Positions 1 to 64,000 of a stretch of DNA of 64,000 bases are shown one piece after another. Both the position numbers and the translations under genes were made by a program. The notes under the pieces were generated by a model. It did no database searches. It was given only the letters and a program-made list of their open reading frames with translations, and was not told where the DNA came from. The stretch is from a virus. Its lineage: Duplodnaviria > Caudoviricetes. Every line of letters starts with the position of its first letter. Positions within the stretch are counted from its first letter, which is position 1. The stretch lies in the IMG/VR virus record IMGVR_UViG_3300021400_001615, positions 96,884 to 160,883 of that record, one strand, 5' to 3'.

Positions 1-1
1 T

Positions 2-3000
2 ATTTAGAGCGCGATGGCTCATGCAATATAGGTGTTTGCGGAAAACGCTCTTATGTCTGCGGTTAAACAAGTTAGACCGGATATCAATATTGGTGACGTT
101 TACAAAAAAACTTCATTAGATAATTATTTTAGAGGAGAGAGTCTATTGCCGGGTGGTAAGGCAACCACTACTGTTTCTACTGAACCAACTTCTTCGGAAC
201 ATACAGTCAAGGTTAAGACCGATGTAAATTTTGACGATGTTCCCAGTAAACTTCAAGCCGCTATTGATTCAGGTAGTCCATATAAAGTTACTGTATCTAC
301 GGATGCATCTTCTATGAAAGAAATTATCTAGGGCGGCATTGACGCTGGGTCTCCGTATCAATTAACATCTATCCAACTTGGGCCAGATATGTAGATTGGT
401 GAGCAAATACAACAGAACATAGAATCTTTCGATTATCTTGTTAAACCAGATTTGGACCCATCTTCTGATTTGGCTGGTAAGGTAAGACAAGCGTTGGCTA
501 GTGGCGAACCGTATAAGGTTATTTTGGAGGCCGATACTGGGAAGAATGGTTCTGGTGGTAAAACTGGTGAAAGTCCGATTTCATCGGGTAATGCACTTGG
601 TGATTAGGTGGCCGAAAGCATGGATCGTGCTGCCAATTCAGCGGAAAACGCATCTAAGAAAATTGAAGAAGCAAATCAACGCATGAATTCCTATCGTGAT
701 GCATGGTAGAGAGAATCTATTTCCAGGACTTTGTCTGGTAATTATGAAGGGTATGGCGAGGGATATTCTAATAGAACTACTCTCTCACAACTTAAAAATG
801 CGCATGAGGCTTATGACACTGCTGTTGCAAATGAATGGAATTGGGAAGATCAATATCAATGGGGAATAAAGTTTGTAAACCTATTTGAGCAATATCGCGA
901 CAATGGTGGAACACAAAAAAGCCTTGCTGCTCATGTTGAATTATATGAAAGGTTAAAACCACTTGCTGAGGGATATGCCGCCGAATTATAGAAAGTATTA
1001 AACTTTACGCCTGGCTCTACTACTGATCAAACTCAAAAACCGACACAACCATCGCAACAAACACAGCAAAGTCAATAGGGTACACCACGCCAACCAAATA
1101 CTGCCGCATATAGGCAAGAACAGGAAGAAGTTAGTCATGTCGTAGAGGCGGAAGCTGCCGCATTCGATAGACTTAAGGAGAAGCTTACGTCTGAAATTCC
1201 CGCTGCTGTTGACACAAAGACATAGGCGTTTAGATCTGAACAGGTTGAGGTTGAAAATTTGATAGACCTAGAAATATCTAAACTGTCTGAATTATCAACT
1301 GCTCTTCAAAACGTGTTCAAGAATAATGGTTCTAATCCAGATTTTGGCCAATTAAAAGAACTGTTTGAAACAATAAAAACGCTCGGCGAGGGCGAAATAA
1401 AACTGCCAAATTTTGATCAACTCTTTGAATCTGTTGGCAAACTTGCTTAGGTTTTTGAACAATTAAAAGGCGTTCAGCCTGGTTAGGATTTTGCAGATAC
1501 TTTAAATTCTTTAAAAGTAACAAAGACCAATATTGATAATCTCGTTAATTTAGCTGCCGCCATTGAAATGCTTGGCGAGGCTTTTAAGAAATTGAATACG
1601 GATTCTATGTCGAATGAGGGTCTTTCTTCTATTTAGACTTTATTAGATCAGGCCGATGCTCTTAAAGATCTTGCTACTATCCTAACTAGTGATCAAGAAA
1701 AAATTAAGAAGGCAATGGACGCAACGAGCGGATCTGGTGGCGGAAATAAACAATCAGAGTTGAAAGAGCTTCGCGATTATAATAAGGCTGTCATAGATTA
1801 TTATAATGCACAACAGAGATTACAGACAGGAAAAACGGAAACAAAATCTAGAGACGAGCTTATTTCTGCAAAAGCCTTCGATGTCATGACAGCATACGAA
1901 GAAAAAATGGCGGAATTGCAAAAGAAAGGTGTTCAATTGTCTGACGAACAAACATAGGCTTTGGAAAAAAGAAAACAAAAGCAAGAAGAGCTTAATAAAT
2001 TGGTTGAAGATTATAACCGCACAAGAAGCGAAAAGCAATCCAAGAGGATTAAGGACGAAGTAGATAAGGAAATGAAGGCTCTTGGTAATTAGATAGACAA
2101 TGCCGCAAGGAATACATAGGGCAAAAACGATGCCTACAAATAGCAAATAGGTGACATGAAAGATCAGTATGCCGATCTCGAGAAATTTATTTAGGGCATA
2201 GATTGGAATGGGAAAAGCGAACAGGAAGTAAACACATTAAATCAATAGCTGCAAGAAGTTATCACCCGAATTAATAAAATTAAAGACGGACTGGCACTTG
2301 CATCAAATAGTGGCGATTTTAAATCAGCTAACGCAAATATGGTTTCTAGATTGAATTCTCAAATGGCTGCATGGATGGATAAAAATACCGCCGCCTCTTC
2401 TTATTTTCCAGCAATAAAACAACTTCAAGAGCAGTTGAAAAGTGTTGGCAGTTCCGAGTAGTTCAATGGTATTGTTTAGGGATTTGAACGCATCAAGGCA
2501 GAAGCAATTTAGGCTGGTTTGGCCGGTAAAAGTTTTGCCGATACTTTAAAAGGTAGTTTCGGTAACCTTGCTAGGTATCTTATGTCTTTTGCCAGTTTCT
2601 ATAGAATAATCGGCACAATAAAACAAGCCGTCTCTGTTGTTAGAGAACTTGATACTGCTTTAACTGAAATGAGAAAAGTATCAGATGAGTCCTTAACGTC
2701 TTTGAAGAATTATCAAAAAGAGACTTTTAATATGGCGAACCAGGTTGGTACTACTTCTGCTCAGATTCAGAGGTCTACTGCTGACTGGTTGCGACTTGGT
2801 CGTTCTTTCGACAATGCAAAGGAAATGGCTACATTATCTACGAAATTGTTGAATGTGTCCGAATTTGAAAATATTCAAGATGCCACTGATTCTCTTGTTT
2901 CTGCTACGCAAGCATTTACTGAGGTTCAAGCACCCGCAATTGTTGATAAGCTTAATTTGATTGGTAATAACTTCGCTATTTCTACTGATGATCTTGCAAA

Positions 3001-6000
3001 AGGTCTTCAAAACGCTGGTGCTGTTCTTAAAACGCAAGGTAATGATCTTGATCAAACTCTCGCACTGTTGACTGCTGGTAACTTGATCGGTCAGGACATT
3101 TCTAAGGCAAGTGCTGGTGTTCGTACTATTGCATTAAGGATTGCTGGTACTGAGGAAGCTAAGGATGAAATAAAAGATCTTGGTGAGGATGTAGACGATT
3201 TTGTTGTGAGAACAAAGTCTAAGACTGATTCAATTATTAAGAATTATACAGCTGTTGCTTCCAATAACTATTAGGGCGTTTCGGTACTTGATGACAATGG
3301 CAATCTTCGTGATACATATGATATCTTGCTTGATATTTCGGAGATATATAAAGAGATACAGGAAGAAGATAAAAAAGTTGGTACAAATAGAGCTTAGGCT
3401 CTTGTAGAAACCTTAGCTGGTAAAAATAGATCAAATATTGTTGCAAGTATCTTGTAGAATGGCGATATATTAAAACAGGTTAGGGAGTCGTCTGCCAATG
3501 ATTACTTTGGATCGTCCGATCAAGAATTAAGTAAATACCTTGATTCTATTGATGGTAAAATGGCTAAGTTAAAAAATAAACTGCAAGAATTAGCTTATTA
3601 TACAATAAACTCTGATGGATTTAAAATATTACTTGATTTGGTTAATGGATTGATTACGGCAGTAAATACGCTTGCTAAATCATTGGGTGGATTAAATCTT
3701 GCTATAGGTGGTGTTGCCGGATTTTTCTTGAAAAAGAAAGGTTTTGCCGTTTTAGATTATGATAAACAAACAAGACAGTGGACTAATATTTTTCAGAAGA
3801 TTGGCGGTCGTTCCGGTAAAACGTTTAGCATGGCTTATACTGATGAAGTAAAAGAGCAATTCAGCAAGTTTGACCCGAATGACACTTTGAAAAGTGCAAT
3901 TGAAGTTAACGGTAATGTTGAGGGTCAACCAAAAGAATTACAGAATTATTATAATCAACTAAGTGAAACGCAAAAACAAACCATGTTGGTTAGTCAAGCT
4001 TAGGCTGAAATGCAAAAGCGTAGTACTCTTCTGGGAAATGCACTTGGCACTGCTTCTTCTTTCGGTAAGCAGTTTGTGTCTGTATTGAGCAGTATGGCAA
4101 TTGCCACCATTGTATCCGCCGGAATTAGTTTGCTTATAAAAACCATTTATAACCTCATCACTTATGAACAAAGAATGATAGATAAGGGTAAGGAAGCTCA
4201 GAATGTTATAAAAGGTATTAATGATAGCTATAATTCAAAGAAAACGTTTGTTGATGATAATTTATCCAGGTATTCCGAATTGAGGAAGGGTGTTTCTGTC
4301 ACTGAAGATGATGGCGTACAAAATAAATCTTTATCCAATGAAGAATTTAGCGAGTTCTTATCTTTGAATAAAGAAATGCAGGAGATGTTCCCGAGCTTAG
4401 TCACCGGTTTTGATGCTCAAGGAAACGCTATGTTGGATCTTTCCGCAGATGCCGACGATGCCAGTAAAAGTATGCAAACTCTTCTTGAACAAGAAAGGCA
4501 AATGGCCGATTTTAAAGTTGGCGAATAGCTTGGTGATGCGGTTAAAGGTTTTGCAATTAGGTATAAATAGTTATCAGATGATATTGATGAATAGGACCAA
4601 ACAATAGAAGCTGCTCAATCAATACAAGACATAATAAACGGGAAAACATAGGAGGGAATAGATCTTTCTAAATTTGGCTTTGACGATTATGGCAACTTAC
4701 ATTATGAATTTGACGTTAATGATGAAGCGGCCAAAGGTGTTGCACACATGATTGCTGATGCTTATAATGCTGCTGCCGGTGATCTTGGTGGAATAATAAA
4801 TGACGATTCTGAAATCACTGGTGTTTTATCTGGCGGGTTGTCTTACTTTGACGAGTCACAACTTGCAGATTTTAAAGATAACTTTCTTTCTAAGATAGCT
4901 GAGATGAAACTTGGCGATGTGCCAGAAGCTGTTCTTGATGCTATGTCTATTAAAAACATAGATTTGGCGGAATAGAAAGCAGACTGGAACGCTCTTGTTC
5001 CGTCGATTTTGTCTCAACTTAATTTTTACGAAGATTATCAAAAGCTTGGCGATTCAAAAATTGGCGAATAGTTGCAATAGATAATTGCGGACGATGTTTC
5101 TAATCTTGACCTTGATCATTTAGAAGAAATATATGGCAAGGGAGCATGGACTAAGTTTTAGGATAATACAAGAGGTTTTATAAGAGAGAATTTCCTCGAT
5201 CCAATTACCAAAACCTTAATTGAAGATGGTAAAATTTCTGATGAAAAGGTAAATTTATTAGATTAGCTTATAAACTTTGATGGTTCAGACTTAACAAATG
5301 AAGAATATAGAAGTCAGATAAATGATATCGTAAATCAATTTTCAAAAGATGCTGAAGTTAGAGAAGATATAAAGGTTCTTCTCGGATTTAAGTATTATGA
5401 CGAAGACGGAAATACTCATTGGGATATAACAAAACAAAGAGACAAACTGTATGAGGCTCTTGGCGGTTTTGTCGGCGATGATGCAACTACCGGAAAGAAA
5501 ACGCATCATGTAAGAACCGGTATGAATATAAGCTGGGATAATTTCAAGAAATTGGATTAGTCTGAATTGAGCGCTATTAGTTATGCCGAATCAAATATGG
5601 GTGTTGATCTTGAAACGATTGACGAATGGGATAAACTAAAAGAGGTTATTGCAGAAGCAAAAGAACAAATGGAGGAAGTGTCGGAAATTACCTCTGATGG
5701 TACTCTTGCCGATATATTTAAGGATGAAACATACCAAGAATAGGCGGAGCAGTATAAAAAACAGTTAACCACCATTAATGACGCTTTGGAGAAATATAAA
5801 ACTAATACAATGCTTACCAATGACGAACAAGCTCAATTAATGGAAGAATTGTAGATATCTGATATTTCACCCGAAAATCTTTAGAATATGGGAGCAGAAA
5901 CAATAAGTGGTTGGGTTGATCAGTTACATAAATTAGCCGATGAAATTGGTCTCACAAAAGATGAAATGCAAGGTCTTGAGGAGTATATTAAAAATATATA

Positions 6001-9000
6001 TCTTTCATATGATTAGTTAGATATAGCTAATGATTAGGCTACTGGTATTAATTATATATCAAATAGAATTGCTAGTAAGAGTGGTTCAATCCCAACACGG
6101 GTTGTAAGTGAAAAAACTTCAAACATTTATAATCAATTATCTAGTGAATTTGGTTAGGTTGATAATGAGATTGTTTATTATCTGTCGTTAAATCCGGAAT
6201 CGGCCACTTGGACTGCCGAGCAATGGATTTCACATTATAAAGATACAAAAATAGATTTTTAGCTTACAGCAAACGACAAGGATTTGCAAAGAGTAAATAA
6301 GCTTGTTGAAAACAACCAAAAAGATATTGCTTAGGCAGAGGCTAATAATTCATTAAAAGAAGCGAATGGCGGCGTATTAAACCCCGAAGATTATAATGTA
6401 ATTGTTGGTAAGCAGCAAGATAGCGCAAATGCATTGAGAAATCGTGCAACTGGTTTATATGAATAGTGGTAGAAATATAATCTAGAAAATCCATAGTATG
6501 ACGCTTCATACAGTCAGAAATTGTGGGATGATTATGTTGTTGCCGACACAGAAGCTGCCAAAGCAGAGGCTGATCTGGCTGAAAAGCAAAAACAACAACG
6601 CGAAAGTTCTGTGAACGAAATCAATAAGCGAATAGAGGATGCCCAGGCTTCCGCTTCAGTATTTTAGGCAAACATTAAAAAGGCGGATGCGAATGGTAGA
6701 CATGCATCTGATGAAACGTACAGTATTCTTTCTGGGTATTTAAAAAAACAAGCCGACGATCAAAGAGAGCTTTATAATGAATATAAGGGATTGGTTACAA
6801 CCAATCCAGAATTTGCAACTTATTGGAATCAAAAAGCTTCTGATGCTTTGAATGCGTCTGTTGACTTAGATGAAGAGAGTTATAATACAAGGATTGCGCC
6901 AATAACAAATTATATTGATGATTTAATAAATAAAGGTGTCGATGGCCACGAGGCATTATCCGATCTTTAGCGTGAGGCGACAGATTTGGAAAATGATCTT
7001 AACGAGGCTGATTCAAAGCATTTAAAAATCAGTGATAAGCTTTATAAAAATCTTATTAGCAATGGTGATAAACAGATACGTAATCTTGAGGAATAGAGAA
7101 AAAAACAGAGAGAGCTTCAATCTGAATTTGAGCATGGAACTTCCGATTGGCAAAAATATCAGCAGGAAATCGACAACATCAACTCTTCTATCGATTCTAT
7201 GAGGCAGAATCAAATGGGTTGGACTGAAACTATGAATTCCTTAGTTTCTACCAATGCACAGCAACTTGCTTCTACCATCTCTTCTGCTTTTAGTGAAATG
7301 TCATCCGGCACTGGATTGACAATTGACACAATGAATGAGTTAGAGCGTCAGTTTAGTGATCTTGCTGGTCATGATGTGTCTGATATCTTCTATCAGTCTG
7401 CCGATGGCATGAAGTTTAATGCGGATGCTGCCGAGGCATTGGTTGATGCTGAGTATGAACTGTAGTCTACTAATCTTTCCAAAACTCTTACGGAGCAAAA
7501 GGACATTATTAAACAATGCGGCGACGCTCAGGATGAAACTACCCAGAAAACCATTGCTGCCGCAAACGAACGTATTGTAGCCACTCAAAGAGAAATGGCA
7601 ATGCTCCAGGCATGGTATGATCAGCAAAAAGAGGCGTTTAGCGGTTTACAGAAATTCCAAACTGCGCAAAGCACTGCTAATGAGGGTGCCGACTATGAAA
7701 CTATGCAAGGATATCTCAAAACTCAGCAGGAAAATAGAACGAAAGGCTTGACTGGCACCGATGAGTTTAGGGCGTATACGGAATACTTTGATCGTTGGGG
7801 TCTTGATACTGTTGCTGCATGGGATAGAAACAAGGAAAAAGTTCAAAGATATTTAACAGAAGACTTTTCTGGTATGAGACATTTCTTTGATGATCTTGTG
7901 ACAAATGGGCTTGCTGAAAAAAATGGTGATGCTTACAACTTAGACATTGAAAATGTAAAAGATGCCGCTGAATAGATGGGTATGACCGTAGAATGGTTTA
8001 TGGATATGCTCGGTCGCGCTGAGGATTATGGTCTCAGAAATGACTGGATTGAATCTGAAATTGATGGAAGAGAAAAAATACAGGAAGCCATTCATCAACA
8101 AATAGAAGCACAAAAGGAACTTACAAAAGCTCAACAAGAGGGTGCGCCAGAAGAGGTAATACAGGATGCTCAGAATGTATACGAAGATAGAACCGCTCAC
8201 TTAAACAATCTCAGAGATGAAGTTGAAACGATAACCTCTCGCCCAACAGAAATGACAAAAGATGAATTTTTAACTAATGTTGCCACATTTAAAGCTATTA
8301 GAAATGACTGGAAACATGCCAAGACCGATGAGGAACGAGAAGCGTATGAACAGGAGCTTAATCGTCTTGCTGAGGAAACAGGTCTCGAGGTTGATTTGAA
8401 ATTTAAGATTGATAAGGATTCTTATAACGAATAGCTTGAAAAATACGGTGTAATGACAAATGATTAGATACCACAGGCTAGTGATTTAGGAATTGGTATA
8501 GAACGTGCGCCAGAATATGAACAACTCTCTCAATCTTTGTATGATCTGAATCAAAATGCAGACAGTGATATTTAGGCCGCAATTAATACACTTGGTAATT
8601 ATACTGCTGAACAATTGAAATCTCTCGATCTTATTAGTGGCGGATATGACGATACGTTTGAGGGTTCCATTGAAGCTGAAAAGGCAATGGATGCATTAAA
8701 TTAGGCACTTGGTAATACAGGTGAAAATGCAGATTTGCTGGCTTATGCGTTGGAAGCGCTTGGATTAACATAGCAGAAAGTTACAGAGGAAACCACAACT
8801 GAAGTTAGGAAGCCAAAGAAAATTGAGCCGGAAGAAAAATTGGACTTACCTACCAATTTAATTGATCTTGCTTTTAATAACGTCAAAGAAAAGGTAACAG
8901 AAAAGGGTTAGGGACTTTTTGAGACTGCGAAGACCTGGGCGCAAGAAGCAAACACAAAAATCTAGGAACGAGCTGTTGCACAAAGAGAGATCGACCAGAA

Positions 9001-12000
9001 ACCAACCGTAGATAGTATTAATAATATGGCTGATACCGTTGGTAATGCGATTGAGTCTGGATTAGAAAATCTCGGAACAACATTTGAGTCTGTTGGTGAA
9101 TCTATTGTCGGCGCAATTGAAGTCATAACAAATCCGGATTCTACGAACGGTAAAACGACTAAAACATCATAGTCTTAGATTTAGAAACCCGGGATTTCCG
9201 CTGCGTAGACTCAGCAAAATAAACTTGCTAATGATGAAAATGCTAGTTTCAGTTCTGGAAATACTGGTGTTACCGTTACTGCTACTGTTGTTCCCGAAGA
9301 TACTTCACAGCTTCAAGGTTTGGAAGCGACGGCAAATGCAACCGTAGAAAATGCAAGTGTCCAAGATGGTGTTAAGGTTGAAGTTGAGGGTACAGCAAAT
9401 GTTACAGAAGCGGAAAATAATATTGTTAAACCGATGCAAATACAAGCGACCGCCAATGCCAATGTGGAAGTCGCCGATGGTGGGATGAAACAATCTGTTT
9501 CTGTTGACACAAATCAGGTAAGCGAAGCAAGCAGTGCCGTATCTGATCTTAGCTCTTAGGTAAGTAATATACCAGAGGGAAAAGCTCATGTAGACGCTGA
9601 AACATCTTCTGCAATGAGTGCGTTGCAATCTGTTGAAGATAAATTGTATGAAGTTGGTAATACGCCATCCAATCCGAGTGTAAATATCACAGTAAATGGT
9701 AAAACGGAATTAGATAGTGTAAAAAATACGATTGATAACTTAAAAGATAAAACCATAACGATTACCACTAAGCATGTAAGCACCGGTAGTTCTGGTAGTG
9801 GCAGCGGTCTTGGTGGTATTAACAACGAAGGGTTTGCATTTGCTGGTGGCACAGAGAAAGATCGTGTTATCCCAACGACGCATGCTGGTGAAACTCTTGT
9901 TGGTGAAGAGGGCTATGAGATCCATGTGGATCGTGATGGTCGTCAATGGAATATTGTTGGCGAGAATGGTCCAGAGTTCCGCACTGATATCGCTCCTGGT
10001 GATATTGTATTTAATCATGAATAGAGCAAAAAGCTTCTAAAGAATGGTTATACAACAAGTCGTGGTAAAGCACTTGCTAGTGGCAATGTAGAATGGCATG
10101 GTCCAGCATATGCGGACGGAGATGGCAAAAATGATGCACCCGTTGTAAAAGCAAGTTTTGCGCCCACACAGCCATACGTTGCTCCCAAAACATTAACAAA
10201 AACTATAAGTGAAGGCACTAGCTCTATTAAAGACCAGACCAAATCAAGCGATGATAACACAAAAGCCGTTCAGGACAACACTTCCAAACTCGACAAATTC
10301 CAACAATGGCTCGACTCTCTTAAGGATTGGATTGAAGTACGAATTGCCCGTCTCACATATAAGATGGAAATGGCAATTACTAAATCGGAAAATCTTGGTG
10401 GTAAAGGAAACAAAACAGAAACTGTTAATGGCGTGAAAAAGAAAAGGACGCAGAATTATGCCGATAGAAATGATTATATAAATGAGGCAATGTCTATTAA
10501 TGATTAGCTTCGTAAAGATAATAAGAGTGGAGCAAAGGAATACGGTAAATATGCTGCCAAAGTTGCAAGAAAGGCGCAAAAGGCTGGTTTAATTACAAAG
10601 GCTGAGAGAAAAGATTTGGTGCCAAAGATTCAAGATGGAGCGATAAGTATCGAAGATTTTAGCCGTGCTATAAGCAAAAAGAAAAATAAAAATGGTAGCG
10701 ATTCTAAAAAGACTGAAAATACAATTAAAACATTTATTGATGCATATACTGAGTGGTATGAGAAAATGCTCGATTGTAAAAAAGCACAAGAAGAATGTAT
10801 TGCCAAGCAGAAAGAATTGCAGCAAACAAAGCTTGACAATATCACTGAACAATTTGAGGGATTAATAGAGGTGGCCACTTCATATCAAAATGTTTCTGAT
10901 TCTATGATCCACATGCTTACCGCACAAGGCAGGACTGCTGTTAATGATGAAAAATTCCAGAAGCAATATGATAATTAGATTACTGAAGAACAAAACATAT
11001 CTTCTTATTTAAAAATGGAACTCGACGCATATGACGCAGAGTTGGTAAATGCGAAGAAAGTTTTTGGTGAGAACAGTAATGAATATCGTGCTGCCATGGC
11101 ACAAAGAAACGAAATAGAACAATCTTATAATGAAAGCATTGCAAAGATTGCCGAACTTCGTAAAGCAAAAGAAGAAATGGTATTTAAATCTATTAGTAAT
11201 ACTATTGAACGAATTAAGGGGATATCTTCACTTATTTCTGCCAGAATGTCTTTGAGCCAGAAACGTGGTAATAAGAATAATGAATATGACAAAGACAGTG
11301 AGGATCCGAATAGATACATCAAGATGAACGAGGGTCTTATGGCTCGTAATAATGATATGATCCTGATGTGGAATAAGCAACGTGAAGAAGCGGCGAGATG
11401 GATAGGTAAAAACAAACATCTGGAAGGTAGCGAAGAATATCAGGATTATTATAATCGTTATATCGAAGCCGAAGAGGAAATCCTCGGCCTTATGGAAAAC
11501 CAAGAAGATATCAAAAAGAATATCCGCGATTATCGTTGGAAATCCTTCAATGATCTTCAATAGGAAGTAAAGAATACCATTACAGAAATAGATAATCTGC
11601 GTAGCACTATGAATGAAGCTGAATTCTTTGATGCAGAGTTTGGCATTAATATTACTGATAAAGGCTATGCAAATATTGCTCTTCTGCGTGATGGTATGAT
11701 TGAAGCCGAGAAACAGGTAGCTGATTATCAAAAGGCGTTGGAAAAACTCGAAGAAGATTATGATAATGGTAATATAAGTGCCGACGAGTATAGGCAAGGT
11801 GTGGAAGAATATAGTAGTGCTATAAAAGAGGGTTCTGATGATATCAGGCAATATGAAGACGCTCTTGTTTCTATGTATAAGACGCAAATTCAAAATGAAA
11901 ATGATTTACTTCAAAAAAATATCACAGCCAGAAAAAATGCTTTGACGGCTAAAAAAGCGTGTTTTTAAGAATGCGCTTATTCATTAAATTGCTGAAATAC

Positions 12001-15000
12001 CCTTAGAGATTTATATACCACAGCAAAATCATGAAACATGGATAATTGCGATGGTTTTAAAAATATAGATATTGGACAATCAGCAGCCAAGCGGCGAATA
12101 GCCGAAGGTTCAGAGACTATGGGCTTTGTCGCCCAGTAGGACTGCAAGCGATTGGCAGTTCGAAAAAGTGAACTACTTTATTTGAAAAAGAAAGGTATTG
12201 TAAATATGTATGATAAAGATGAAATTGTAAAAATAAAATGGTCAAAGAAAAATAAAAAGTATTATGAAAATATTGGTTATAATTATACTAAGATTGGAGA
12301 TAGTCTTGATGTTAGAGCTTGTGATTTACCATGGAATTCTCATGAAAAAATAACTGCCACCTGTGATTGTGATGGGTGTAGTAATACAACAAAAGTTCCT
12401 TACAGAAATTATAATAAAGCCCTTGAAAAGTATGGACACTATAGATGTAAATCTTGCGCTATTAAAGATTATGTAAGACAGAGAACAAAAAAGTCTCATG
12501 AAAGATTATATGAATTATTTTTGGAAAAATGCAGAGAACATAATTGCATCCCAATAACAACGCTTGATACTTTTCATGGCGCGGATTCATTTGTTGAATA
12601 TATATGCCCAGTTCATGGCATAATGAAAACTTATATGAGCAATATTAGAGGATCTAATGCCTGGTGTTATAAATGCGGAAAGGCATCTATGGCAAGTCAA
12701 TGTAAATTAACTCCAGATGAAGTGAAACGACGAGTTGAGAGTAAAAATAATAATATACTATTAAATCTCGAAGACTATATTAATACAAAAACAAAGAATC
12801 TTAGAGTAATATGTGGAACTTGTCACGAAGAATTCATCACATCTCTTTCGTCCATGGATAATAGCGAAGGTCGTTGCTCAAAATGTGGATTAGAAAAATC
12901 ATTTGAATATCATGATAACAGGAAAATTATTTATTATAATAAGTTTGCTGAAATGTGTGATGAATCCGGATATACTCTCCTCTCTTCGTTTGAAGAATAT
13001 AAAAATTGTTTTTCTAAACTTAGATTTGTATGTCCAAAACATGGTGAGCAATCGGTGAACTATGTAAAATTTTATAGTGGTCAGAGGTGTCCATAGTGTG
13101 GTATAGAAAGTTCCCATTTATCATCAATGTTGACTTAGGATGAAGTTGAAACAAGAATTAATTCCATAAATGACAATGTATTGTTAAATAAAGAAGATTA
13201 TTGTGGCAATAGTATTGTTAATTTAAGGATACAATGCTCTTGCGGAAATGTTTATGTAACGAGTCTTGCTAATTATGAAAATCAAAGTGTAAATCGTTGT
13301 CCTCAATGTATAAAATCCATAAGCAAGGGCGAATTTAAAATCGCATCGGTATTAGATAAATACAAAATTCCCTATATACGTGAGTATAGATTTTTGGATT
13401 GTAAAGATAAAAGGCCATTACCATTTGATTTTTATATAGAAGATTTTAATTGCATTATTGAATTCGATGGAATTTAGCATTTTGAACCCGTTTATGGACA
13501 AGAGCAGTTTGATTATATTCTACGACATGATAATATTAAGAATAATTATTGTCATCAGAATAATATTAGAATTATTCGTATACCTTATTGGGATTATGAT
13601 GCCATCGAAGATATAATAACGCATGAGTTTAATATTAATAAAATAAAATATATTACTTATCCAATTAAATAATATAACTTTTCAAATAAAGTAGAAGATA
13701 TAGTCCCCTCTCATGCGAAAGCATGAGCAGTGTGTAAAACACGGCATAGTGTAGCGAACTATGTGAAGATTTAGGATTACGATTATGACAAATCGATAAA
13801 AGATTCCAACAAAGACATTACCAGTATCCAAGCACAGATTAATTCTCTGTAGAATGCAACTGACCAAGCATCTCGTGCTAAGTTGGTAAAACTTCAGCAA
13901 CAGCTTAAAGATGCTCAGGATCAACAAGCAGATACTATGTACAATCATCAGATTGATGTCAGATAGGAAGGTTACGACAAATTAGCTGAGGATTCTACAA
14001 ATGTACTGAATGATACACTTAAGAAAATTGATGCTGACGAAGAAACCAGAAACGGTATAATTAAGTATCAACTTCAACAACTTGACGGCAATGAATAGAA
14101 AGCTCTGGAGGCGTTGAAATAGCAACAGCTTTCGTCTGGATTGGCGGTTCAAGGTGAGGTTTCTAAGTTTATTACCGATTACGACACCAAAGATGCGCAA
14201 AATAAAAATTGGCAAGAACAAGTATCTGATGAGGCTAAAAATTTAAATACGTCAACTATCGAAACGCTTACACAAGAGGGTAAGAAAATTCAGGATGCAA
14301 TTGATACGGATATAAATACTAGCTTAAAGGATATTGCTGGATCTGGCGACACTGGCATAGCTGGTATAAATACGAAGCTTGCCGGTATTTAGGCTGAGTT
14401 AGAAAAAAAGGATGGTAAATCTGGTTCTGATTCTAACAAGAAGACAGAATTAACTCCAGAACAATAGAAGGAACAGAATTGGGAGAACCTAAAGGGTCAA
14501 TTAATAGCTCTTGGTAATAAAAACGGTATAAGATATGAATTCGACGATAAAAATAAAACATACAGGGAATTCAAAAAAGAAAAAATTGGTACCCGTATGG
14601 AAAATGGCAAAATGGTCGATGTCTATGATTATGTAGATATGGGCAAAGGTGATATTGGCACAGCCGAAAAAAAGACAGTAAAAGCATCTGATAAGGCAGA
14701 AACTAAAAAAGAGGTTAAAAAAGTAAATAAGGATGTAAAGAAATAGAAAAATGATTAGGCAACAATAGCTAAAATCGCCACCTATTTGGCCAACAAAAAT
14801 CTTAAGTCGAAAAATGGTAAGGTCACAGATAAATCCAAAAAGGAAGTATCCGATTCCATATATACTGCAATAGCAAAGATTCTTGATGTCAAAAACAAGA
14901 AGAAAACGATAAAAGCAGAATTAAAGAGGCTTGGATACCGCAAAGGTTCTCATTCTACCGATGACGAAATGAACTGGCTGCATGACTCCGAGGTAATTAT

Positions 15001-15379
15001 TCGCAAATCTGATGGTGCGATCCTTCAACCGTTTAATTCCGGTGATATGGTATTCAATTCTAAGATGAGCGAAAATCTCTGGAAGATGGCGCAGATTCCA
15101 ACAGAAACGGTTAAAGCAATGGTAGCGAACCCAGACATGAGTAAGTTCAACATGCCTGGTATTACTGATAGAATTAATAAGACAGAAAATAACAATCAGC
15201 AGATTCATATTGATTCTCTCATCACTATCAATGGCAATGCTGATCAGCAGACGGTTGCTGACATTAAACAGATTGCAAGAGAACTTACTAACAGCAGAGA
15301 CTTTCAAAAGAATATGACAAATATGGTAACTAAAGAGATGACTCGTGAGGCTGTTAAAGCTGGATATCGAGGTAAATAA
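2..15379 (+). CDS. Tail tape measure protein; 5'-truncated by window edge, TAG=Gln, two exons (<2..11960 and 13776..15379), at least ~4,520 aa
   Basis: The fragments at 32, 731, 1259, 1715, 2519, 3560, 4010, 4748, 7199, 7595, 7976, 9320, 9614, 10616, 11015, 11609, 14141 and 14786 share one frame and break at TAG. Exceptions: 11609 runs into a TAA inside the intron and 14786 ends at the true TAA at 15379. The tape-measure core lies near 2519-3560 (VRELDTALTEMRKVS...TADWLRLG...IVDKLNLIGNNFAIS). The spliced junction reads KKAY|YDYDKSIK. Dit and Tal follow. Confidence 0.92.
11961..13775 (+). mobile_element. Group I intron (1,815 nt) in the tape measure gene, with a homing endonuclease ORF in the P8 loop
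   Basis: P1: exon AAGCGU pairs with GCGCUU, giving U.G at 11960. Conserved elements: P AAATTGCTGAAA (~11986), Q AATCAGCAGCC (~12078), R TCAGAGACTA (12110-12119), S AAGATATAGTCC (13695-13706). A perfect 16-bp P8 stem (12173-12188/13679-13694) brackets the ORF. Terminal G is at 13775, and removal restores the frame (T+AT=Tyr). Confidence 0.92.
12206..13672 (+). CDS. Intron-encoded homing endonuclease: Cys-rich Zn-binding repeats plus C-terminal Vsr/DUF559-like (EDxHD-type) nuclease, TAG=Gln, 488 aa
   Basis: AAAGGT RBS precedes ATG 12206. Repeated CxxC/CPxHG motifs. C-terminal SKGE...LPFDFY...IIEFDGI(TAG)HF...HD..KNNYC...IIRIPYW. In-frame TAGs at CP*C, LT*DEV and EFDGI*HF. Ends TAA 13672. Confidence 0.85.
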
Positions 15380-15388
15380 TATTTTTTT

Positions 15389-15423
15389 AGAGGGGTGCGT
15401 GTAACAGCGCACTCTTCTATTTT
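15389..15423 (+). terminator. Hairpin plus short U-tract after the tape measure gene
   Basis: AGAGGGGTGCG-loop-CGCACTCTTCT-ATTTT. Confidence 0.6.
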
Positions 15424-15446
15424 GTAAAGAAAGGAGGTGTTGGAGA

Positions 15447-16421
15447 ATGAGTGTCCATTACTTCGTATATGACGGAATATCTTCCGAAGACTTAAGTATT
15501 AATCCATACGAAAAAATGGAACTTGCATTCGGATATTTCAATGCATCGGAAGTACCTCTCAATATGGAGAGAACTCAAATTGCTGGTTAGATAAATAGAC
15601 ACAGGCTGAGAAATCGTGCAATGGGCGCACAGTGGTCGAATGTATTAGTGTTTGATATCAGTATTATTAAATCGCCGTGTTATCATGCCAACGAGGATCT
15701 TATATTTACTGAGGACGAGGTGGATTACATTAACAAATGGTTAACTTCACCGGAGTATCCCACTCTGCTTCATATTTACGAAGCCGATGAAGATTTTTAT
15801 CTGGATGATCCTATTACATATTCTAACTTGTTATATATGAAATATGATTATCACGGAATATTCACTAATGTAACGCCAATGTATGTTTCTGGGTAGATTG
15901 TCGGTCTTACTGCCACGTTTACGACAAATTCGCCGTTTGCGTGGACTGATGAAATTACCCATTCGTTTTCATGTCGTGGAACTACAGATATTTCTATTGA
16001 TGTCAATAGTTCAGAAAAATACGGGGATATATATCCTCTGATTAAGGTAACTGGAATTAATGTCGATGCGGAATCTTCTTCCAGAGAAAGAATTAAAATA
16101 ACAAATCAAAAGGATCTTGCGGTAGATATTTATTACGATCAATCAAATGGATATGAAACTACTTCTACCCCTCGTTCTCTTACATTGCAAGTACCACATA
16201 CAGATATTTATATAGATTGTGATAAGGCACGAATTTATGACATTATCAGTATACAGGCGCAAGGTTATCATCGCATTCTTGACTGGGACGATCTTGGTCT
16301 TACGGATGTGTCATATATTTATTGGCCAAGACTATTTAATGGTGAAAACCAGTGGACTGTTGAGGGCGATTGTGATCTGGAAATTACATACCGTGAACCG
16401 AGGAAGGTGGGTGCATATTAA
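15447..16421 (+). CDS. Distal tail (Dit)-like protein, TAG=Gln, 324 aa
   Basis: AGGAGG RBS. Joins fragments 15621 and 16185. Motifs INKWLT, LTATFTTNSPFAW and WPRLFNGEN...ITYREPRKVG. Sits directly after the tape measure gene. Confidence 0.8.
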
Positions 16422-19400
16422 TGGCAATCTACAAAGCCTTGGATAAGATGAAATTTGATTATACGAATATTCCGGCAAGTGTTCCATATCAGCGCATTAA
16501 TGCTACTGAAATTTATCTGGCAAAGCCGGGAAAACGTATTATTGGTAATTTAAATGGTATTGATGAGGAGTCTTGCCATCTTGAGATAAATTTTTAGAAC
16601 ACATCTGTTCTGGAATTTACCGTTAATAGAATTATTGATGGCGAAATTTCGAACCATTATGATCTCATCTCTCAGCACTATGAACTTTATGTGAAGGGAT
16701 TTGGCTGGTTCAAGATAAATGAAGAGCCTCAAGTTGATAATGATGGAACGAGTGAGACCAAGAGCGTCCGAGCCGAATCATTAGAAATCGAACTTCAGCA
16801 GTATGATCTGGTGTTGTTTGATATTAACACAGGTGAAAACTGGTCTAAGGAAATGATGGCTCCGGATAATACCTATACATATGTCGATGATTATAAACTT
16901 CAGTATGATAATGTCAAGTTCTACCGAGATCTGACGGATTGGGATAACCTTATAGCGCAATTCCCAGATGATGGTACTGAAGCAGATCTGATGAATTATG
17001 TTAGGGATGGTCAGCATAATTTCCTGCTTGACTCGTGGCGTTTCAAGCTTGATCTTGATGAATTTGAAAATGGGGTCAATAAAGCAGCTGAGGAATACAC
17101 GAAAGGTGGACTCAAGGATGCTGCCAAGAGCATTATCACTCGTTGGGAAATGAGTAAGACGCAAGGAAACGCATTCAATATGTTGATCGCATATCCTCAG
17201 ATTAAACAATATGTAAATTACATTGGTGTTGACACTACTTACACTGATGAAAATGGAGACGAACAGACTGTTACTATCAAGGAGATCTTGATTAGGGAAA
17301 GGAACAGATTCCACGCTCTCTCATTCCTCGATCTCGTACTTGAGGGTACTGGTTGGAAACCCGGTTATATTGATCCTAATTATAATGCTCAGTCCGAAGA
17401 TCCCGCCGAAAAAGAAAAACTTGCCGACAGGGTTGGTTATTTCCAAGTGGATTCTTAGGACGTTTATAGTTTTCTGACGCAGGAAGCTGCACCCTACTAC
17501 CGCTGTATCTTTGATTTTGATACAGAGACATGTACTGTCAATGCTTACAAGATGGAAACGGTTGGTAAGGACACGAATATCTTCCTGAGTTTTCATAATA
17601 TATAGAATTCGGTAACTAAAAGTTCTGATCGCCAATTCCACACGGTATACCATGTTGCCAATGGTACGGGTGATGACAGTATTGACATTCGACAAGCTAA
17701 CTTTGGTTGGGATTCAATTGAGGATCTTTCTTTCTTTATGAATCGGAAACATTTCCCGCAGTCTTTCATTGATCATTACAATGAATGGCTAGAATATAAG
17801 GAAGGTCACCGCCAGGAATACATGGATCTTGCTGTTGAATGGCGTGACGCTAATGATGTGATGAGTGAGATTTATAACCGTGTTCCGGTTGATAGTGCGA
17901 AAGGTACACAGTACTCCTCTTTCACTGTTACTGAACTTGAAGCTGAAAGGGCAAACTGTCTCGCACAGCTTCGTGGCTATCAGGCTATGCACGTTGACGA
18001 TGAGAATAAGTTTGATCTAAATGATCTGATGAATTCCCGGGACTGGGGACCATATCATACAATTGATACAGTTGTCCTCAGTACTCCTCATGATACTATC
18101 AATGTGGATGACGACAGCCAGCCAAAGACAGAGAATGCTCTCTGGGTAATGAACAATGATGCTACTGTTGGTAAGCTAATCAACGATCTGTATGATTTGA
18201 AAACCCAGATTGATAAAGAGAATGAGGAACTGGAACAGTTGTTGTTTGAGATTGATGTACTGGAACATGATACTATCCCATTCCTTCAGTAGAAGTTCAA
18301 TGAGGCGAAAGCGGCTTCAGATGCAGATCCTGATAATCAAGATAAAAAGGCTGCTATGACTACTGCACAGAACGATCTTAAATCTGCGCAAGACAGACTG
18401 GCATCCAAGCGTACACAGGTAAGTCCGAAGCAAAACAGTATTTCCTCTAAGGAATCTGAAATAAGATCTAAGGAACCTACCATTGAAACGCATTATAAGA
18501 ATAATAAATATGAAGGTATTATTGACGAAGACACCATCAAAACTGTTTTGATGTACTGCCTGTATGATAATAAGCTGGGAACGATTGATACTGAATTATT
18601 CAACCGTTGGTTAGTTAACATAAAGTCTATAGGTGATACCATAATAAAACGTGAATTTGATGATGACTATTTGTACGACTTCGCTGTTTATGGCCCCGCA
18701 TACGGCCTTAAAGAACTTGAGACGCAACTTAAATCGCTTGAGGATAAAGTTTAGACGGAAAAGTAGTATGCGTCCAAATCTGGGCAATCTGACGAGTACC
18801 ATAAAAAGCACAAGGATCTGTATGAAAAATATCTGGATGCTTATAATGAGTGTAAAACCGTATATGATACCAGAAAGGCTGAATATGAGGCTGCCGAGGC
18901 TGAGGTTAAGAGAATATCTGACGAGATGACGGCTTTGGCCAAGTCTGTTCAGTTGGAGAACTTCGTCGATAGTAAAGGTGTTAAATTTACCGAGAAGGAG
19001 TTAGAACTTCTTAAGAAATATTATATTCACACAGATTATGTAAATGACAACATTGTCATTACAGAAATGTTTACAAATAAATAGATCGTGGATGCTGAGT
19101 ATGATTTGATTAAGGATGCTTATGAGGAATTATACGCAGACTCTCATCCACAGTGGAGCTTTCAGACAACGCAGGATAATCTCCTGCTGATGCCCGAACT
19201 CCAGGATTGGCATGGTGAACTTGAGGTTGGTAATTTCATCCGTGTTGGATTTCGTGATGATGATCCGTATTACATTTTTAGTAGCAATGAAGATAATCAG
19301 GTGAAACTCAGACTGATTACAATTGGATTCAATCCATTTATGATTGAGCCGACCATTGATCTCACGTTTTCAAATATGATTCAGTATAAATCTAAGAGGA

Positions 19401-22400
19401 ACGACTTTGTTGAGATTATTGGCAGTGCTTCTGGAAGTAGCGGCAAGAATTAGATTACTGCAACTTATAATAGTTAGAGTAATGCTACTACTAATGTGAC
19501 CACAGATTTCATCATGCAGTTATTAAACAGCACAACATTCAATAATGGAATGGCAAACAATATTGCAGCCGGAATTGTTGGTGGTGGTGTTATTACTGAT
19601 GCTCTCAACAGCATGGATCTGTCGGTTGATCAGATTTCGGATTTGACAACCAGGCTGAGTGATCTTGCTGATGGATATCTGGATGCCAATCTGATTGTTA
19701 CTAAAATACTGAATGCTGAAGAAGCAAATATTCAGAGACTTATTACTAAGACGGTCAATGCTCAGTCTGTAATTGCCGGATTAGTAGATGCAGACTACGG
19801 TGATTTTGATAATCTCCATGCCGACTCTGCATTTATTGAAAAGTTCAAAAGTGATTATATCAATACTGCCTATATCGAGAGTGAGGTTGCTGATCTTGAT
19901 GTTGTTCATTCTCAGATAATTACTGCTGATAGTGCGTTCGTAAAAAGTCTTGAGGCACTTTCAACAAATGTGATTAATTCTACTGTTAACTCAGAATTTG
20001 TTGTCAATTTAGTTGCCAATCATCTCACCGCAAATCAGCTTGCTGCCGGTGATTTGGTTCTTACTGATGGCATGAGGATTGTATCTAATAATGAGAACGG
20101 AGGCAATGTATTATTCAATGGCTCCACTCTCCAGTTTTTAGATAGTGAGGGAAATGTTGGCATTCAAATTGGATACAATACAGAGTAGGATGCTACTCAT
20201 CCGCATATTGTTATTACGGATGATAATGGTTCGACTATTCTGACAAGTTCTGGTATTACTACTAATGCTGTTGCCGATTAGTTATTGGTCAACCGGATGT
20301 TTAAAGATAGTACAATTGAGAAGACAAAAATAAACTTCCCGATTTTTTAGCCCAATGATTATGGTGGCACTGATATTTATATACCACATGATCCAGAATC
20401 CGGTCAGGCTGGTCATGAGTATGTCAGCTTTATTAATGATTATCTTGGGGTTTCTCCGTATGTTGAATTAGACTAGCACAATATTGTTGTAACAGATCCG
20501 AATAATATTGTTCTTACTGCTACTACACATTTTGGCGCAGTCATTGATAGATGGGAAATAGATGCTCTTGGATATCATAACTCTGTGGAGACAACTTCTA
20601 CTACATATACAGTAGATCCGGAAATTATTAATGATTATATGTATGTTAGGGTTAGGGTTGTGTGCAAAAATGGATTAAGTGCTGATATAAGTGATACTGC
20701 TTTTATTACGCTGAATACTAGCGATAATTCTGTACGACAATATACGGAATACTGTCTGTATGATTCAAGTACTACAATTGATACATCTCAGGTAACTTGG
20801 TCAAAAGAAAGACCAGACCCAGACAGAAGCAATATAGATTCAATCGAAGATATTAATAATAACTTTATCTGGCAAAGGGATGTAATTGAGGAATACGAAG
20901 AAGTTTCCTCTAATGATAACGAGCAAACTACAGAGAGAATAATTTATCGCATTGAATTTGATCCGGTATGTTTTGTCGAGATTACAACAATGCAGTTTAT
21001 TATGGATAAAGCAAAAAGGTCCATTCTTAGCAGATTAGCTGATCAAACTACTGCTACTATAAATGATTCAATTACCAGATTGACAACACGAGAAAGTGTT
21101 ATGGAATAGACACTGGATGGTGTTAAGAGTGCTGTATCTCGTAGTGATGTTGATTATATTACTCTCCCAGATGGGACTCAAATTCAGACAGTTGCTAAGT
21201 CCGTCAACACTGTTGCAGAACAGACTGCGGATACGTTTAGTTGGATAATCCAAAGAGAAAGAGACGACGAAGTGATGAGCAAAACGAATTTTGTTCTTAC
21301 TCCAGACATGGCAAGTTTAGTCTCTAATCAATTGGTTATCACTGATCCAGATAATGATACATCCACTGTTATCTCAGGTGGTAAAATAAATGCAAATTCC
21401 ATCACTACTAATATGTTAACGTCAGACATTATTAAATCTTATGATTTTCTAAAGAGATCATCTTTGCAGGAAAATTAGCAATTTTCTCTCATCGGTTCTT
21501 TCTTAGACTTAGAAAATGGTAATTTTATAACTCCGTTTTTCGGTGTTATTAATGAAGCACCGGAGGGTTCGGGATTGACAGTCGGTGCTTATTTTGACGG
21601 TAACATTCACAGTATAACTGGTGAAATTGGTGGTTGGAATATTGTAAAAAATGCAATTTACAGCAATCAAGATAATAATTATATTTCTTTGCGTAACCCA
21701 TTTATTCCGGTAGTTAGAAAAGATTTTTCTGGCTATATTGCATCAACTTCTGGATGTGCTACTCGTATTACCAATCAAGGACTTGTAGTGACTATTACTG
21801 ATAATACAAATCCAAGTTTGAGACTTGTGTTTAATAGCACTAACATAGATGGTTTTTCAGATACGTCTGGACTTAAATTTAAAATAAGTGGAGTTAAGGA
21901 TCTTAATGCTGCATCAGATTATAACTATTATAAAGATGGAACAAATGTCCATGTTTCTGTTAACCCTCTAAATGAGGATAATGAGAATACGGCCATTTGC
22001 GGTTCTCCTAATCGTATTACTTTTGTTGAATATGATTCTGTAGAAACTGGAATAAGTATATTTTTCAAAACTCATTATCATACGCCTTTATTAAATGATG
22101 AATATATATTAAACGTTGTAGTATATGATGCTCATGGCGAAGAAATGCTTAATTTTAAGAATGATGTTTACATTGAAGATGAACTTACTATAGGTACTAA
22201 TCATGTATTAACTGTTACAACTCAAGTTGATGATGAAGCTACTACTCCATTCTATCTTACTAGCGATGGTTATCTCTATGCTCAGAATGCCAATATTAAA
22301 GGAAGCATTATAGCCGACACTGGATATATTGGTGGAACAAATGGATGGGTAATCGAAGAAAGTAAAATTAAGAGCAACGTTGCTGCCAATCAGCCCGGGT

Positions 22401-23884
22401 TTGCTATGTTGTCAACGAGTGATTTTACTCATGCTATTAATGGTGTTCAACGTACTGGATTAAGGTTTGCCATAGGTTAGAAATTTGGTGTTGCTAATGA
22501 TGGCACCGTATATGCTTCTGGCTCAATAAACGCAAGTGAATTGAATATATATAATGGCAGTAACACATATAATTTGTTAAATTATATTAAAGTAGATTCT
22601 GATGGATTAAAGATTATACATGATAATAATGTTGTTGCCACATATGGCTCAAATACCATTCTTGGTTCTGCTACTAATAATATAACGTTAACAGATAATT
22701 TTATAAATTTGAAGACTGATGGAATTGAAGTTGGCTACATTGCTCGTGGATATTTTTCCAAAGCGCCAAGTTAGTATGGTGTTACACTCAATTTGAATTA
22801 CGGAGCGGAAGATGGCAAGATACCCGCATACGTTGGCCTTGTTGCCAGAACTGCCGATGATACAAACGAGATGCGATGGGTTTATGTATAGCCGAATGCT
22901 TCAATACCAGATTATACTTCAGGTGCATTAAATGCCGGTGCAAATGTAGATATGAATAATTTTGATATTTCAGATGTTGGAAGTATATATGCGACTAATA
23001 TATATGCGACTAATATTTATCCTGGGCAAAACACTCAAAAATATATAGGTTATAATGAAAATGGATCTATTATATGTACTGGTCCATTAATGGCAAATAC
23101 AAGCGTACATTAGGAAAACGTTGCATTTTATGCTGGTGGGAATATGGCTTGTAGTGGTTATCTATTTGTTGGCAATGTAAATCATGCAAGTAGCGGACAT
23201 TATAAGCTTGATGTGAACGGCAATAGTTATATATCTGGTATTCTCGAAGTATCTGAAAGCATTTCATTACATGGAGATATAATTATTAATAGAGGCAATG
23301 GTAGATTAAGTCTCAATAATAATGACATTACGATAACTTCATTTACAGCATCCATGAAGCTTCATGCTATAGCTAGTGCTAATGATGATCCATCATTAAC
23401 TCCAGGGGCAAATGGAACATATTTATTGGGTGTAAATAGTGCTAAATGGAAAGCGGTTTATGCTACTAATGGAACAATTAATACATCCGACGAGAAAGAA
23501 AAGGATATTTATGGTGGAATAGAATACGCTAATGACCTCATTATGCAACTAGAACCTATTGAATATATGTGGAAATCCGGTCATCACAGAAGATATAGAA
23601 TGGGATTTAGCGCACAAAAAACGGCCAAGCTATGCCAAGACTTAGGGAAAAATCTTGCCTTGGTAACTGCATCATATAAACCGGAAAATAATGAAATTGA
23701 AAATAAAAAAGAATACTTCGGTGAGGATGTAGACGATGAACTTTTGTCGTGGGGTATGTCTCGTGATGAATTAATAGCACCAATGGTAAAAGTTCTTCAA
23801 TTATAGGACAAACGTATTACTCAACTTGAAAATGAAATTTAGGATTTAAAGGAGAAATTAAATTATGAAATTACAAAACATTAA
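16421..23884 (+). CDS. Tal/tail spike protein with C-terminal peptidase S74-type intramolecular chaperone, TAG=Gln, 2,487 aa
   Basis: TAATG-coupled to Dit. Ten same-frame fragments (16691 to 23144) break at TAG. Contains G.IGGW repeats. C-terminal TSDEKEKDI...LEPIEYMWK...MGFSAQ...LIAPMVKVLQ followed by a coiled coil. Ends TAA 23884. Confidence 0.85.
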
Positions 23885-24272
23885 TCTTATTAACTATAAC
23901 ACAACTCTTTCAAAATATGCTGACAAGCGACTTCCGCAGAAAATCAGCTACGCCATTACTAAAAATATGATCGTGATTAGTAATGAACTTGAAACATATC
24001 AACAGGCACTGAAAAAGATTCTTTCTAACTATGAGGAATATCAGGTTAAGAACGAAAAGGGTGAGGTTGAAAATCTCCCGATTGGTATTCCAAAAGTGGA
24101 CGAAGAACACCTCCAGGATTATCTGGGCGAGATCAACGATCTGCTCAATGTTGAGACTGAGGTGAATCTGCACACTATCCCAGAGGAAGCTTTTGATTAT
24201 CCGGATAACGACAGATATGATGCTATGACTGCTACGGATATCTTGACACTTCAGCAAATCCTGTGTGCATAA
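23865..24272 (+). CDS. Small conserved phage protein downstream of the spike (DUF1617-like)
   Basis: Intact 135-aa ORF with AAGGAG RBS and LPQKISYAITKN motif. No TAG. Confidence 0.6.
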   Translation: MKLQNINLINYNTTLSKYADKRLPQKISYAITKNMIVISNELETYQQALKKILSNYEEYQVKNEKGEVENLPIGIPKVDEEHLQDYLGEINDLLNVETEVNLHTIPEEAFDYPDNDRYDAMTATDILTLQQILCA

Positions 24273-24284
24273 TAACTCGATGAC

Positions 24285-24318
24285 GGCGGTATCACTTCGG
24301 TGATACTGCTCTTTTATT
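24285..24318 (+). terminator. Hairpin (UUCG loop) plus U-tract
   Basis: GGCGGTATCAC-TTCG-GTGATACTGCT-CTTTTATT. Confidence 0.7.
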
Positions 24319-24335
24319 CGAAAGGAAAATAAGGT

Positions 24336-27300
24336 ATGAATATAGTTGTTAAAGTTGTCGGTCAGAGACTTGAGATGGCAACTAATCTAAAAAACTTGGT
24401 CGCTGGGACTTAGCAGTTTATACGATTCATATTCAAGCTTCCCAGCGATTGGAATGGACTCACTGTTCATGCGTAGTTCATTTAGAATGATGAGGTTGTC
24501 AATGCTTATCAAGACACTCTTGACTCAGAAAATGCGATTTATTTACCGTCGGAAATTAAACCTGGGAATTGTATAATCGTATTATATGGCGAAGATAGTG
24601 GTGATGTACGTGCCGTAACAGACTATCTCAATATCTATCTGAGTAGCAATATGATTGTTGCTGATGCTCGTGAGATCCGCATGACTGATACTGTTTATAA
24701 TATGATTATTAAGGCGGTTACTGGTCAGGAACTCACTTCCGATCAGGTAGAAGCAATTATTAGCACTGATGTAGCTAATATCATGCAGAGGTATCTGGAT
24801 GAAGGTGTCTTTGCGGATATTATCATTGAAGATGGTTCTATTGCTAGGAAAAAGGTAGACGCAAATTTTGAAAATACTCTGAGGAAAGCTGATTCTGCTA
24901 TTCAGGCTGGAGATTCTGGTGTGATTACTCGCCCCATGGTTGATAGCGAAATTGAGGGGATTTTTAATAGAGTAGAAAATTGGGAAGTTAATATTGAGGA
25001 CGGCTCAATTACAAGGGCAAAGTTAGATGCAGATCTTGAGGCAACACTGGCTCATGCTGATAGTGCTATTACTCCATATGATGGAAGAGTTATCACTCTC
25101 AATATGTTAAATCAAACTGTTGAGAACATGATTAGAAAAGCAGACAATGCTTTAATGGATACTGACGAAAGTGTTGCAAAGTCTAATCTTGCTCAAGATG
25201 TACAGGCTAGTTTGGCAAAAGCTGATAGTGCTATGCAAGGCATTGGTCCAAAGGCAGTCTCACGAGGAATGCTTGATGACTCTCTTAATGCCATTGCTAC
25301 TAAAGCGGAAAACGCCAGTCAGACGATTGTCACTAATACTCTCCCATCATCTCCGGTTGAGGGTGCTGATTACATCCTTAATGAAGATGGTGTTTATATA
25401 TATTATAAATACATTGATGGTGCTTGGAAATTAATAGCAGGATCGCAGACGGTTATTGATACTCAGCTGCCGGATGAAGATGGTAATGCCAATACGGATT
25501 ATTATATCCTTAATGAAATGGGTACATATACTCATTACCGTTGGATTGACGGTGAATACAAACAGGTTGGCGGTGCTTCCACTACTATGGTAATTACCGA
25601 ATTCCCAGAAACACCGATTGAGAGCGTTGACTATATCTATGTACACAACGGTGAGTATGCTTACTATAAATACATTGATGGCGATTGGCGCAAAATTTCT
25701 GGTGCAAGCGGTGAAATTGTTGAACATGATGACGGTATTGACTATTACATGAATGGTACACCGCAGTCTCACAGTTTAGCACCGGAAGACTATATGGGCA
25801 AATACTATCTGGATCTGGATACGCTGATGGTTTACACGCCCGAAGAAGTTGAGGGTGAAGAAATTACCGAACCAATTGTCTGGTCTGGTTCGCAGCTGAT
25901 TGCAGAACCGAGCGACACCAAGGATTATTATATTCCATTTGAGAACGGTTTCCTGCATTACAGATATCATAATAATGCATTCCATCAGGTTGGTAGTGTT
26001 TCTTATACTAGGGAACAGATTGATGGATTTGTTAATGGTATTGGTAATCGAATCTCCGGCGTTGCGTCAGATGTATCAGAATTGGAAAGTAAGGTTAATA
26101 ATCTGTCCAACATGGTTAAGGATGTCACCATCAGCCAGGATAAGAAAACGCTGACGGTTACTTATGCTAATGATGCTACTTCCACGATTGAACTGGACAC
26201 TGGCATTGACATTGATACTACCAGATATAACGTGGATGACGATCATAAGCTGCACTTCTATGATTCCAATGGAAATGAACTTGAGGGTCTTGCCGTTGAA
26301 ATCACAGGTGCCGGTGGCGGTGGCGTAATCTCCGGTAGTGTTACTATTGGTCGTGTTTCACCGGCGAATATCCAGAACATTTTCGGCAATGAGTGCTTCA
26401 TTGATTATACGGTTATGGCGGTGGATGCAAGTGGCGAACGTGTTGGTGATGGTACTGGTACGTTGTATGTTAATAATGTTGCCGTGGCATCTGGATTCAC
26501 TGTCTATACATCCGAGGAAGGTGCTGATAACAGAATTGATATCAGTAACTATCTGTCAGTTGGCACTAATACCGTCAAGATCAGTGTAAGCGTGGATACT
26601 GGCGGTGAATCTAATACCGTTGCCACAAAGACATGGTCTGTTAATGCTATTAATATGTATCTGAATTGGGATTACACTGACAGTCAGATCAATACTTCTG
26701 CTGTTACTGATTACTACACACCTTATGGTGCGCTCAATAAGACTATTTACACGTTTATTGATGTAGAACCTGTTGGTTTCAATCCTAAGATCGTGGACGA
26801 ATTACCTAGCACTACTGACCAAGAATTTAATCCAGATGATGTTGTTGGTATTAACTATTTCGTAAGAAATGGTTCTAGCTACAGTCATTATGTGTATAGT
26901 ACAGATGAATCAGCTTTTGTGGCTGGCGTTGGCAGAGTTATTGATGTTAATTCCACTACTCGTTCTGGCGTTATGCAATCTCTCAGTATCCCGATGCAGA
27001 GCCATGGATCTCACGCTGTTGTTAGATTTATGACTGGTGACGTTAATGGTGAGACTATCTCTACAGCGACACAGGTACATGATATGGTATTTGTGGTTGC
27101 TGGCGAAACTGCCCCCATTGTTGCTACGTCATTCAATACTGCTTCGACCATTCAATATAATACTGTACAGATCCCGATTGTTGTCTATGATCCTAATCGT
27201 ACTACTACAACAGTTATTCTGTCGGAAAATGATCAGGTTGTATCTACGTGGAATGATGTTGATAGGACTGTACATTATTGGAACTATGCACCTACTACTG

Positions 27301-30300
27301 CCGGAACTAAGACGCTGACGATTAGATGCGGTTCTACCACAAAGACAATTGTGATTGATGTAACTGAACTGGACATCACAGAGGAAGAAGTTCCCGGCTA
27401 TGATTTCAGATTCAAGGCATCTGAGATGGCTACTAATTCCGCTGTCCAGGCATGGAGTAATTCTTACACTCCTGTTGGTCAGACGGATGCCAAGACGGTA
27501 TCCATGCAGTTCTCCAGAAATTTCGACTGGGTAAATGGTGGTCTCCATACGGAATATGATGAGAACAATCATCTGCGCCAGTATTTCTGTGTACGTGCTG
27601 GTACGAGTGTAACCATTAATTATAACCTGTTTGGTAGAGATTATGACCCGAAGCAGTATGGTAAGAACTTCAAGTTTATTTTCAAGGCCGTAAACTGCCG
27701 TACATATGATGCCAATGTTCTTACATGTATGGATAGTGCTGATAATAATAACGGTGTTGGTCTTGTGATGACAGCCAATGAAGCTACTCTCACTACTGCT
27801 AATAACTCTCTGAAGACTTATTATTATAAGGATTCCTATATTGAATTTGAGACAAATATTTATCCGAATACGAAGTATCCATATCTTCAGTTCTGGATGG
27901 ATGGTTCTCATGATACTACAAAACTTTATGACTCCAGTGATAGCATTCAGCAAGTAACTCCTACCGGAATTACTATTGGTTCGCCTAACTGTGATGTTTA
28001 CATCTACATGATTAAGGCATACCCGATTTATATGTCTAATGATAATGAGATTTCCAACTTTATCATGGACTCTTCGAATGCTTATGACATGGTTGATAGA
28101 TATAATAGAAATAATATTCTTAACGCCAATGGCGAAATTGATTACCAGACATTGGCAACTCTTAATCCGAAACTTCATGTATTGTGTCTAGACATCAATC
28201 GAATGAGTACTGGTAAAAAGGATAACATTGTAGCATATTCTGTGCGACATATTTATAACCAGGGTGGATTAAGTCATTGTTTTACTGTTAATAATGCATG
28301 TGTGACGATTCAGGGTACATCGTCTGTCGGTTATCTTGAATCTGCCGGTAACGTGGATATTAACTTCAAATATAATCGTAGCTTTACAAGTGATAACGTT
28401 TCCTATACAACTGGACAGGTTGAGTTTGATGATGGGACAACCTCGCAAAAGGGTTACTCTATGACCGACAATTCTATTCCGGTTGACTATATGAACGTTA
28501 AGGTAAACGTTGCTTCTTCTGAGAACGCTAACAATGCCAATAATGCTGATTGGTACAATACTTATCAGCCATGGCATTCACCGGCTCGTAGGAAGAACCC
28601 GAAAGCTCGTGACACTATGGAATTTGTTCCAGGCGTTATCTTTATCAGAGATCGCTCTGGTGACCTGTTCTATACCGAACAGCAAGATCCTCAGACTGGT
28701 CAGACCGTAAAGATTCCGGATACGCAGAATTATCACATGTACGGTATTTGTGACATTGGTAACTCCAAGAAGAATACCAAAGTATTCCATGACACTAGCA
28801 ATCCGATTGCTTGCTGTATGGAAGTATCCAACAATACTTCTCTCCCGTGTCTGATGTCTTCTAAGGAATATGAGTGGAATGCTGATGATGACGCTACAGT
28901 TATGGAACGTGATCCGGAAACCGGGGAACTTAAGGAACAGAAGGTATTTGAATTCAGATATATTGACGATGATAATTCAGATACCGTAAAACTTGCGGAA
29001 AAGGCTTGGGACAGATTTGTGTCGTTCATGGTTGACTACAACCCGAACCTTGCCACAAATAAACCTCTTGCCCAACCTGTAACATTTGGCACTTATACAT
29101 TTAAGGGTAGCGGTGAGTATGATACTAGCGCATTTGATAGTGAAGAATATAATGTTGTATATCTGTATGGATATGGTGATCCGGCAGAATTTGGTTATGC
29201 TGCTAGTAAATATGTGACTGATACGAGTGCTGGTGCTACTTGTTATTATTACATTAACTATTCAAATGATCAGATCTATTCTAGTAATGGTACTGCATGG
29301 ACTTCCGCTGGAAGCCTTGTATGGACTAGAGATCAGGATAGCGTACTTGGTGGTTTGAATATTAACACTTATGCCAAGACATATGATACTGACAGCGCAG
29401 AGTATCGTCTTGCCTATATGCTTAATCACTGCGAAGAATATATGATAATGGATCCCGTTGTGTATCATTTCGTATTTATCGAATCATTCCTGATGACTGA
29501 TAGTGTAGCTAAGAATACATTCTGGTCTAGTGATGATCTTGTTCATTGGGAACTTTCGAAGAATTATGATGACGACACTAGTCTGGGCAACGATGAATAA
29601 CATTGTCGTTGTAAAACTCTTTCTAATATACGGCGAACACCCAGAGATGGACAACGCCTTCCAACCGAATTTCGGGGGAACAACGACTGAATGAAAGAGG
29701 CGCAGTTTATCTGCGTATGCAACAGTCTGAACTGCAACTATAATCTAAAAATGAAATTGCAGAGGGATGGTCAAGTGTAAAGACACTTTTGGAAGCACCA
29801 CCCCCGCCTGTTGAAAAACAGGTCATAAAAGTAACAGATTGAATGTTGGTGGCCTTTCGTTCACATACGGCTTGGAAACTGACGATACTGTTGGTTCAAG
29901 TTATGTATTTAATGCTCATGATGCATCCTGGATTACTTTCTGCCGTGGCATATTTGTCGCATGTCAGACAATGTACCGCAATAGAGAAAGCGCAGGATGT
30001 TTCAACTCGGCTAATTATCTTAAAAAGGTAAAGGCTTGGCAGGATGCCAGACCAGAGCGTGTATGGGTAGCAGACGCACAGCGGAAATATCTGCGCCCAT
30101 TTGAGGACAATGGAACCAGAACGTATCTTCCGATGCTTGCCGGACGAAAGACTCATCAGAGAGAACAGGTTAAAACCTATAATGAGTATTACTATGCATC
30201 AAAATATGTGAGTGATCTTTGTACCGCTCAGAATATCATGGTACGTGGTAATACGCCAACTGAATGGCAAGGTGTTGCACCGGCAAATACCGCAACGTTG

Positions 30301-33042
30301 TCAATGTACATTAACTGCTATATTGTTGTTGCTTCTACTAGCTATAACGTTGTTGCTAAGACAAGGGCTGTTCGTGGACAGTCTTATGTCATGGACTTCT
30401 CCACTATTGGTTCAATGGGTGAAACAGAATTGTACTTCTGCTCTGCTCCGATGATTACCGAACTTAGTGGATTAGCGCATCTGTATTTCAAGCAGAACAA
30501 CTTTGCAATGGGTACGAATTTGCAGCGTCTTGAGGTTGGTTCGAATGTGGAAGGTTATTCAAACCAGAACCTTGAGAGCTTAACAATTGGTAACAATAAG
30601 ATGCTTGAATACTTAGATGTTAGAAATTGCCCGAATGCAACTGGCGCACTTGATCTGTCTGGATGCTTATCTCTGAGAGAATTATATCTTGATAATACCG
30701 CATTTACTGGTATTACATTCGCAACTGGTGGACTTCTTGAAGTTGCCCATCTTCCACATCCGACAGTAATAACAATGCGTGAACTTATTTATCTCCAGAA
30801 ACTTCTGCTTGAAGGTTCTGATAACATAACAACTCTGAGGATTGAGGATTGTGATTTTGATGATGCTACCGAGTTAACAATCGGTGACACTACTACTCCG
30901 CAATCCACAATGGATATCACGTTAAATCTTGTCAATTCCTCGCCATTACTTAACAGAGTAAGGTTAATAGGTCTTGACTGGATTGTACCAGAAACAAAAG
31001 TACTAAACAGGTTGATTGGATTTGCCGGTATTGGAGATAACGGATATGATTCTGCTCAATCAATATTAACTGGTAAAACTTACGTCAACGGTTCTATCCG
31101 TGTAAGAGAGATCAATGCATACCATGATACATGGCCATATTTGACTGTAACTTATGATCCTAATAATGTAGTTGAACAGTATCCGATCACGTTTGCTAAC
31201 TATGATGGCTCTGAATTATATGTAGAATATGTTGACCGTGGTTCTGCGCCCGTTGATCCGGTATCCGAGGGTTATATTGATACGCCGACCAAACCGAGTG
31301 ATGCACAGTATACTTATACATATAGTGGTTGGGATGATCTGTCTACGATTGCTCTTGGACCAAGGACTGTCACCGCTCAATACACGGAAACAATCAGAAC
31401 ATATACTATCACATGGTATTCTCGTGCCGGTGTTCCGCTTTATAGCACCCAGGCTGAATATGGTTCTGAAGCTGTCTATGGTGGAAATTGGCCCACAAGA
31501 ACAGATGGTGAAGCTAGTTATCATTACTATCTGTTTAATGGATGGGATAAGTCAACTGGGTTTATTACAGGTGATACTGATGTATATGCAATCTGGGAAG
31601 AGGCTTATTCCGTTGATAGTACTAAAGCCTTGAATGATATGAGTTGGGCAGAACTGTATGCACTTAGCCGTTCTACTTCTACTGCTATTAATTTCGTAGA
31701 AAAGGACGATAAGGAAATACAATTCGGTAGAGATTTCACATTTAGCAATGTAGAGTCAGAGACATTATTAGAGAATGAATGGTTTGATGGTTCAAGGTAT
31801 GTTGGCACTGATATTACATTATTTGATGCCAATGCAAGAACATTTACTCTTGCTATTGATTTTGAATACTATAATACTGAAGCTAATGCATCTCTTGCTT
31901 CTTGTTTTGTTGAACAAGGTAATGAAGGTTTCAGATTGAGATGTTCTAATGGACAACCTCAAATTCAGTGGGGCGATCAATATGGTCGTGTTGCTACGGG
32001 AAGTGATCGTGGAATTATAGTTATGAGACATATTAAAGGCTCAGATACTTTATGGTTGTACGCATTTAATCCAAATAGCTCAACTGACTACGCCGATGAA
32101 ATCACCAGATATCAACTCACGAGAACAAGATCTACAAATACTGATGCCACTCTTGGATTTGGTGCTGTTAAATTCTCAGACGGTGGCTATGATTTCTATG
32201 CTCAAGGTTGGATTTATTGGGCAAAGATTTGGTATGACGATCTGGGCGATACTAATGCCAGAGAACTTGCATGTTGGCCACATGAAATTTATCATGCAGA
32301 ATTCTTAGATTCTTAGGCTCGTTATAGAGTTCCCGGTGGTGGTAGCCAGACTGCTAGATTGAACTTTATGTTTAACGAAACACTGAGGTGTGGTCATGTA
32401 ATTAATGCCAGCGAAGAAAATGCGGGTGGATGGCCAGTAACAGATATGAGAAATTTCTTAAATACTCGCGTATTGAGAGCTTTACCAATTGATTGTAGGT
32501 CTGCATTACGCTTAGTAACCATTAAGTCTAGTGCCGGTTCTGGGTCATCTGAAATTGTATATTCGCAGGATTATCTGTTTGCGCCATCTTATACAGAAAT
32601 GGGTGGAACAACGTCTATACCATATACTGAAGAGGGTGCGCATTTTGGATGGTATAATAGTAATGAGTTTCGTGTAAAATATAGAGGAATTCTTGTACCG
32701 GATTACAAACATGTGTATACAACTAGTTCGGATCCGTCTGGAACCTCTTCTAATAACGTTCAAGCCGGTGACTTGTGGCGTAATAACAGTTATGGTATCT
32801 ATTATATGTATATTCCAAAAGAAATTCATAATAAGCATAATTACAATAATGCAGATGGGTATTATGAATATACAGTCGCTGCCGCTGATGGAAATGGGTT
32901 GTGGATAGCTTCGGCTACTTATGCTACACGTTCACCAGATATACAGTTCAACACGAATTATCATATTATTTCTCAATATGGCTATATTAGTTCTTAGCAA
33001 CTCAATTACCCAGTTTCTATCTGTCCTTGCTTTGCTATCTGA
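24336..33042 (+). CDS. Giant tail-associated protein (2,819 aa, exons 24336..29594 and 29842..33042): BppU-like N-terminus, CotH-kinase-like region, LRR, InlB-B-type repeats, DUF6273-like C-terminus; TAG=Gln
   Basis: ATG 24336 has an RBS. TAGs occur only at 24411, 24474, 24483, 32314 and 32995. Motifs IQGTSS, KVNVASSE, MTDSVAKN and YDDDTSLGND|NVGGLSF; LRR LEYLDVRNC...LDLSGCLSLRELYLDNT; YTYTYSGWD/YLFNGWD repeats; GGWPVTDMRNFLN...TRSP...ICPCFAI. Confidence 0.8.
29595..29841 (+). mobile_element. ORF-less group I intron (247 nt)
   Basis: P1 GCAACGAU/GUCGUUGU with U.G at 29594. P10 AACATT (29599-29604) pairs with the exon start AATGTT (29842-29847). P3 CTCTTTC/GAAAGAG, P7 GACTG/CAGTC, and P9-region hairpins are present. 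Terminal G is at 29841. Splicing fuses the 1649-aa and 825-aa ORFs in frame. Confidence 0.9.
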
Positions 33043-33057
33043 TTGGAGGTGGAATAA

Positions 33058-33720
33058 ATGTTGTACTTTAAGATTTATAACGGTCAGAATGTAATTGCTG
33101 TTTGTACTGACCTGAATTTTGTTCGTTATCAAAAGAAACATAATATCCTCCTCTCATGTGATAAGGATCATGTCTAGTACATATTATTAGATGATAAACT
33201 TTATCGTGATAGTTGGATGAAGCCAGAAGTAGATAATCCTCTGGAATACACATATACTACTATCGTTGCTATTAATGAGGATGAATACGAGGTTCTTCGC
33301 AAAGCACTTGAAACTGATGAGGTAGTGCCAGAACCGATTGTCCAGGAACATGTCGAAAAACCGGACATTGAATCAGCAGAACCGGACATTGAGTATGTTC
33401 GTGATATGAAGATTAAGGAACTTAGTCTTGCATGTCGAAATGCTATACTCTCCGGTTTTGATTATAATGACAAGCACTACTCTCTCGCTATTGAGGATCA
33501 GCTTGAATTGCAATCCTGCTATCTGAGAGCTATCAATGGTGAGAATTGTCTCTATCATGCTGATGGCGAAATGTATCAGACATATTCAGCCGAGGATATT
33601 ATTGCTATGTATAATAAGGCCGAAGATTTGAAAACGCATCATCGAATCTACTTCAATACACTGAAGCAGAAAGTGCTTGGTTTGAAGACCATGAAAGAGA
33701 TTGATGCCGTAAAATACTGA
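33058..33720 (+). CDS. Tail fibre assembly-like protein (DUF4376-like C-terminus), TAG=Gln
   Basis: GGAGG RBS, ATG 33058 and one TAG at 33175. KIKELSLACRNAILSGF...HYSLAIEDQ...YHADGE...IDAVKY. Confidence 0.65.
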
Positions 33721-33773
33721 TTAACATGAGGGTGGAAATTTCCACCCTCTATTTAAATAGGAGGTGGTGTGAC

Positions 33774-34118
33774 ATGCTTACTATTAATAAAACAAATATT
33801 GACCTCACTCGTGGGGATTCTGCCTATATCACCATTGAAGTTACTGACGCACAGGGTGTTCCGCTTGAGTTGACATCCAGAGACATTATTCGTGTACAGG
33901 TCAGGTATGAGACTGATGGTGGAAGGGTCTTGTTTGATGGGCAGATTCACAGGAGCGATGAAGGGATCTTATGGCATATCCGCCCCGAAGACACGGATGG
34001 CGTTGAGCCAATGGATTATGTATGGGATGCACAGGTAGAATTTGCTGACGGAGATATATTCACGTTTATTCCTGTTAGCAGATTTCGTGTGTTGTCCGAA
34101 GTTACGGAGGTGGATTGA
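33774..34118 (+). CDS. BppU-N-terminal-like baseplate protein (copy 1)
   Basis: GGAGG RBS. IDLTRGDS...IRPEDT...YVWDAQV...FRVLSEVT. Confidence 0.65.
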   Translation: MLTINKTNIDLTRGDSAYITIEVTDAQGVPLELTSRDIIRVQVRYETDGGRVLFDGQIHRSDEGILWHIRPEDTDGVEPMDYVWDAQVEFADGDIFTFIPVSRFRVLSEVTEVD

Positions 34119-34121
34119 TCT

Positions 34122-34505
34122 ATGCCAAGGATAAGTGATTTAACCGGATCAATTTCGGCTCAGAAAATTATTAGAGGTAGTATCAATCTAACGTTATACC
34201 ATGGACTTTCGGCTTATGAATTGGCCGTGGAAAATGGGTTCGTTGGTACAGAGGAAGAATGGTTAGACTCATTAAAAGCTCCCGGTGTAGCTTTTCGAAT
34301 CAATGGTACTATCCTGCAATATAAATATGATAATCAAGACACATGGATTGACTTGATTGATATTAGTACTATAGAAAATTATGAACTCTTGGGTAATTTG
34401 CCAACCATTGAGGGCAACGAATTCAAGGGTGAAATGGGTGATTATGTTATGACCCCAGGTGACGAATTAAGCAATCTTGAGATTGCGGAAATATTAAAGC
34501 AGTGA
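34122..34505 (+). CDS. Phage structural/adaptor protein (copy 1)
   Basis: SAYELAVENGFVGTEEEWLDSL motif. Paralog of 39174. Confidence 0.6.
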   Translation: MPRISDLTGSISAQKIIRGSINLTLYHGLSAYELAVENGFVGTEEEWLDSLKAPGVAFRINGTILQYKYDNQDTWIDLIDISTIENYELLGNLPTIEGNEFKGEMGDYVMTPGDELSNLEIAEILKQ

Positions 34506-34521
34506 AAGGGGGATATTTATT

Positions 34522-35646
34522 ATGGCTAAACCAAGCTTTTTGAGTGAAAATGGTCTGACTTATTTTTGGAGTTAGATAAAAAATCTTTTAGCTGGCAAGG
34601 TAGATAAAGAAACTGGTAAAGGTCTGAGTACAAATGATTATTCCACAACAGAAAAAGATAAATTAAATAATATTCAGGCTAACGCTCAAGTTAATGCTAT
34701 TGAAGCTATTAAAGTAAACGGTACTGTATAGGCGATTGAGAATAAAACGGTAGACATCACTGTTAGCACATTTGATCTTTCGGATCGTATGGCCAAAGGT
34801 GCGGGACAAAATAGCGTCATTGTTGGAACAATTTCTGGGAATTCGTCAAATGTAGCAACTGGTGAGGATTCTTATGCTTAGGGTAGACGCAATACTGCTT
34901 CTGGATTATGTAGCCACGCAGAGGGTTATTATTCTAAGGCTACCGGTGATGAGGCTCACGCAGAGGGTTACAACACGACAGCATCTGGGAATTATTCACA
35001 CGCCGAGGGCTATTTTAGTGAAGCGTCTAATGGCTTTGCTCATGCTGAGGGATCAAGTACTGTAGCTTCTGGTCCAGAGGCCCACGCTGAGGGTGCAACC
35101 ACGGTTTCGAGCGGTGCTGCATCACATTCAGAGGGCTGGTATACTATCGCTAATCATAAATCATAGCACGTATTTGGTGAATTTAATATTGAGGATGATT
35201 CGACAAATGAGAATATTGCCAGGGGTAACTATGTTGAAATTGTTGGTAATGGTTAGACTAAACAAAACAGATCGAATGCTAGAACACTGGACTGGAATGG
35301 TAATGAAGTTCTTTCTGGGAAATTAACAGTTGGTATTGCTCCGGCTAATGATATGGATGTTACTACCAAAAAATATGTTGATGATGCTGTAGATTCGTTA
35401 ACTCAATCTATTGAGGGAATTACCGGAATTGATTTTGTAGTGGTTCAAGAACTTCCCGAAACTGGGGAAAATGGTATTATCTATCTTGTGCCTCATTCTC
35501 ATGATGTTAATGATGGATATGATGAATACATTTGGATTAATAGCGGATTTGAAAAGTTGGGTTGCGCAAATATTGATTTATCCGGTTATGTTGAGGTGAC
35601 TGATACCATTACTAACGCACAAATTGATTCTATATTAGCTACTTGA
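34522..35646 (+). CDS. Fibre protein with YadA-head-like SHAEG repeats, TAG=Gln, 374 aa
   Basis: KVDKETGKGLSTNDY motif and several xHAEG repeats. C-terminal VVQELPETGENGIIYLV...YDEYIW...IDLSGY module. Confidence 0.7.
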
Positions 35647-35660
35647 TCGGAGGTGATCAT

Positions 35661-36284
35661 ATGGCTTTTTTAGATTATGAGGGATTACAAAGGTATCACA
35701 ATGGTATTCGACAAATAATTTCTTCCGACATATCAACTGCTATTTAGAACCTAATAAAAACCAGATTTCATGTTTGTCAATCAGATGAGTATGACGCACA
35801 AACTCTTGTCCCAACGTTACAGGGTGAGCTTGGCATTATCTATCTTGTCCCGAAATCATCTGGTGGTTCATCTGATGACTCACCTAGTGGTACTGCAATC
35901 GTTGGAACAGCTACGGTTGGAACCGCCATAGTTGGTGATGGTGGCTCTGGAAGTAATAGCGGAAGTTCTGGAAATAGCAATGCTATTGTTGGCACTGCAA
36001 CTGTTGGTACTGCTACGGTAGGCAATGGAAGTTCTGGTAGCAATCTGCCGATTGTTGGACAGGCAATAGTCGGTTCTGCTGTGATTGGCGGTACAGATGA
36101 TAGTTCTAGTGATGATGATACTGGCGATGATAACAACATTTACTATGAATACATTTATGTTAATGATAAATTTGAAAAAATTGGAAGTACCGACGTTGAT
36201 CTTAGTGGATACCTGAAAGAATCAGATATAGCGTCTGATTCGTCTGTGGACACTATGTTAGCTTAGGTGTTTAGGCACAAATAA
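35661..36284 (+). CDS. Fibre-like protein with three AIVGTATVG-type repeats, TAG=Gln
   Basis: GGAGG RBS. MAFLDYEGL N-terminus, GIIYLVP, and YYEYIYVNDKFEKIGSTDVDLSGY. Ends TAA 36284. Confidence 0.7.
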
Positions 36285-36295
36285 GGAGGTGCTTT

Positions 36296-36655
36296 ATGGC
36301 AGATCTGTGGAAAGATGGAGATGTTATTACGGCGGATAAATTAAATAGGATCGTGTTCTGTGGAATGACTGAGCATGATAATGAAGACGACGATGGCTAT
36401 ACGATCACACTTGATATTACGCCAGATGATATATTGGATGAAAACGGCTATAAACCACGTATGATTATTGGGTCGATGGTTGATGGCCTGGTTTAGATGA
36501 GTATGATTTTTCTTGACAGCGCTGTTAGTGCTAGTGAGAATTATAAATTGAAAGGTTTTACAGTTCAAAGCGGTGCTGTTGAGTCGCTTGATTTTATAGC
36601 ATCAACTAGATCTGATTTCTATACGTATACATATGTTGATTCGTAGAATACATAA
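36296..36655 (+). CDS. Small paralog 1 of the WKDGDVITA(D/E)KLN family, TAG=Gln
   Basis: RBS. Reads through TAG 36494 and 36644 to TAA. C-terminal ASTRSDFY. Confidence 0.7.
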
Positions 36656-36700
36656 ACACTTATGTATGAAATTAAATTAATATGAAAGGAGAAAATAAAT

Positions 36701-37069
36701 ATGGCAATGGTTGTTAATCCAGAAATTCAAAAAGCTGATTTATGGAAAGACGGTGATGTAATCACCGCAGAAAAGTTGAATAGGATTGTGTTTGCTGGCT
36801 CTATAGAGGTTGGTGATGTTGCTGGTACGATCAAGTTGAATATTACTCCCGATGATGTATTTGATGAAAATGGTGCTGCAAAGAGTTTAGTGATTATCAT
36901 CGATGGTGAATAGCTATCAAATGGGTATTCTACGGGTTTTATAATCGCAAATGAATTGTTTTCTAATACCAATGACAACACATATTCGGTTGTTTATGAT
37001 ACAAAAACATTTATGGCATCCTCAAGAACTGATTATTTCACCTTGTAGAATGAGAATCCTGACGAATAA
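36701..37069 (+). CDS. Small paralog 2 of the WKDGDVITA(D/E)KLN family, TAG=Gln
   Basis: RBS. Reads through TAG 36911. C-terminal ASSRTDYF. Confidence 0.7.
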
Positions 37070-37086
37070 TGAAAGGAGTGAATAAT

Positions 37087-37425
37087 ATGGCAGATTTATG
37101 GAAAGATGGAGATGTAATTACTGCGGAGAAATTAAATAGAATTGTGTTTGCTAATGTCACGGCGACTGATAGTGGAAATATCTTATAGTTGGATATTACT
37201 CCATAGGATGTATTTAACGAAAATAATATCCCGACAAATTTCGTAGTTATTCGTTATCTTAATGGTACTGCTTGTATGTATTCTTTTGCATATGGACTTG
37301 GCTTTGTTGAAGATAAGTATATGATTGCCATTAATATTGATGGTAACGATTCGTCATTCACGGCATCCTCAAGAACCGATTATTTTACTACGGCTGATGA
37401 GAGTGGTGGTAATACCCCGGAATGA
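37087..37425 (+). CDS. Small paralog 3 of the WKDGDVITA(D/E)KLN family, TAG=Gln (absent from ORF track)
   Basis: AAGGAG RBS. MADLWKDGDVITAEKLNRIVF...LDITP*DVF...ASSRTDYF. Ends TGA. Confidence 0.7.
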
Positions 37426-37470
37426 TATCCGCAAACACAATTTATCTTTAATATGAAATGAGGTGATAAT

Positions 37471-37860
37471 TTGTTAATCACATTAGAACAACTTAAAACA
37501 TCTCTTTAGAAAACGAAAGAATATATAAATGATGAAATAGACAGCCTTGAGGATTATGTTGATAGTAATTTTATTACTAATGCTAACGTTGTTACTGTCG
37601 GCGGCACATCTCCTGAAATTACTGCCGAAGAAAATGCCCGGTATATCTGCGGTGAAGTAACATCTCTGTCGTTTACGCCGTGTGCATCCGGTATCTGTGA
37701 TGTACAATTCACGTCCGGTTCAACGGTTGCAGTACTAACTCTGCCAAGTACGGTAAAATTCCCGGACTGGTTTGATCCGACGAGTTTGGAAACAAATACC
37801 GTCTATGAGATCAATATTCTCGACGGTGTATATGGGGTGGTGATGTCGTGGGTAGCTTAA
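37471..37860 (+). CDS. Hypothetical tail-associated protein, TTG start, TAG=Gln
   Basis: GAGGTG RBS. YICGEVTSLSF...FTSGST...LPSTVKFP...YEINILDG. Confidence 0.6.
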
Positions 37861-38459
37861 TGGAATTGAGAAGAAGAATGATAATGAATTCTACGCCAAG
37901 TTATCTGATATTGCCATCTGAGTACGAAAAATTACCATATATCACGGCAAATGGCAACCAGGCAATTAGAACAATAACTTATGTTCCTATGTAGTACGAT
38001 GAATTCCATATAAGGCTTAATAGGGCTAGTGGTACAATTTTATCTGCCGGAGCAGGAACATATCAGTTGGCGTTAATCGGCGGGTTCAATCAGACCGGAT
38101 GGTATTACAGATATTTTAGTTCAGGTACAGTAGAGGTACAAGCAAATTATACGGTTGGTAACTGGTATGATATAGATATCGATAGCAATGGTGTGCTATC
38201 CACAAATGGACAACAATTTACTGGCACATATGTCGCACCGCTTGATGGAACGGCAACTAACCTGTTCTTATTTGAAAGAAGAAATTGGGCGTAGCAATAT
38301 AGTGGTAGTGTTTCAGAATTTTGGATTAAGAACAATGGTAAGTATAAAATGTATATGATCCCATGTAGAAGAATATCAGACCAGAAGGTTGGTATGTATG
38401 ATACTATTGGTAAAACATTCCATACATCTTCAAGAAGTGACTTTATTGCAGGAACCTAA
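37860..38459 (+). CDS. Hypothetical tail-associated beta-rich protein, TAG=Gln
   Basis: TAATG-coupled to the previous gene. LPSEYEKLPYITANGNQ...IPCRRISDQKVGMYDT...FIAG. Confidence 0.6.
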
Positions 38460-38473
38460 AGGAGGAAATCATT

Positions 38474-38731
38474 ATGACACAGTATTATATTATCGAAGTG
38501 AAGAAACTTGCTTCGGGTGAATTTGAGCATACAGTTCACTGGGCATTTGATGCGGATGCTACTACTGCTCGTTTGAAAGCGGAAAGTAAGTATCATGAAA
38601 TTTTGTCCGCTGCCGCTGTTAGCACATATGAATAGCACTCTGCCACTCTTCTGACCTCTGATGGTCGTGCTGTTATGAATCAGTGCTACAGACACGAAGT
38701 TGCTGAACCCGAAGTAGAACCAACTGAGTAA
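38474..38731 (+). CDS. Small hypothetical protein, TAG=Gln
   Basis: GGAGG RBS. MTQYYIIEV...AESKYHEILSAAAVS. One TAG. Confidence 0.6.
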
Positions 38732-38738
38732 TGAATTG

Positions 38739-38766
38739 AGGCTACCCATTGCGGTAGCCTTATTTT
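38739..38766 (+). terminator. Hairpin plus U-tract
   Basis: AGGCTACC-loop-GGTAGCCT-TATTTT. Confidence 0.6.
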
Positions 38767-38784
38767 AAAAGGAGGTGAAAAACT

Positions 38785-39129
38785 ATGTCGGTAACAATTA
38801 GAGAAAATAAAAATACAATTTTGATGACGAAACAAGATACCCTCTTAACGACCATTAATATTACGGATGCAGATGGCAATCCATACATCCCAGCGGAAAC
38901 AGATAGGTTACAATTTGCGCTTAAAAGAGACTATGATGATCGGAAAGTTCTTATACATAAGGATATTCCAATTGACACTATGGAATTGCGAGTTGATTCC
39001 GAGGATACTAAGAATTTATAGCAATCAGAGACTTATTGTTATGATATCCAGTTAACATACGGTGACGGAATTGTAGACACGATAATAAGTGGGAAACTGA
39101 GGTTGCTCCCAGAGGTATGTGACACATAA
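38785..39129 (+). CDS. BppU-N-terminal-like baseplate protein (copy 2), TAG=Gln
   Basis: ILMTKQDT...VDSEDTKNL*...YCYDIQL...LRLLPEV. Paralog of 33774. Confidence 0.65.
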
Positions 39130-39173
39130 CTATTATTAGTATTAACTAATCAATAATTAAGGAGGGATGATAT

Positions 39174-39611
39174 ATGCCTTTAGTTGGGTCTTTGTCAAAA
39201 CCAAGTTCCTTGGTAGGATCACTATCCTCTCCTAGAAAATTATCCGGAAGCGTTTCGAAGGTTCCCGGATTTTCTGGCAAACTGTCAAATGTTACTCTCC
39301 GAGGATATTCGGCATATGATTTAGCCGTTCTTGCGGGATTTGAAGGCACCGAAGAGGAATGGCTGGCAAGCCTTCGTGCCGAAAGAATCGAGATGAGAAA
39401 CAATGATGGAGTGCTAGAATACAAATATGAAAATGAGGACACTTGGACTGAGTTGATAGACTTAAGAGTCACAATGGGTGACTATGAAAATTTAATTAAT
39501 CGACCGAGCATTGACGGCACATTATTATCCGGTGACAGAGATCTGAGCGAGGATTATTTGCGCAATGATCGGGCATTAACTAATTTGGAAATTGAAGAAT
39601 TATTACAGTAA
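39174..39611 (+). CDS. Phage structural/adaptor protein (copy 2)
   Basis: SAYDLAVLAGFEGTEEEWLASL...LEYKYENEDTWTELIDL...LTNLEIEELL. Paralog of 34122. Confidence 0.6.
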   Translation: MPLVGSLSKPSSLVGSLSSPRKLSGSVSKVPGFSGKLSNVTLRGYSAYDLAVLAGFEGTEEEWLASLRAERIEMRNNDGVLEYKYENEDTWTELIDLRVTMGDYENLINRPSIDGTLLSGDRDLSEDYLRNDRALTNLEIEELLQ

Positions 39612-39625
39612 AGGAGGTTTGAAAT

Positions 39626-40438
39626 ATGGCACAGAAACGTTATGTTGATGATAATGGTTTACTGTATGTATGGAATAAAATCAAATCATACGTTGCGTCA
39701 GTAGTTCCAACGAAGTAGTCTGACTTGACCAATGATGATTACACTGTTAAAGATCCTCAGTACGGAACTTACAAAAATAAAGTAGATACTATTGAGGGTA
39801 AGATTGATGATATTGTCAGCACAGGTGGTGAACCAAACGTCATCGAATCTGTTCAAGTAAATGGTGCGGCTCTTCCAGTCGCAAACAAAGCAGTAAACCT
39901 TACTACTGCTACTGGATCAACCAATGGTTCTATTGCTATTAATGGGACAGACGTAGCTGTCAAAGGATTAGGTACGGCAGCTTATGCCAACACCAATGCG
40001 TTTGATGTGAATGGTGCGGCCAATATGGTGCTTGGCACAGACACTGATACTGCCGGAACTGCTACGGTGCATGGTGCTTTGGCATCTGCCGCCGCTGCCC
40101 AAGCCGATGTTGATCGAGTGAAGAATGCTGGTTACCAGACTGCCGCCCAGGTTTCCGCTGCTATTAATGATGCAATCGGTGATATTACCGGAATTTCTTA
40201 TCAGGTAGTTACAGAACTTCCGGCTACTGGTGAATCCGGTGTAATTTATCTGAAAGCAAATGGCGGTACTAATCCGAATATTTATGACGAGTATATTTGG
40301 TACAACAACACATATGAGAAAATTGGCACAACAGATGTTGACCTGAGTGATTACATGCTTACCTCTGATCTGGTAGCATTAACTAACTCTGAAATTGACG
40401 CTATTATTGCAAGATCTACACCGTCCTCGAATCCATAA
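39626..40438 (+). CDS. Fibre protein, paralog of 34522, TAG=Gln
   Basis: AGGAGG RBS and one early TAG. NVIESVQVNG, and C-terminal VVTELPATGESGVIYL...YDEYIW...DVDLSDY. Confidence 0.7.
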
Positions 40439-40456
40439 TGAAGCGAGGTGGTATGT

Positions 40457-40849
40457 ATGATGCAAGTTTTAGATAAAGCGGGTATACAATATCTAGTTAG
40501 TCAATTAGGAATAATGATTAATCAGAGGACTCCTTTTATTGCTAAAACTACCGCAGAATGGAATGCAGATGTAACCGTTGAATCACAGCCGGGATACATC
40601 TATATTTACACAGATTATAAAACATCTACTAAGAATGGGACTACCATATCTATTCCTGGCATTAAGTTCGGGACAGGTAACGCATTTGTCGTCGATTTGC
40701 CATTCTTAGGTATAGATGATGAGGCAATTTGGAGTCATATTAACAATGGCAACATCCATGTTACTTCAGAAGAGAAAGCATTCTGGAATAATAAGGTCAC
40801 TGTTGTCGATGATATTACCAATGAAACATTGGTTTTATCAAGATAGTAA
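40457..40849 (+). CDS. Small tail-associated protein
   Basis: KTTAEWN...YIYTDY...GIKFGTG...DLPF...HVTSEEKAFWN. Ends TAG-TAA. Confidence 0.6.
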
Positions 40850-40873
40850 AAATGACGAAAGGAGATAAAGACT

Positions 40874-41890
40874 ATGGCAAATGAATTGTCTAAAATTAAA
40901 ATGCCAACTGGCACTGAGTATGCAATTAAAGATGCCACCGCCAGAAATGAGATTGAATAGCTTAAAACCGCTATGACCGGAAAAGTTACTCCTATTGGTA
41001 CTACTACTACCGCATTAACTGATCAGGCAACGACAAATCCTATCAAGATTAATAATGCTGATGTAACTGCTGTTGCCGGTAATCTGGTTTATTATAATAA
41101 GAAAGAATTTATTTTTGATGGAACTAAGTGGATCGAACTTGGCGACCTTAGTTCTCTCGGTTCTTTAGCATATAAGAATTCTGCAACTGGTAAATTTACA
41201 CCGGCTGGTAGCGTATCTCAGCCAACATTTAATGGTACGGAATCTAGTGTAACCGTTACAGCTACAGAAAATACGAGCGGTGCTTTTCAGCCTGGTGGTA
41301 CGGTTTCTAAGCCATCATTTACTGGTGCGTCCATGACTAGTACTGGTAAGTTTACACCAGCTGGTAATATAACTATTTCTCAAGCAACTAGCGGTACCAC
41401 GAACTTTACACCGGCTGGCACTGTGGCTGCACCAACAATTACGATTACCGAAAGCGAATCAGCTACCACTACTATCAAGAATCCCACGAGCAAGACAGTT
41501 GCTACCGCAATTGCTACCGCTGCCCCTGGGTCAACCGCACCGGCGAACGCTGTTACATTATTTAGCGTCAGTGGTGAAACGCTCACTTTAAATCAGATCG
41601 GTTATACAACTGGCGCATCAATTAGTACGTCTGACGTAAGTGTTAAAAAAGGAGCAGCTTCCTACACTGCTACTGCTACTGCCCCGAAATTTACTGGAAC
41701 TGCAACTGTTATTTCGGCATCATTCGCCGGTACTCAGGGTAATGTATCTGTTAGTGGTACAACCACTGGCGATGTATCTCAGCCGACGTTTACCGGCAAG
41801 AAATATAACCTGTCTGGTAAGACAACGGCATCTGGTACTGTAACTAAGCCGACGTTTACTGGTACAGAGGGTAATGTCACAGTGAGCTAA
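40874..41890 (+). CDS. Thr/Gly-rich fibre with FTPAG/PTFTG repeats, TAG=Gln
   Basis: AGGAG RBS and one TAG near the 5' end. Repeated TPAGxVSxPTFTG. Confidence 0.7.
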
Positions 41891-41927
41891 TGACTATGAA
41901 TAGACATAAACACAAGGAGGTGAAAAC

Positions 41928-43298
41928 ATGTCAGATTTGAGTTCAATTAAACTTCCAAACAATACGACTTATAACCTCAAAGATTCGAACGCCTTAGCTT
42001 CACTGGAATTTGCCGATCATTCGATTATCGCACATAAACGTAATGGTGGAACTGCTGAAATAGATATTGGAAATTTTGATGCTCTTTAGGTAACAGATCT
42101 GACAGCCGGTAATCTCGTGGTTACCGGTGCCGCCAGATTCACAAATGGAATTTATGGTAATTTAACTGGGGGTGTAACTGGAGATGTTAGTGGTACTTCT
42201 TCCGGTGTTAGAGATAATAAAAATGGAAATACTATAACAATAGAATATTCAAGCAGTGGTTTAGCAAGTGCTACTTGGTTCCCGGCATTTTCGGGATATG
42301 GGATCTATCCAATTAGCGTAGCCAACATGAAGAAATCTCTTGGACTAGATTAGGTTAATAATACTGCTGATGCGAATAAGGCAGTTGGAAGTGCAACAAA
42401 CGCCACGTACTTAACTCACAAGACATTAGATAGCACTACAATCAATAATACCGCCGGGACATTCGCATTCTCCGGGTCTGGCGATCCGTGGGCTGGTTGC
42501 GATTGGGTCGGATTGCAAGTTGGAGATAACGTCGATAAGTTCCAGATTACGAGATACAATACCGATATGATATTTAGATATAATGATAGTGGCGGGACTG
42601 ATGCCAGTGGTTGGTCGAGTTGGAAGGTGCTACTCGATCAAGGAAATTATTCCAATTATGCCCTTCCATTAACTGGCGGTACTATAACAGGTACGCTTGT
42701 ATTATCAAAGACAAACGATGTATCTGGTACAGCTAATAATTCTCCGGCGTTGATTGTTGGGGGAACTGCTACTCAAAGCCATATAGAAGTTGATGCTAAT
42801 GAGATCTAGGCTAAGGCAAGCGGTACTACTACTATGTAGCTTAATCTTAATATTGATGGCGGTGTTGTCGCATTGGGCAATGGTGCAAAAGTAACAGTGA
42901 ACGATGGTGTAGTAACGGCAACTGGTTTAAAAGCTACTAGTTATATATCAGCAAACTCTGGTAATAGCGGAACTGCTGGCGGAATTGCTCTTTATAATAT
43001 TACACCAGATGCTTATGGTATAGCAATGAGATAGACCACCAATAGTGGTAATCATGGATTTGTTTCTGGAGACTGGGCAATATATTCATATATGAGTGGT
43101 GCTAATTCTACAAATCATGCTACTAGAGGATGGATTTTGAAAAATGCTACATCTAAAACCTGCGTAGCGTCTGTATCTGGTTTGGGCAACGCAGTATTTA
43201 ATGGTTCTGTTACCGTTGGGGGAAATGATGAGAATACATCTGGATGCAGAATGGAGTTCAATGCTACGACAAATTCACTTGATTTTATTTTTAGTTGA
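41928..43298 (+). CDS. Tail fibre protein, TAG=Gln, 456 aa
   Basis: Joins same-frame fragments 42117, 42513 and 43092. Motifs [13 protein letters not shown] and [10 protein letters not shown]. Confidence 0.7.
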
Positions 43299-43312
43299 TG
43301 GGGGTGAAATTA

Positions 43313-45187
43313 ATGAGTTTATTAGTTTGGTTACCCCTAAATGGTGATATACATAACTAGGGCATAGAAGATGTGGAAATGGCAAAAGGCACATATGTGT
43401 CATTTACTAATAATGGTATACTCGGTAGTTGTGCAACGTCATCTGTGAGTAACAATACAATATAGATAACTATGCCGAATCTCCCCAAAAATTTTGCAAA
43501 TGGTAAAAAATACACTCTCACTTGTTGGGTTAAAGCTACTGGAAATGCAAGTAATGGTTGGGTTGTTCATATAGGTAGTAATAGTTGTGGATTATGGTGG
43601 GCAAAATCAACGGCTAGATGGGTATGGAATGAAAATGATAATGGAAAAACATTCGTTAATCCAACAATAAGTAGTGATTATGATAATTGGCATCATCTCG
43701 CAGTTACTGTTGATAAAACGGTAAGCGGATAGATTACTACTCATGCTTATGTAGACGGATCGCCATCGAGTGGATACGAAACATTTACATGGGACTCTTC
43801 TTCGCAAGAATAGCCAACCGGTGATAAGATATAGATTTATCCATATTATGCTTATATGAATGATGTACGAATTTATGACGAGGAATTATCTCCCCGGCAA
43901 ATTGCCGAGATTGCCAAGGGGTTGGTGCTTCATTATAAATTGAGTAGCTATGGAAACGAAAACATACTGCCTAATTCGTATACTAGAAATAACATAGACT
44001 GGGGAAATGGTAATAGATCTGCCATAGATTAGGATGAAACTGGTGATGGGATGACCGTTGTTAAACTTACCGGATCAAATGCTGACTGGCAATCACGGAC
44101 GTTTACAAGTTAGTCTGCCCAGAATTACATTCCATACTCTTCGATACGTAACAAAACAGTGACTTTTTCGTGTTGGGTTAAAGCAAACAAGGTGGTAACT
44201 TTGGGGGTGACGTTTTCGCTAAGAACAAATTCTTCATCTTCGCGTACAAAATATTTTACTGGGGGAAACATTTCGCCAACAACAGAATGGCAGAGGCAAT
44301 CTTTTACCATTGATATAACAGATGCAAAATTTGCTGCTGGTAGTGGAACAGTAGCAACGACAGATAGGTTTTTTATTGAATTATATAATCATACAAATGA
44401 TTTAATTATTTGGACAAAAGGTTGGAAGCTAGAATATGGCGACAAAATGACACCATGGATGCCAAACGGTGTTGATCCAGAATATGTGAATGGTGGATTT
44501 AATAATGATGTCGAGCCAGATGTTAGTGGTTATGGACATGATGGATCTCGTGGCGGCGAAGAAATTACATATTTGACAGATACACCAAGATACAGCAGTT
44601 GTTATAATTTTGCTCTTAATGCAAAATCAAGGATAATACTTCCGAATATTCTATATGAAAATATGCCATATGGAACTGTATCTCTTTGGTTGAAGCCCAA
44701 TATGTTTAAGTATTGGACTCATTTTTTATGTATTATGAATAGCTACAATTGGAATGCAACGACAAACGATTTTATTATTATAGCAACAGCAAGTAATCAA
44801 AATGACTCATCAGCTACGTCTGCTACTGTCAATATTGATTGTTGCTCATTTAAAAAAGCATTAACAATGACTGCGGGAACTTGGTATCACATAGCCGTCG
44901 TATGGGATGCAGTTAATTATAAAATTTATATGTATGTGGACGGGGTTTTATCTGCCACGCATAACGATGCTAGTACAAAAAGGCTTGATACTTATCGTGC
45001 TTGTCATAATAACCATTTCATTGGTAATGGTTTTGCTTCAGATACTTACCGTGGCGATTTTGATATATCAGATTTTCGAATCTACTCAACTGCCCTATCC
45101 GCCGATCAAGTCAAGGAACTTTATGACACACCCATATCATTGGATAGTAATGGCACACTGTTTGCCAATGAATTTGTGGAAGAATAA
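43313..45187 (+). CDS. LamG/concanavalin-A-like domain tail protein (copy 1), TAG=Gln, 624 aa
   Basis: MSLLVWLPLNGD. Two WHH/WYHxAV...YVDG...DxRIY units flank a CBM-like KLEYG...TPW domain. Confidence 0.75.
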
Positions 45188-45200
45188 GGGGGTGGCTGAG

Positions 45201-47000
45201 ATGAGTTTAAGAGTTTGGTTACCTCTAAATGGTGATGCTAGGAATTAGGGGCTAATAAATAGTGTTCCCGTTGTGAATGGTGGCACTTGGGATAATGGCA
45301 AAATTGGCAAATGTTATAATAGCGGTGGCACTGGATGGATTAATTTAAATAGCACCATCACATTAAATTCCGCTTTTACAATAGCTCTGTGGCTAAAAGT
45401 TAATTCATTTAATGCTGCTTGGGCAAGAGTTTTTGGATTTTATAAAAATGGAAATGAATATTGTGGTATGTGCTATTCAAACACTAATAGTGTTGGATTT
45501 CATATATATGACGATGTTAACGGAACAAAAACAAAAGTATATGATGCTTATAGATACCATCCAGTTATTGGTGAATGGGCGCATATAGCTATTGTATTTA
45601 ATGGGTCTAGCACTATTCAATGGTTTAAAGATGGTGATTTGATATATACAGAAAATAATATAACTCTTCCAGTTAACAATAGTTATTCAATAAACGGACT
45701 ATGTACTATTGGTAATGGTGGCAATAAATCCGATTGCTCAATAAATGATTTCCGCCTCTACGACACTGCTCTCTCCGAGAACGAAATAAGGAGATTGTCC
45801 AGAGGTTTGGTCATGCACTATTCATTGTCGGGGTCTGGTGGGGAGAATTTGATAGTAACCAATTCAATGACTCCCTTATCTGGAACAGCAGGATGGAGTC
45901 ATGCGGGAACTGGTTGGGCAATTTCTAATGTTGTGAGTGCTGAAGCTTCAAACGGTCGTGCAATCCGCTGTACTTATTCGGGAACTACTTAGACATAGGG
46001 CGGTATACATCATCCAACAGGCGTAGATAAAACAACTTTAACAAATGGTGGCACTTATACAGTCTCTGCTCGGATTAGGGCAAGCAAGAATTGTATCGCA
46101 ACCTTTGATAATGAACTAATGGGCATAAATAATTTGATAAATTTAACGCCCGAATGGTAGACGTATTCATTTAGTCATACGATAGATACAAGTAGAAATT
46201 ATCAAAGTAATGTCATCTATGTTCGTGCGCAAGATGTCGAAAAAAATATGTGGATAGAATGCGATTGGTTCAAACTTGAAGAAGGTGCGAAAGCTACTCC
46301 TTGGGTACCAAATTCTGCATCCTCGTTATTTACCATAATGGGATTTAATAACAATATTGAATATGATCTGAGCGGAAATGGATATAATGGAATGAAGAAT
46401 AATGTAGTTGGCTACGGTGATGGACCAAAGAATAATGGGTGCTATTAGTTTAATGGATCAAACTCATATATAAAATGTGAAAGTACACAGTGGATGGTTC
46501 AAGGGAGCGAGGCTATGACTGTCAATTGGTGGGCATATTCAAGTGACTGGTCTGCTGTTACTAATGGTGGGCGTATGATCTCATGTACCGAGGGTGGTGG
46601 CTGGAATATTGAGGGCGGATCAAGTGGATATTTAAAATTCCCGATTAATGTATATACGAATGCGGATAAGACATCGCACGGTTATTAGTCCAATGCCAAC
46701 GCAGTAAAACTCTCAAGTCTTACACCTGGGTGGCATATGTTCACGCTAGTTCGTACAACTACGCAGGAAAAGGTATATATTGATGGGGAACTTCATAGCT
46801 AGGCAAGTTATACATCTTATGGACTTTACTATAATACTAGTGCGAGATTCTTTATTGGTTGTGAAGCAAACGCTGCCAATGCTTATACTCCATACTTCAA
46901 TGGACGAATGTCAGATTTCAGATTATACTACACTGCCCTCTCCGCTGACGATATTCTAGAGCTGTATAAAACGCCAGAGTCATTAATTGGGGGTGATTGA
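45201..47000 (+). CDS. LamG/concanavalin-A-like domain tail protein (copy 2), TAG=Gln, 599 aa
   Basis: MSLRVWLPLNGD, with the same architecture as 43313. Ends TGA 47000. Confidence 0.75.
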
Positions 47001-47001
47001 G

Positions 47002-47562
47002 ATGGTTAGATTTGAGAAGACGGGGGTTGTTGATACAAGCCGGGAAACACTAAATGCAAATTTGTGCGTAGATACTGGAAAGAATTTTGGCACATCATAT
47101 ACGTCATATGGTATTGGCGATTTTAATTTAACAGAAAGTCTTGTGGCAAACCAGGAGTATACAATATCAGCAAAGATAAATACTTCTTCAGAGAAAAAGA
47201 GTGTGGCGTTTTATTTATCTGGGGCATCTATGTAGTTATCGTCATGGATGTCAACGACAAATGATGGATACTATGAATCAACATTTACTGCTACTTCTAC
47301 TCATGCATCTAATACTGCTGGTGCTGGTCATGGCTATATAAGGGTTTATGTATCTAATAATTCCGGTATGCAAGGATCAACAGCATTATCGGGTACGGCG
47401 AATGTTGATTGGCTAAAAATTGAAAAAGGCGAAGTGGCAACACCATGGATATTAAATGAAGCTGATGAGGGATACTCTTCTACCCATGGATTAGCAGAGA
47501 AAGGTTCGGGAATGAGTGTTTACGAGAACTATATACAGACAACAGAATTTATAGAATGGTAA
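47002..47562 (+). CDS. CBM-like tail-associated protein, TAG=Gln
   Basis: Joins fragments 46987 and 47248. WLKIEKGEVATPW motif. Confidence 0.6.
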
Positions 47563-47566
47563 TTAT

Positions 47567-47598
47567 GAGGGCGGTAACAATCCGCTCTCTTTATTTTT
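47567..47598 (+). terminator. Hairpin plus U-tract
   Basis: GAGGGCGG-loop-CCGCTCTC-TTTATTTTT. Confidence 0.65.
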
Positions 47599-47615
47599 GA
47601 AAGGAGATGATTGTT

Positions 47616-49193
47616 ATGGCCATATTAAATGATCTATTGGTAAACGGCGTGAGTAGGTTTATTGGGAAGATCTATGGGAATTTACATGGGAATGTGACTG
47701 TGCCAATTTGTGAATGTACAACGGCTGCTGGTACTGCCGCAAAAACAGCGGATTGTGATGGGTTTGTACTGGAAAAAGGTGCAAAGGTATTGGTGCATTT
47801 TACGAATGCGAACACGGTGGCTGGTCCAACGTTAAACATTAATGGCACTGGACACAAGGCAATTTTTCGTTATGGTGCAACTGCGGTGTCAAACAGTGTG
47901 GCAACCTCGTGGCCAGCTGGTGCCATGATTTCATTAACGTATAATGGAAGTTATTGGTTTATGGATAACTGGACTAATACTGATACGAATACGCATTACA
48001 CTACTCATTTGTATGCGGGAACAGGTACAGCGGCGAATGCGGCGACTGGTTCACCAAAAATAACGGTTACAGACGATTCTACCGTCAGGAATAGTGTTTC
48101 AATTAAGGCAGAAGGTGATTATCTAGCTACAACATCAGACGCATCGGGTAATATTACTATTAGACAATTATACAAAGATCCTCCGCTAATTGATGGTGTT
48201 TATTGTGGCACGTTGGAGGGTGATGAAACGCTCGATGGTATAGCTGTTCCACGAAAGGGCTATGAGGTAAACAGGTATGCCGTATGTTCTACCGCTGCTG
48301 GAACAGCGGCAAAAACAGCAACTATGCAAAATGGGGAATTACTAATTGCAAGTGATAATCCGGGTACTAGAGTTACTGTAAAATTTACTAACAAGAATAC
48401 CGCAAATTCTCCAACGTTAAAGATTGGAGATGATTCTGCCAAAAATATCTACCATAACGGCGCATAGATAACCTCCGGTTCTAATAAGGGTATGCTATAT
48501 GGTGTATGTGACTTTGTGTATGACGGAACTGGTTGGTGCTTAGTTGGTAACTATGTTGATAGCAATACGACATATACTAATGAGAGTCTGGGACAAGGGT
48601 ACGGAACGTGTGATACCGCTGCCGCTACTGCCGCCAAGGTCGTGACGTTATCAAATTATGCGCTTGTAAAGGGTGGAATCGTAAGTGTTAGATTCACGTA
48701 TGATGTTCCCGCTAGTGCTACTATGAATATCAATTCTAAGGGCGCAAAAAACATTCGCTATAACAATGCAAATATTGTTGCCGGAATTGTTGAAGCCGGA
48801 GATACCGCAACGTTCATTTATGATGGAACTTACTATCATTTAATAGCTATAGATAAGTGTGCGGTTCTATCTAATAGCACTTGCACTAAAAACGTTTCTG
48901 GTGGAACCCAAGGGGCAAATGAAGTTTACAAGAAAGGCAACATAGCATCTTTAACCATGGTGATTACCGGATTAAACGTAGTCGCCAACGCCACAAAATT
49001 ATTTACCATTCCAAGCGGATATCATCCGGCTTATGCTTTTTCTGCATATGTTGATGGGGTTTTATCATCAGATGCAACAAGGATTCAGCCCGTTATGTGT
49101 AGTTTTGCTACTGATGGATCTGTAACTGTCACACAGAGTAATTCGGTAAACCTTACACAAATACATATTAGGAATTTTGTTTATATAATTTAA
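47616..49193 (+). CDS. Tail fibre with three CxTAAxTAAK repeat domains, TAG=Gln, 525 aa
   Basis: Joins fragments 47607 and 48492 across a single TAG. Three units CxTAAxTAAK...VxFT...N...YDG. Confidence 0.75.
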
Positions 49194-49263
49194 TTTATGA
49201 GTAATACTATGATTAAAAGGAGTGATACCGTTGAATTAAGTTTTATGAAAGGAAGAAAATGAA

Positions 49264-49758
49264 ATGAGTGATTTATCAACGTTACTAGAATTTGATTGGC
49301 GGAATGGCATTCTATTTCTTGCAGCTATCGTGATAGTTGCCGTTTTCGCAATCCAGAAATTCGATTGGATAGTAGAAAGATTTGGTTTTAAGTCAAGACG
49401 ATAGTTGGCTGAAGAGAAATAGAATCGGGATATTGATGAGTTAAGAAATCACGCAAAGAAAACGGATGATAATATTGATAAGATACTTTCTCATGTTGAA
49501 AAGATGGGTGAACAGGTTAATGAAATTTCTGAACAGGTGAAACGTCTGAGAGAAAGAATGGACGAAAGTGACCGATCAACTTTAGGGGATAGACTCACAC
49601 AGGCTTATAATTTCTACCGGAAATCTGGACAATGGACTCAGATACAGAAATGGGCATTTGACGGAATGGTTAAGAGTTATAAACAATCTGGTGGTGACTC
49701 ATGGATAGATGAAGTTGTAGTACCCACAAGTAGAACTTGGGAGATTATTGATGAGTAA
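49264..49758 (+). CDS. Membrane-anchored coiled-coil protein of the lysis cassette (holin-associated), TAG=Gln
   Basis: N-terminal TM helix GILFLAAIVIVAVFAI, two TAGs and a coiled coil. C-terminal YKQSGGDS. Confidence 0.6.
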
Positions 49759-49770
49759 GAGGTGAAACTA

Positions 49771-50013
49771 ATGAAGAAGACGAAAAAGACAATGAATCTT
49801 ATACTTCTTGTTATTGCGATTGTTTTAATTGTTTTTACGGTAACTATGATAGCTGTTTTTCTGAGGGTTGGAAGTTGCCCAGATATTCTGATCACGAGCG
49901 TGTTTGGAGCTTGTTTGGGCGAATTCGGTTTTATGGCCTGGATAAAAAACACAAAGGAACGTAATGTTCAGTATGACAACAATGGTAATATTATTAGCGA
50001 ATAGGAGGAATGA
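49771..50013 (+). CDS. Small two-TM protein, putative holin
   Basis: Two hydrophobic segments and a PDILI...GEFGFMAWIK motif. Reads TAG-GAG-GAA-TGA at the end. Confidence 0.55.
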
Positions 50014-50020
50014 TTTATTT

Positions 50021-50962
50021 ATGCCGAATGATTATTCTGTATATATGCACATTACTCCAAATAATAAATATTATATTGGTATTACTAGGCAATACCCAGT
50101 TGAAAAACGATGGAAAAATGGATTAGGTTATAAGTCACAATACTTTTATAGGGCCATACAAAAATATGGTTGGGATAATATAAAACATATTATCGTCGCA
50201 AATAAATTAACCTGTGATGAAGCTAAACAAATGGAATAGCAATTAATTGTTAAACATAAATCTAATTTTAGAGAATATGGTTATAATTTAACTAGTGGCG
50301 GTGATAATCATGACTGTCCAGTAACTGAAGAAACTAGATTAAAAATAAAACTTGGCAATTCTACACCAATATACCAATTTGACATGGATTATAATTTTAT
50401 AAAAGAATATTCTGGAATTAGAGAGGCCCAAAAAGAATTAGGGTTATCATCAAAAAGTGGGATTATATAGAGTTGTTCATTACAGCTTGTATCGTCTTAC
50501 GGATATATATGGAGATATAAAAAAGATGTAATTGATCCAATGGACAAATCGTGTATACCCAAAAGATTAGAAAAAAGAATACAAAAACCTATTTATCAAA
50601 TCAATATATAGACAAGAGAATATATTATATGGGAAAACATTTCGTCTGCCGTGGAAAAAACTGGATTTAATTATCAAGATATATATTCTTGTTGTAAGAA
50701 TAGAATCAAATCTTATCATGGATATAAATGGAAATTTTGTGATGACATCATTAATATCGAAAAATATATTTTAGATGATAATAATTTCAAAAATACAAAC
50801 GGAAAATCGGTATATTAGTACGACTTAAACAATAACTTAATTTAGTTTTTTACATCTATATCAGAAGCATCACGGATATTGCATTTGAATAGAAAATCGA
50901 TTGCTCGTGCATGCAATGATGATATTGGATATTATGGTGGTTTTATATGGAAATATGCATAA
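50021..50962 (+). CDS. Free-standing GIY-YIG homing endonuclease with three NUMOD1-like repeats, TAG=Gln, 313 aa
   Basis: SVYMH...KYYIGIT...RW...AIQKYGWDN...E...GYNLTSGG. Repeats PIYQFD, PIYQIN and SVY*YDL each end in GYxW/GFIW. Five in-frame TAGs. Confidence 0.85.
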
Positions 50963-50980
50963 AATATGGAGGTAAAACAA

Positions 50981-51367
50981 ATGAAAGGTGTTCAGAATTT
51001 TCTTACGTTTATTTACAATAACTACGTATCCATTTTAGTATGTATTGGTTTAATAATCGGGATCATCAAGAGGGTCATGGACTTCCTTGGAAAGACAGAC
51101 GAGGAAAAGATTGCTGTTGCTAAGAAACAGGTTCAGGAGGCAATGCTGAAGATGATTACATCTGCCGAGAAGGATTTTTCCGATTGGGAGAAAGCGGGAT
51201 CTATTAAGAGATCTCAGGTAATCAAACAGGTGTATGCTGATTATCCTATCCTCTCCAAGGTTGTTGACCAGGAGGATCTGATTAAATGGATTGATGTACA
51301 GATTGATAGTTCTTTGAAGACTCTTAGAGAAGTTATTAAAGAGAACGAAGATAAGGATGCCCAGTAA
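50981..51367 (+). CDS. Putative holin (LL-H-like)
   Basis: Single N-terminal TM helix and AEKDF...GSIKRSQV motif. Directly precedes the endolysin. No TAG. Confidence 0.6.
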   Translation: MKGVQNFLTFIYNNYVSILVCIGLIIGIIKRVMDFLGKTDEEKIAVAKKQVQEAMLKMITSAEKDFSDWEKAGSIKRSQVIKQVYADYPILSKVVDQEDLIKWIDVQIDSSLKTLREVIKENEDKDAQ

Positions 51368-51401
51368 TGGGTGTCCTTATTATTTAAAGTGAGGTGATCT
51401 T

Positions 51402-53021
51402 ATGGCTGTAGCTATAAATAGCCTGTCAAAGAAAGCTTGGGACAGATTCATTAAGGAAGGCATGACTAAGGCGGGGGCTGCTTCGATGCTTGGCAATATC
51501 GCCGCAGAAAGCGGAATGAAAACGGCTATCTGTGAGTATCTCTGCTTACAACGCTTAATGGAAAACGGCAAAGAATATACTCAAGAATCTTATACGAAAG
51601 CTGTTGATAGTGGAAAGATCAGTAGAGCAGAATTTTTAAACCCATTACCTGGTCGTCAGTATGGTTATGGTTTGTGTTAGTGGACTACCCCCTCTCCAAG
51701 GAAATCAGAATTGTATGATCGTACAGTTGGTAAGGGGTTATCTATTAGCGACGAGGATGCCCAGATTGAATACTTGGTTTATGAACTTAAAACAAGATAT
51801 CCGTCTGTATGGAAAGTTCTCACCACTACTAATTCGATCCAAGAGGGATCTGATAAAGTATTAAAAGATTTTGAATCTCCTAGTAATTGGAGACAGCATA
51901 GTTCATTACGTGCTTAGTATAGCCAGAAGTATTATGATGCTTATGCTTCAAACACTACAACTCCCGCAAAATCAACTACATCTACTACTTCTACTACCGC
52001 TGCCATCAATGCGTTAATCGCAGTCGCCAAAGCAGAGGTTGGTTATCTGGAAAAAAGATCCAACTCAAATCTGGATGATAAGACGACTAATGCGGGAAGC
52101 AGTAATTACACTAAGTACTGGAGAGATGTATACCCAGCCTATCAAGCACAAGCATGGTGCGCTGCGTTCGTGAGTTGGTGCATGATGAAGGCATTTGGTC
52201 TGGAAACAGCTAAAAAGCTTCTCAAACATTGGCCTTATGTGTACTGCCCAACTATGGCTAATTTATTTACGCTTAACTCTAACCCAAAGGTAGGAGATGT
52301 TGTCATCTTCTACCGCAATGGAGAGTTTGCTCACACAGGGCTTGTAATCGCCGTAAATGGCGATCAATTTACCACCATAGAGGGAAATACCTCTGGTGGC
52401 TCAACAATCGTTCCTAACGGCGGTGGAGTGTGTCAGAAGACGTATTATAACTCTAATCTGCCTGGAACGAAATTCTGTACTCCAGATTATTCTCTGGTGA
52501 AGAATATTCAAACTACTTCCACAACTTCTTCAAGTAATATTACATAGACAAGTTCTACAAATTCTTCCGCTGTTAATAATAAAACAGCTTCAGATAAATG
52601 GATTGGTATTGTTAATAAGAATAATGCCAAAGCAAGGAAATGGGCAGGAAAGAAATATGATCAGGTATCATTCTCTCCGCTTAAGAAAGGGACCAAGATT
52701 GAAATCCAATACTCTCTCAAATCCGAAGCCGGAAATGATTGGTATTACTTCAAACTTGGTGATAAGTTCGCATTCATTGTTGCTTCAAGTGTTGATAGAG
52801 AAAGCATTATCTATGTGTCTGGTGGGACATTCAACATCAAATCCAACGCAGAGTATCGTGCCATGGAACTGAAAAATCTCGGCTACAATACTGCCGAAGT
52901 TATTGAACGTGGTGGTCAGTACATTGTTAGAGTAAAGATTTGTAACACATTGGCTGAGGCTAATAATCTTGCCAATGAACTTGAAGGCAAAGGAATGGAG
53001 GCGGCGGTAATTAAGGTATGA
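51402..53021 (+). CDS. Endolysin: phage lysozyme-like, CHAP, SH3-like and SPOR-like domains, TAG=Gln, 539 aa
   Basis: GNIAAESG...GYGLC(TAG)WT...FESP; QAWCAAFVSWC...HTGLV...TIEGNT; C-terminal GTFNIKSNAE. Four same-frame fragments are joined by three TAGs. Confidence 0.88.
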
Positions 53022-53881
53022 AGACGTTAAGAAATATGATTATGCTAGTCATGCTCGTGTTGTCTATGGGTTGTATGTGTTAGGCATCCGAGCTTTCCAA
53101 CGGTGAAGTTATTACTAAAACCGTTAAAGATACAAAGAGTTACATGAAGTCTCATGGGTTGAAGATTTACAAAAAGTGGAATGCCCATCGTGGTTGCTCC
53201 GCTTTTGCCCCTGAGAATACCATGCCAGCGTTTCGGATAGCTGCCAAACTTGGCGCATACTAGATCGAGACGGATGTGCGCATGACTAAAGATGGTGTAC
53301 TCGTCTGTTTTCACGACTCGTCCATCGTGAGGACATTGTGGGGAACCGGAACTATTGGGACGTTAACATATGAGGATCTTCAAGCACTAGAGATCCGGCA
53401 GCCGACCCCGTTCAAGGGTTTGCTGTATTCAGCCACTAAAATTCATGTGCCGAAATTTTCGTCGTACTTAGACCTTTTTGATAGCTATAAACATCCAATT
53501 GCACGTATTGAATTAAAACGTGTGCCTAAAAGCCAGGATGTTGATGTCTACACTAAGGCTATCTACGACGAAATTGTGGCGCATGATATGCAGGACAGAT
53601 GCTTCGTATTCTCACACTACTACAAAGAACTTGAGTCTTTTGGCAAGTGGAGTAAGAAGTACGCCAAGAAGAATGGGATCATTAAGATCTGGATGTATGG
53701 TGATGACGAGGATGAGATAAAGATGTTACATAAGAAATATAACACTTCTATTTATCCTAAGAATATTCCTTACACAGGAGTGTTCTCGGATTCGCCTGTG
53801 GTTGTTAAAAACAATAAAAAGTACAATCTCCTGATTAAACCATCTGGGAGTAAGTATAAATTCTATCTTGAGCAAAGGTGA
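53018..53881 (+). CDS. Glycerophosphodiester phosphodiesterase (GDPD) with N-terminal signal peptide, TAG=Gln, 287 aa
   Basis: ATGA-coupled to the endolysin. Leader MKTLRNMIMLVMLVLSMGCMC*A. Motif AHRG...APENTMPAF...GAY*IETDVRMTKDGVLVCFHD...IELK. Confidence 0.85.
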
Positions 53882-53939
53882 CTCGGCAAAGTTTATATAC
53901 ACCTTTGTGATCAAGAACTTTCGGACTGCTAATGCAGTT

Positions 53940-53971
53940 ATGGGGATGCCATTACGGTATCCCCATTTTTT
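53940..53971 (+). terminator. Terminator ending the late/lysis operon
   Basis: ATGGGGATGCC-loop-GGTATCCCCAT-TTTTT. Confidence 0.8.
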
Positions 53972-54073
53972 ACGCTTTAAATACTCTTATCAAATTATAA
54001 ATGTATCATTTTATAAATTCATAACAATAGTTAAAATGCAGTGTATACTAGGATTTCTCCTTTCAATTTTTTG

Positions 54074-54262
54074 GTCTCACACCGGCGAAATTGCGTCTCA
54101 CAGAAAAGGCTACGGGAATTCATACACACGTAAAATGCACACAAAATGGGGTTTTGCACACGACTTTTTCTAGGTTTTATGCGGGTTTGTCGGGGCGGAC
54201 ACCTCCGATCACCCCCCATAAATACTGGGTTTGTCGTGCCATACACACAATTTATGCACACG
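54074..54262. repeat. Putative attP region with arm-type direct repeats
   Basis: CATACACAC-N5-ATGCACAC at 54121-54142 and 54240-54261, TTGCACACG at 54154, and GGGTTTGTCG at 54183 and 54227. Lies immediately 3' of the integrase. Confidence 0.5.
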
Positions 54263-54273
54263 CTCAAGATGCA

Positions 54274-55575
54274 TTAAACCAGAGGTGTGGATATCATCCT
54301 CATCTCTGCTTCTGACATGTATTTCATTTTCGTATCAAGGCTCTGGATATCGTAAGTATAATGCTCGTCATTAACCCTCGGTGTATTCCCAATAAGGTCT
54401 CCTGCTTCGGTCGCTGATGCGCCATTATATCTTAAATAGGAATTAAAAGTACGTCTGATTGCGTGTATACTTTTATGACTGTCAAACTGCAACTGGTCAC
54501 ATTTGTGGTTCATGTACGCCGTCAGATTTTTGCATCTGAGTTTGTTGTCTTTGAAGGATAAGACGAAATCTTCGACAGAACCAAATCTTCCCTGGAGATG
54601 CTGCATCTTCCGCAGGAATTCCCGAATATGATCGGTAATGGGAACATTGCGAATTTTGCCGGTCTTGGTCTTGTGCTGATAATACTTTTTGTCTATGACA
54701 TCGTATTTCTCAGATTCGCATATCCTTATGTAATTGTCATGTACATGTCGCCATCTTAGTCCAGCAATTTCGCCAACCCGCATTCCGGTAAGGATAGCAA
54801 GTTGAACGCCATATGGATAGATGTACTTCTCGTTCCTGTCAATATCCAGCTTGATTTGTGTGATGAGTCTGGCGAGATCTTCCTGCGAAAGCGTTCTTTC
54901 CTCCGGTGTTTTTTCATCGGTGTTATAGAACTTCACGAATTTCTTCTTATCTACATACAAACATGGATTTTGAGATGCTTCCATCTTGCGATCCATGACA
55001 GCGTTGTAAAATACTCCGCTGATGCATGCATATAGAGAATCAGAACTTCGCCGCTTAAGGTTGAACTTCTTAATAGAGCTAATCATGAACACTTCAATAT
55101 CACGGGATGTGATCTCGAACATGTCACGATCCTTAAATGGATTATCACCAAAGAACCTTGTCCAATCTGTCTCGTAACGGCGAATACTATTATTAGTCTT
55201 GCCATACTCCTTTTGCGCTTCCATCCATCGGTCATGCGCTTTAGAGAATGTAAAGACATCCGGCGGCTTTTGTTCGAAGCCAACCGTGTAGTATTCTACG
55301 ATCAGATCCTCAATTTCCTGTCTGGTCTTCCGGCTCCTTTGGATTAGTTTTCCAGTTTCCTCATCTAAAAATCTTGTATACCACCTTCCATTCTTTTCAT
55401 TACAGGTAGGTTTATAGGGATGATCTTTTAAGATCTTTGCTCTTCTATTCATCTCTATTTGTTCCTGTATACACTGCAAGGCAAGTATACCATCTTCGCC
55501 AAATTTATTCAATATTTCTGCTTGAAATTCTGGGGTTACCACAGCGGTGACCCCATTTTTTACGTCATTCGTCAT
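54274..55575 (-). CDS. int: Tyrosine recombinase/integrase
   Basis: TGMRVGE (R), KTKTG (K), HAIRR (HxxR) and GNT...HYTY (Y). Start codon uncertain. Confidence 0.9.
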   Translation of the reverse strand: MTNDVKNGVTAVVTPEFQAEILNKFGEDGILALQCIQEQIEMNRRAKILKDHPYKPTCNEKNGRWYTRFLDEETGKLIQRSRKTRQEIEDLIVEYYTVGFEQKPPDVFTFSKAHDRWMEAQKEYGKTNNSIRRYETDWTRFFGDNPFKDRDMFEITSRDIEVFMISSIKKFNLKRRSSDSLYACISGVFYNAVMDRKMEASQNPCLYVDKKKFVKFYNTDEKTPEERTLSQEDLARLITQIKLDIDRNEKYIYPYGVQLAILTGMRVGEIAGLRWRHVHDNYIRICESEKYDVIDKKYYQHKTKTGKIRNVPITDHIREFLRKMQHLQGRFGSVEDFVLSFKDNKLRCKNLTAYMNHKCDQLQFDSHKSIHAIRRTFNSYLRYNGASATEAGDLIGNTPRVNDEHYTYDIQSLDTKMKYMSEAEMRMISTPLV

Positions 55576-55583
55576 TTAATTAA

Positions 55584-55814
55584 TTAGCCGATCATGAACT
55601 TCAGCAGACGGGTGACATCATCCTGGTTGTATGCAATCAGTTCCATCTCAGGGATGTCGTGATCACCGCTGAAGATCTTGGCAAGTGCTACATACTGGGT
55701 CAGCTTACTCTTGAGATTAAGGCGAAAGTCATCACATACGAGTTCGACCTTCCCGGTACAGCTATCAATTACATTAAACAGTCCATCAATATCACTAATA
55801 TTATTAATTTTCAT
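55584..55814 (-). CDS. Small HPr-fold-like protein resembling a Lachnospiraceae family
   Basis: MKINNISDIDGLFNVIDSCTGKVELV...RLNLKSKLTQY, where LNLKS parallels the HPr VxAKS region. Confidence 0.55.
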   Translation of the reverse strand: MKINNISDIDGLFNVIDSCTGKVELVCDDFRLNLKSKLTQYVALAKIFSGDHDIPEMELIAYNQDDVTRLLKFMIG

Positions 55815-55902
55815 ATTTACAATCCTCTTCTTTCCTATATAATTATATTGTCACAATAAATAGCTCCCCTATGAATTGCGACAAATCTTACTCCTTTGGG
55901 TG

Positions 55903-56088
55903 TCAAACTGATGACACCCATTTTTCATCAATATCTTTATCTGGGTCTTCGAAATCAAAACCATCACCATAATATTCTTCGCTACACCATCCGCAGTCAA
56001 AACATTCATAGTACCAACGCCGACCTTGAACATTGTCTAGACATATTAGGTGCAACTTGTTTGCACAATATGGACAAACATCCATCAC
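55903..56088 (-). CDS. Small Zn-ribbon protein
   Basis: CPYC...CFDC. Coupled to dut. Confidence 0.5.
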   Translation of the reverse strand: MMDVCPYCANKLHLICLDNVQGRRWYYECFDCGWCSEEYYGDGFDFEDPDKDIDEKWVSSV

Positions 56089-56525
56089 TTTCCTCCTGTG
56101 CTACCGAATCCACCGGCACCACGGCTCGTCGTATTTAATCTATCAACTTCATTGAATTCAATTTCTAGATAAGGAATTACAACAAGCTGGGCAATTCTCT
56201 CATTTGGAGTAATAAAACGAACGTTGTCACTATCATTATGTAATGCAACAATGATCTCGCCACGATAGTCCTGATCGACCACGCCGCAACAATTCGCCGG
56301 TCTAAGTCCTTCTTTTGTGGCTAAACCACTTCTGGCAAATATTGCACCGAAATATCCATTGGGGATTTCCATGGCAATGCCAGTGCCAATTTTTGCGGTT
56401 TCGTGCGGTTTAATCTCTACAAAATCTTCACTGATGTTAGCGTACAGATCATATCCGGCAGCTTCATTGCTTCCTCTGAGCGGAATCTTTGCATCATTAT
56501 TAAGTCTAGTAAAATTAACTTTCAT
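56085..56525 (-). CDS. dut: Trimeric dUTPase
   Basis: Motifs AAGYDL, ARSGLA, GVVDQDYRGEI, ERIAQL and RGAGGFGSTG. Confidence 0.97.
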   Translation of the reverse strand: MKVNFTRLNNDAKIPLRGSNEAAGYDLYANISEDFVEIKPHETAKIGTGIAMEIPNGYFGAIFARSGLATKEGLRPANCCGVVDQDYRGEIIVALHNDSDNVRFITPNERIAQLVVIPYLEIEFNEVDRLNTTSRGAGGFGSTGGK

Positions 56526-56766
56526 AATATTCCTCCAACATTTAATTATCTAATTCTTCATTATTAATTTTCACCTTATCTTCACACGGGATACACTGTC
56601 CGTAGTAATATTGTTTATCCCTAGCGTCACAGTGTACCCTAACTCTGGCCTTATCTGTATCATCAATCATTGCGTATTGACAGTTACTGCAATCTTGTCC
56701 TGCTATTATCATTCCCATTCTTCGTCCTCATTGTCTTCATTATCATCACCATAACATCCGTATTCT

Positions 56767-56949
56767 TCATTCTCGCTCATCGTAGAACCAGTTATCCTCC
56801 ACATATGCTATAAATTGAACAATAAATACAATGAAGCTTAATGGAAGCATTGCTACCACCGCAAAACCGGAATGACCAGTAACGTCATACAAAGCCATAA
56901 ATACGCAAATGACTAGCCAGAAAAATAGCAGAAAAAATAAATACATCAT
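56767..56949 (-). CDS. Small two-TM membrane protein
   Basis: Hydrophobic 60-aa ORF with GAGGTG RBS. Confidence 0.5.
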   Translation of the reverse strand: MMYLFFLLFFWLVICVFMALYDVTGHSGFAVVAMLPLSFIVFIVQFIAYVEDNWFYDERE

Positions 56950-57025
56950 CTCATAATGTCACCTCTATAAATCCCAGGGGAATTATTACATCCCCCGGGA
57001 GTAAATAATCCGTTCACATGCTACT

Positions 57026-59566
57026 TCATTCACACTTGCTCCATCCACAGTCGGGGCATTGCTGACACTGACCGGTGAAGATGATTTCACCTCCACATTC
57101 TGGACAACGTGCTTTATTTTTAATCTTTGGAAGTTTGATTGTGGAGTTTTCGTGTTTAACCTCAACTACAATCTCTGGCGAGGTTACATACTCTTCATCT
57201 TCGTCAAACAACTCTTCCTGCATCTCTTTATACATATCAAGCAATGCATTACCGATTGCTGACGGACAGCTTGATCCTTTGGAACAATCATGTGTCCTAG
57301 CATTTCTAGCTGCATAAGAGGGGCAAACATACACGCTCTTTAACTGATCGACAATTGAATAGATATCAATGCCACCACGAGCGCAGAGAGATGTAAGTCT
57401 TGAGATACCCTGATAATTAACACTGCAACCACCCTGGCTGCCCTTATCAAGCCACATATGGATCAGATCGCCAGTGTCCGGATCAAAATCCGCTCTTACC
57501 CAGAGCGTCCCGCATCCGGTTGTCAGCTTTCTAGTTTTGCCAACGACATTTTCATCAGCTACAATAATCATTCCACGTTCAAGCTTTTCGGGAACTTCTT
57601 TGGTTTCGTTCTTATCATTAAGCGTTAAGACTCCGGCTCGTTTACAACCATCTCTAAAAATGGTTACACCTTTCAGACCAGCTTCCCACGCTTTCATGTA
57701 CAGATCTTCTACTTGTTCGACCGTAAAATCATTAGGGACGTTTACGGTAGAACTGATGCTTGCGTCAATATGTTTCTGCCAGATTGCTTGCATTTTAATT
57801 CTTTCTTTGTAATCAAGCGTTTGTGCTGTTACAAAGAATGACGGAAGGTCTTTATCATCTGAGATATTATTTTCTTCCATGTATTTCTTAACAATCGGAG
57901 TGTAAACTTTGTAGTATTCATCGTGGCCATGTAAGGACTCTGTCTTTCTGGTATAGTAATTAGCAAAGATAGGCTCAATGCCACCAGACACTCCAATCAT
58001 TGTTGACAATGTTCCGGTTGGTGCAATTGTAAGCAACTGTGAATTGGCTAATCCACATGACACATCAGTATCGCCAACATGCTCACTGAAATATGCGGAT
58101 TGCATGACCGCTTCTGGATGATACTTGGGATAATGACCGATCACTTTTGCAAGTTCAGCCGATGTTTTAATAGCTTGATAAGCCATTTTCTGTCCAATCA
58201 TATCACACAGATGAATAGACTCTTCGCTACCATAACGGATATTCATCTTAATTAGCATGTCGGCAAGACCCAAAATTCCGCAGCCAACCTGTCGCCAATC
58301 ACGAACAGATTCTCTCTGTTCTTTAAGAGGATGAAGCGGTAATCCCTCATCTAATACTTCGTTTAATGCTTTGATTGCAATGTCTACGGTGTTCGCAAAA
58401 TCATCGAAATCAAATGTCTTGTCTTTAGTTACAAATTCTGAAAGATTGATGGAGCCGAGTAAACACGACCCACCTGGCGGAAGTGGTTCTTCGGCCATTA
58501 ATGGACTATATCTTCATCTTCAGCATTACCTGTTAAGAGGTTCGCACTTCGAAGTGTAACCACATCACTCCTACTCTACTTAGTATTATTAACCTTTCGA
58601 TAGTCTCTTGACCTTCCGATATACGGCTTGGCACAGGATTCTTGGCATCCCCTGTTAGCACATCTTTTAGCTACCATTTCCTGTAGTTACTATTCGTAAG
58701 ATGTACACCCACTGGTTAGGTGGTTCACGAACGATTATTTCATAATATTTCTATTATGCCCTGCACCGAATTCGACAGGGATTCACACCGCCATATTCAA
58801 ACTCTGGATCGCAACTAAGTAAATTCCAGTTATTAATTCTGTCCCACATGAGCATTCCTGGTTCCGCATAGTCCCAATTGGATACGCAAATCTTGTGGAA
58901 TAGATCATAAGCATCAATCGTTTTTCTAATTGTTTCACCGGTTTCGACTCTGGTAAAATTCAATTCAAATGGCTCTCTATTTTTAACAGCAGCCATAAAT
59001 CTGTCAGTAATACGGATGCTGATGTTAGCTTTAGTAACACGATCCGTGTTCTGCTTAATCCCAATAAAGTCTTCAATATCTGGATGATCACATGGAATTG
59101 AGATCATCAATGCGCCCCGGCGGCCGTTCTGCCCGATCAATCCAGTTACCATTGAATACAAATCCATGAAGCTTACAGACCCAGATGTTTCCTTGGCAGC
59201 GTTATGAATTTTTGCACCCTTGGGAGCAAGCTTTCCAATGTCAATTCCACAGCCACCACCATAGCTGTATGTTCTAGCTAATTTCTTAGCACAATCAAAG
59301 ATTTCTTCGATGGAATCGTTGGGAGCGGATATGACATAGCAATTGGATAGACTTATCTTTCTACCATCCTTTTCTGTACCCCTATTGGCGAGAATTCTTC
59401 CGCCAAACAAGAACTTCTTATCTAAGATTTGTTTCTTTAATATTTCGTTTTTATTTGATACTCTATCCAACCACTCATCAAACGTTTCATTATTATACTG
59501 GTATTTTCTGTGCCATATGTCTGCACCCAACTGATTATCTTTCCCCAGCCATTCTTCAACAGTCAT
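57026..59566 (-). CDS. nrdJ: Class II (B12-dependent) ribonucleotide reductase, exons 59566..58775 and 58495..57026, 753 aa
   Basis: SNCYV, GGGCG, RRGALM, GVNPC|AEEPL...SCLLGSINL, TIAPTGTLS...SGGIEP, ISSTVN and KGVTIFRDG motifs. C-terminal Cys-rich/Zn-ribbon tail. Confidence 0.92.
58496..58774 (-). mobile_element. ORF-less group I intron (279 nt) in nrdJ
   Basis: On the minus strand: P1 CCCUGU/GCAGGG (U.G at 58775), P10 UUCGGU/GCCGAA, P3 GUUCGU/GCGAAC, R UCAAGAGACUA and S AAGAUAUAGUCC. Terminal G is at 58496. Splicing restores NPC-AEEPL. Confidence 0.9.
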
Positions 59567-59567
59567 A

Positions 59568-60008
59568 TCATGGTCTCCTTCCGTATGTTCTCACCATATC
59601 ATCTTCAATAGCATTAGCCTTTCTCACATGCTCCTTGCAAAGATCATAAACAATATTAGAAATCTCCTGAAGTACTTTGTATGTTTTATCATATGCCTTT
59701 GCCATCTTCATATGATTTTTATACTCCAGTTTTGCGGAGCATACCTGGATGCCGACATTCTCATCAAATTTGTCGTTATCATCACAGTATGCAGTTGCAC
59801 TGATCTTATTGGAATTCATACCAAATATATACTGTATTTCACTAATTTTATTAACACCATAAACACATGCTTCGATCAAGGTTTTATACATGGGTTTAAT
59901 CCCACGCTTCATATCCTTCTTAACCCATTTCAGCGGCATAGAACCTTCAACACGCTTCGCCTCCGGAATAACCTTGAAACTTTTGTTTTTAATATTTACT
60001 TTCTTCAT
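59568..60008 (-). CDS. Hypothetical phage protein
   Basis: 146-aa ORF in the operon with an ATAYCDDNDKFDENVG motif. Confidence 0.6.
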   Translation of the reverse strand: MKKVNIKNKSFKVIPEAKRVEGSMPLKWVKKDMKRGIKPMYKTLIEACVYGVNKISEIQYIFGMNSNKISATAYCDDNDKFDENVGIQVCSAKLEYKNHMKMAKAYDKTYKVLQEISNIVYDLCKEHVRKANAIEDDMVRTYGRRP

Positions 60009-60268
60009 CCGTAAAATCCCTCCGTTTTATAAGCACCAACTTCTTTAACTCTCTCATAAAAATAATCGTACTCTTCATCATTAATAGTAACAGGAGCAAG
60101 CACAACTGTCCTGCCACACATCTCCATAACTCCAAGTACGGAACAACCATCCACACAAACACGCCCACAAATGACATTTACATCAAATTTCAAACTCTCG
60201 CAAATTGCGCAAAGTTTGTTAACCTTATCCAATGTTAAATCAAGTCTGATCTCCATCGGTTTCATCAT
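60005..60268 (-). CDS. HPr-family protein (Ser46 motif, no His15)
   Basis: FDVNVICGRVCVDGCSVLGVMEM resembles HPr VDAKSILGVMSL. The protein contains no His. Confidence 0.6.
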   Translation of the reverse strand: MMKPMEIRLDLTLDKVNKLCAICESLKFDVNVICGRVCVDGCSVLGVMEMCGRTVVLAPVTINDEEYDYFYERVKEVGAYKTEGFYG

Positions 60269-60419
60269 CCTTTCTACTAATTACAAATGCGCTGCAAAAT
60301 GAACTAGGATCGAAATTAAGAGAATTCTCAATGATCATCTGGATCTTTTTCACAGCGTCTTTTTTACTATCACCGGCAATGCTAACTCTGCCGGTAAACC
60401 CAATATCATAAAACATACA

Positions 60420-61879
60420 TCATTCCACCTTTTCTAGCACATAGATGCTATTAACAGTTTCAATATGATAGCGATTATCACGATCTATCCATATAGACAG
60501 AACCTCACTGGTGTCAAGATATTCATACGGCGATTCAGTTTCAATGAAATCGCAATGAACCATGTCAAACTGTTTAATATCTTCAATCTTTTTCATTGTG
60601 ACTATTGATCCGGTGATACCTAAATATTTTGAAGCTGTCACATCTGTGCCACGAACACCTTTACGACCACTATGAGTAATACTAACAATCTTGTATTTCA
60701 TTTCTCATCCCTCGCATACTCTTTCATATACTCAAGCATCTTATCTTCTTCCGGGAAAAACCCATCAATGCCTTTTTTGGCCATTAACCATCCGAAGAAG
60801 TTCATCGTAAATTGCCCGTATCTCCAGTCAGGGAAAGTCTCCATATGAATTTTTCTGACCTCATCATAAAATTTATATAACCTCATCGGATCTCTCATTT
60901 GTTATACCTCTCACTCTCAATAACACTTGCCATTCGGCAATTGTTTACATCATCCCAAAAGATATCATTCATCTTGCACTTATATGCAAACCTACCGCCG
61001 AAAAATACATAGGCAATATCCATACCATGCGGAATAAATACATATGTCCTTTCAGTAGTCAATGCAGATCCTCCGATCCCACCAAACCCCAGGGCGGTAC
61101 TTGCCCAGGTCTGGTCGAAATCATACAGGATGCCATTATCGTAAACCGGTACATGGTAAAATTCCCGCTCCAGATATTCAGTGATATCCAACAACTGCCT
61201 AGCAATCTTAACTAATCTCATTTAATTAGTCCTTTCTTTGTAATCAATACACTGTCCGCATTTTGGACAATATTCAAAATCATAGATCAACGGTGTGAAA
61301 CAATAAGGGCATTTTTTATATTCCTCACCCCATGCTTGAGGCACCGGCTTTTTCCCAATAATCTTACTCAAATCATCAGCATCAAAATAGACACCCTCGC
61401 CATTGGGATTATATAATTCCGCATATGTGAAATTGCCGTCTGTATTAAACTCCATATATATTTGCGCCTTATCCTTAAGATTCAGACGCATAAATTTATC
61501 CTCATAGAGTTTATCCAACTGTTCTTTCGTTAATTCAATTTTCACGATTAACTCCTTATCCAATGTGAACTTCGCCCGGTTTCATGTCATAGTCAACGAG
61601 TACCCTGGCACCATTCCAAACATAGGAATTATTATTAGTCGTCTTTCTGGAATATTCCTTGCCATCAACCGTTATTTTTAGTGGCATAATATCAGCAGAA
61701 ATAGTCATGCTGGCATTAGAAATAGTAAGGTTGGAATTCGTAAATCCATCCTTCTTTAATCTATCAAAGACATCATCACTGGCGATGATGTATGGATATT
61801 CGCCATGCTGATCATGATAGGCAAGCACACATCTTTTCAATTTATCAAAATCAAGTTTATACGCATTCATAGCTTTCAC
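60420..61879 (-). other. Cluster of five small hypothetical genes (60420-60701, 60698-60898, 60895-61221, 61222-61563, 61556-61879)
   Basis: Abutting or overlapping ORFs ending TGA/TAA. One has PDWRYGQF; one has a C-terminal CPYC/CPKC. Confidence 0.6.
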
Positions 61880-61916
61880 CTCATTTCTTTACTATCAATT
61901 CCTCTCACCAGAGAAT

Positions 61917-61945
61917 ACTATATCACAAATCAATAATTAAGTCTA
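61917..61945 (-). promoter_or_regulatory. SigA-type promoter
   Basis: Minus strand TAGACT-17 nt-TATAGT with an extended TG, upstream of the gene starting at 61879. Confidence 0.55.
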
Positions 61946-61978
61946 GTGCTTTAATTATTTTTTTCTTATCCTAAAAAT

Positions 61979-62132
61979 GCGGTAGTCGCTTCATCCTCAG
62001 CCAAACTGTAGGAGCCAACCCTGACCCACCGCTTAGATGGTTGGTTTAGTTATGGCACTCGCAGGAAAAACGCCTTTCTCATGTCTCCGCAAAGACCGAG
62101 CTTTCACCGTCAGTCCGCAGACTTCGGATGGC
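61979..62132. ncRNA. Candidate structured non-coding RNA (family unassigned)
   Basis: GC-enriched intergenic segment with several stems and a crossing pairing (see findings). Confidence 0.3.
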
Positions 62133-62141
62133 ATTACATCT

Positions 62142-62492
62142 TTAAATGTATTTAACCTTAACTTTCCTCATCCTATTTTTCTTCTCACAAATCTCAATGG
62201 CCTTGTTGAGTTCTTCGGTACTATATCTGAACACGGTCTTATCAAGTTTATCACTACTAAACGCCCAGCCGTTATCCATGCGCCATCCCCAGATATTAGT
62301 AAACCAGACCTCAACAACTTCACATTGCCTGATCTTATATTTACCAAATAGACCTTGATAGATCACATAACAATATCTGTCAAGTCCACCACCAGGGAAC
62401 GGAACAAATGGAGAATCGAAGTCTTTATTAAATTCTTTTATTTCAGTACCGTCATAATCAACGGCTGCATCTTTGTGTGCTGTAAATAACAT
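62142..62492 (-). CDS. Hypothetical protein
   Basis: 116-aa ORF co-oriented with its neighbours. Confidence 0.55.
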   Translation of the reverse strand: MLFTAHKDAAVDYDGTEIKEFNKDFDSPFVPFPGGGLDRYCYVIYQGLFGKYKIRQCEVVEVWFTNIWGWRMDNGWAFSSDKLDKTVFRYSTEELNKAIEICEKKNRMRKVKVKYI

Positions 62493-62687
62493 ATTATTAA
62501 TTCCTTTTATGTTTTATTTTTCATATCCATGATCAGTAAGCATATCATCAATACTATTCAGTAAAATGTCATATTCTCCTGGGGATAACTTATTCAATGC
62601 ATCATCCAATAACTCATCAAAAATGTTTTCAAAATCAAACCGTGTATTGACAAAACTTGTATCAATCATAATGCCCCTCCTATGAAA

Positions 62688-62861
62688 TTATTTCGGAAGT
62701 CTTCCATCGTAGCTATATCCATTGTTTCTACGCAATAAAGCTATTGCCGCTGCGGTGTCCCAGTTACAGAATCGTAGAGCTTTAATTATCTCCATCACAC
62801 TATATCCTGTATTTTGTCTTATTCGTTTTACAATCTCTTCTTGCTCATTAATAGATAACAT
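62688..62861 (-). CDS. 57-aa protein resembling the EF-Ts N-terminal (UBA-like) domain
   Basis: GGAGG RBS. IVKRIRQNTGYSVMEIIKALRFCNWDTAAAIALLRR resembles EF-Ts VKELRERTGAGMMDCKKAL...GD.EKAIELLR. Confidence 0.55.
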   Translation of the reverse strand: MLSINEQEEIVKRIRQNTGYSVMEIIKALRFCNWDTAAAIALLRRNNGYSYDGRLPK

Positions 62862-63224
62862 CGCATACCTCCAAATAAATGTGTGTTTTAAGTTAATCTC
62901 ATTGGAAAAATGATGTGATAAAGAAAATTACTTTTGTCTGCGTACAATCTTACCAGATACCAGTTCCCGAAAAGATGTTTTACAACAAAACCGTGTTCAA
63001 TTAGCCACTTAACCATATTGCCATTTCCTCAAATAAAATCAGTTTTCTATTTGTTTATCCAGTAGCTGAAAATATTCTTCTTCATGAATACATTTTTTCT
63101 CATCGCAACAATACTCATTCCAAATATCTTCAATGTAGCTTTTCTCACAACTGAGACAAGGTTCCTCTGGGAAATAGTCTTCGTCATATATTATTCTCAT
63201 ACTTCTCCTCTTCAAATACTTATT

Positions 63225-63611
63225 TCATCGGTTCTTATCTTCAAAGAAACTTTTTGTATCAAACCATTTATCTTCAACAATGTTTCCTATAATTTTAATG
63301 GTATCGCCCCAACCTAATGTCGCCACTCTAATATATTTATTAGCCATCTGATTATATTTACTAACGCCGACAGTATCCATAATTCGCATTATATATTCTG
63401 TACCAGGCTCATAACCTTTAAATTCTTTGGCTCCAAGATAACCACTTCCGATTTTAAAGCCACCATATACACAGCCCCATCCATCACCTTCAAGAACTAT
63501 TTCTGCACATAGACATCCATGATCGGCCATCGAAAGATCTACTCCAGTGATTTTGGCATTCTCAATTTTATAACCAGCTTGTTCAAGTAATTCTTTATTC
63601 CATTTTTTCAT
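63225..63611 (-). CDS. Conserved hypothetical phage protein
   Basis: 128-aa ORF with IENAKIT...DHGCL...GWGCVYGG. Confidence 0.6.
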   Translation of the reverse strand: MKKWNKELLEQAGYKIENAKITGVDLSMADHGCLCAEIVLEGDGWGCVYGGFKIGSGYLGAKEFKGYEPGTEYIMRIMDTVGVSKYNQMANKYIRVATLGWGDTIKIIGNIVEDKWFDTKSFFEDKNR

Positions 63612-63787
63612 TGTTTATTCCTATCAACTAATTTCTTCCAAATAATTTGTTATCATTTCATTGTCACAGTATCCGCCTGGATCAAACCAGTAGGCAAATT
63701 CTTTTAGGAACTCTACTAAATCATCATAAGAACTTTCCGCAATCGCCTTTATTAATTTTTCTAAATTAGTCATATCAAACCTCAATT

Positions 63788-63988
63788 TCATTTTTCTGAA
63801 TTACAAATAATCTCCACAGCCTTATCCGTATAATTCGGTGTTGTTACTGTAGGTGATGCCCACCAATAGTAAGAAGTTGATTTACGTCCGTCATCCCACA
63901 CTTCGTTTAATAATTTTTCCAACTCATCTTTGGTAAATTCAATTTTGCCATTACTGTTTGTTGTAAATACTTTAATCATATTCCTCAT
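63788..63988 (-). CDS. Hypothetical protein
   Basis: 66-aa ORF with GAGGAGG RBS. Confidence 0.55.
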   Translation of the reverse strand: MRNMIKVFTTNSNGKIEFTKDELEKLLNEVWDDGRKSTSYYWWASPTVTTPNYTDKAVEIICNSEK

Positions 63989-64000
63989 ACCTCCTCAAAA

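Follow-up and report, generated by a model that had tools for sequence, protein, structure and literature searches.

Gut phages that read TAG as glutamine (code 15) have been described in several groups, and for the crAss-like phages this reading has peptide-level proof (PMC9523058). Borges et al. (bioRxiv 10.1101/2021.08.26.457843) proposed that recoding of late and lysis genes acts both on timing and as a lysogeny lock, and they showed recoded prophages with a TAG-free integrase. Genes for RF2 or a synthetase are accessory in the published code-change phages rather than universal. In code-15 phages, theta (minimal HDV-like) ribozymes adjoin suppressor tRNAs and have been considered a possible trigger of the code switch (PMC10879173).

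The window that we analyzed here, a stretch of 64 kb, is the right-hand end of a complete phage genome of about 160.8-160.9 kb, and the INPHARED phage collection contained no match to this 160-kb phage. On its plus strand (window positions 1-54221), the window carries a late block of tail, virion, homing-endonuclease, and lysis genes that reads in code 15, while the minus strand (54274-64000) carries an early block of 17 ORFs of at least 60 aa that reads identically in codes 11 and 15. The GC skew reverses at window position 54 kb. In the genome, the late block begins before the window, with the terminase gene at 71.3 kb, and also takes in the head genes, and the early block runs across the genome ends to about 59 kb. 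We consider it likely that this arrangement is best explained by two coding regimes, with TAG read as Gln in the late genes and decoded by a phage tRNA(CUA) whose gene is split by an intron. Neither the pattern of TAG-bearing late genes and TAG-free early genes, already published for gut phages, nor the hypothesis of timing and a lysogeny lock, published by Borges et al., is new here; in this phage the tRNA(CUA) is concealed by an intron.

TAG as a sense codon in the late genes

Reading TAG as Gln resolves the plus strand of the late block (window positions 1-54221) into 35 contiguous ORFs with 164 in-frame TAGs in 17,762 codons, and TAG makes up about 22% of their combined TAG, CAA, and CAG codons. 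The first-pass annotation had reported that same-frame fragments in this block break at TAG while gene ends are TAA or TGA, and all 35 frames bear this out (25 end in TAA, 10 in TGA, and none in TAG). Under table 11, the plus strand of the late region instead yields 108 ORFs of at least 60 aa, and TAG is the stop of 61 of them. The comparison of coding density between tables 11 and 15 that it had suggested pointed the same way: by a crude measure, ORF coverage in genome bins from 80 to 150 kb rose from 0.68-0.91 with code 11 to 0.86-0.99 with TAG as Gln, and reading TGA or TAA as sense gave lower coverage than TAG as Gln. Both TAA and TGA are retained as stops and neither interrupts the late frames, and TAG read-through restores frames in conserved genes, such as those for the terminase, tape measure, and endolysin.

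The tape measure gene starts 2.3 kb upstream of the window, and its whole frame spans 4,753 aa with 92 TAGs. Its first part within the window (2-11968, plus strand, as are all late features below; PhageMin_Tail PF10145, E 7.8e-18) contains 67 TAGs, or 16.8 per 1000 codons. The region that follows (11969-13729) is probably a group I intron with approximate splice boundaries, in which two halves of an RF00028 match (11979-12173, model positions 49-158, and 13650-13725, model positions 160-251; each sub-threshold, E about 1e-3) flank a 544-aa homing-endonuclease ORF (12038-13672). This ORF has 4 TAGs and the motifs CPxC and EFDGIxHF, and it matches CapR and, weakly, DUF559. Beyond it lies a putative second exon of the tape measure gene (13730-15379; 549 aa, 9 TAGs), which had no match in a Pfam search and which resembles exon 1 in its Gln-codon profile, with a TAG density of 16.4 per 1000. 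We infer that positions 2-11968 would be joined to 13730-15379 in the mature message.

Downstream are a distal tail protein (DUF6558; 15447-16421; PF20195, E 7.9e-16; 2 TAGs) and a 2,487-aa tail-associated protein (16421-23884) without a match in a Pfam search, whose 21 TAGs leave it in one frame only when TAG is read as Gln. Two large proteins of 1,754 aa and 1,067 aa, the second with DUF6273, follow at 24336-33042; with 3 and 2 TAGs, they have 1.7-1.9 TAG per 1000 codons, compared to 16.8 in the tape measure. Toward the end of the block we found a free-standing GIY-YIG/NUMOD homing endonuclease (49964-50962; phrog_314, E 7e-22; 5 TAGs, with a VYxYDL site), an endolysin combining Phage_lysozyme2, CHAP, and SPOR domains (51402-53021; Pfam E 3e-26, 1e-11, and 7.5e-7; 3 TAGs), a glycerophosphodiester phosphodiesterase, GDPD (53018-53881; PF03009, E 2.3e-26; 2 TAGs), and a 117-aa ORF that closes the block (53868-54221; 1 TAG). 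Six of the 35 late ORFs in the window are free of TAG.

Alignments with homologs point to Gln as the residue inserted at TAG. The claim that TAG occupies invariant-Gln motif positions held for GYGLCxWT in the endolysin (aa 93; Gln in 113 of 119 homologs) and VYxYDL in the GIY-YIG endonuclease (aa 285; Gln in 54 of 73), and at the EFDGIxHF site Gln is the most frequent residue, at 55%; CPxC had too few aligned homologs to score. The Gln share in conserved TAG columns was 97%, 98%, and 74%. When homologs were tallied over 14 TAG columns, as had been proposed, Gln was the sole residue with a positive pooled log-odds (+15.8; the runner-up, His, scored -7.1). Across 37 related loci, the codons facing this phage's TAGs were CAA 56 times, CAG 39 times, and TAG 23 times, and in the reverse comparison the relatives' in-frame TAGs stood opposite Gln 61 times and TAG 23 times. 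The aligned genes of these relatives hold 138 in-frame TAGs versus 4 in-frame TAA or TGA codons. On the strength of these comparisons, the reading of TAG as Gln in the late genes is well supported.

A tRNA(CUA) gene interrupted in its anticodon

The first-pass annotation had predicted a phage suppressor tRNA with a CUA anticodon, and such a tRNA exists, although it was detected only after in silico removal of an intron; in the unspliced genome, ARAGORN, Rfam, and a direct stem-loop scan found no tRNA(CUA). The gene lies in the late block on the plus strand (genome positions 87246-87550), at a distance of 9.3 kb from the start of the window. Between its anticodon bases U35 and A36 sits a 212-nt group I intron, and because this intron cuts the anticodon, the tRNA is concealed from detection and CUA is present only in the spliced RNA. 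The intron matches RF00028 at L005:8078-8269 (E 7e-12) with 50.5 bits, which is marginal against the gathering score of 50, and the tRNA halves border L005:8082-8293. The last base of the 5' exon is a U, which pairs with G in P1, and the last base of the intron is a G; the guide sequence, UUUGGA, is able to pair with both UCU (P1, with U.G) and AAA (P10).

With the intron removed in silico, ARAGORN recognizes a 93-nt tRNA(CUA). Six further viral contigs, two of them the closest terminase relatives, carry the same tRNA uninterrupted (...GGTCTCT/AAAACCGT...), and the ligated exon product is identical to these intron-less orthologs. In G001, another relative, a different tRNA(CUA) is split at this anticodon position by a homologous intron of 231 nt. 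The intron of our phage is predicted to be self-splicing. The variable arm of the spliced tRNA is long (23 nt) and class II-like, which is unusual for tRNA-Gln, and for this reason the charging identity of the tRNA is drawn solely from comparative evidence, which suggests Gln. The tRNA fits the identity elements of E. coli tRNA-Gln (a weak 1-72 pair, G2-C71, G10, U35, and G73).

An RF2 or GlnRS gene, for which the first-pass annotation had also suggested a search of the rest of the genome, did not turn up: the whole genome has no RF-1 domain (PF00472) and no tRNA-synt_1c domain (PF00749), and so no release-factor or GlnRS/GluRS-type gene. Since the phage brings neither a release factor nor a synthetase, its tRNA(CUA) would have to be charged by host enzymes and to compete with host RF1.

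The tRNA lies downstream of TAG-bearing genes such as terminase and directly 3' of a terminator-like hairpin, and we found no convincing promoter at the locus. Nothing there sets the tRNA apart as a switch under its own control. In all likelihood the intron is a mobile passenger rather than a switch that evolved for the purpose. Its absence from the closest relatives speaks against a regulatory role, and the uninterrupted orthologs in sister phages point to recent mobility.

Early genes and explanations for the two regimes

Within the window, the 17 minus-strand ORFs (54274-63988) end in TAA 6 times, in TGA 11 times, and never in TAG, and they contain no internal TAG; the sole in-frame TAG of the block is found near 56561, upstream of the start codon (ATG) of the dUTPase gene. 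Convergent with the end of the lysis module is a tyrosine integrase gene (54274-55575, minus strand, as are the next features; PF00589 E 1.8e-13; phrog_1 E 8e-43), which encodes 433 aa and ends in TAA. It is followed by a dUTPase (56085-56525; PF00692, E 5e-30) and a ribonucleotide reductase with barrel and TSCPD domains (57026-59566), whose two ORFs (58754-59566 and 57026-58498) match PF02867 positions 1-200 and 225-522. Between these two ORFs lies a probable group I intron (58482-58784; full-length RF00028 match, sub-threshold, 23 bits, E 1e-3).

The absence of sense TAG from the integrase agrees with the earlier claim that it and the early genes translate identically in codes 11 and 15. That the minus block is free of TAG altogether was true of the window (17 ORFs, 0 TAG) but not of the genome, in which the 133 early minus-strand ORFs end in TAA (70), TGA (58), and TAG (5). 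Early TAG stops are thus strongly depleted yet present (5 of 133 versus 16% expected, P = 8e-6), and TAG may be the stop codon of a few early ORFs beyond the window. Because sense TAG is absent from the early genes and TAG stops are very rare in them, these genes read the same with or without TAG suppression. In-frame TAGs occur at 9.3 per 1000 codons across 58 late genes and at 1.5 across 87 early genes, a difference that is highly significant even with all 23 doubtful early TAGs included (Fisher P = 4e-16). The early TAGs fall mostly within ORF extensions, and in early ORFs with family matches the match begins downstream of the TAG. Strand, which had been taken as the boundary, does not mark it: plus-strand genes at genome 59.5-71.3 kb are also nearly TAG-free (1 TAG in 3,202 codons), and sense TAG first appears at the terminase gene. 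The split tracks gene class, not strand.

The late block also contains a second, Xer-like tyrosine recombinase with a TAG at codon 25, which is probably sense; no later start codon lies between this TAG and the domain. A complete relative, G004, has the same two-regime split, with a TAG-free integrase homolog at the matching block junction and a TAG-bearing recombinase that adjoins an intact tRNA(CUA). A terminase search of species-representative genomes recovered two phage-sized contigs of 125-130 kb binned into MAGs and nothing else, and homologs in 401 genomes of one order showed at most 46% identity, apart from the same MAG contig; neither search turned up an integrated copy or a host.

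In the mechanism we favor, the phage tRNA(CUA) would supply TAG decoding after intron removal, in a host that presumably uses the standard code. As in the Borges model, late and lysis proteins would be untranslatable until tRNA(CUA) builds up. Such a lock would be uneven, with 6 of 35 late window ORFs free of TAG and the two large proteins poor in it.

Alternatively, it is possible, although we think it rather unlikely, that the two regimes arise as a by-product and do not act as a lock, and that recoding adds no control beyond transcription. Selection would then clear TAG from early genes, which are translated before the suppressor tRNA exists, and late genes would drift among CAA, CAG, and TAG with the tRNA always on hand during their expression. 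The position of the tRNA inside the late block, where nothing suggests that it is controlled separately, is consistent with such drift, as are the patchy and widely variable TAG density of late genes, some of which lack TAG, and the free exchange of TAG, CAA, and CAG among relatives at the same sites. However, early TAG stops are depleted too, which points to adaptation to a cell that reads through TAG. In addition, TAG occurs in both the endolysin and the GDPD genes, in one case at an invariant Gln, and lysis genes are statistically preferentially recoded in two other lineages (Borges et al., bioRxiv 10.1101/2021.08.26.457843).

We are doubtful that the timing of the TAG-bearing tail and lysis proteins and of the TAG-bearing recombinase is set by how fast the group I intron splices, a rate that might respond to the supply of guanosine or Mg2+ or to a factor from the phage or the host. 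If it were, splicing control would give the lysis-lysogeny decision an extra checkpoint, metabolic or temporal, and, more broadly, suppressors hidden by introns could explain part of the roughly 60% of TAG-recoded phages with no detected suppressor tRNA. It is highly improbable that the host itself reads TAG as Gln or terminates weakly with RF1, leaving no code conflict and no switch. While the phage's lack of a release-factor gene would fit such a host, near-total early avoidance of sense TAG would be pointless in it, the phage and its relatives bring their own tRNA(CUA), and the hosts published for TAG-recoded phages have the standard code (Borges et al., bioRxiv 10.1101/2021.08.26.457843). 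Least credible is a non-Gln reading (Ser, Leu, or Tyr), or TAGs that are assembly errors or marks of decayed genes: the class II-like variable arm and one terminase TAG at a position where distant homologs have Pro could be cited for it, but only Gln has a positive pooled log-odds, that terminase site is CAA or CAG in 35 of 37 cases among close relatives, and errors and decay are excluded by the 23 TAGs kept in relatives and by late frames never broken by TAA or TGA.

Comparison with known systems

Like the code-15 gut phages of Borges et al. (crAss-like, Lak, Garnet, and Topaz), our phage concentrates sense TAG in structural and lysis genes, keeps its early genes standard-compatible, and has a phage suppressor tRNA and a recoded homing endonuclease inside a group I intron. 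Unlike them, it belongs to a different lineage, with a 160-kb genome and a tape measure of about 5,000 aa, has no RF2 gene, carries its suppressor tRNA split by an intron, and avoids TAG stops in early genes as well. It shares a TAG-free integrase with the recoded Garnet and Topaz prophages (Borges et al., Fig. 5), to which the lysogeny-lock hypothesis is attached. However, those are 24-kb prophages integrated in Prevotella and Oscillospiraceae genomes, whereas this 160-kb phage showed no integrated copy or att site among the genomes searched, and its second recombinase carries TAG.

By description, our phage can also be likened to phAss-1 of the proposed Phassvirus (PMC10607447), a large gut phage (136 kb) with TAG as Gln in the terminase, tape measure, and other virion genes, tRNA-Sup(CTA) genes, no dedicated synthetase, and a Firmicutes-type predicted host. 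In contrast, the suppressor tRNA genes of phAss-1, two or three in number, are intact, phAss-1 has 36 tRNAs, and PMC10607447 mentions neither an integrase nor an intron.

The theta ribozymes (PMC10879173) likewise couple a ribozyme to tRNA-Sup maturation in code-15 phages, although they cleave the tRNA 3' trailer, whereas the group I intron of this phage interrupts the anticodon. The one HDV-like ribozyme in the genome (L003:17982-18052) sits between protein genes and does not adjoin a tRNA. In bacterial and plastid tRNA-Leu(UAA), a group I intron is inserted between U34 and A35. Like ours, it is a small, ORF-less intron in the anticodon loop with short P1 and P10, and relative G001 has a tRNA-Leu(UAA) intron whose core blocks resemble those of the suppressor intron. 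Here, by contrast, the interrupted tRNA is a CUA amber suppressor, and the insertion lies one base further, between U35 and A36.

Two coding regimes along the genome

When the plus strand of the late region was translated with table 11, 108 ORFs reached 60 aa or more, and TAG terminated 61 of them. Reading TAG as a residue fused these fragments within the window into 35 ORFs, which carried 164 in-frame TAGs among 17,762 codons and ended exclusively in TAA (25) or TGA (10), confirming the fragmentation of late genes at TAG described in the first-pass annotation. The most extreme frame spanned 4,753 aa with 92 TAGs and had a tape-measure domain inside it. Treating TGA or TAA as the sense codon opened the frames less well.

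TAG density was uneven within the late block. The tape measure gene had 16.8 TAGs per 1000 codons, while two large late proteins at window 24336-33042 had fewer than 2 per 1000, 5-10 times fewer than their neighbors, and may reflect recent acquisition or a different timing of expression; six small late ORFs in the window had none. We also observed that the tape measure protein would reach ~5,300 aa if its two parts (window 2-15379 plus 2.3 kb upstream) were joined across an intron, which, under the usual rule relating the length of tape measure proteins to that of the tail, predicts an exceptionally long tail. Elsewhere in the late block, the ORFs at window 43295-45187 and 44907-47000, each with a "virion structural protein" PHROG match, lie in different frames and overlap by 281 nt; a frameshift, a further interruption, or an artifact of ORF calling may explain the overlap.

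The long plus-strand block meets the minus-strand block at ~54 kb in the window, where GC skew flips. All 17 minus-strand ORFs of window 54274-63988 lacked TAG both internally and as a stop, so the earlier claim that TAG serves neither role in this block holds. These genes include a dUTPase, a ribonucleotide reductase in two pieces, and a tyrosine integrase (PF00589; phrog_1, E 8e-43), for which a phmmer search of PDB sequences returned no match.

The same division extended across the whole phage genome, which was assembled as one 160,883-bp contig, the window being its final 64 kb. The initial 108 bp are repeated at the contig's end, and IMG/VR classifies it as having direct terminal repeats and being 100% complete. 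There were 9.3 in-frame TAGs per 1000 codons in the late genes (58 genes, genome 71.3-151 kb) versus 1.5 in 87 early minus-strand genes, and the early ones fell mostly in artificial N-terminal extensions made by a TAG-blind ORF caller; where an early ORF had a family match, the match started downstream of the TAG. TAG was the stop of 5 of 133 early ORFs (P about 8e-6, against the 16% expected from its share of out-of-frame stop triplets). Describing the early genes as TAG-neutral is thus apt within the window, although not absolute outside it. Nine plus-strand genes at genome 59.5-71.3 kb (antirepressor-like, HNH, PhoH, and others) were also TAG-free, and sense TAGs began exactly at the terminase gene, indicating that gene class, rather than strand, sets the boundary. 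We conclude that the two-regime observation is confirmed, with overwhelming statistics. A complete related phage genome, G004 (185 kb), has the same architecture, with a TAG-free integrase homolog at the block junction. No match was found when 20 kb of the window was compared by megablast with 50,697 phage records, and the lineage is undescribed in the collections we searched.

Identity of the residue at TAG

We aligned homologs of four TAG-bearing proteins, placing X at the TAG sites. The column facing TAG was Gln in 113 of 119 homologs at the endolysin motif GLCxWT, in 97 of 99 at a conserved terminase position, and in 54 of 73 at the endonuclease motif VYxYDL, and Gln was the commonest residue at EFDGIxHF. 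Pooled over 14 scorable TAG columns, Gln had a log-odds score of +15.8 and was the only positive residue, with His next at -7.1. The assignment of Gln to TAG at these three motifs, originally made from the sequence alone, was therefore borne out. At another terminase TAG, distant homologs have Pro, and 35 of 37 close relatives had CAA or CAG.

Since the predictions behind some database proteins had already assumed TAG as Gln, we repeated the comparison on the codons of 37 related viral loci. The relatives' codons facing TAGs of this phage were CAA (56), CAG (39), and TAG (23), and in the reverse direction, in-frame TAGs of the relatives faced Gln codons in 61 cases and TAG in 23. TAA or TGA was almost never seen in frame. 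Sequencing errors or decayed genes could also place TAGs within frames, and this pattern of exchange excludes both. These sequence comparisons indicate that TAG is glutamine.

A suppressor tRNA interrupted within its anticodon

Standard searches returned four tRNAs in the genome (Thr, Gln-UUG, Met, and Leu-UAA), and no CUA anticodon was found with default ARAGORN, with Rfam at gathering or permissive thresholds, or in a direct scan for CUA stem-loops. Relaxed ARAGORN settings yielded only noise. Degenerate tRNA-like elements bearing GTTCGAATC T-arm motifs occur in a tRNA cluster on the minus strand at L002:9400-10100 (L002 being a genome piece outside the window; genome 29.2-29.9 kb), together with a below-threshold match to YrlA, a Y RNA-like family (L002:9547-9622; 33 bits, E 7e-5); none contains CUA.

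A tRNA(CUA) does exist, split by a group I intron between U35 and A36, on the plus strand 9.3 kb before the window (L005:8046-8350, in another outside piece; genome 87246-87550). Since the intron divides the anticodon, the gene is invisible to ARAGORN and Rfam, and it was seen after the exons were joined in silico, giving a 93-nt tRNA(CUA) by ARAGORN. The intron is 212 nt long (genome 87282-87493), lacks an ORF, and matches the Rfam group I model at genome 87278-87469 (50.5 bits, E 7e-12), with tRNA halves on both sides. The 5' exon closes with ...CCGGU-CUCU, its final base being U, and G is the last base of the intron; the 3' exon then runs AAA-ACCGU and continues through a variable arm of 23 nt, the T-arm, the acceptor strand, and G73. 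The UUUGGA of the intron could base-pair both with AAA and with the exon's UCU, the latter with a U.G pair at the splice site. A terminator-like hairpin lies directly upstream (L005:8000-8029). We had considered the tRNA-Gln(UUG) of the phage, also recurrent in relatives, as a near-cognate reader of TAG, an idea dropped once the split gene was found. The first-pass annotation had proposed a suppressor tRNA or a release-factor switch; the former is present, and no release-factor or GlnRS/GluRS-type domain was found in the genome.

The same tRNA occurs uninterrupted in six other viral contigs, among them the pair whose terminases are most similar, and its sequence there matches the predicted exon junction exactly. 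The exact intron/3'-exon junction had no other match in viral contigs. With a strict splice-site pattern, the sole match was G001, a complete 202-kb relative, in which a different tRNA(CUA) is likewise interrupted between U35 and A36, by a homologous intron of 231 nt. A related intron occurs in a tRNA-Leu(UAA) of G001: at locus L170 (G001:C1:11.5-11.9 kb), the two halves of a class II tRNA flank an ~310-nt intron and together form the loop CU-UAA-AA. This intron is at the classic tRNA-Leu(UAA) position, and its core blocks resemble the suppressor intron. The variable-arm motif was absent from G001 and three further relatives (G002, G003, and G005). The 20-nt core of the variable arm, which includes AAGGAGG, was identical in seven viral contigs with differing acceptor and T arms. 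Such a long variable arm is not typical of tRNA-Gln; it is the comparative data that point to Gln as the probable charging identity.

Genome-wide, Rfam gave four group I intron matches and two sub-threshold ones, the latter in the tape measure and ribonucleotide reductase genes. The three other above-threshold introns (L005:954-1232, 1357-1619, and 5680-6021; genome 80.2-85.2 kb) lie in the part of the late block with the head genes, near an HNH endonuclease ORF (L005:6199-7479). Given this intron-rich genome and the intact gene in sister phages, the tRNA(CUA) intron is best read as a mobile passenger. An HDV-like ribozyme (RF02682, 46.4 bits) on the minus strand in the early block (L003:17982-18052 in a third outside piece; genome 57582-57652) sits in an intergenic gap, after a stop codon and before the ATG of the following gene, and adjoins no tRNA.

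An anticodon split by an intron, in the same arrangement in a sister phage, offers a concrete reason why suppressor tRNAs are missing in surveys of recoded phages, and pipelines that call such genomes suppressor-less or use code 11 will misread them.

Recombinases, lysogeny, and the proposed late-gene lock

A second, Xer-like tyrosine recombinase (350 aa, with SAM-like and Phage_integrase domains) lies on the plus strand in the late block just downstream of tRNA(CUA) (L005:9409-10461; genome 88609-89661), with a RusA-like resolvase gene following it. It has a TAG at codon 25 and no later start codon ahead of the domain, and its homolog in G004 is likewise TAG-bearing and adjoins that phage's tRNA in a conserved neighborhood. 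Not every recombinase is therefore on the code-neutral side.

Searches for a host and for lysogeny found no integrated relative. Among species-representative genomes, the terminase matched two phage-sized contigs binned into MAGs and nothing else, and 401 genomes from the order of one such MAG held only distant homologs beyond that contig. The Absconditabacterales label of one MAG contig was rejected as host evidence, since the phage uses TGA as a normal stop throughout and a TGA-recoded host is not indicated.

Beyond the gene structures themselves, we infer the following mechanism. Early genes, including the integrase, would be translated by the unmodified host apparatus, while TAG codons in late transcripts would be stops to the host. 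The tRNA(CUA) gene is itself part of the late block, with the terminase gene 14 kb upstream of it. Its product would need transcription, splicing, CCA addition, and charging by host enzymes before competing with RF1, such that full-length late proteins would appear only after it accumulates. The lock that the first-pass annotation proposed for this phage applies a published hypothesis soundly, and its lysogeny part stands as a prediction.

This genome is a clean and complete case of a phage with two regimes of translation, its integrase falling on the code-neutral side, and it should serve well for testing the published proposal that recoding of a stop codon may lock late and lysis genes. That lock model comes from Borges et al. 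(bioRxiv 10.1101/2021.08.26.457843), who also described recoded prophages with a TAG-free integrase. The kind of phage is already known, and what our analysis adds is the hidden suppressor tRNA.

Follow-up and report, generated by a model that had tools for sequence, protein, structure and literature searches.

Phage group I introns of the IA2 type with an open reading frame (ORF) in a peripheral loop are found in the td, nrdB and sunY genes of T4 and in SPO1-type DNA polymerase genes. Tourasse and Kolstø 2008 (PMC2504315) described group I introns (IVS1-3) at three tape measure sites in prophages of the Bacillus cereus group. A phage group I intron also encodes I-Bth0305I, a homing endonuclease of the EDxHD family (Taylor et al. 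2011, PMC3239194; PDB 3R3P). Intron ORFs that contain reassigned stop codons have been reported as well. Yutin et al. 2021 (PMC7886860) described intron ORFs with TGA codons that need suppression, and Borges et al. (bioRxiv 10.1101/2021.08.26.457843) proposed, for TGA-recoded Agate phages, that in-frame stops delay a homing endonuclease until late in infection.

The intron analyzed here is from a gut phage with a 161 kb genome in which TAG is read as glutamine in the late genes. The genome also encodes a TAG-free integrase. Within the window (the whole stretch of DNA that was analyzed, 64,000 nucleotides), sequence analysis identified positions 11961-13775 as a group I intron of the IA2 type inside the tape measure gene, confirming the central observation of a preliminary description. 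Like the introns of T4 and SPO1, it has a U-G pair in P1 at the splice site, ends in G, conserves the P4 and P7 helices (elements P, Q, R and S), includes the extra hairpins P7.1 and P7.2, and loops a homing endonuclease ORF out of a peripheral helix. It differed from them in interrupting a tape measure gene, in the TAG recoding of its phage and in the location of the ORF in P8. The locus is very probably best explained as a mobile phage IA2-type group I intron with a homing endonuclease ORF in which the TAG codons are ordinary glutamine codons that arose by drift.

The tape measure gene had approximately 5,285 codons and was identified by matches to phrog_4211 (E 4.9e-69) and PF10145 (E 7.7e-18). 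Exon 1 (1..11960; this and all features below are on the plus strand) starts outside the window at genome position 94590 and contained approximately 4,751 codons, 92 in-frame TAGs among them. Exon 2 (13776..15379), in the frame shared with exon 1, contained 533 full codons past the junction codon, 8 of them TAG. Downstream of the gene were a DUF6558 distal tail protein and then a protein matching phrog_6211 (minor tail protein). A search with exon 2 against IMG/VR returned no related loci, and relatives were found via the protein collection. Comparison with GenBank phages by blastn returned no related phage; all matches were short and fell in the intron core (Streptococcus phage Str-PAP-1 and Pseudomonas phage HPP-Temi) or in the nuclease domain.

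The splice sites could be placed to the nucleotide. The 5' splice site reads ...AAAAAAGCGT/GTTTTT, with T11960 as the final exon base, and the 3' splice site reads ...TTTAGG/ATTACG, with omega-G at 13775. T11960 is also the first base of the junction codon, TAT, which is completed by AT at 13776-13777 and encodes a tyrosine in frame with the downstream ORF. Four intron-less homologues (P0003-P0006, tape measure C-terminal proteins with 41-54% identity) aligned without a gap across the junction (...KKA-Y-YDYDK...), and the tyrosine was invariant in all four, indicating that the junction given in the preliminary description was exact. At two loci of the intron-less homologues, L010 and L011, the DNA was contiguous at the insertion site; these represent natural intron-less targets. 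After late transcription the ribozyme would be expected to excise itself and to ligate ...AAGCGU to AUUACG..., which would restore the tyrosine codon and yield a single tape measure protein of approximately 5,285 residues. Scanning the intron for promoters and terminators gave background levels.

The three closest homologues of the intron-encoded nuclease also lay in this part of the tape measure gene, two of them in recoded phages, L012 (5 TAGs, 61% identity to the window nuclease) and L014 (2 TAGs), and the third in a standard-code phage, L016 (no TAGs, 55% identity), where a homologous intron carried it. The standard code of L016 was evident from the absence of TAG in approximately 5,000 tail-gene codons. 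Across the relatives, introns occupied at least four positions in the tape measure gene. One, approximately 650 codons upstream, was used in L010 and L011. Site A was occupied in L014 and L016, and site B, which is 28 nt downstream of site A, in the window and L012; L016 had an intron at a position further downstream as well. The closest phage relative, L010, was 86-89% identical in the neighboring tail proteins, lacked the window intron and had a different intron at the upstream position, a pattern that appears to be a signature of mobility. L010 also carried a nuclease paralogue 37% identical to the window nuclease. Several different tape measure positions are likewise used in the Bacillus cereus-group prophages (PMC2504315); the window intron, however, is in another phage group, in a much larger tape measure gene (~5,300 codons) and in a recoded genome, and this comparison covers intron positions.

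In a permissive regional scan, both halves of the intron core matched Rfam RF00028, the 5' half at 11979-12173 (model 49-158, 24.3 bits, E 1.7e-3) and the 3' half at 13650-13725 (model 160-251, 24.8 bits, E 1.2e-3). The two matches were collinear, with the 1.5-kb ORF between them. Because the core is split by 1.5 kb, each half scored below the Rfam gathering score of 50 bits, and a whole-window scan at that score gave no intron match. The covariance-model check proposed in the preliminary description gave matches to both halves of the core, neither of them at the gathering score. Related introns lacking an ORF were present elsewhere in this genome and in L011 and L016B, and ORF-less relatives scored 60.7-100.9 bits.

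The P1 and P10 region (11955..11978) was read from the sequence. In P1 the exon sequence AAGCGU (11955-11960) pairs with the guide GCGCUU (11973-11978), placing a U11960-G11973 wobble at the 5' splice site, and a P10 pairing is possible between AAU (11970-11972) and the AUU that opens exon 2. P1 showed compensatory changes, co-varying with each exon in four relatives (for example AACAGU/GCUGUU in L012, AAACGU/GCGUUU in L016 and UGCGU/GCGCA in L014), and the U-G pair at the splice site was always kept. The 5' core (11961..12188) comprised P3, P4 (element P, 11987-11997), an extended P5, P4' (element Q, 12078-12088), P6/P6a, the P7 5' strand (element R, 12108-12120), P7.1 (12121-12134), P7.2 (12139-12161), P3' and the P8 5' arm (12173-12188). 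The 3' core (13679..13775) comprised the P8 3' arm (13679-13694), J8/7 with the P7 3' strand (element S, 13695-13706), P9 (13710-13727), P9.1 (13730-13742), P9.2 (13745-13763) and the terminal G (13775). The two P8 arms form a perfect 16-bp stem. In an alignment of five homologous introns, double-sided compensatory changes were found in P3, P6a, P7.1, P7.2, P8, P9 and P9.2, and P4 and P7 were invariant. This automatic alignment misplaced P1 and P9.1; P1 was checked by eye in each intron, and the covariation result excludes P9.1. P7.1 and P7.2 mark the IA2 subgroup, and the subgroup label is based on their presence. The half-matches, the covariation and the in-frame joining of the exons together bear out the assignment of a group I intron in the tape measure gene, and the P, Q, R and S elements and the P8 stem were located as first described.

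The P8 loop contained, as the preliminary description had noted, the homing endonuclease gene (12206-13672, 488 codons), preceded by a Shine-Dalgarno-like GAAAGG (12190-12195), and the loop probably carries it as a free-standing translation unit. The start codon was conserved in the three closest homologues, and no second copy of the gene was found in the genome. The predicted protein matched phrog_559 (3.8e-64) and CapR (1.7e-5), and its match to DUF559 was weak (E 0.0045, below the cutoff). Three or four repeated Cys4 zinc-ribbon modules of the DUF723/CapR/DUF4379 type at the N-terminus were followed by a C-terminal Vsr/EDxHD-like nuclease domain (residues ~370-478). CapR was listed in the Pfam scan of the window ORF, and DUF723 and DUF4379 in the precomputed annotation of the homologues; no NUMOD family was listed in the scans of the nuclease or its homologues.

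The fold assignment was based on re-alignment with VIA-align of an AlphaFold2 model (pLDDT 90.5). Residues 370-478 aligned with Vsr (1cw0_A, Z 11.0, rmsd 2.4, 101 aligned; 1vsr, Z 10.1) and with I-Bth0305I (3r3p_A, Z 10.9, rmsd 2.6, 91 aligned). A Foldseek search with the whole model returned nothing at E <= 0.001, and a profile search of PDB sequences returned only zinc-ribbon look-alikes and no nuclease. The family had 908 homologues at E <= 1e-10, and the residues invariant in the family (D408, E419, G422, H425, D442 and K445) were all present, with E376 and D421 near-invariant. The order of E376, D408, D421, H425 and D442 is compatible with EDxHD, as judged from order alone. The window nuclease is like I-Bth0305I in being encoded in a phage group I intron, in its C-terminal Vsr-like catalytic fold (91/97 residues aligned) and in the comparable order of its acidic and histidine residues; unlike I-Bth0305I, it has Cys4 zinc-ribbon modules rather than a NUMOD/helix-turn-helix region, lacks a sequence-level PDB match and has the motif E-[FY]-D-G-x-Q-H. 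From the fold and the context we infer nuclease activity and a target site: the zinc-ribbon modules presumably bind DNA, and the Vsr/EDxHD-like PD-(D/E)XK domain presumably cleaves alleles lacking the intron during mixed infection, after which repair would copy the intron in.

The nuclease ORF contained exactly three in-frame TAGs, at codons 297, 311 and 424 (13094-13096, 13136-13138 and 13475-13477), the last of which is inside the nuclease motif (EFDGI-q-HF), between the invariant G422 and H425. Standard decoding would stop at codon 297, ahead of the catalytic domain, as had been proposed, and the window copy therefore depends on TAG read-through. Group I intron ORFs often degenerate, and the ORF-less related introns in the same genome and in relatives are in keeping with a decaying pseudogene, in which the TAGs would be nonsense mutations and the ribozyme alone functional. 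However, there was no TAA or TGA in the 488 codons, as opposed to approximately 33 in shuffled sequence, and all of the invariant residues that follow the TAGs were retained. Two of the TAGs were shared with the L012 nuclease at only 61% identity, and TAG was a sense codon throughout the late genes (the 92 in exon 1 alone). Decay of the ORF is therefore extremely improbable. The homologues ran through all three TAG positions rather than ending at the first, and the refuting condition named in the preliminary description thus did not hold.

The TAG codons in the nuclease gene corresponded to glutamine, as first described. In the alignment column of TAG424, 68 of 119 homologues (57%) had glutamine, and the TAGs of L012 at alignment columns 293 and 393 were glutamine in the other close homologues. 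In the tail genes, TAG positions of the recoded relatives aligned with glutamine in the standard-code relative at 31%, compared to a background of 4.1%, a 7.6-fold enrichment. The genome had the pattern of code 15: conserved ORFs terminating in TAA or TGA contained in-frame TAGs, and these occurred only in the late genes. No canonical tRNA-CUA of the glutamine type was found in scans of the genome, and looser ARAGORN thresholds yielded only noise and no tRNA-CUA. The sole suppressor candidate was an intron-split tRNA-like gene (genome 87246-87550; group I intron RF00028, 50.5 bits). Read by eye, its joined anticodon loop would be CU-CUA-AA, and its long variable arm and G discriminator are type II features unlike tRNA-Gln. 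These features would fit a sense TAG that encodes serine, leucine or tyrosine, in which case the code would not strictly be code 15. Serine, however, was enriched only 1.7-fold at TAG positions and never occurred in the TAG424 column, where leucine (4/119) and tyrosine (3/119) were rare, making an amino acid other than glutamine very unlikely.

The abundance of TAG in the nuclease ORF was that of its surroundings. TAG made up 23% of the glutamine-like codons in the nuclease ORF, 20-28% in the tape measure exons, 20% in the distal tail protein and 22% in the tail-associated protein. This agreement with the neighboring tail genes points to passive equilibration rather than to a designed lock, and the three TAGs are most likely ordinary glutamine codons that CAG-to-TAG drift produced while the gene resided for a long time in recoded genomes. 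Comparison of the codes of the nearest homologues, which the preliminary description had called for, showed the same dependence on the host, with 5 and 2 TAGs in the recoded phages L012 and L014 and none in the standard-code L016. By these codon comparisons, TAG use in the nuclease follows the host genome and does not act as a barrier confining the element to recoded phages. The element had been described as code-locked and as able to spread only among recoded phages. The first claim is valid insofar as the window copy needs read-through, but not in view of its neighbor-like TAG share and its TAG-free standard-code homologue. The second is not supported in that form, given the homologous L016 intron and the IMG/VR family members examined, almost all of which were in standard-code contexts. 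In other words, the window copy is dependent on read-through, yet is neither designed around it nor restricted by it at the family level. A restriction of homing to late infection is plausible but would add little, since the gene that the intron interrupts is itself a late virion gene.

One pattern is not predicted by pure drift, namely the recurrent TAG in or next to the DG-x-Q-H motif. All four nuclease genes from recoded phages (the window, L012, L014 and the L010 paralogue) had a TAG inside DG-x-x-H, at the conserved glutamine in the window, L012 and the L010 paralogue and one codon earlier in L014. It was TAG311 and TAG424 that the window and L012 had in common despite their divergence. 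Such recurrence, together with the TAG-free integrase and the preferentially recoded intron endonuclease of Borges et al. (bioRxiv 10.1101/2021.08.26.457843), would be expected of a selected lock or gate, in which a suppression-dependent nuclease spares the lysogen and early infection and confines homing to recoded phages. This reading, which is that of the preliminary description and is akin to what Borges et al. suggested for the TGA-recoded Agate phages, is unlikely, as the ORF showed no TAG enrichment over neighboring genes, the remaining TAG positions were scattered and variable, and transcription of the late host gene already limits timing. Furthermore, a standard-code phage had a homologous nuclease-intron pair. 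During mixed infection, suppression would come in trans from the donor, so that homing into a standard-code genome would not be blocked. The motif coincidence itself comes from no more than two or three independent lineages and was spotted post hoc. When the idea was tried on IMG/VR homologues, the 80 loci were essentially all standard code, and one search pattern was biased against a motif TAG. It is similarly doubtful that the TAG in the catalytic motif is a selected translational gate at which standard decoding, whether in early infection, in a lysogen or in a standard-code recipient, yields only a 296-residue zinc-ribbon DNA-binding fragment. If it were, the full nuclease would be made only when the intron-dependent amber suppressor of the phage is active, coupling homing to the code switch and joining two self-splicing introns in one regulatory chain.

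The favored explanation, a mobile intron with drift-derived glutamine TAGs, has published precedents. As in the cases of Borges et al. and Yutin et al., an intron-encoded endonuclease ORF contains the reassigned stop codon of the phage. Those cases involve TGA-to-Trp recoding, in early genes or PolB, of Agate phages and delta crAss-like phages, whereas the present one involves TAG-to-Gln recoding in a late virion gene. It also has a standard-code relative with a homologous nuclease-intron pair, which shows that TAG content follows the host code. Recoded intron ORFs and tape measure introns (PMC2504315) had therefore already been described, and what is different here is the TAG-to-Gln late-gene case.

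The locus provides a cleanly documented mobile intron and homing endonuclease in a phage alternative code, with a natural control in the related nuclease-intron pairs from the same tape measure region of recoded and standard-code relatives. Tape measure genes of this phage group are split by several introns and contain TAG, and standard annotation pipelines are expected to fragment them badly as a result. The rule supported by these data is that selfish elements adopt the dialect of the resident genome. As a corollary, because a TAG-bearing copy depends on suppression that can be supplied in trans at co-infection, its transfer into a standard-code phage should work once and then be a dead end.

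The virus record is 160,883 bp long with direct terminal repeats and is rated 100% complete; the window is positions 96884-160883 of this genome. With TAG read as a sense codon, the plus strand from about 68 to 150 kb forms a late block that includes the virion genes, made up of long ORFs that contain many in-frame TAGs and terminate in TAA or TGA. TAG is absent from almost every long minus-strand ORF of the left arm (1-57 kb) and from the block encoding integrase and ribonucleotide reductase; the dUTPase gene has one. The interrupted gene (window 1-15379, starting outside the window at genome 94590) gave matches to phrog_4211 (E 4.9e-69) and PF10145 (E 7.7e-18), both of them families of tape measure proteins. 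After it come genes for a DUF6558 distal tail protein and for a protein of 2,487 residues with matches to families of minor tail proteins and tail fibres. Its identification as a tape measure gene is sound. The spliced protein is predicted to have approximately 5,285 residues, and its counterpart in L012, a locus from a related recoded phage, has more than 5,800. Tail length usually corresponds to about 1.5 Å per tape measure residue, which implies a tail near 0.8 µm.

Two further features of the genome were observed. A tyrosine integrase without TAG is encoded on the minus strand at window 54274-55575 (PF00589, E 1.8e-13) of this 161-kb genome with terminal repeats; the phage may be temperate. 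Outside the window, at about genome 57582-57652 on the minus strand (19582-19652 of the stretch L006), RF02682, the HDV-like ribozyme family of Faecalibacterium prausnitzii, scored 46.4 bits against a gathering score of 44, a possible clue to the host or to a retroelement.

The presence of a group I intron in the tape measure gene, and the boundaries and perfect P8 stem given for it in the preliminary description, were confirmed. Exon 1 ends in AAAAAAGCGT, with its last base, T, at 11960; the intron terminates in TTTAGG, with the G at 13775, and exon 2 opens with ATTACG, so that the predicted ligated junction joins AAAAAAGCGT to ATTACGATTAT. T11960, as the first codon base, and the AT of exon 2 form a TAT codon in frame with the downstream ORF, while unspliced exon 1 would terminate two codons inside the intron. 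Four metagenome proteins with 41-54% identity (P0003-P0006) could each be aligned, in a single alignment, with the final 650 residues encoded by exon 1 together with the whole of exon 2. At the junction they were gap-free, reading KK[AES]-Y-YDYDK in 4 of 4, with the junction Tyr invariant, and the DNA of their contigs (L010 and L011) is uninterrupted at this point.

A search with the Rfam group I model, as the preliminary description had proposed, matched both halves of the ribozyme core. Positions 49-158 of RF00028 aligned to 11979-12173 and positions 160-251 to 13650-13725, as collinear half-matches of about 24.5 bits each (E about 1e-3). Each is below the gathering score, and the default Rfam scan missed the intron because an ORF of 1.5 kb occupies the P8 loop. 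The P8 stem is a perfect 16 bp (12173-12188 with 13679-13694), and in P1 the exon sequence AAGCGU pairs with the guide sequence GCGCUU, with U-G at the splice site. The cores of introns in three related phages (L012 and L014, both recoded, and L016, which uses the standard code) are homologous to that of the window. An alignment of these four introns and an ORF-less intron from L016 showed two-sided compensatory changes in P3, P6a, P7.1, P7.2, P8, P9 and P9.2, invariant P4 and P7, and almost no broken pairs. In the relatives P1 changed together with its own exon (AACAGU/GCUGUU, AAACGU/GCGUUU, UGCGU/GCGCA and GGGCGU/GCGCUU). The P7.1 and P7.2 hairpins presumably assign the window intron to the phage IA2 introns.

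This intron is not the only one in the genome. Three ORF-less group I introns were found outside the window in the late-gene block, two of them just 125 nt apart: genome 80154-80432 (L008 4154-4432; RF00028, 60.7 bits), 80557-80819 (L008 4557-4819; 100.9 bits) and 84880-85221 (L008 8880-9221; 65.7 bits), L008 being a stretch of the same genome. Free-standing endonuclease genes lie just downstream of them, one of phrog_4645 at genome 80942-81961 and one of HNH type at 85399-86679. Two of the three introns share 70-83% identity with the 5' core of the tape measure intron. The ribonucleotide reductase gene is also split, into two minus-strand ORFs (window 58754-59566 and 57026-58498), and RF00028 matched the region between them (58482-58784, same strand) over the full length of the model, although below threshold (23 bits, E 0.0014); this region is probably a further group I intron, in a TAG-free early gene.

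The ORF of the tape measure intron begins at a conserved ATG at 12206, where the proteins from the window, L012, L014 and L016 all start, preceded by GAAAGG just beyond the P8 arm. Its product has 488 residues and is a member of a large family, with 908 hits at E ≤ 1e-10 and a match to phrog_559 at 3.8e-64. Repeated Cys4 zinc ribbons of the CapR, DUF723 and DUF4379 types make up its N-terminal part, and a nuclease domain its C-terminal part. In an AlphaFold2 model built with 32 sequences (pLDDT 90.5), residues 370-478 had structural matches in Vsr endonuclease (101 residues aligned at rmsd 2.4 Å, Z 11.0) and in the I-Bth0305I catalytic domain (91 of 97 residues at rmsd 2.6 Å, Z 10.9). The nuclease is thus a predicted Vsr/EDxHD-like PD-(D/E)XK enzyme, and the 'HNH' label of its PHROG is misleading. 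I-Bth0305I, an intron homing endonuclease, has a Vsr-like catalytic domain in common with the window nuclease, but the DNA-binding part differs (PMC3239194). The three closest homologues, those of L012, L014 and L016, are encoded in the same tape measure gene region of three other phages, with 52-61% identity among the four proteins.

This ORF contains three in-frame TAGs, at codons 297, 311 and 424. Neither TAA nor TGA occurs in it, against an expectation of about 33 derived from shuffled sequences. The preliminary description had read them as sense codons, and homologues ending at the first TAG were not seen; instead, they read on through all three positions. The invariant residues G422 and H425 bracket TAG424, opposite which 68 of 119 homologues have Q. 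The closest homologue, that of L012, shares TAG311, and two of its own TAGs fall opposite Q in the three remaining nucleases. At 45 well-aligned TAG positions in tail genes of recoded relatives, the standard-code relative had Q at 31% (background 4.1%), E at 22% and S at 13%. As the residue encoded by TAG, these alignments support Gln best.

No canonical tRNA-CUA was found in the genome. Outside the window, at genome 87246-87550 (L008 11246-11550), there is a tRNA-like gene that contains a group I intron of about 212 nt (RF00028, 50.5 bits, E 6e-12). With splice sites chosen after U and after G, fitting the guide sequence UUUGGA, the joined anticodon loop would be CU-CUA-AA, a predicted amber suppressor. 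Its long variable arm and G discriminator are a poor fit to tRNA-Gln, although TAG aligns with Gln.

The proposal that the element is code-locked was only partly supported. Under standard decoding the window copy would, as had been stated, be left without its nuclease domain, translation stopping at codon 297, but other evidence argues against a special design or barrier around TAG. TAG accounts for 23% of Gln-like codons in the nuclease ORF, matching its surroundings (tape measure exons, 20-28%; distal tail protein, 20%; next tail gene, 22%). In the set of four related nuclease genes, the number of TAGs parallels the host: three in the window, five and two in the other recoded phages, and none in L016, whose tail genes have no TAG in roughly 5,000 codons. 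Almost all of the IMG/VR family members examined were in standard-code contexts and without TAG. Because the intron is in a late gene, late expression would follow from transcription alone, and homing would require co-infection, in which the donor's suppression would work in trans.

One pattern is not predicted by drift. A TAG occurs within DG-x-x-H in every one of the four nuclease genes from recoded phages, one of which is a 37%-identical paralogue located in another intron, in L010. In three of these genes (window 13475-13477, L012 and the L010 paralogue) it is the conserved Gln of the motif E-F-D-G-x-Q-H, and in L014 it is the codon adjoining the motif Gln; the standard-code homologue has LHH at these positions. 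The independent lineages are too few to draw a conclusion from this recurrence.

L010 represents the phage nearest to that of the window by neighbouring tail proteins (86-89% identity), and it is without the window's intron. Its own intron, with the paralogous TAG-containing nuclease, is about 650 codons upstream, where L011 has an ORF-less intron (RF00028, 87.8 bits). The introns of L014 (9754-11528) and L016 (6270-8101), with homologous nuclease genes, are 28 nt upstream of the window's site. Of the two sites 28 nt apart, one is between CGT and AAR and the other between GCGT and ATTA, with the guide sequence matching its own exon in each, which suggests that the intron site shifted. These varied sites indicate repeated colonisation of the tape measure genes of this phage group at several sites. 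L016 has an additional intron of this family, without an ORF, at 8212-8513, with only about 110 nt separating it from the nuclease-bearing intron upstream; judging from the gene calls, its tape measure gene may be interrupted three or more times.

Group I introns have been found at three positions in prophage tape measure genes (Tourasse and Kolstø, PMC2504315). In Agate phages a group I intron endonuclease is preferentially TGA-recoded, and it was proposed that its in-frame stops hold back synthesis of the homing endonuclease to a late stage (Borges et al., bioRxiv 10.1101/2021.08.26.457843), while ORFs in the PolB introns of crAss-like phages hold TGA codons that need suppression (Yutin et al., PMC7886860). 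Every element of the finding therefore has precedent. However, the latter two cases involve TGA, while the codon described here is TAG, read as Gln, in a late gene. This case, together with the comparison to a homologous nuclease-intron pair in a standard-code relative, is new.
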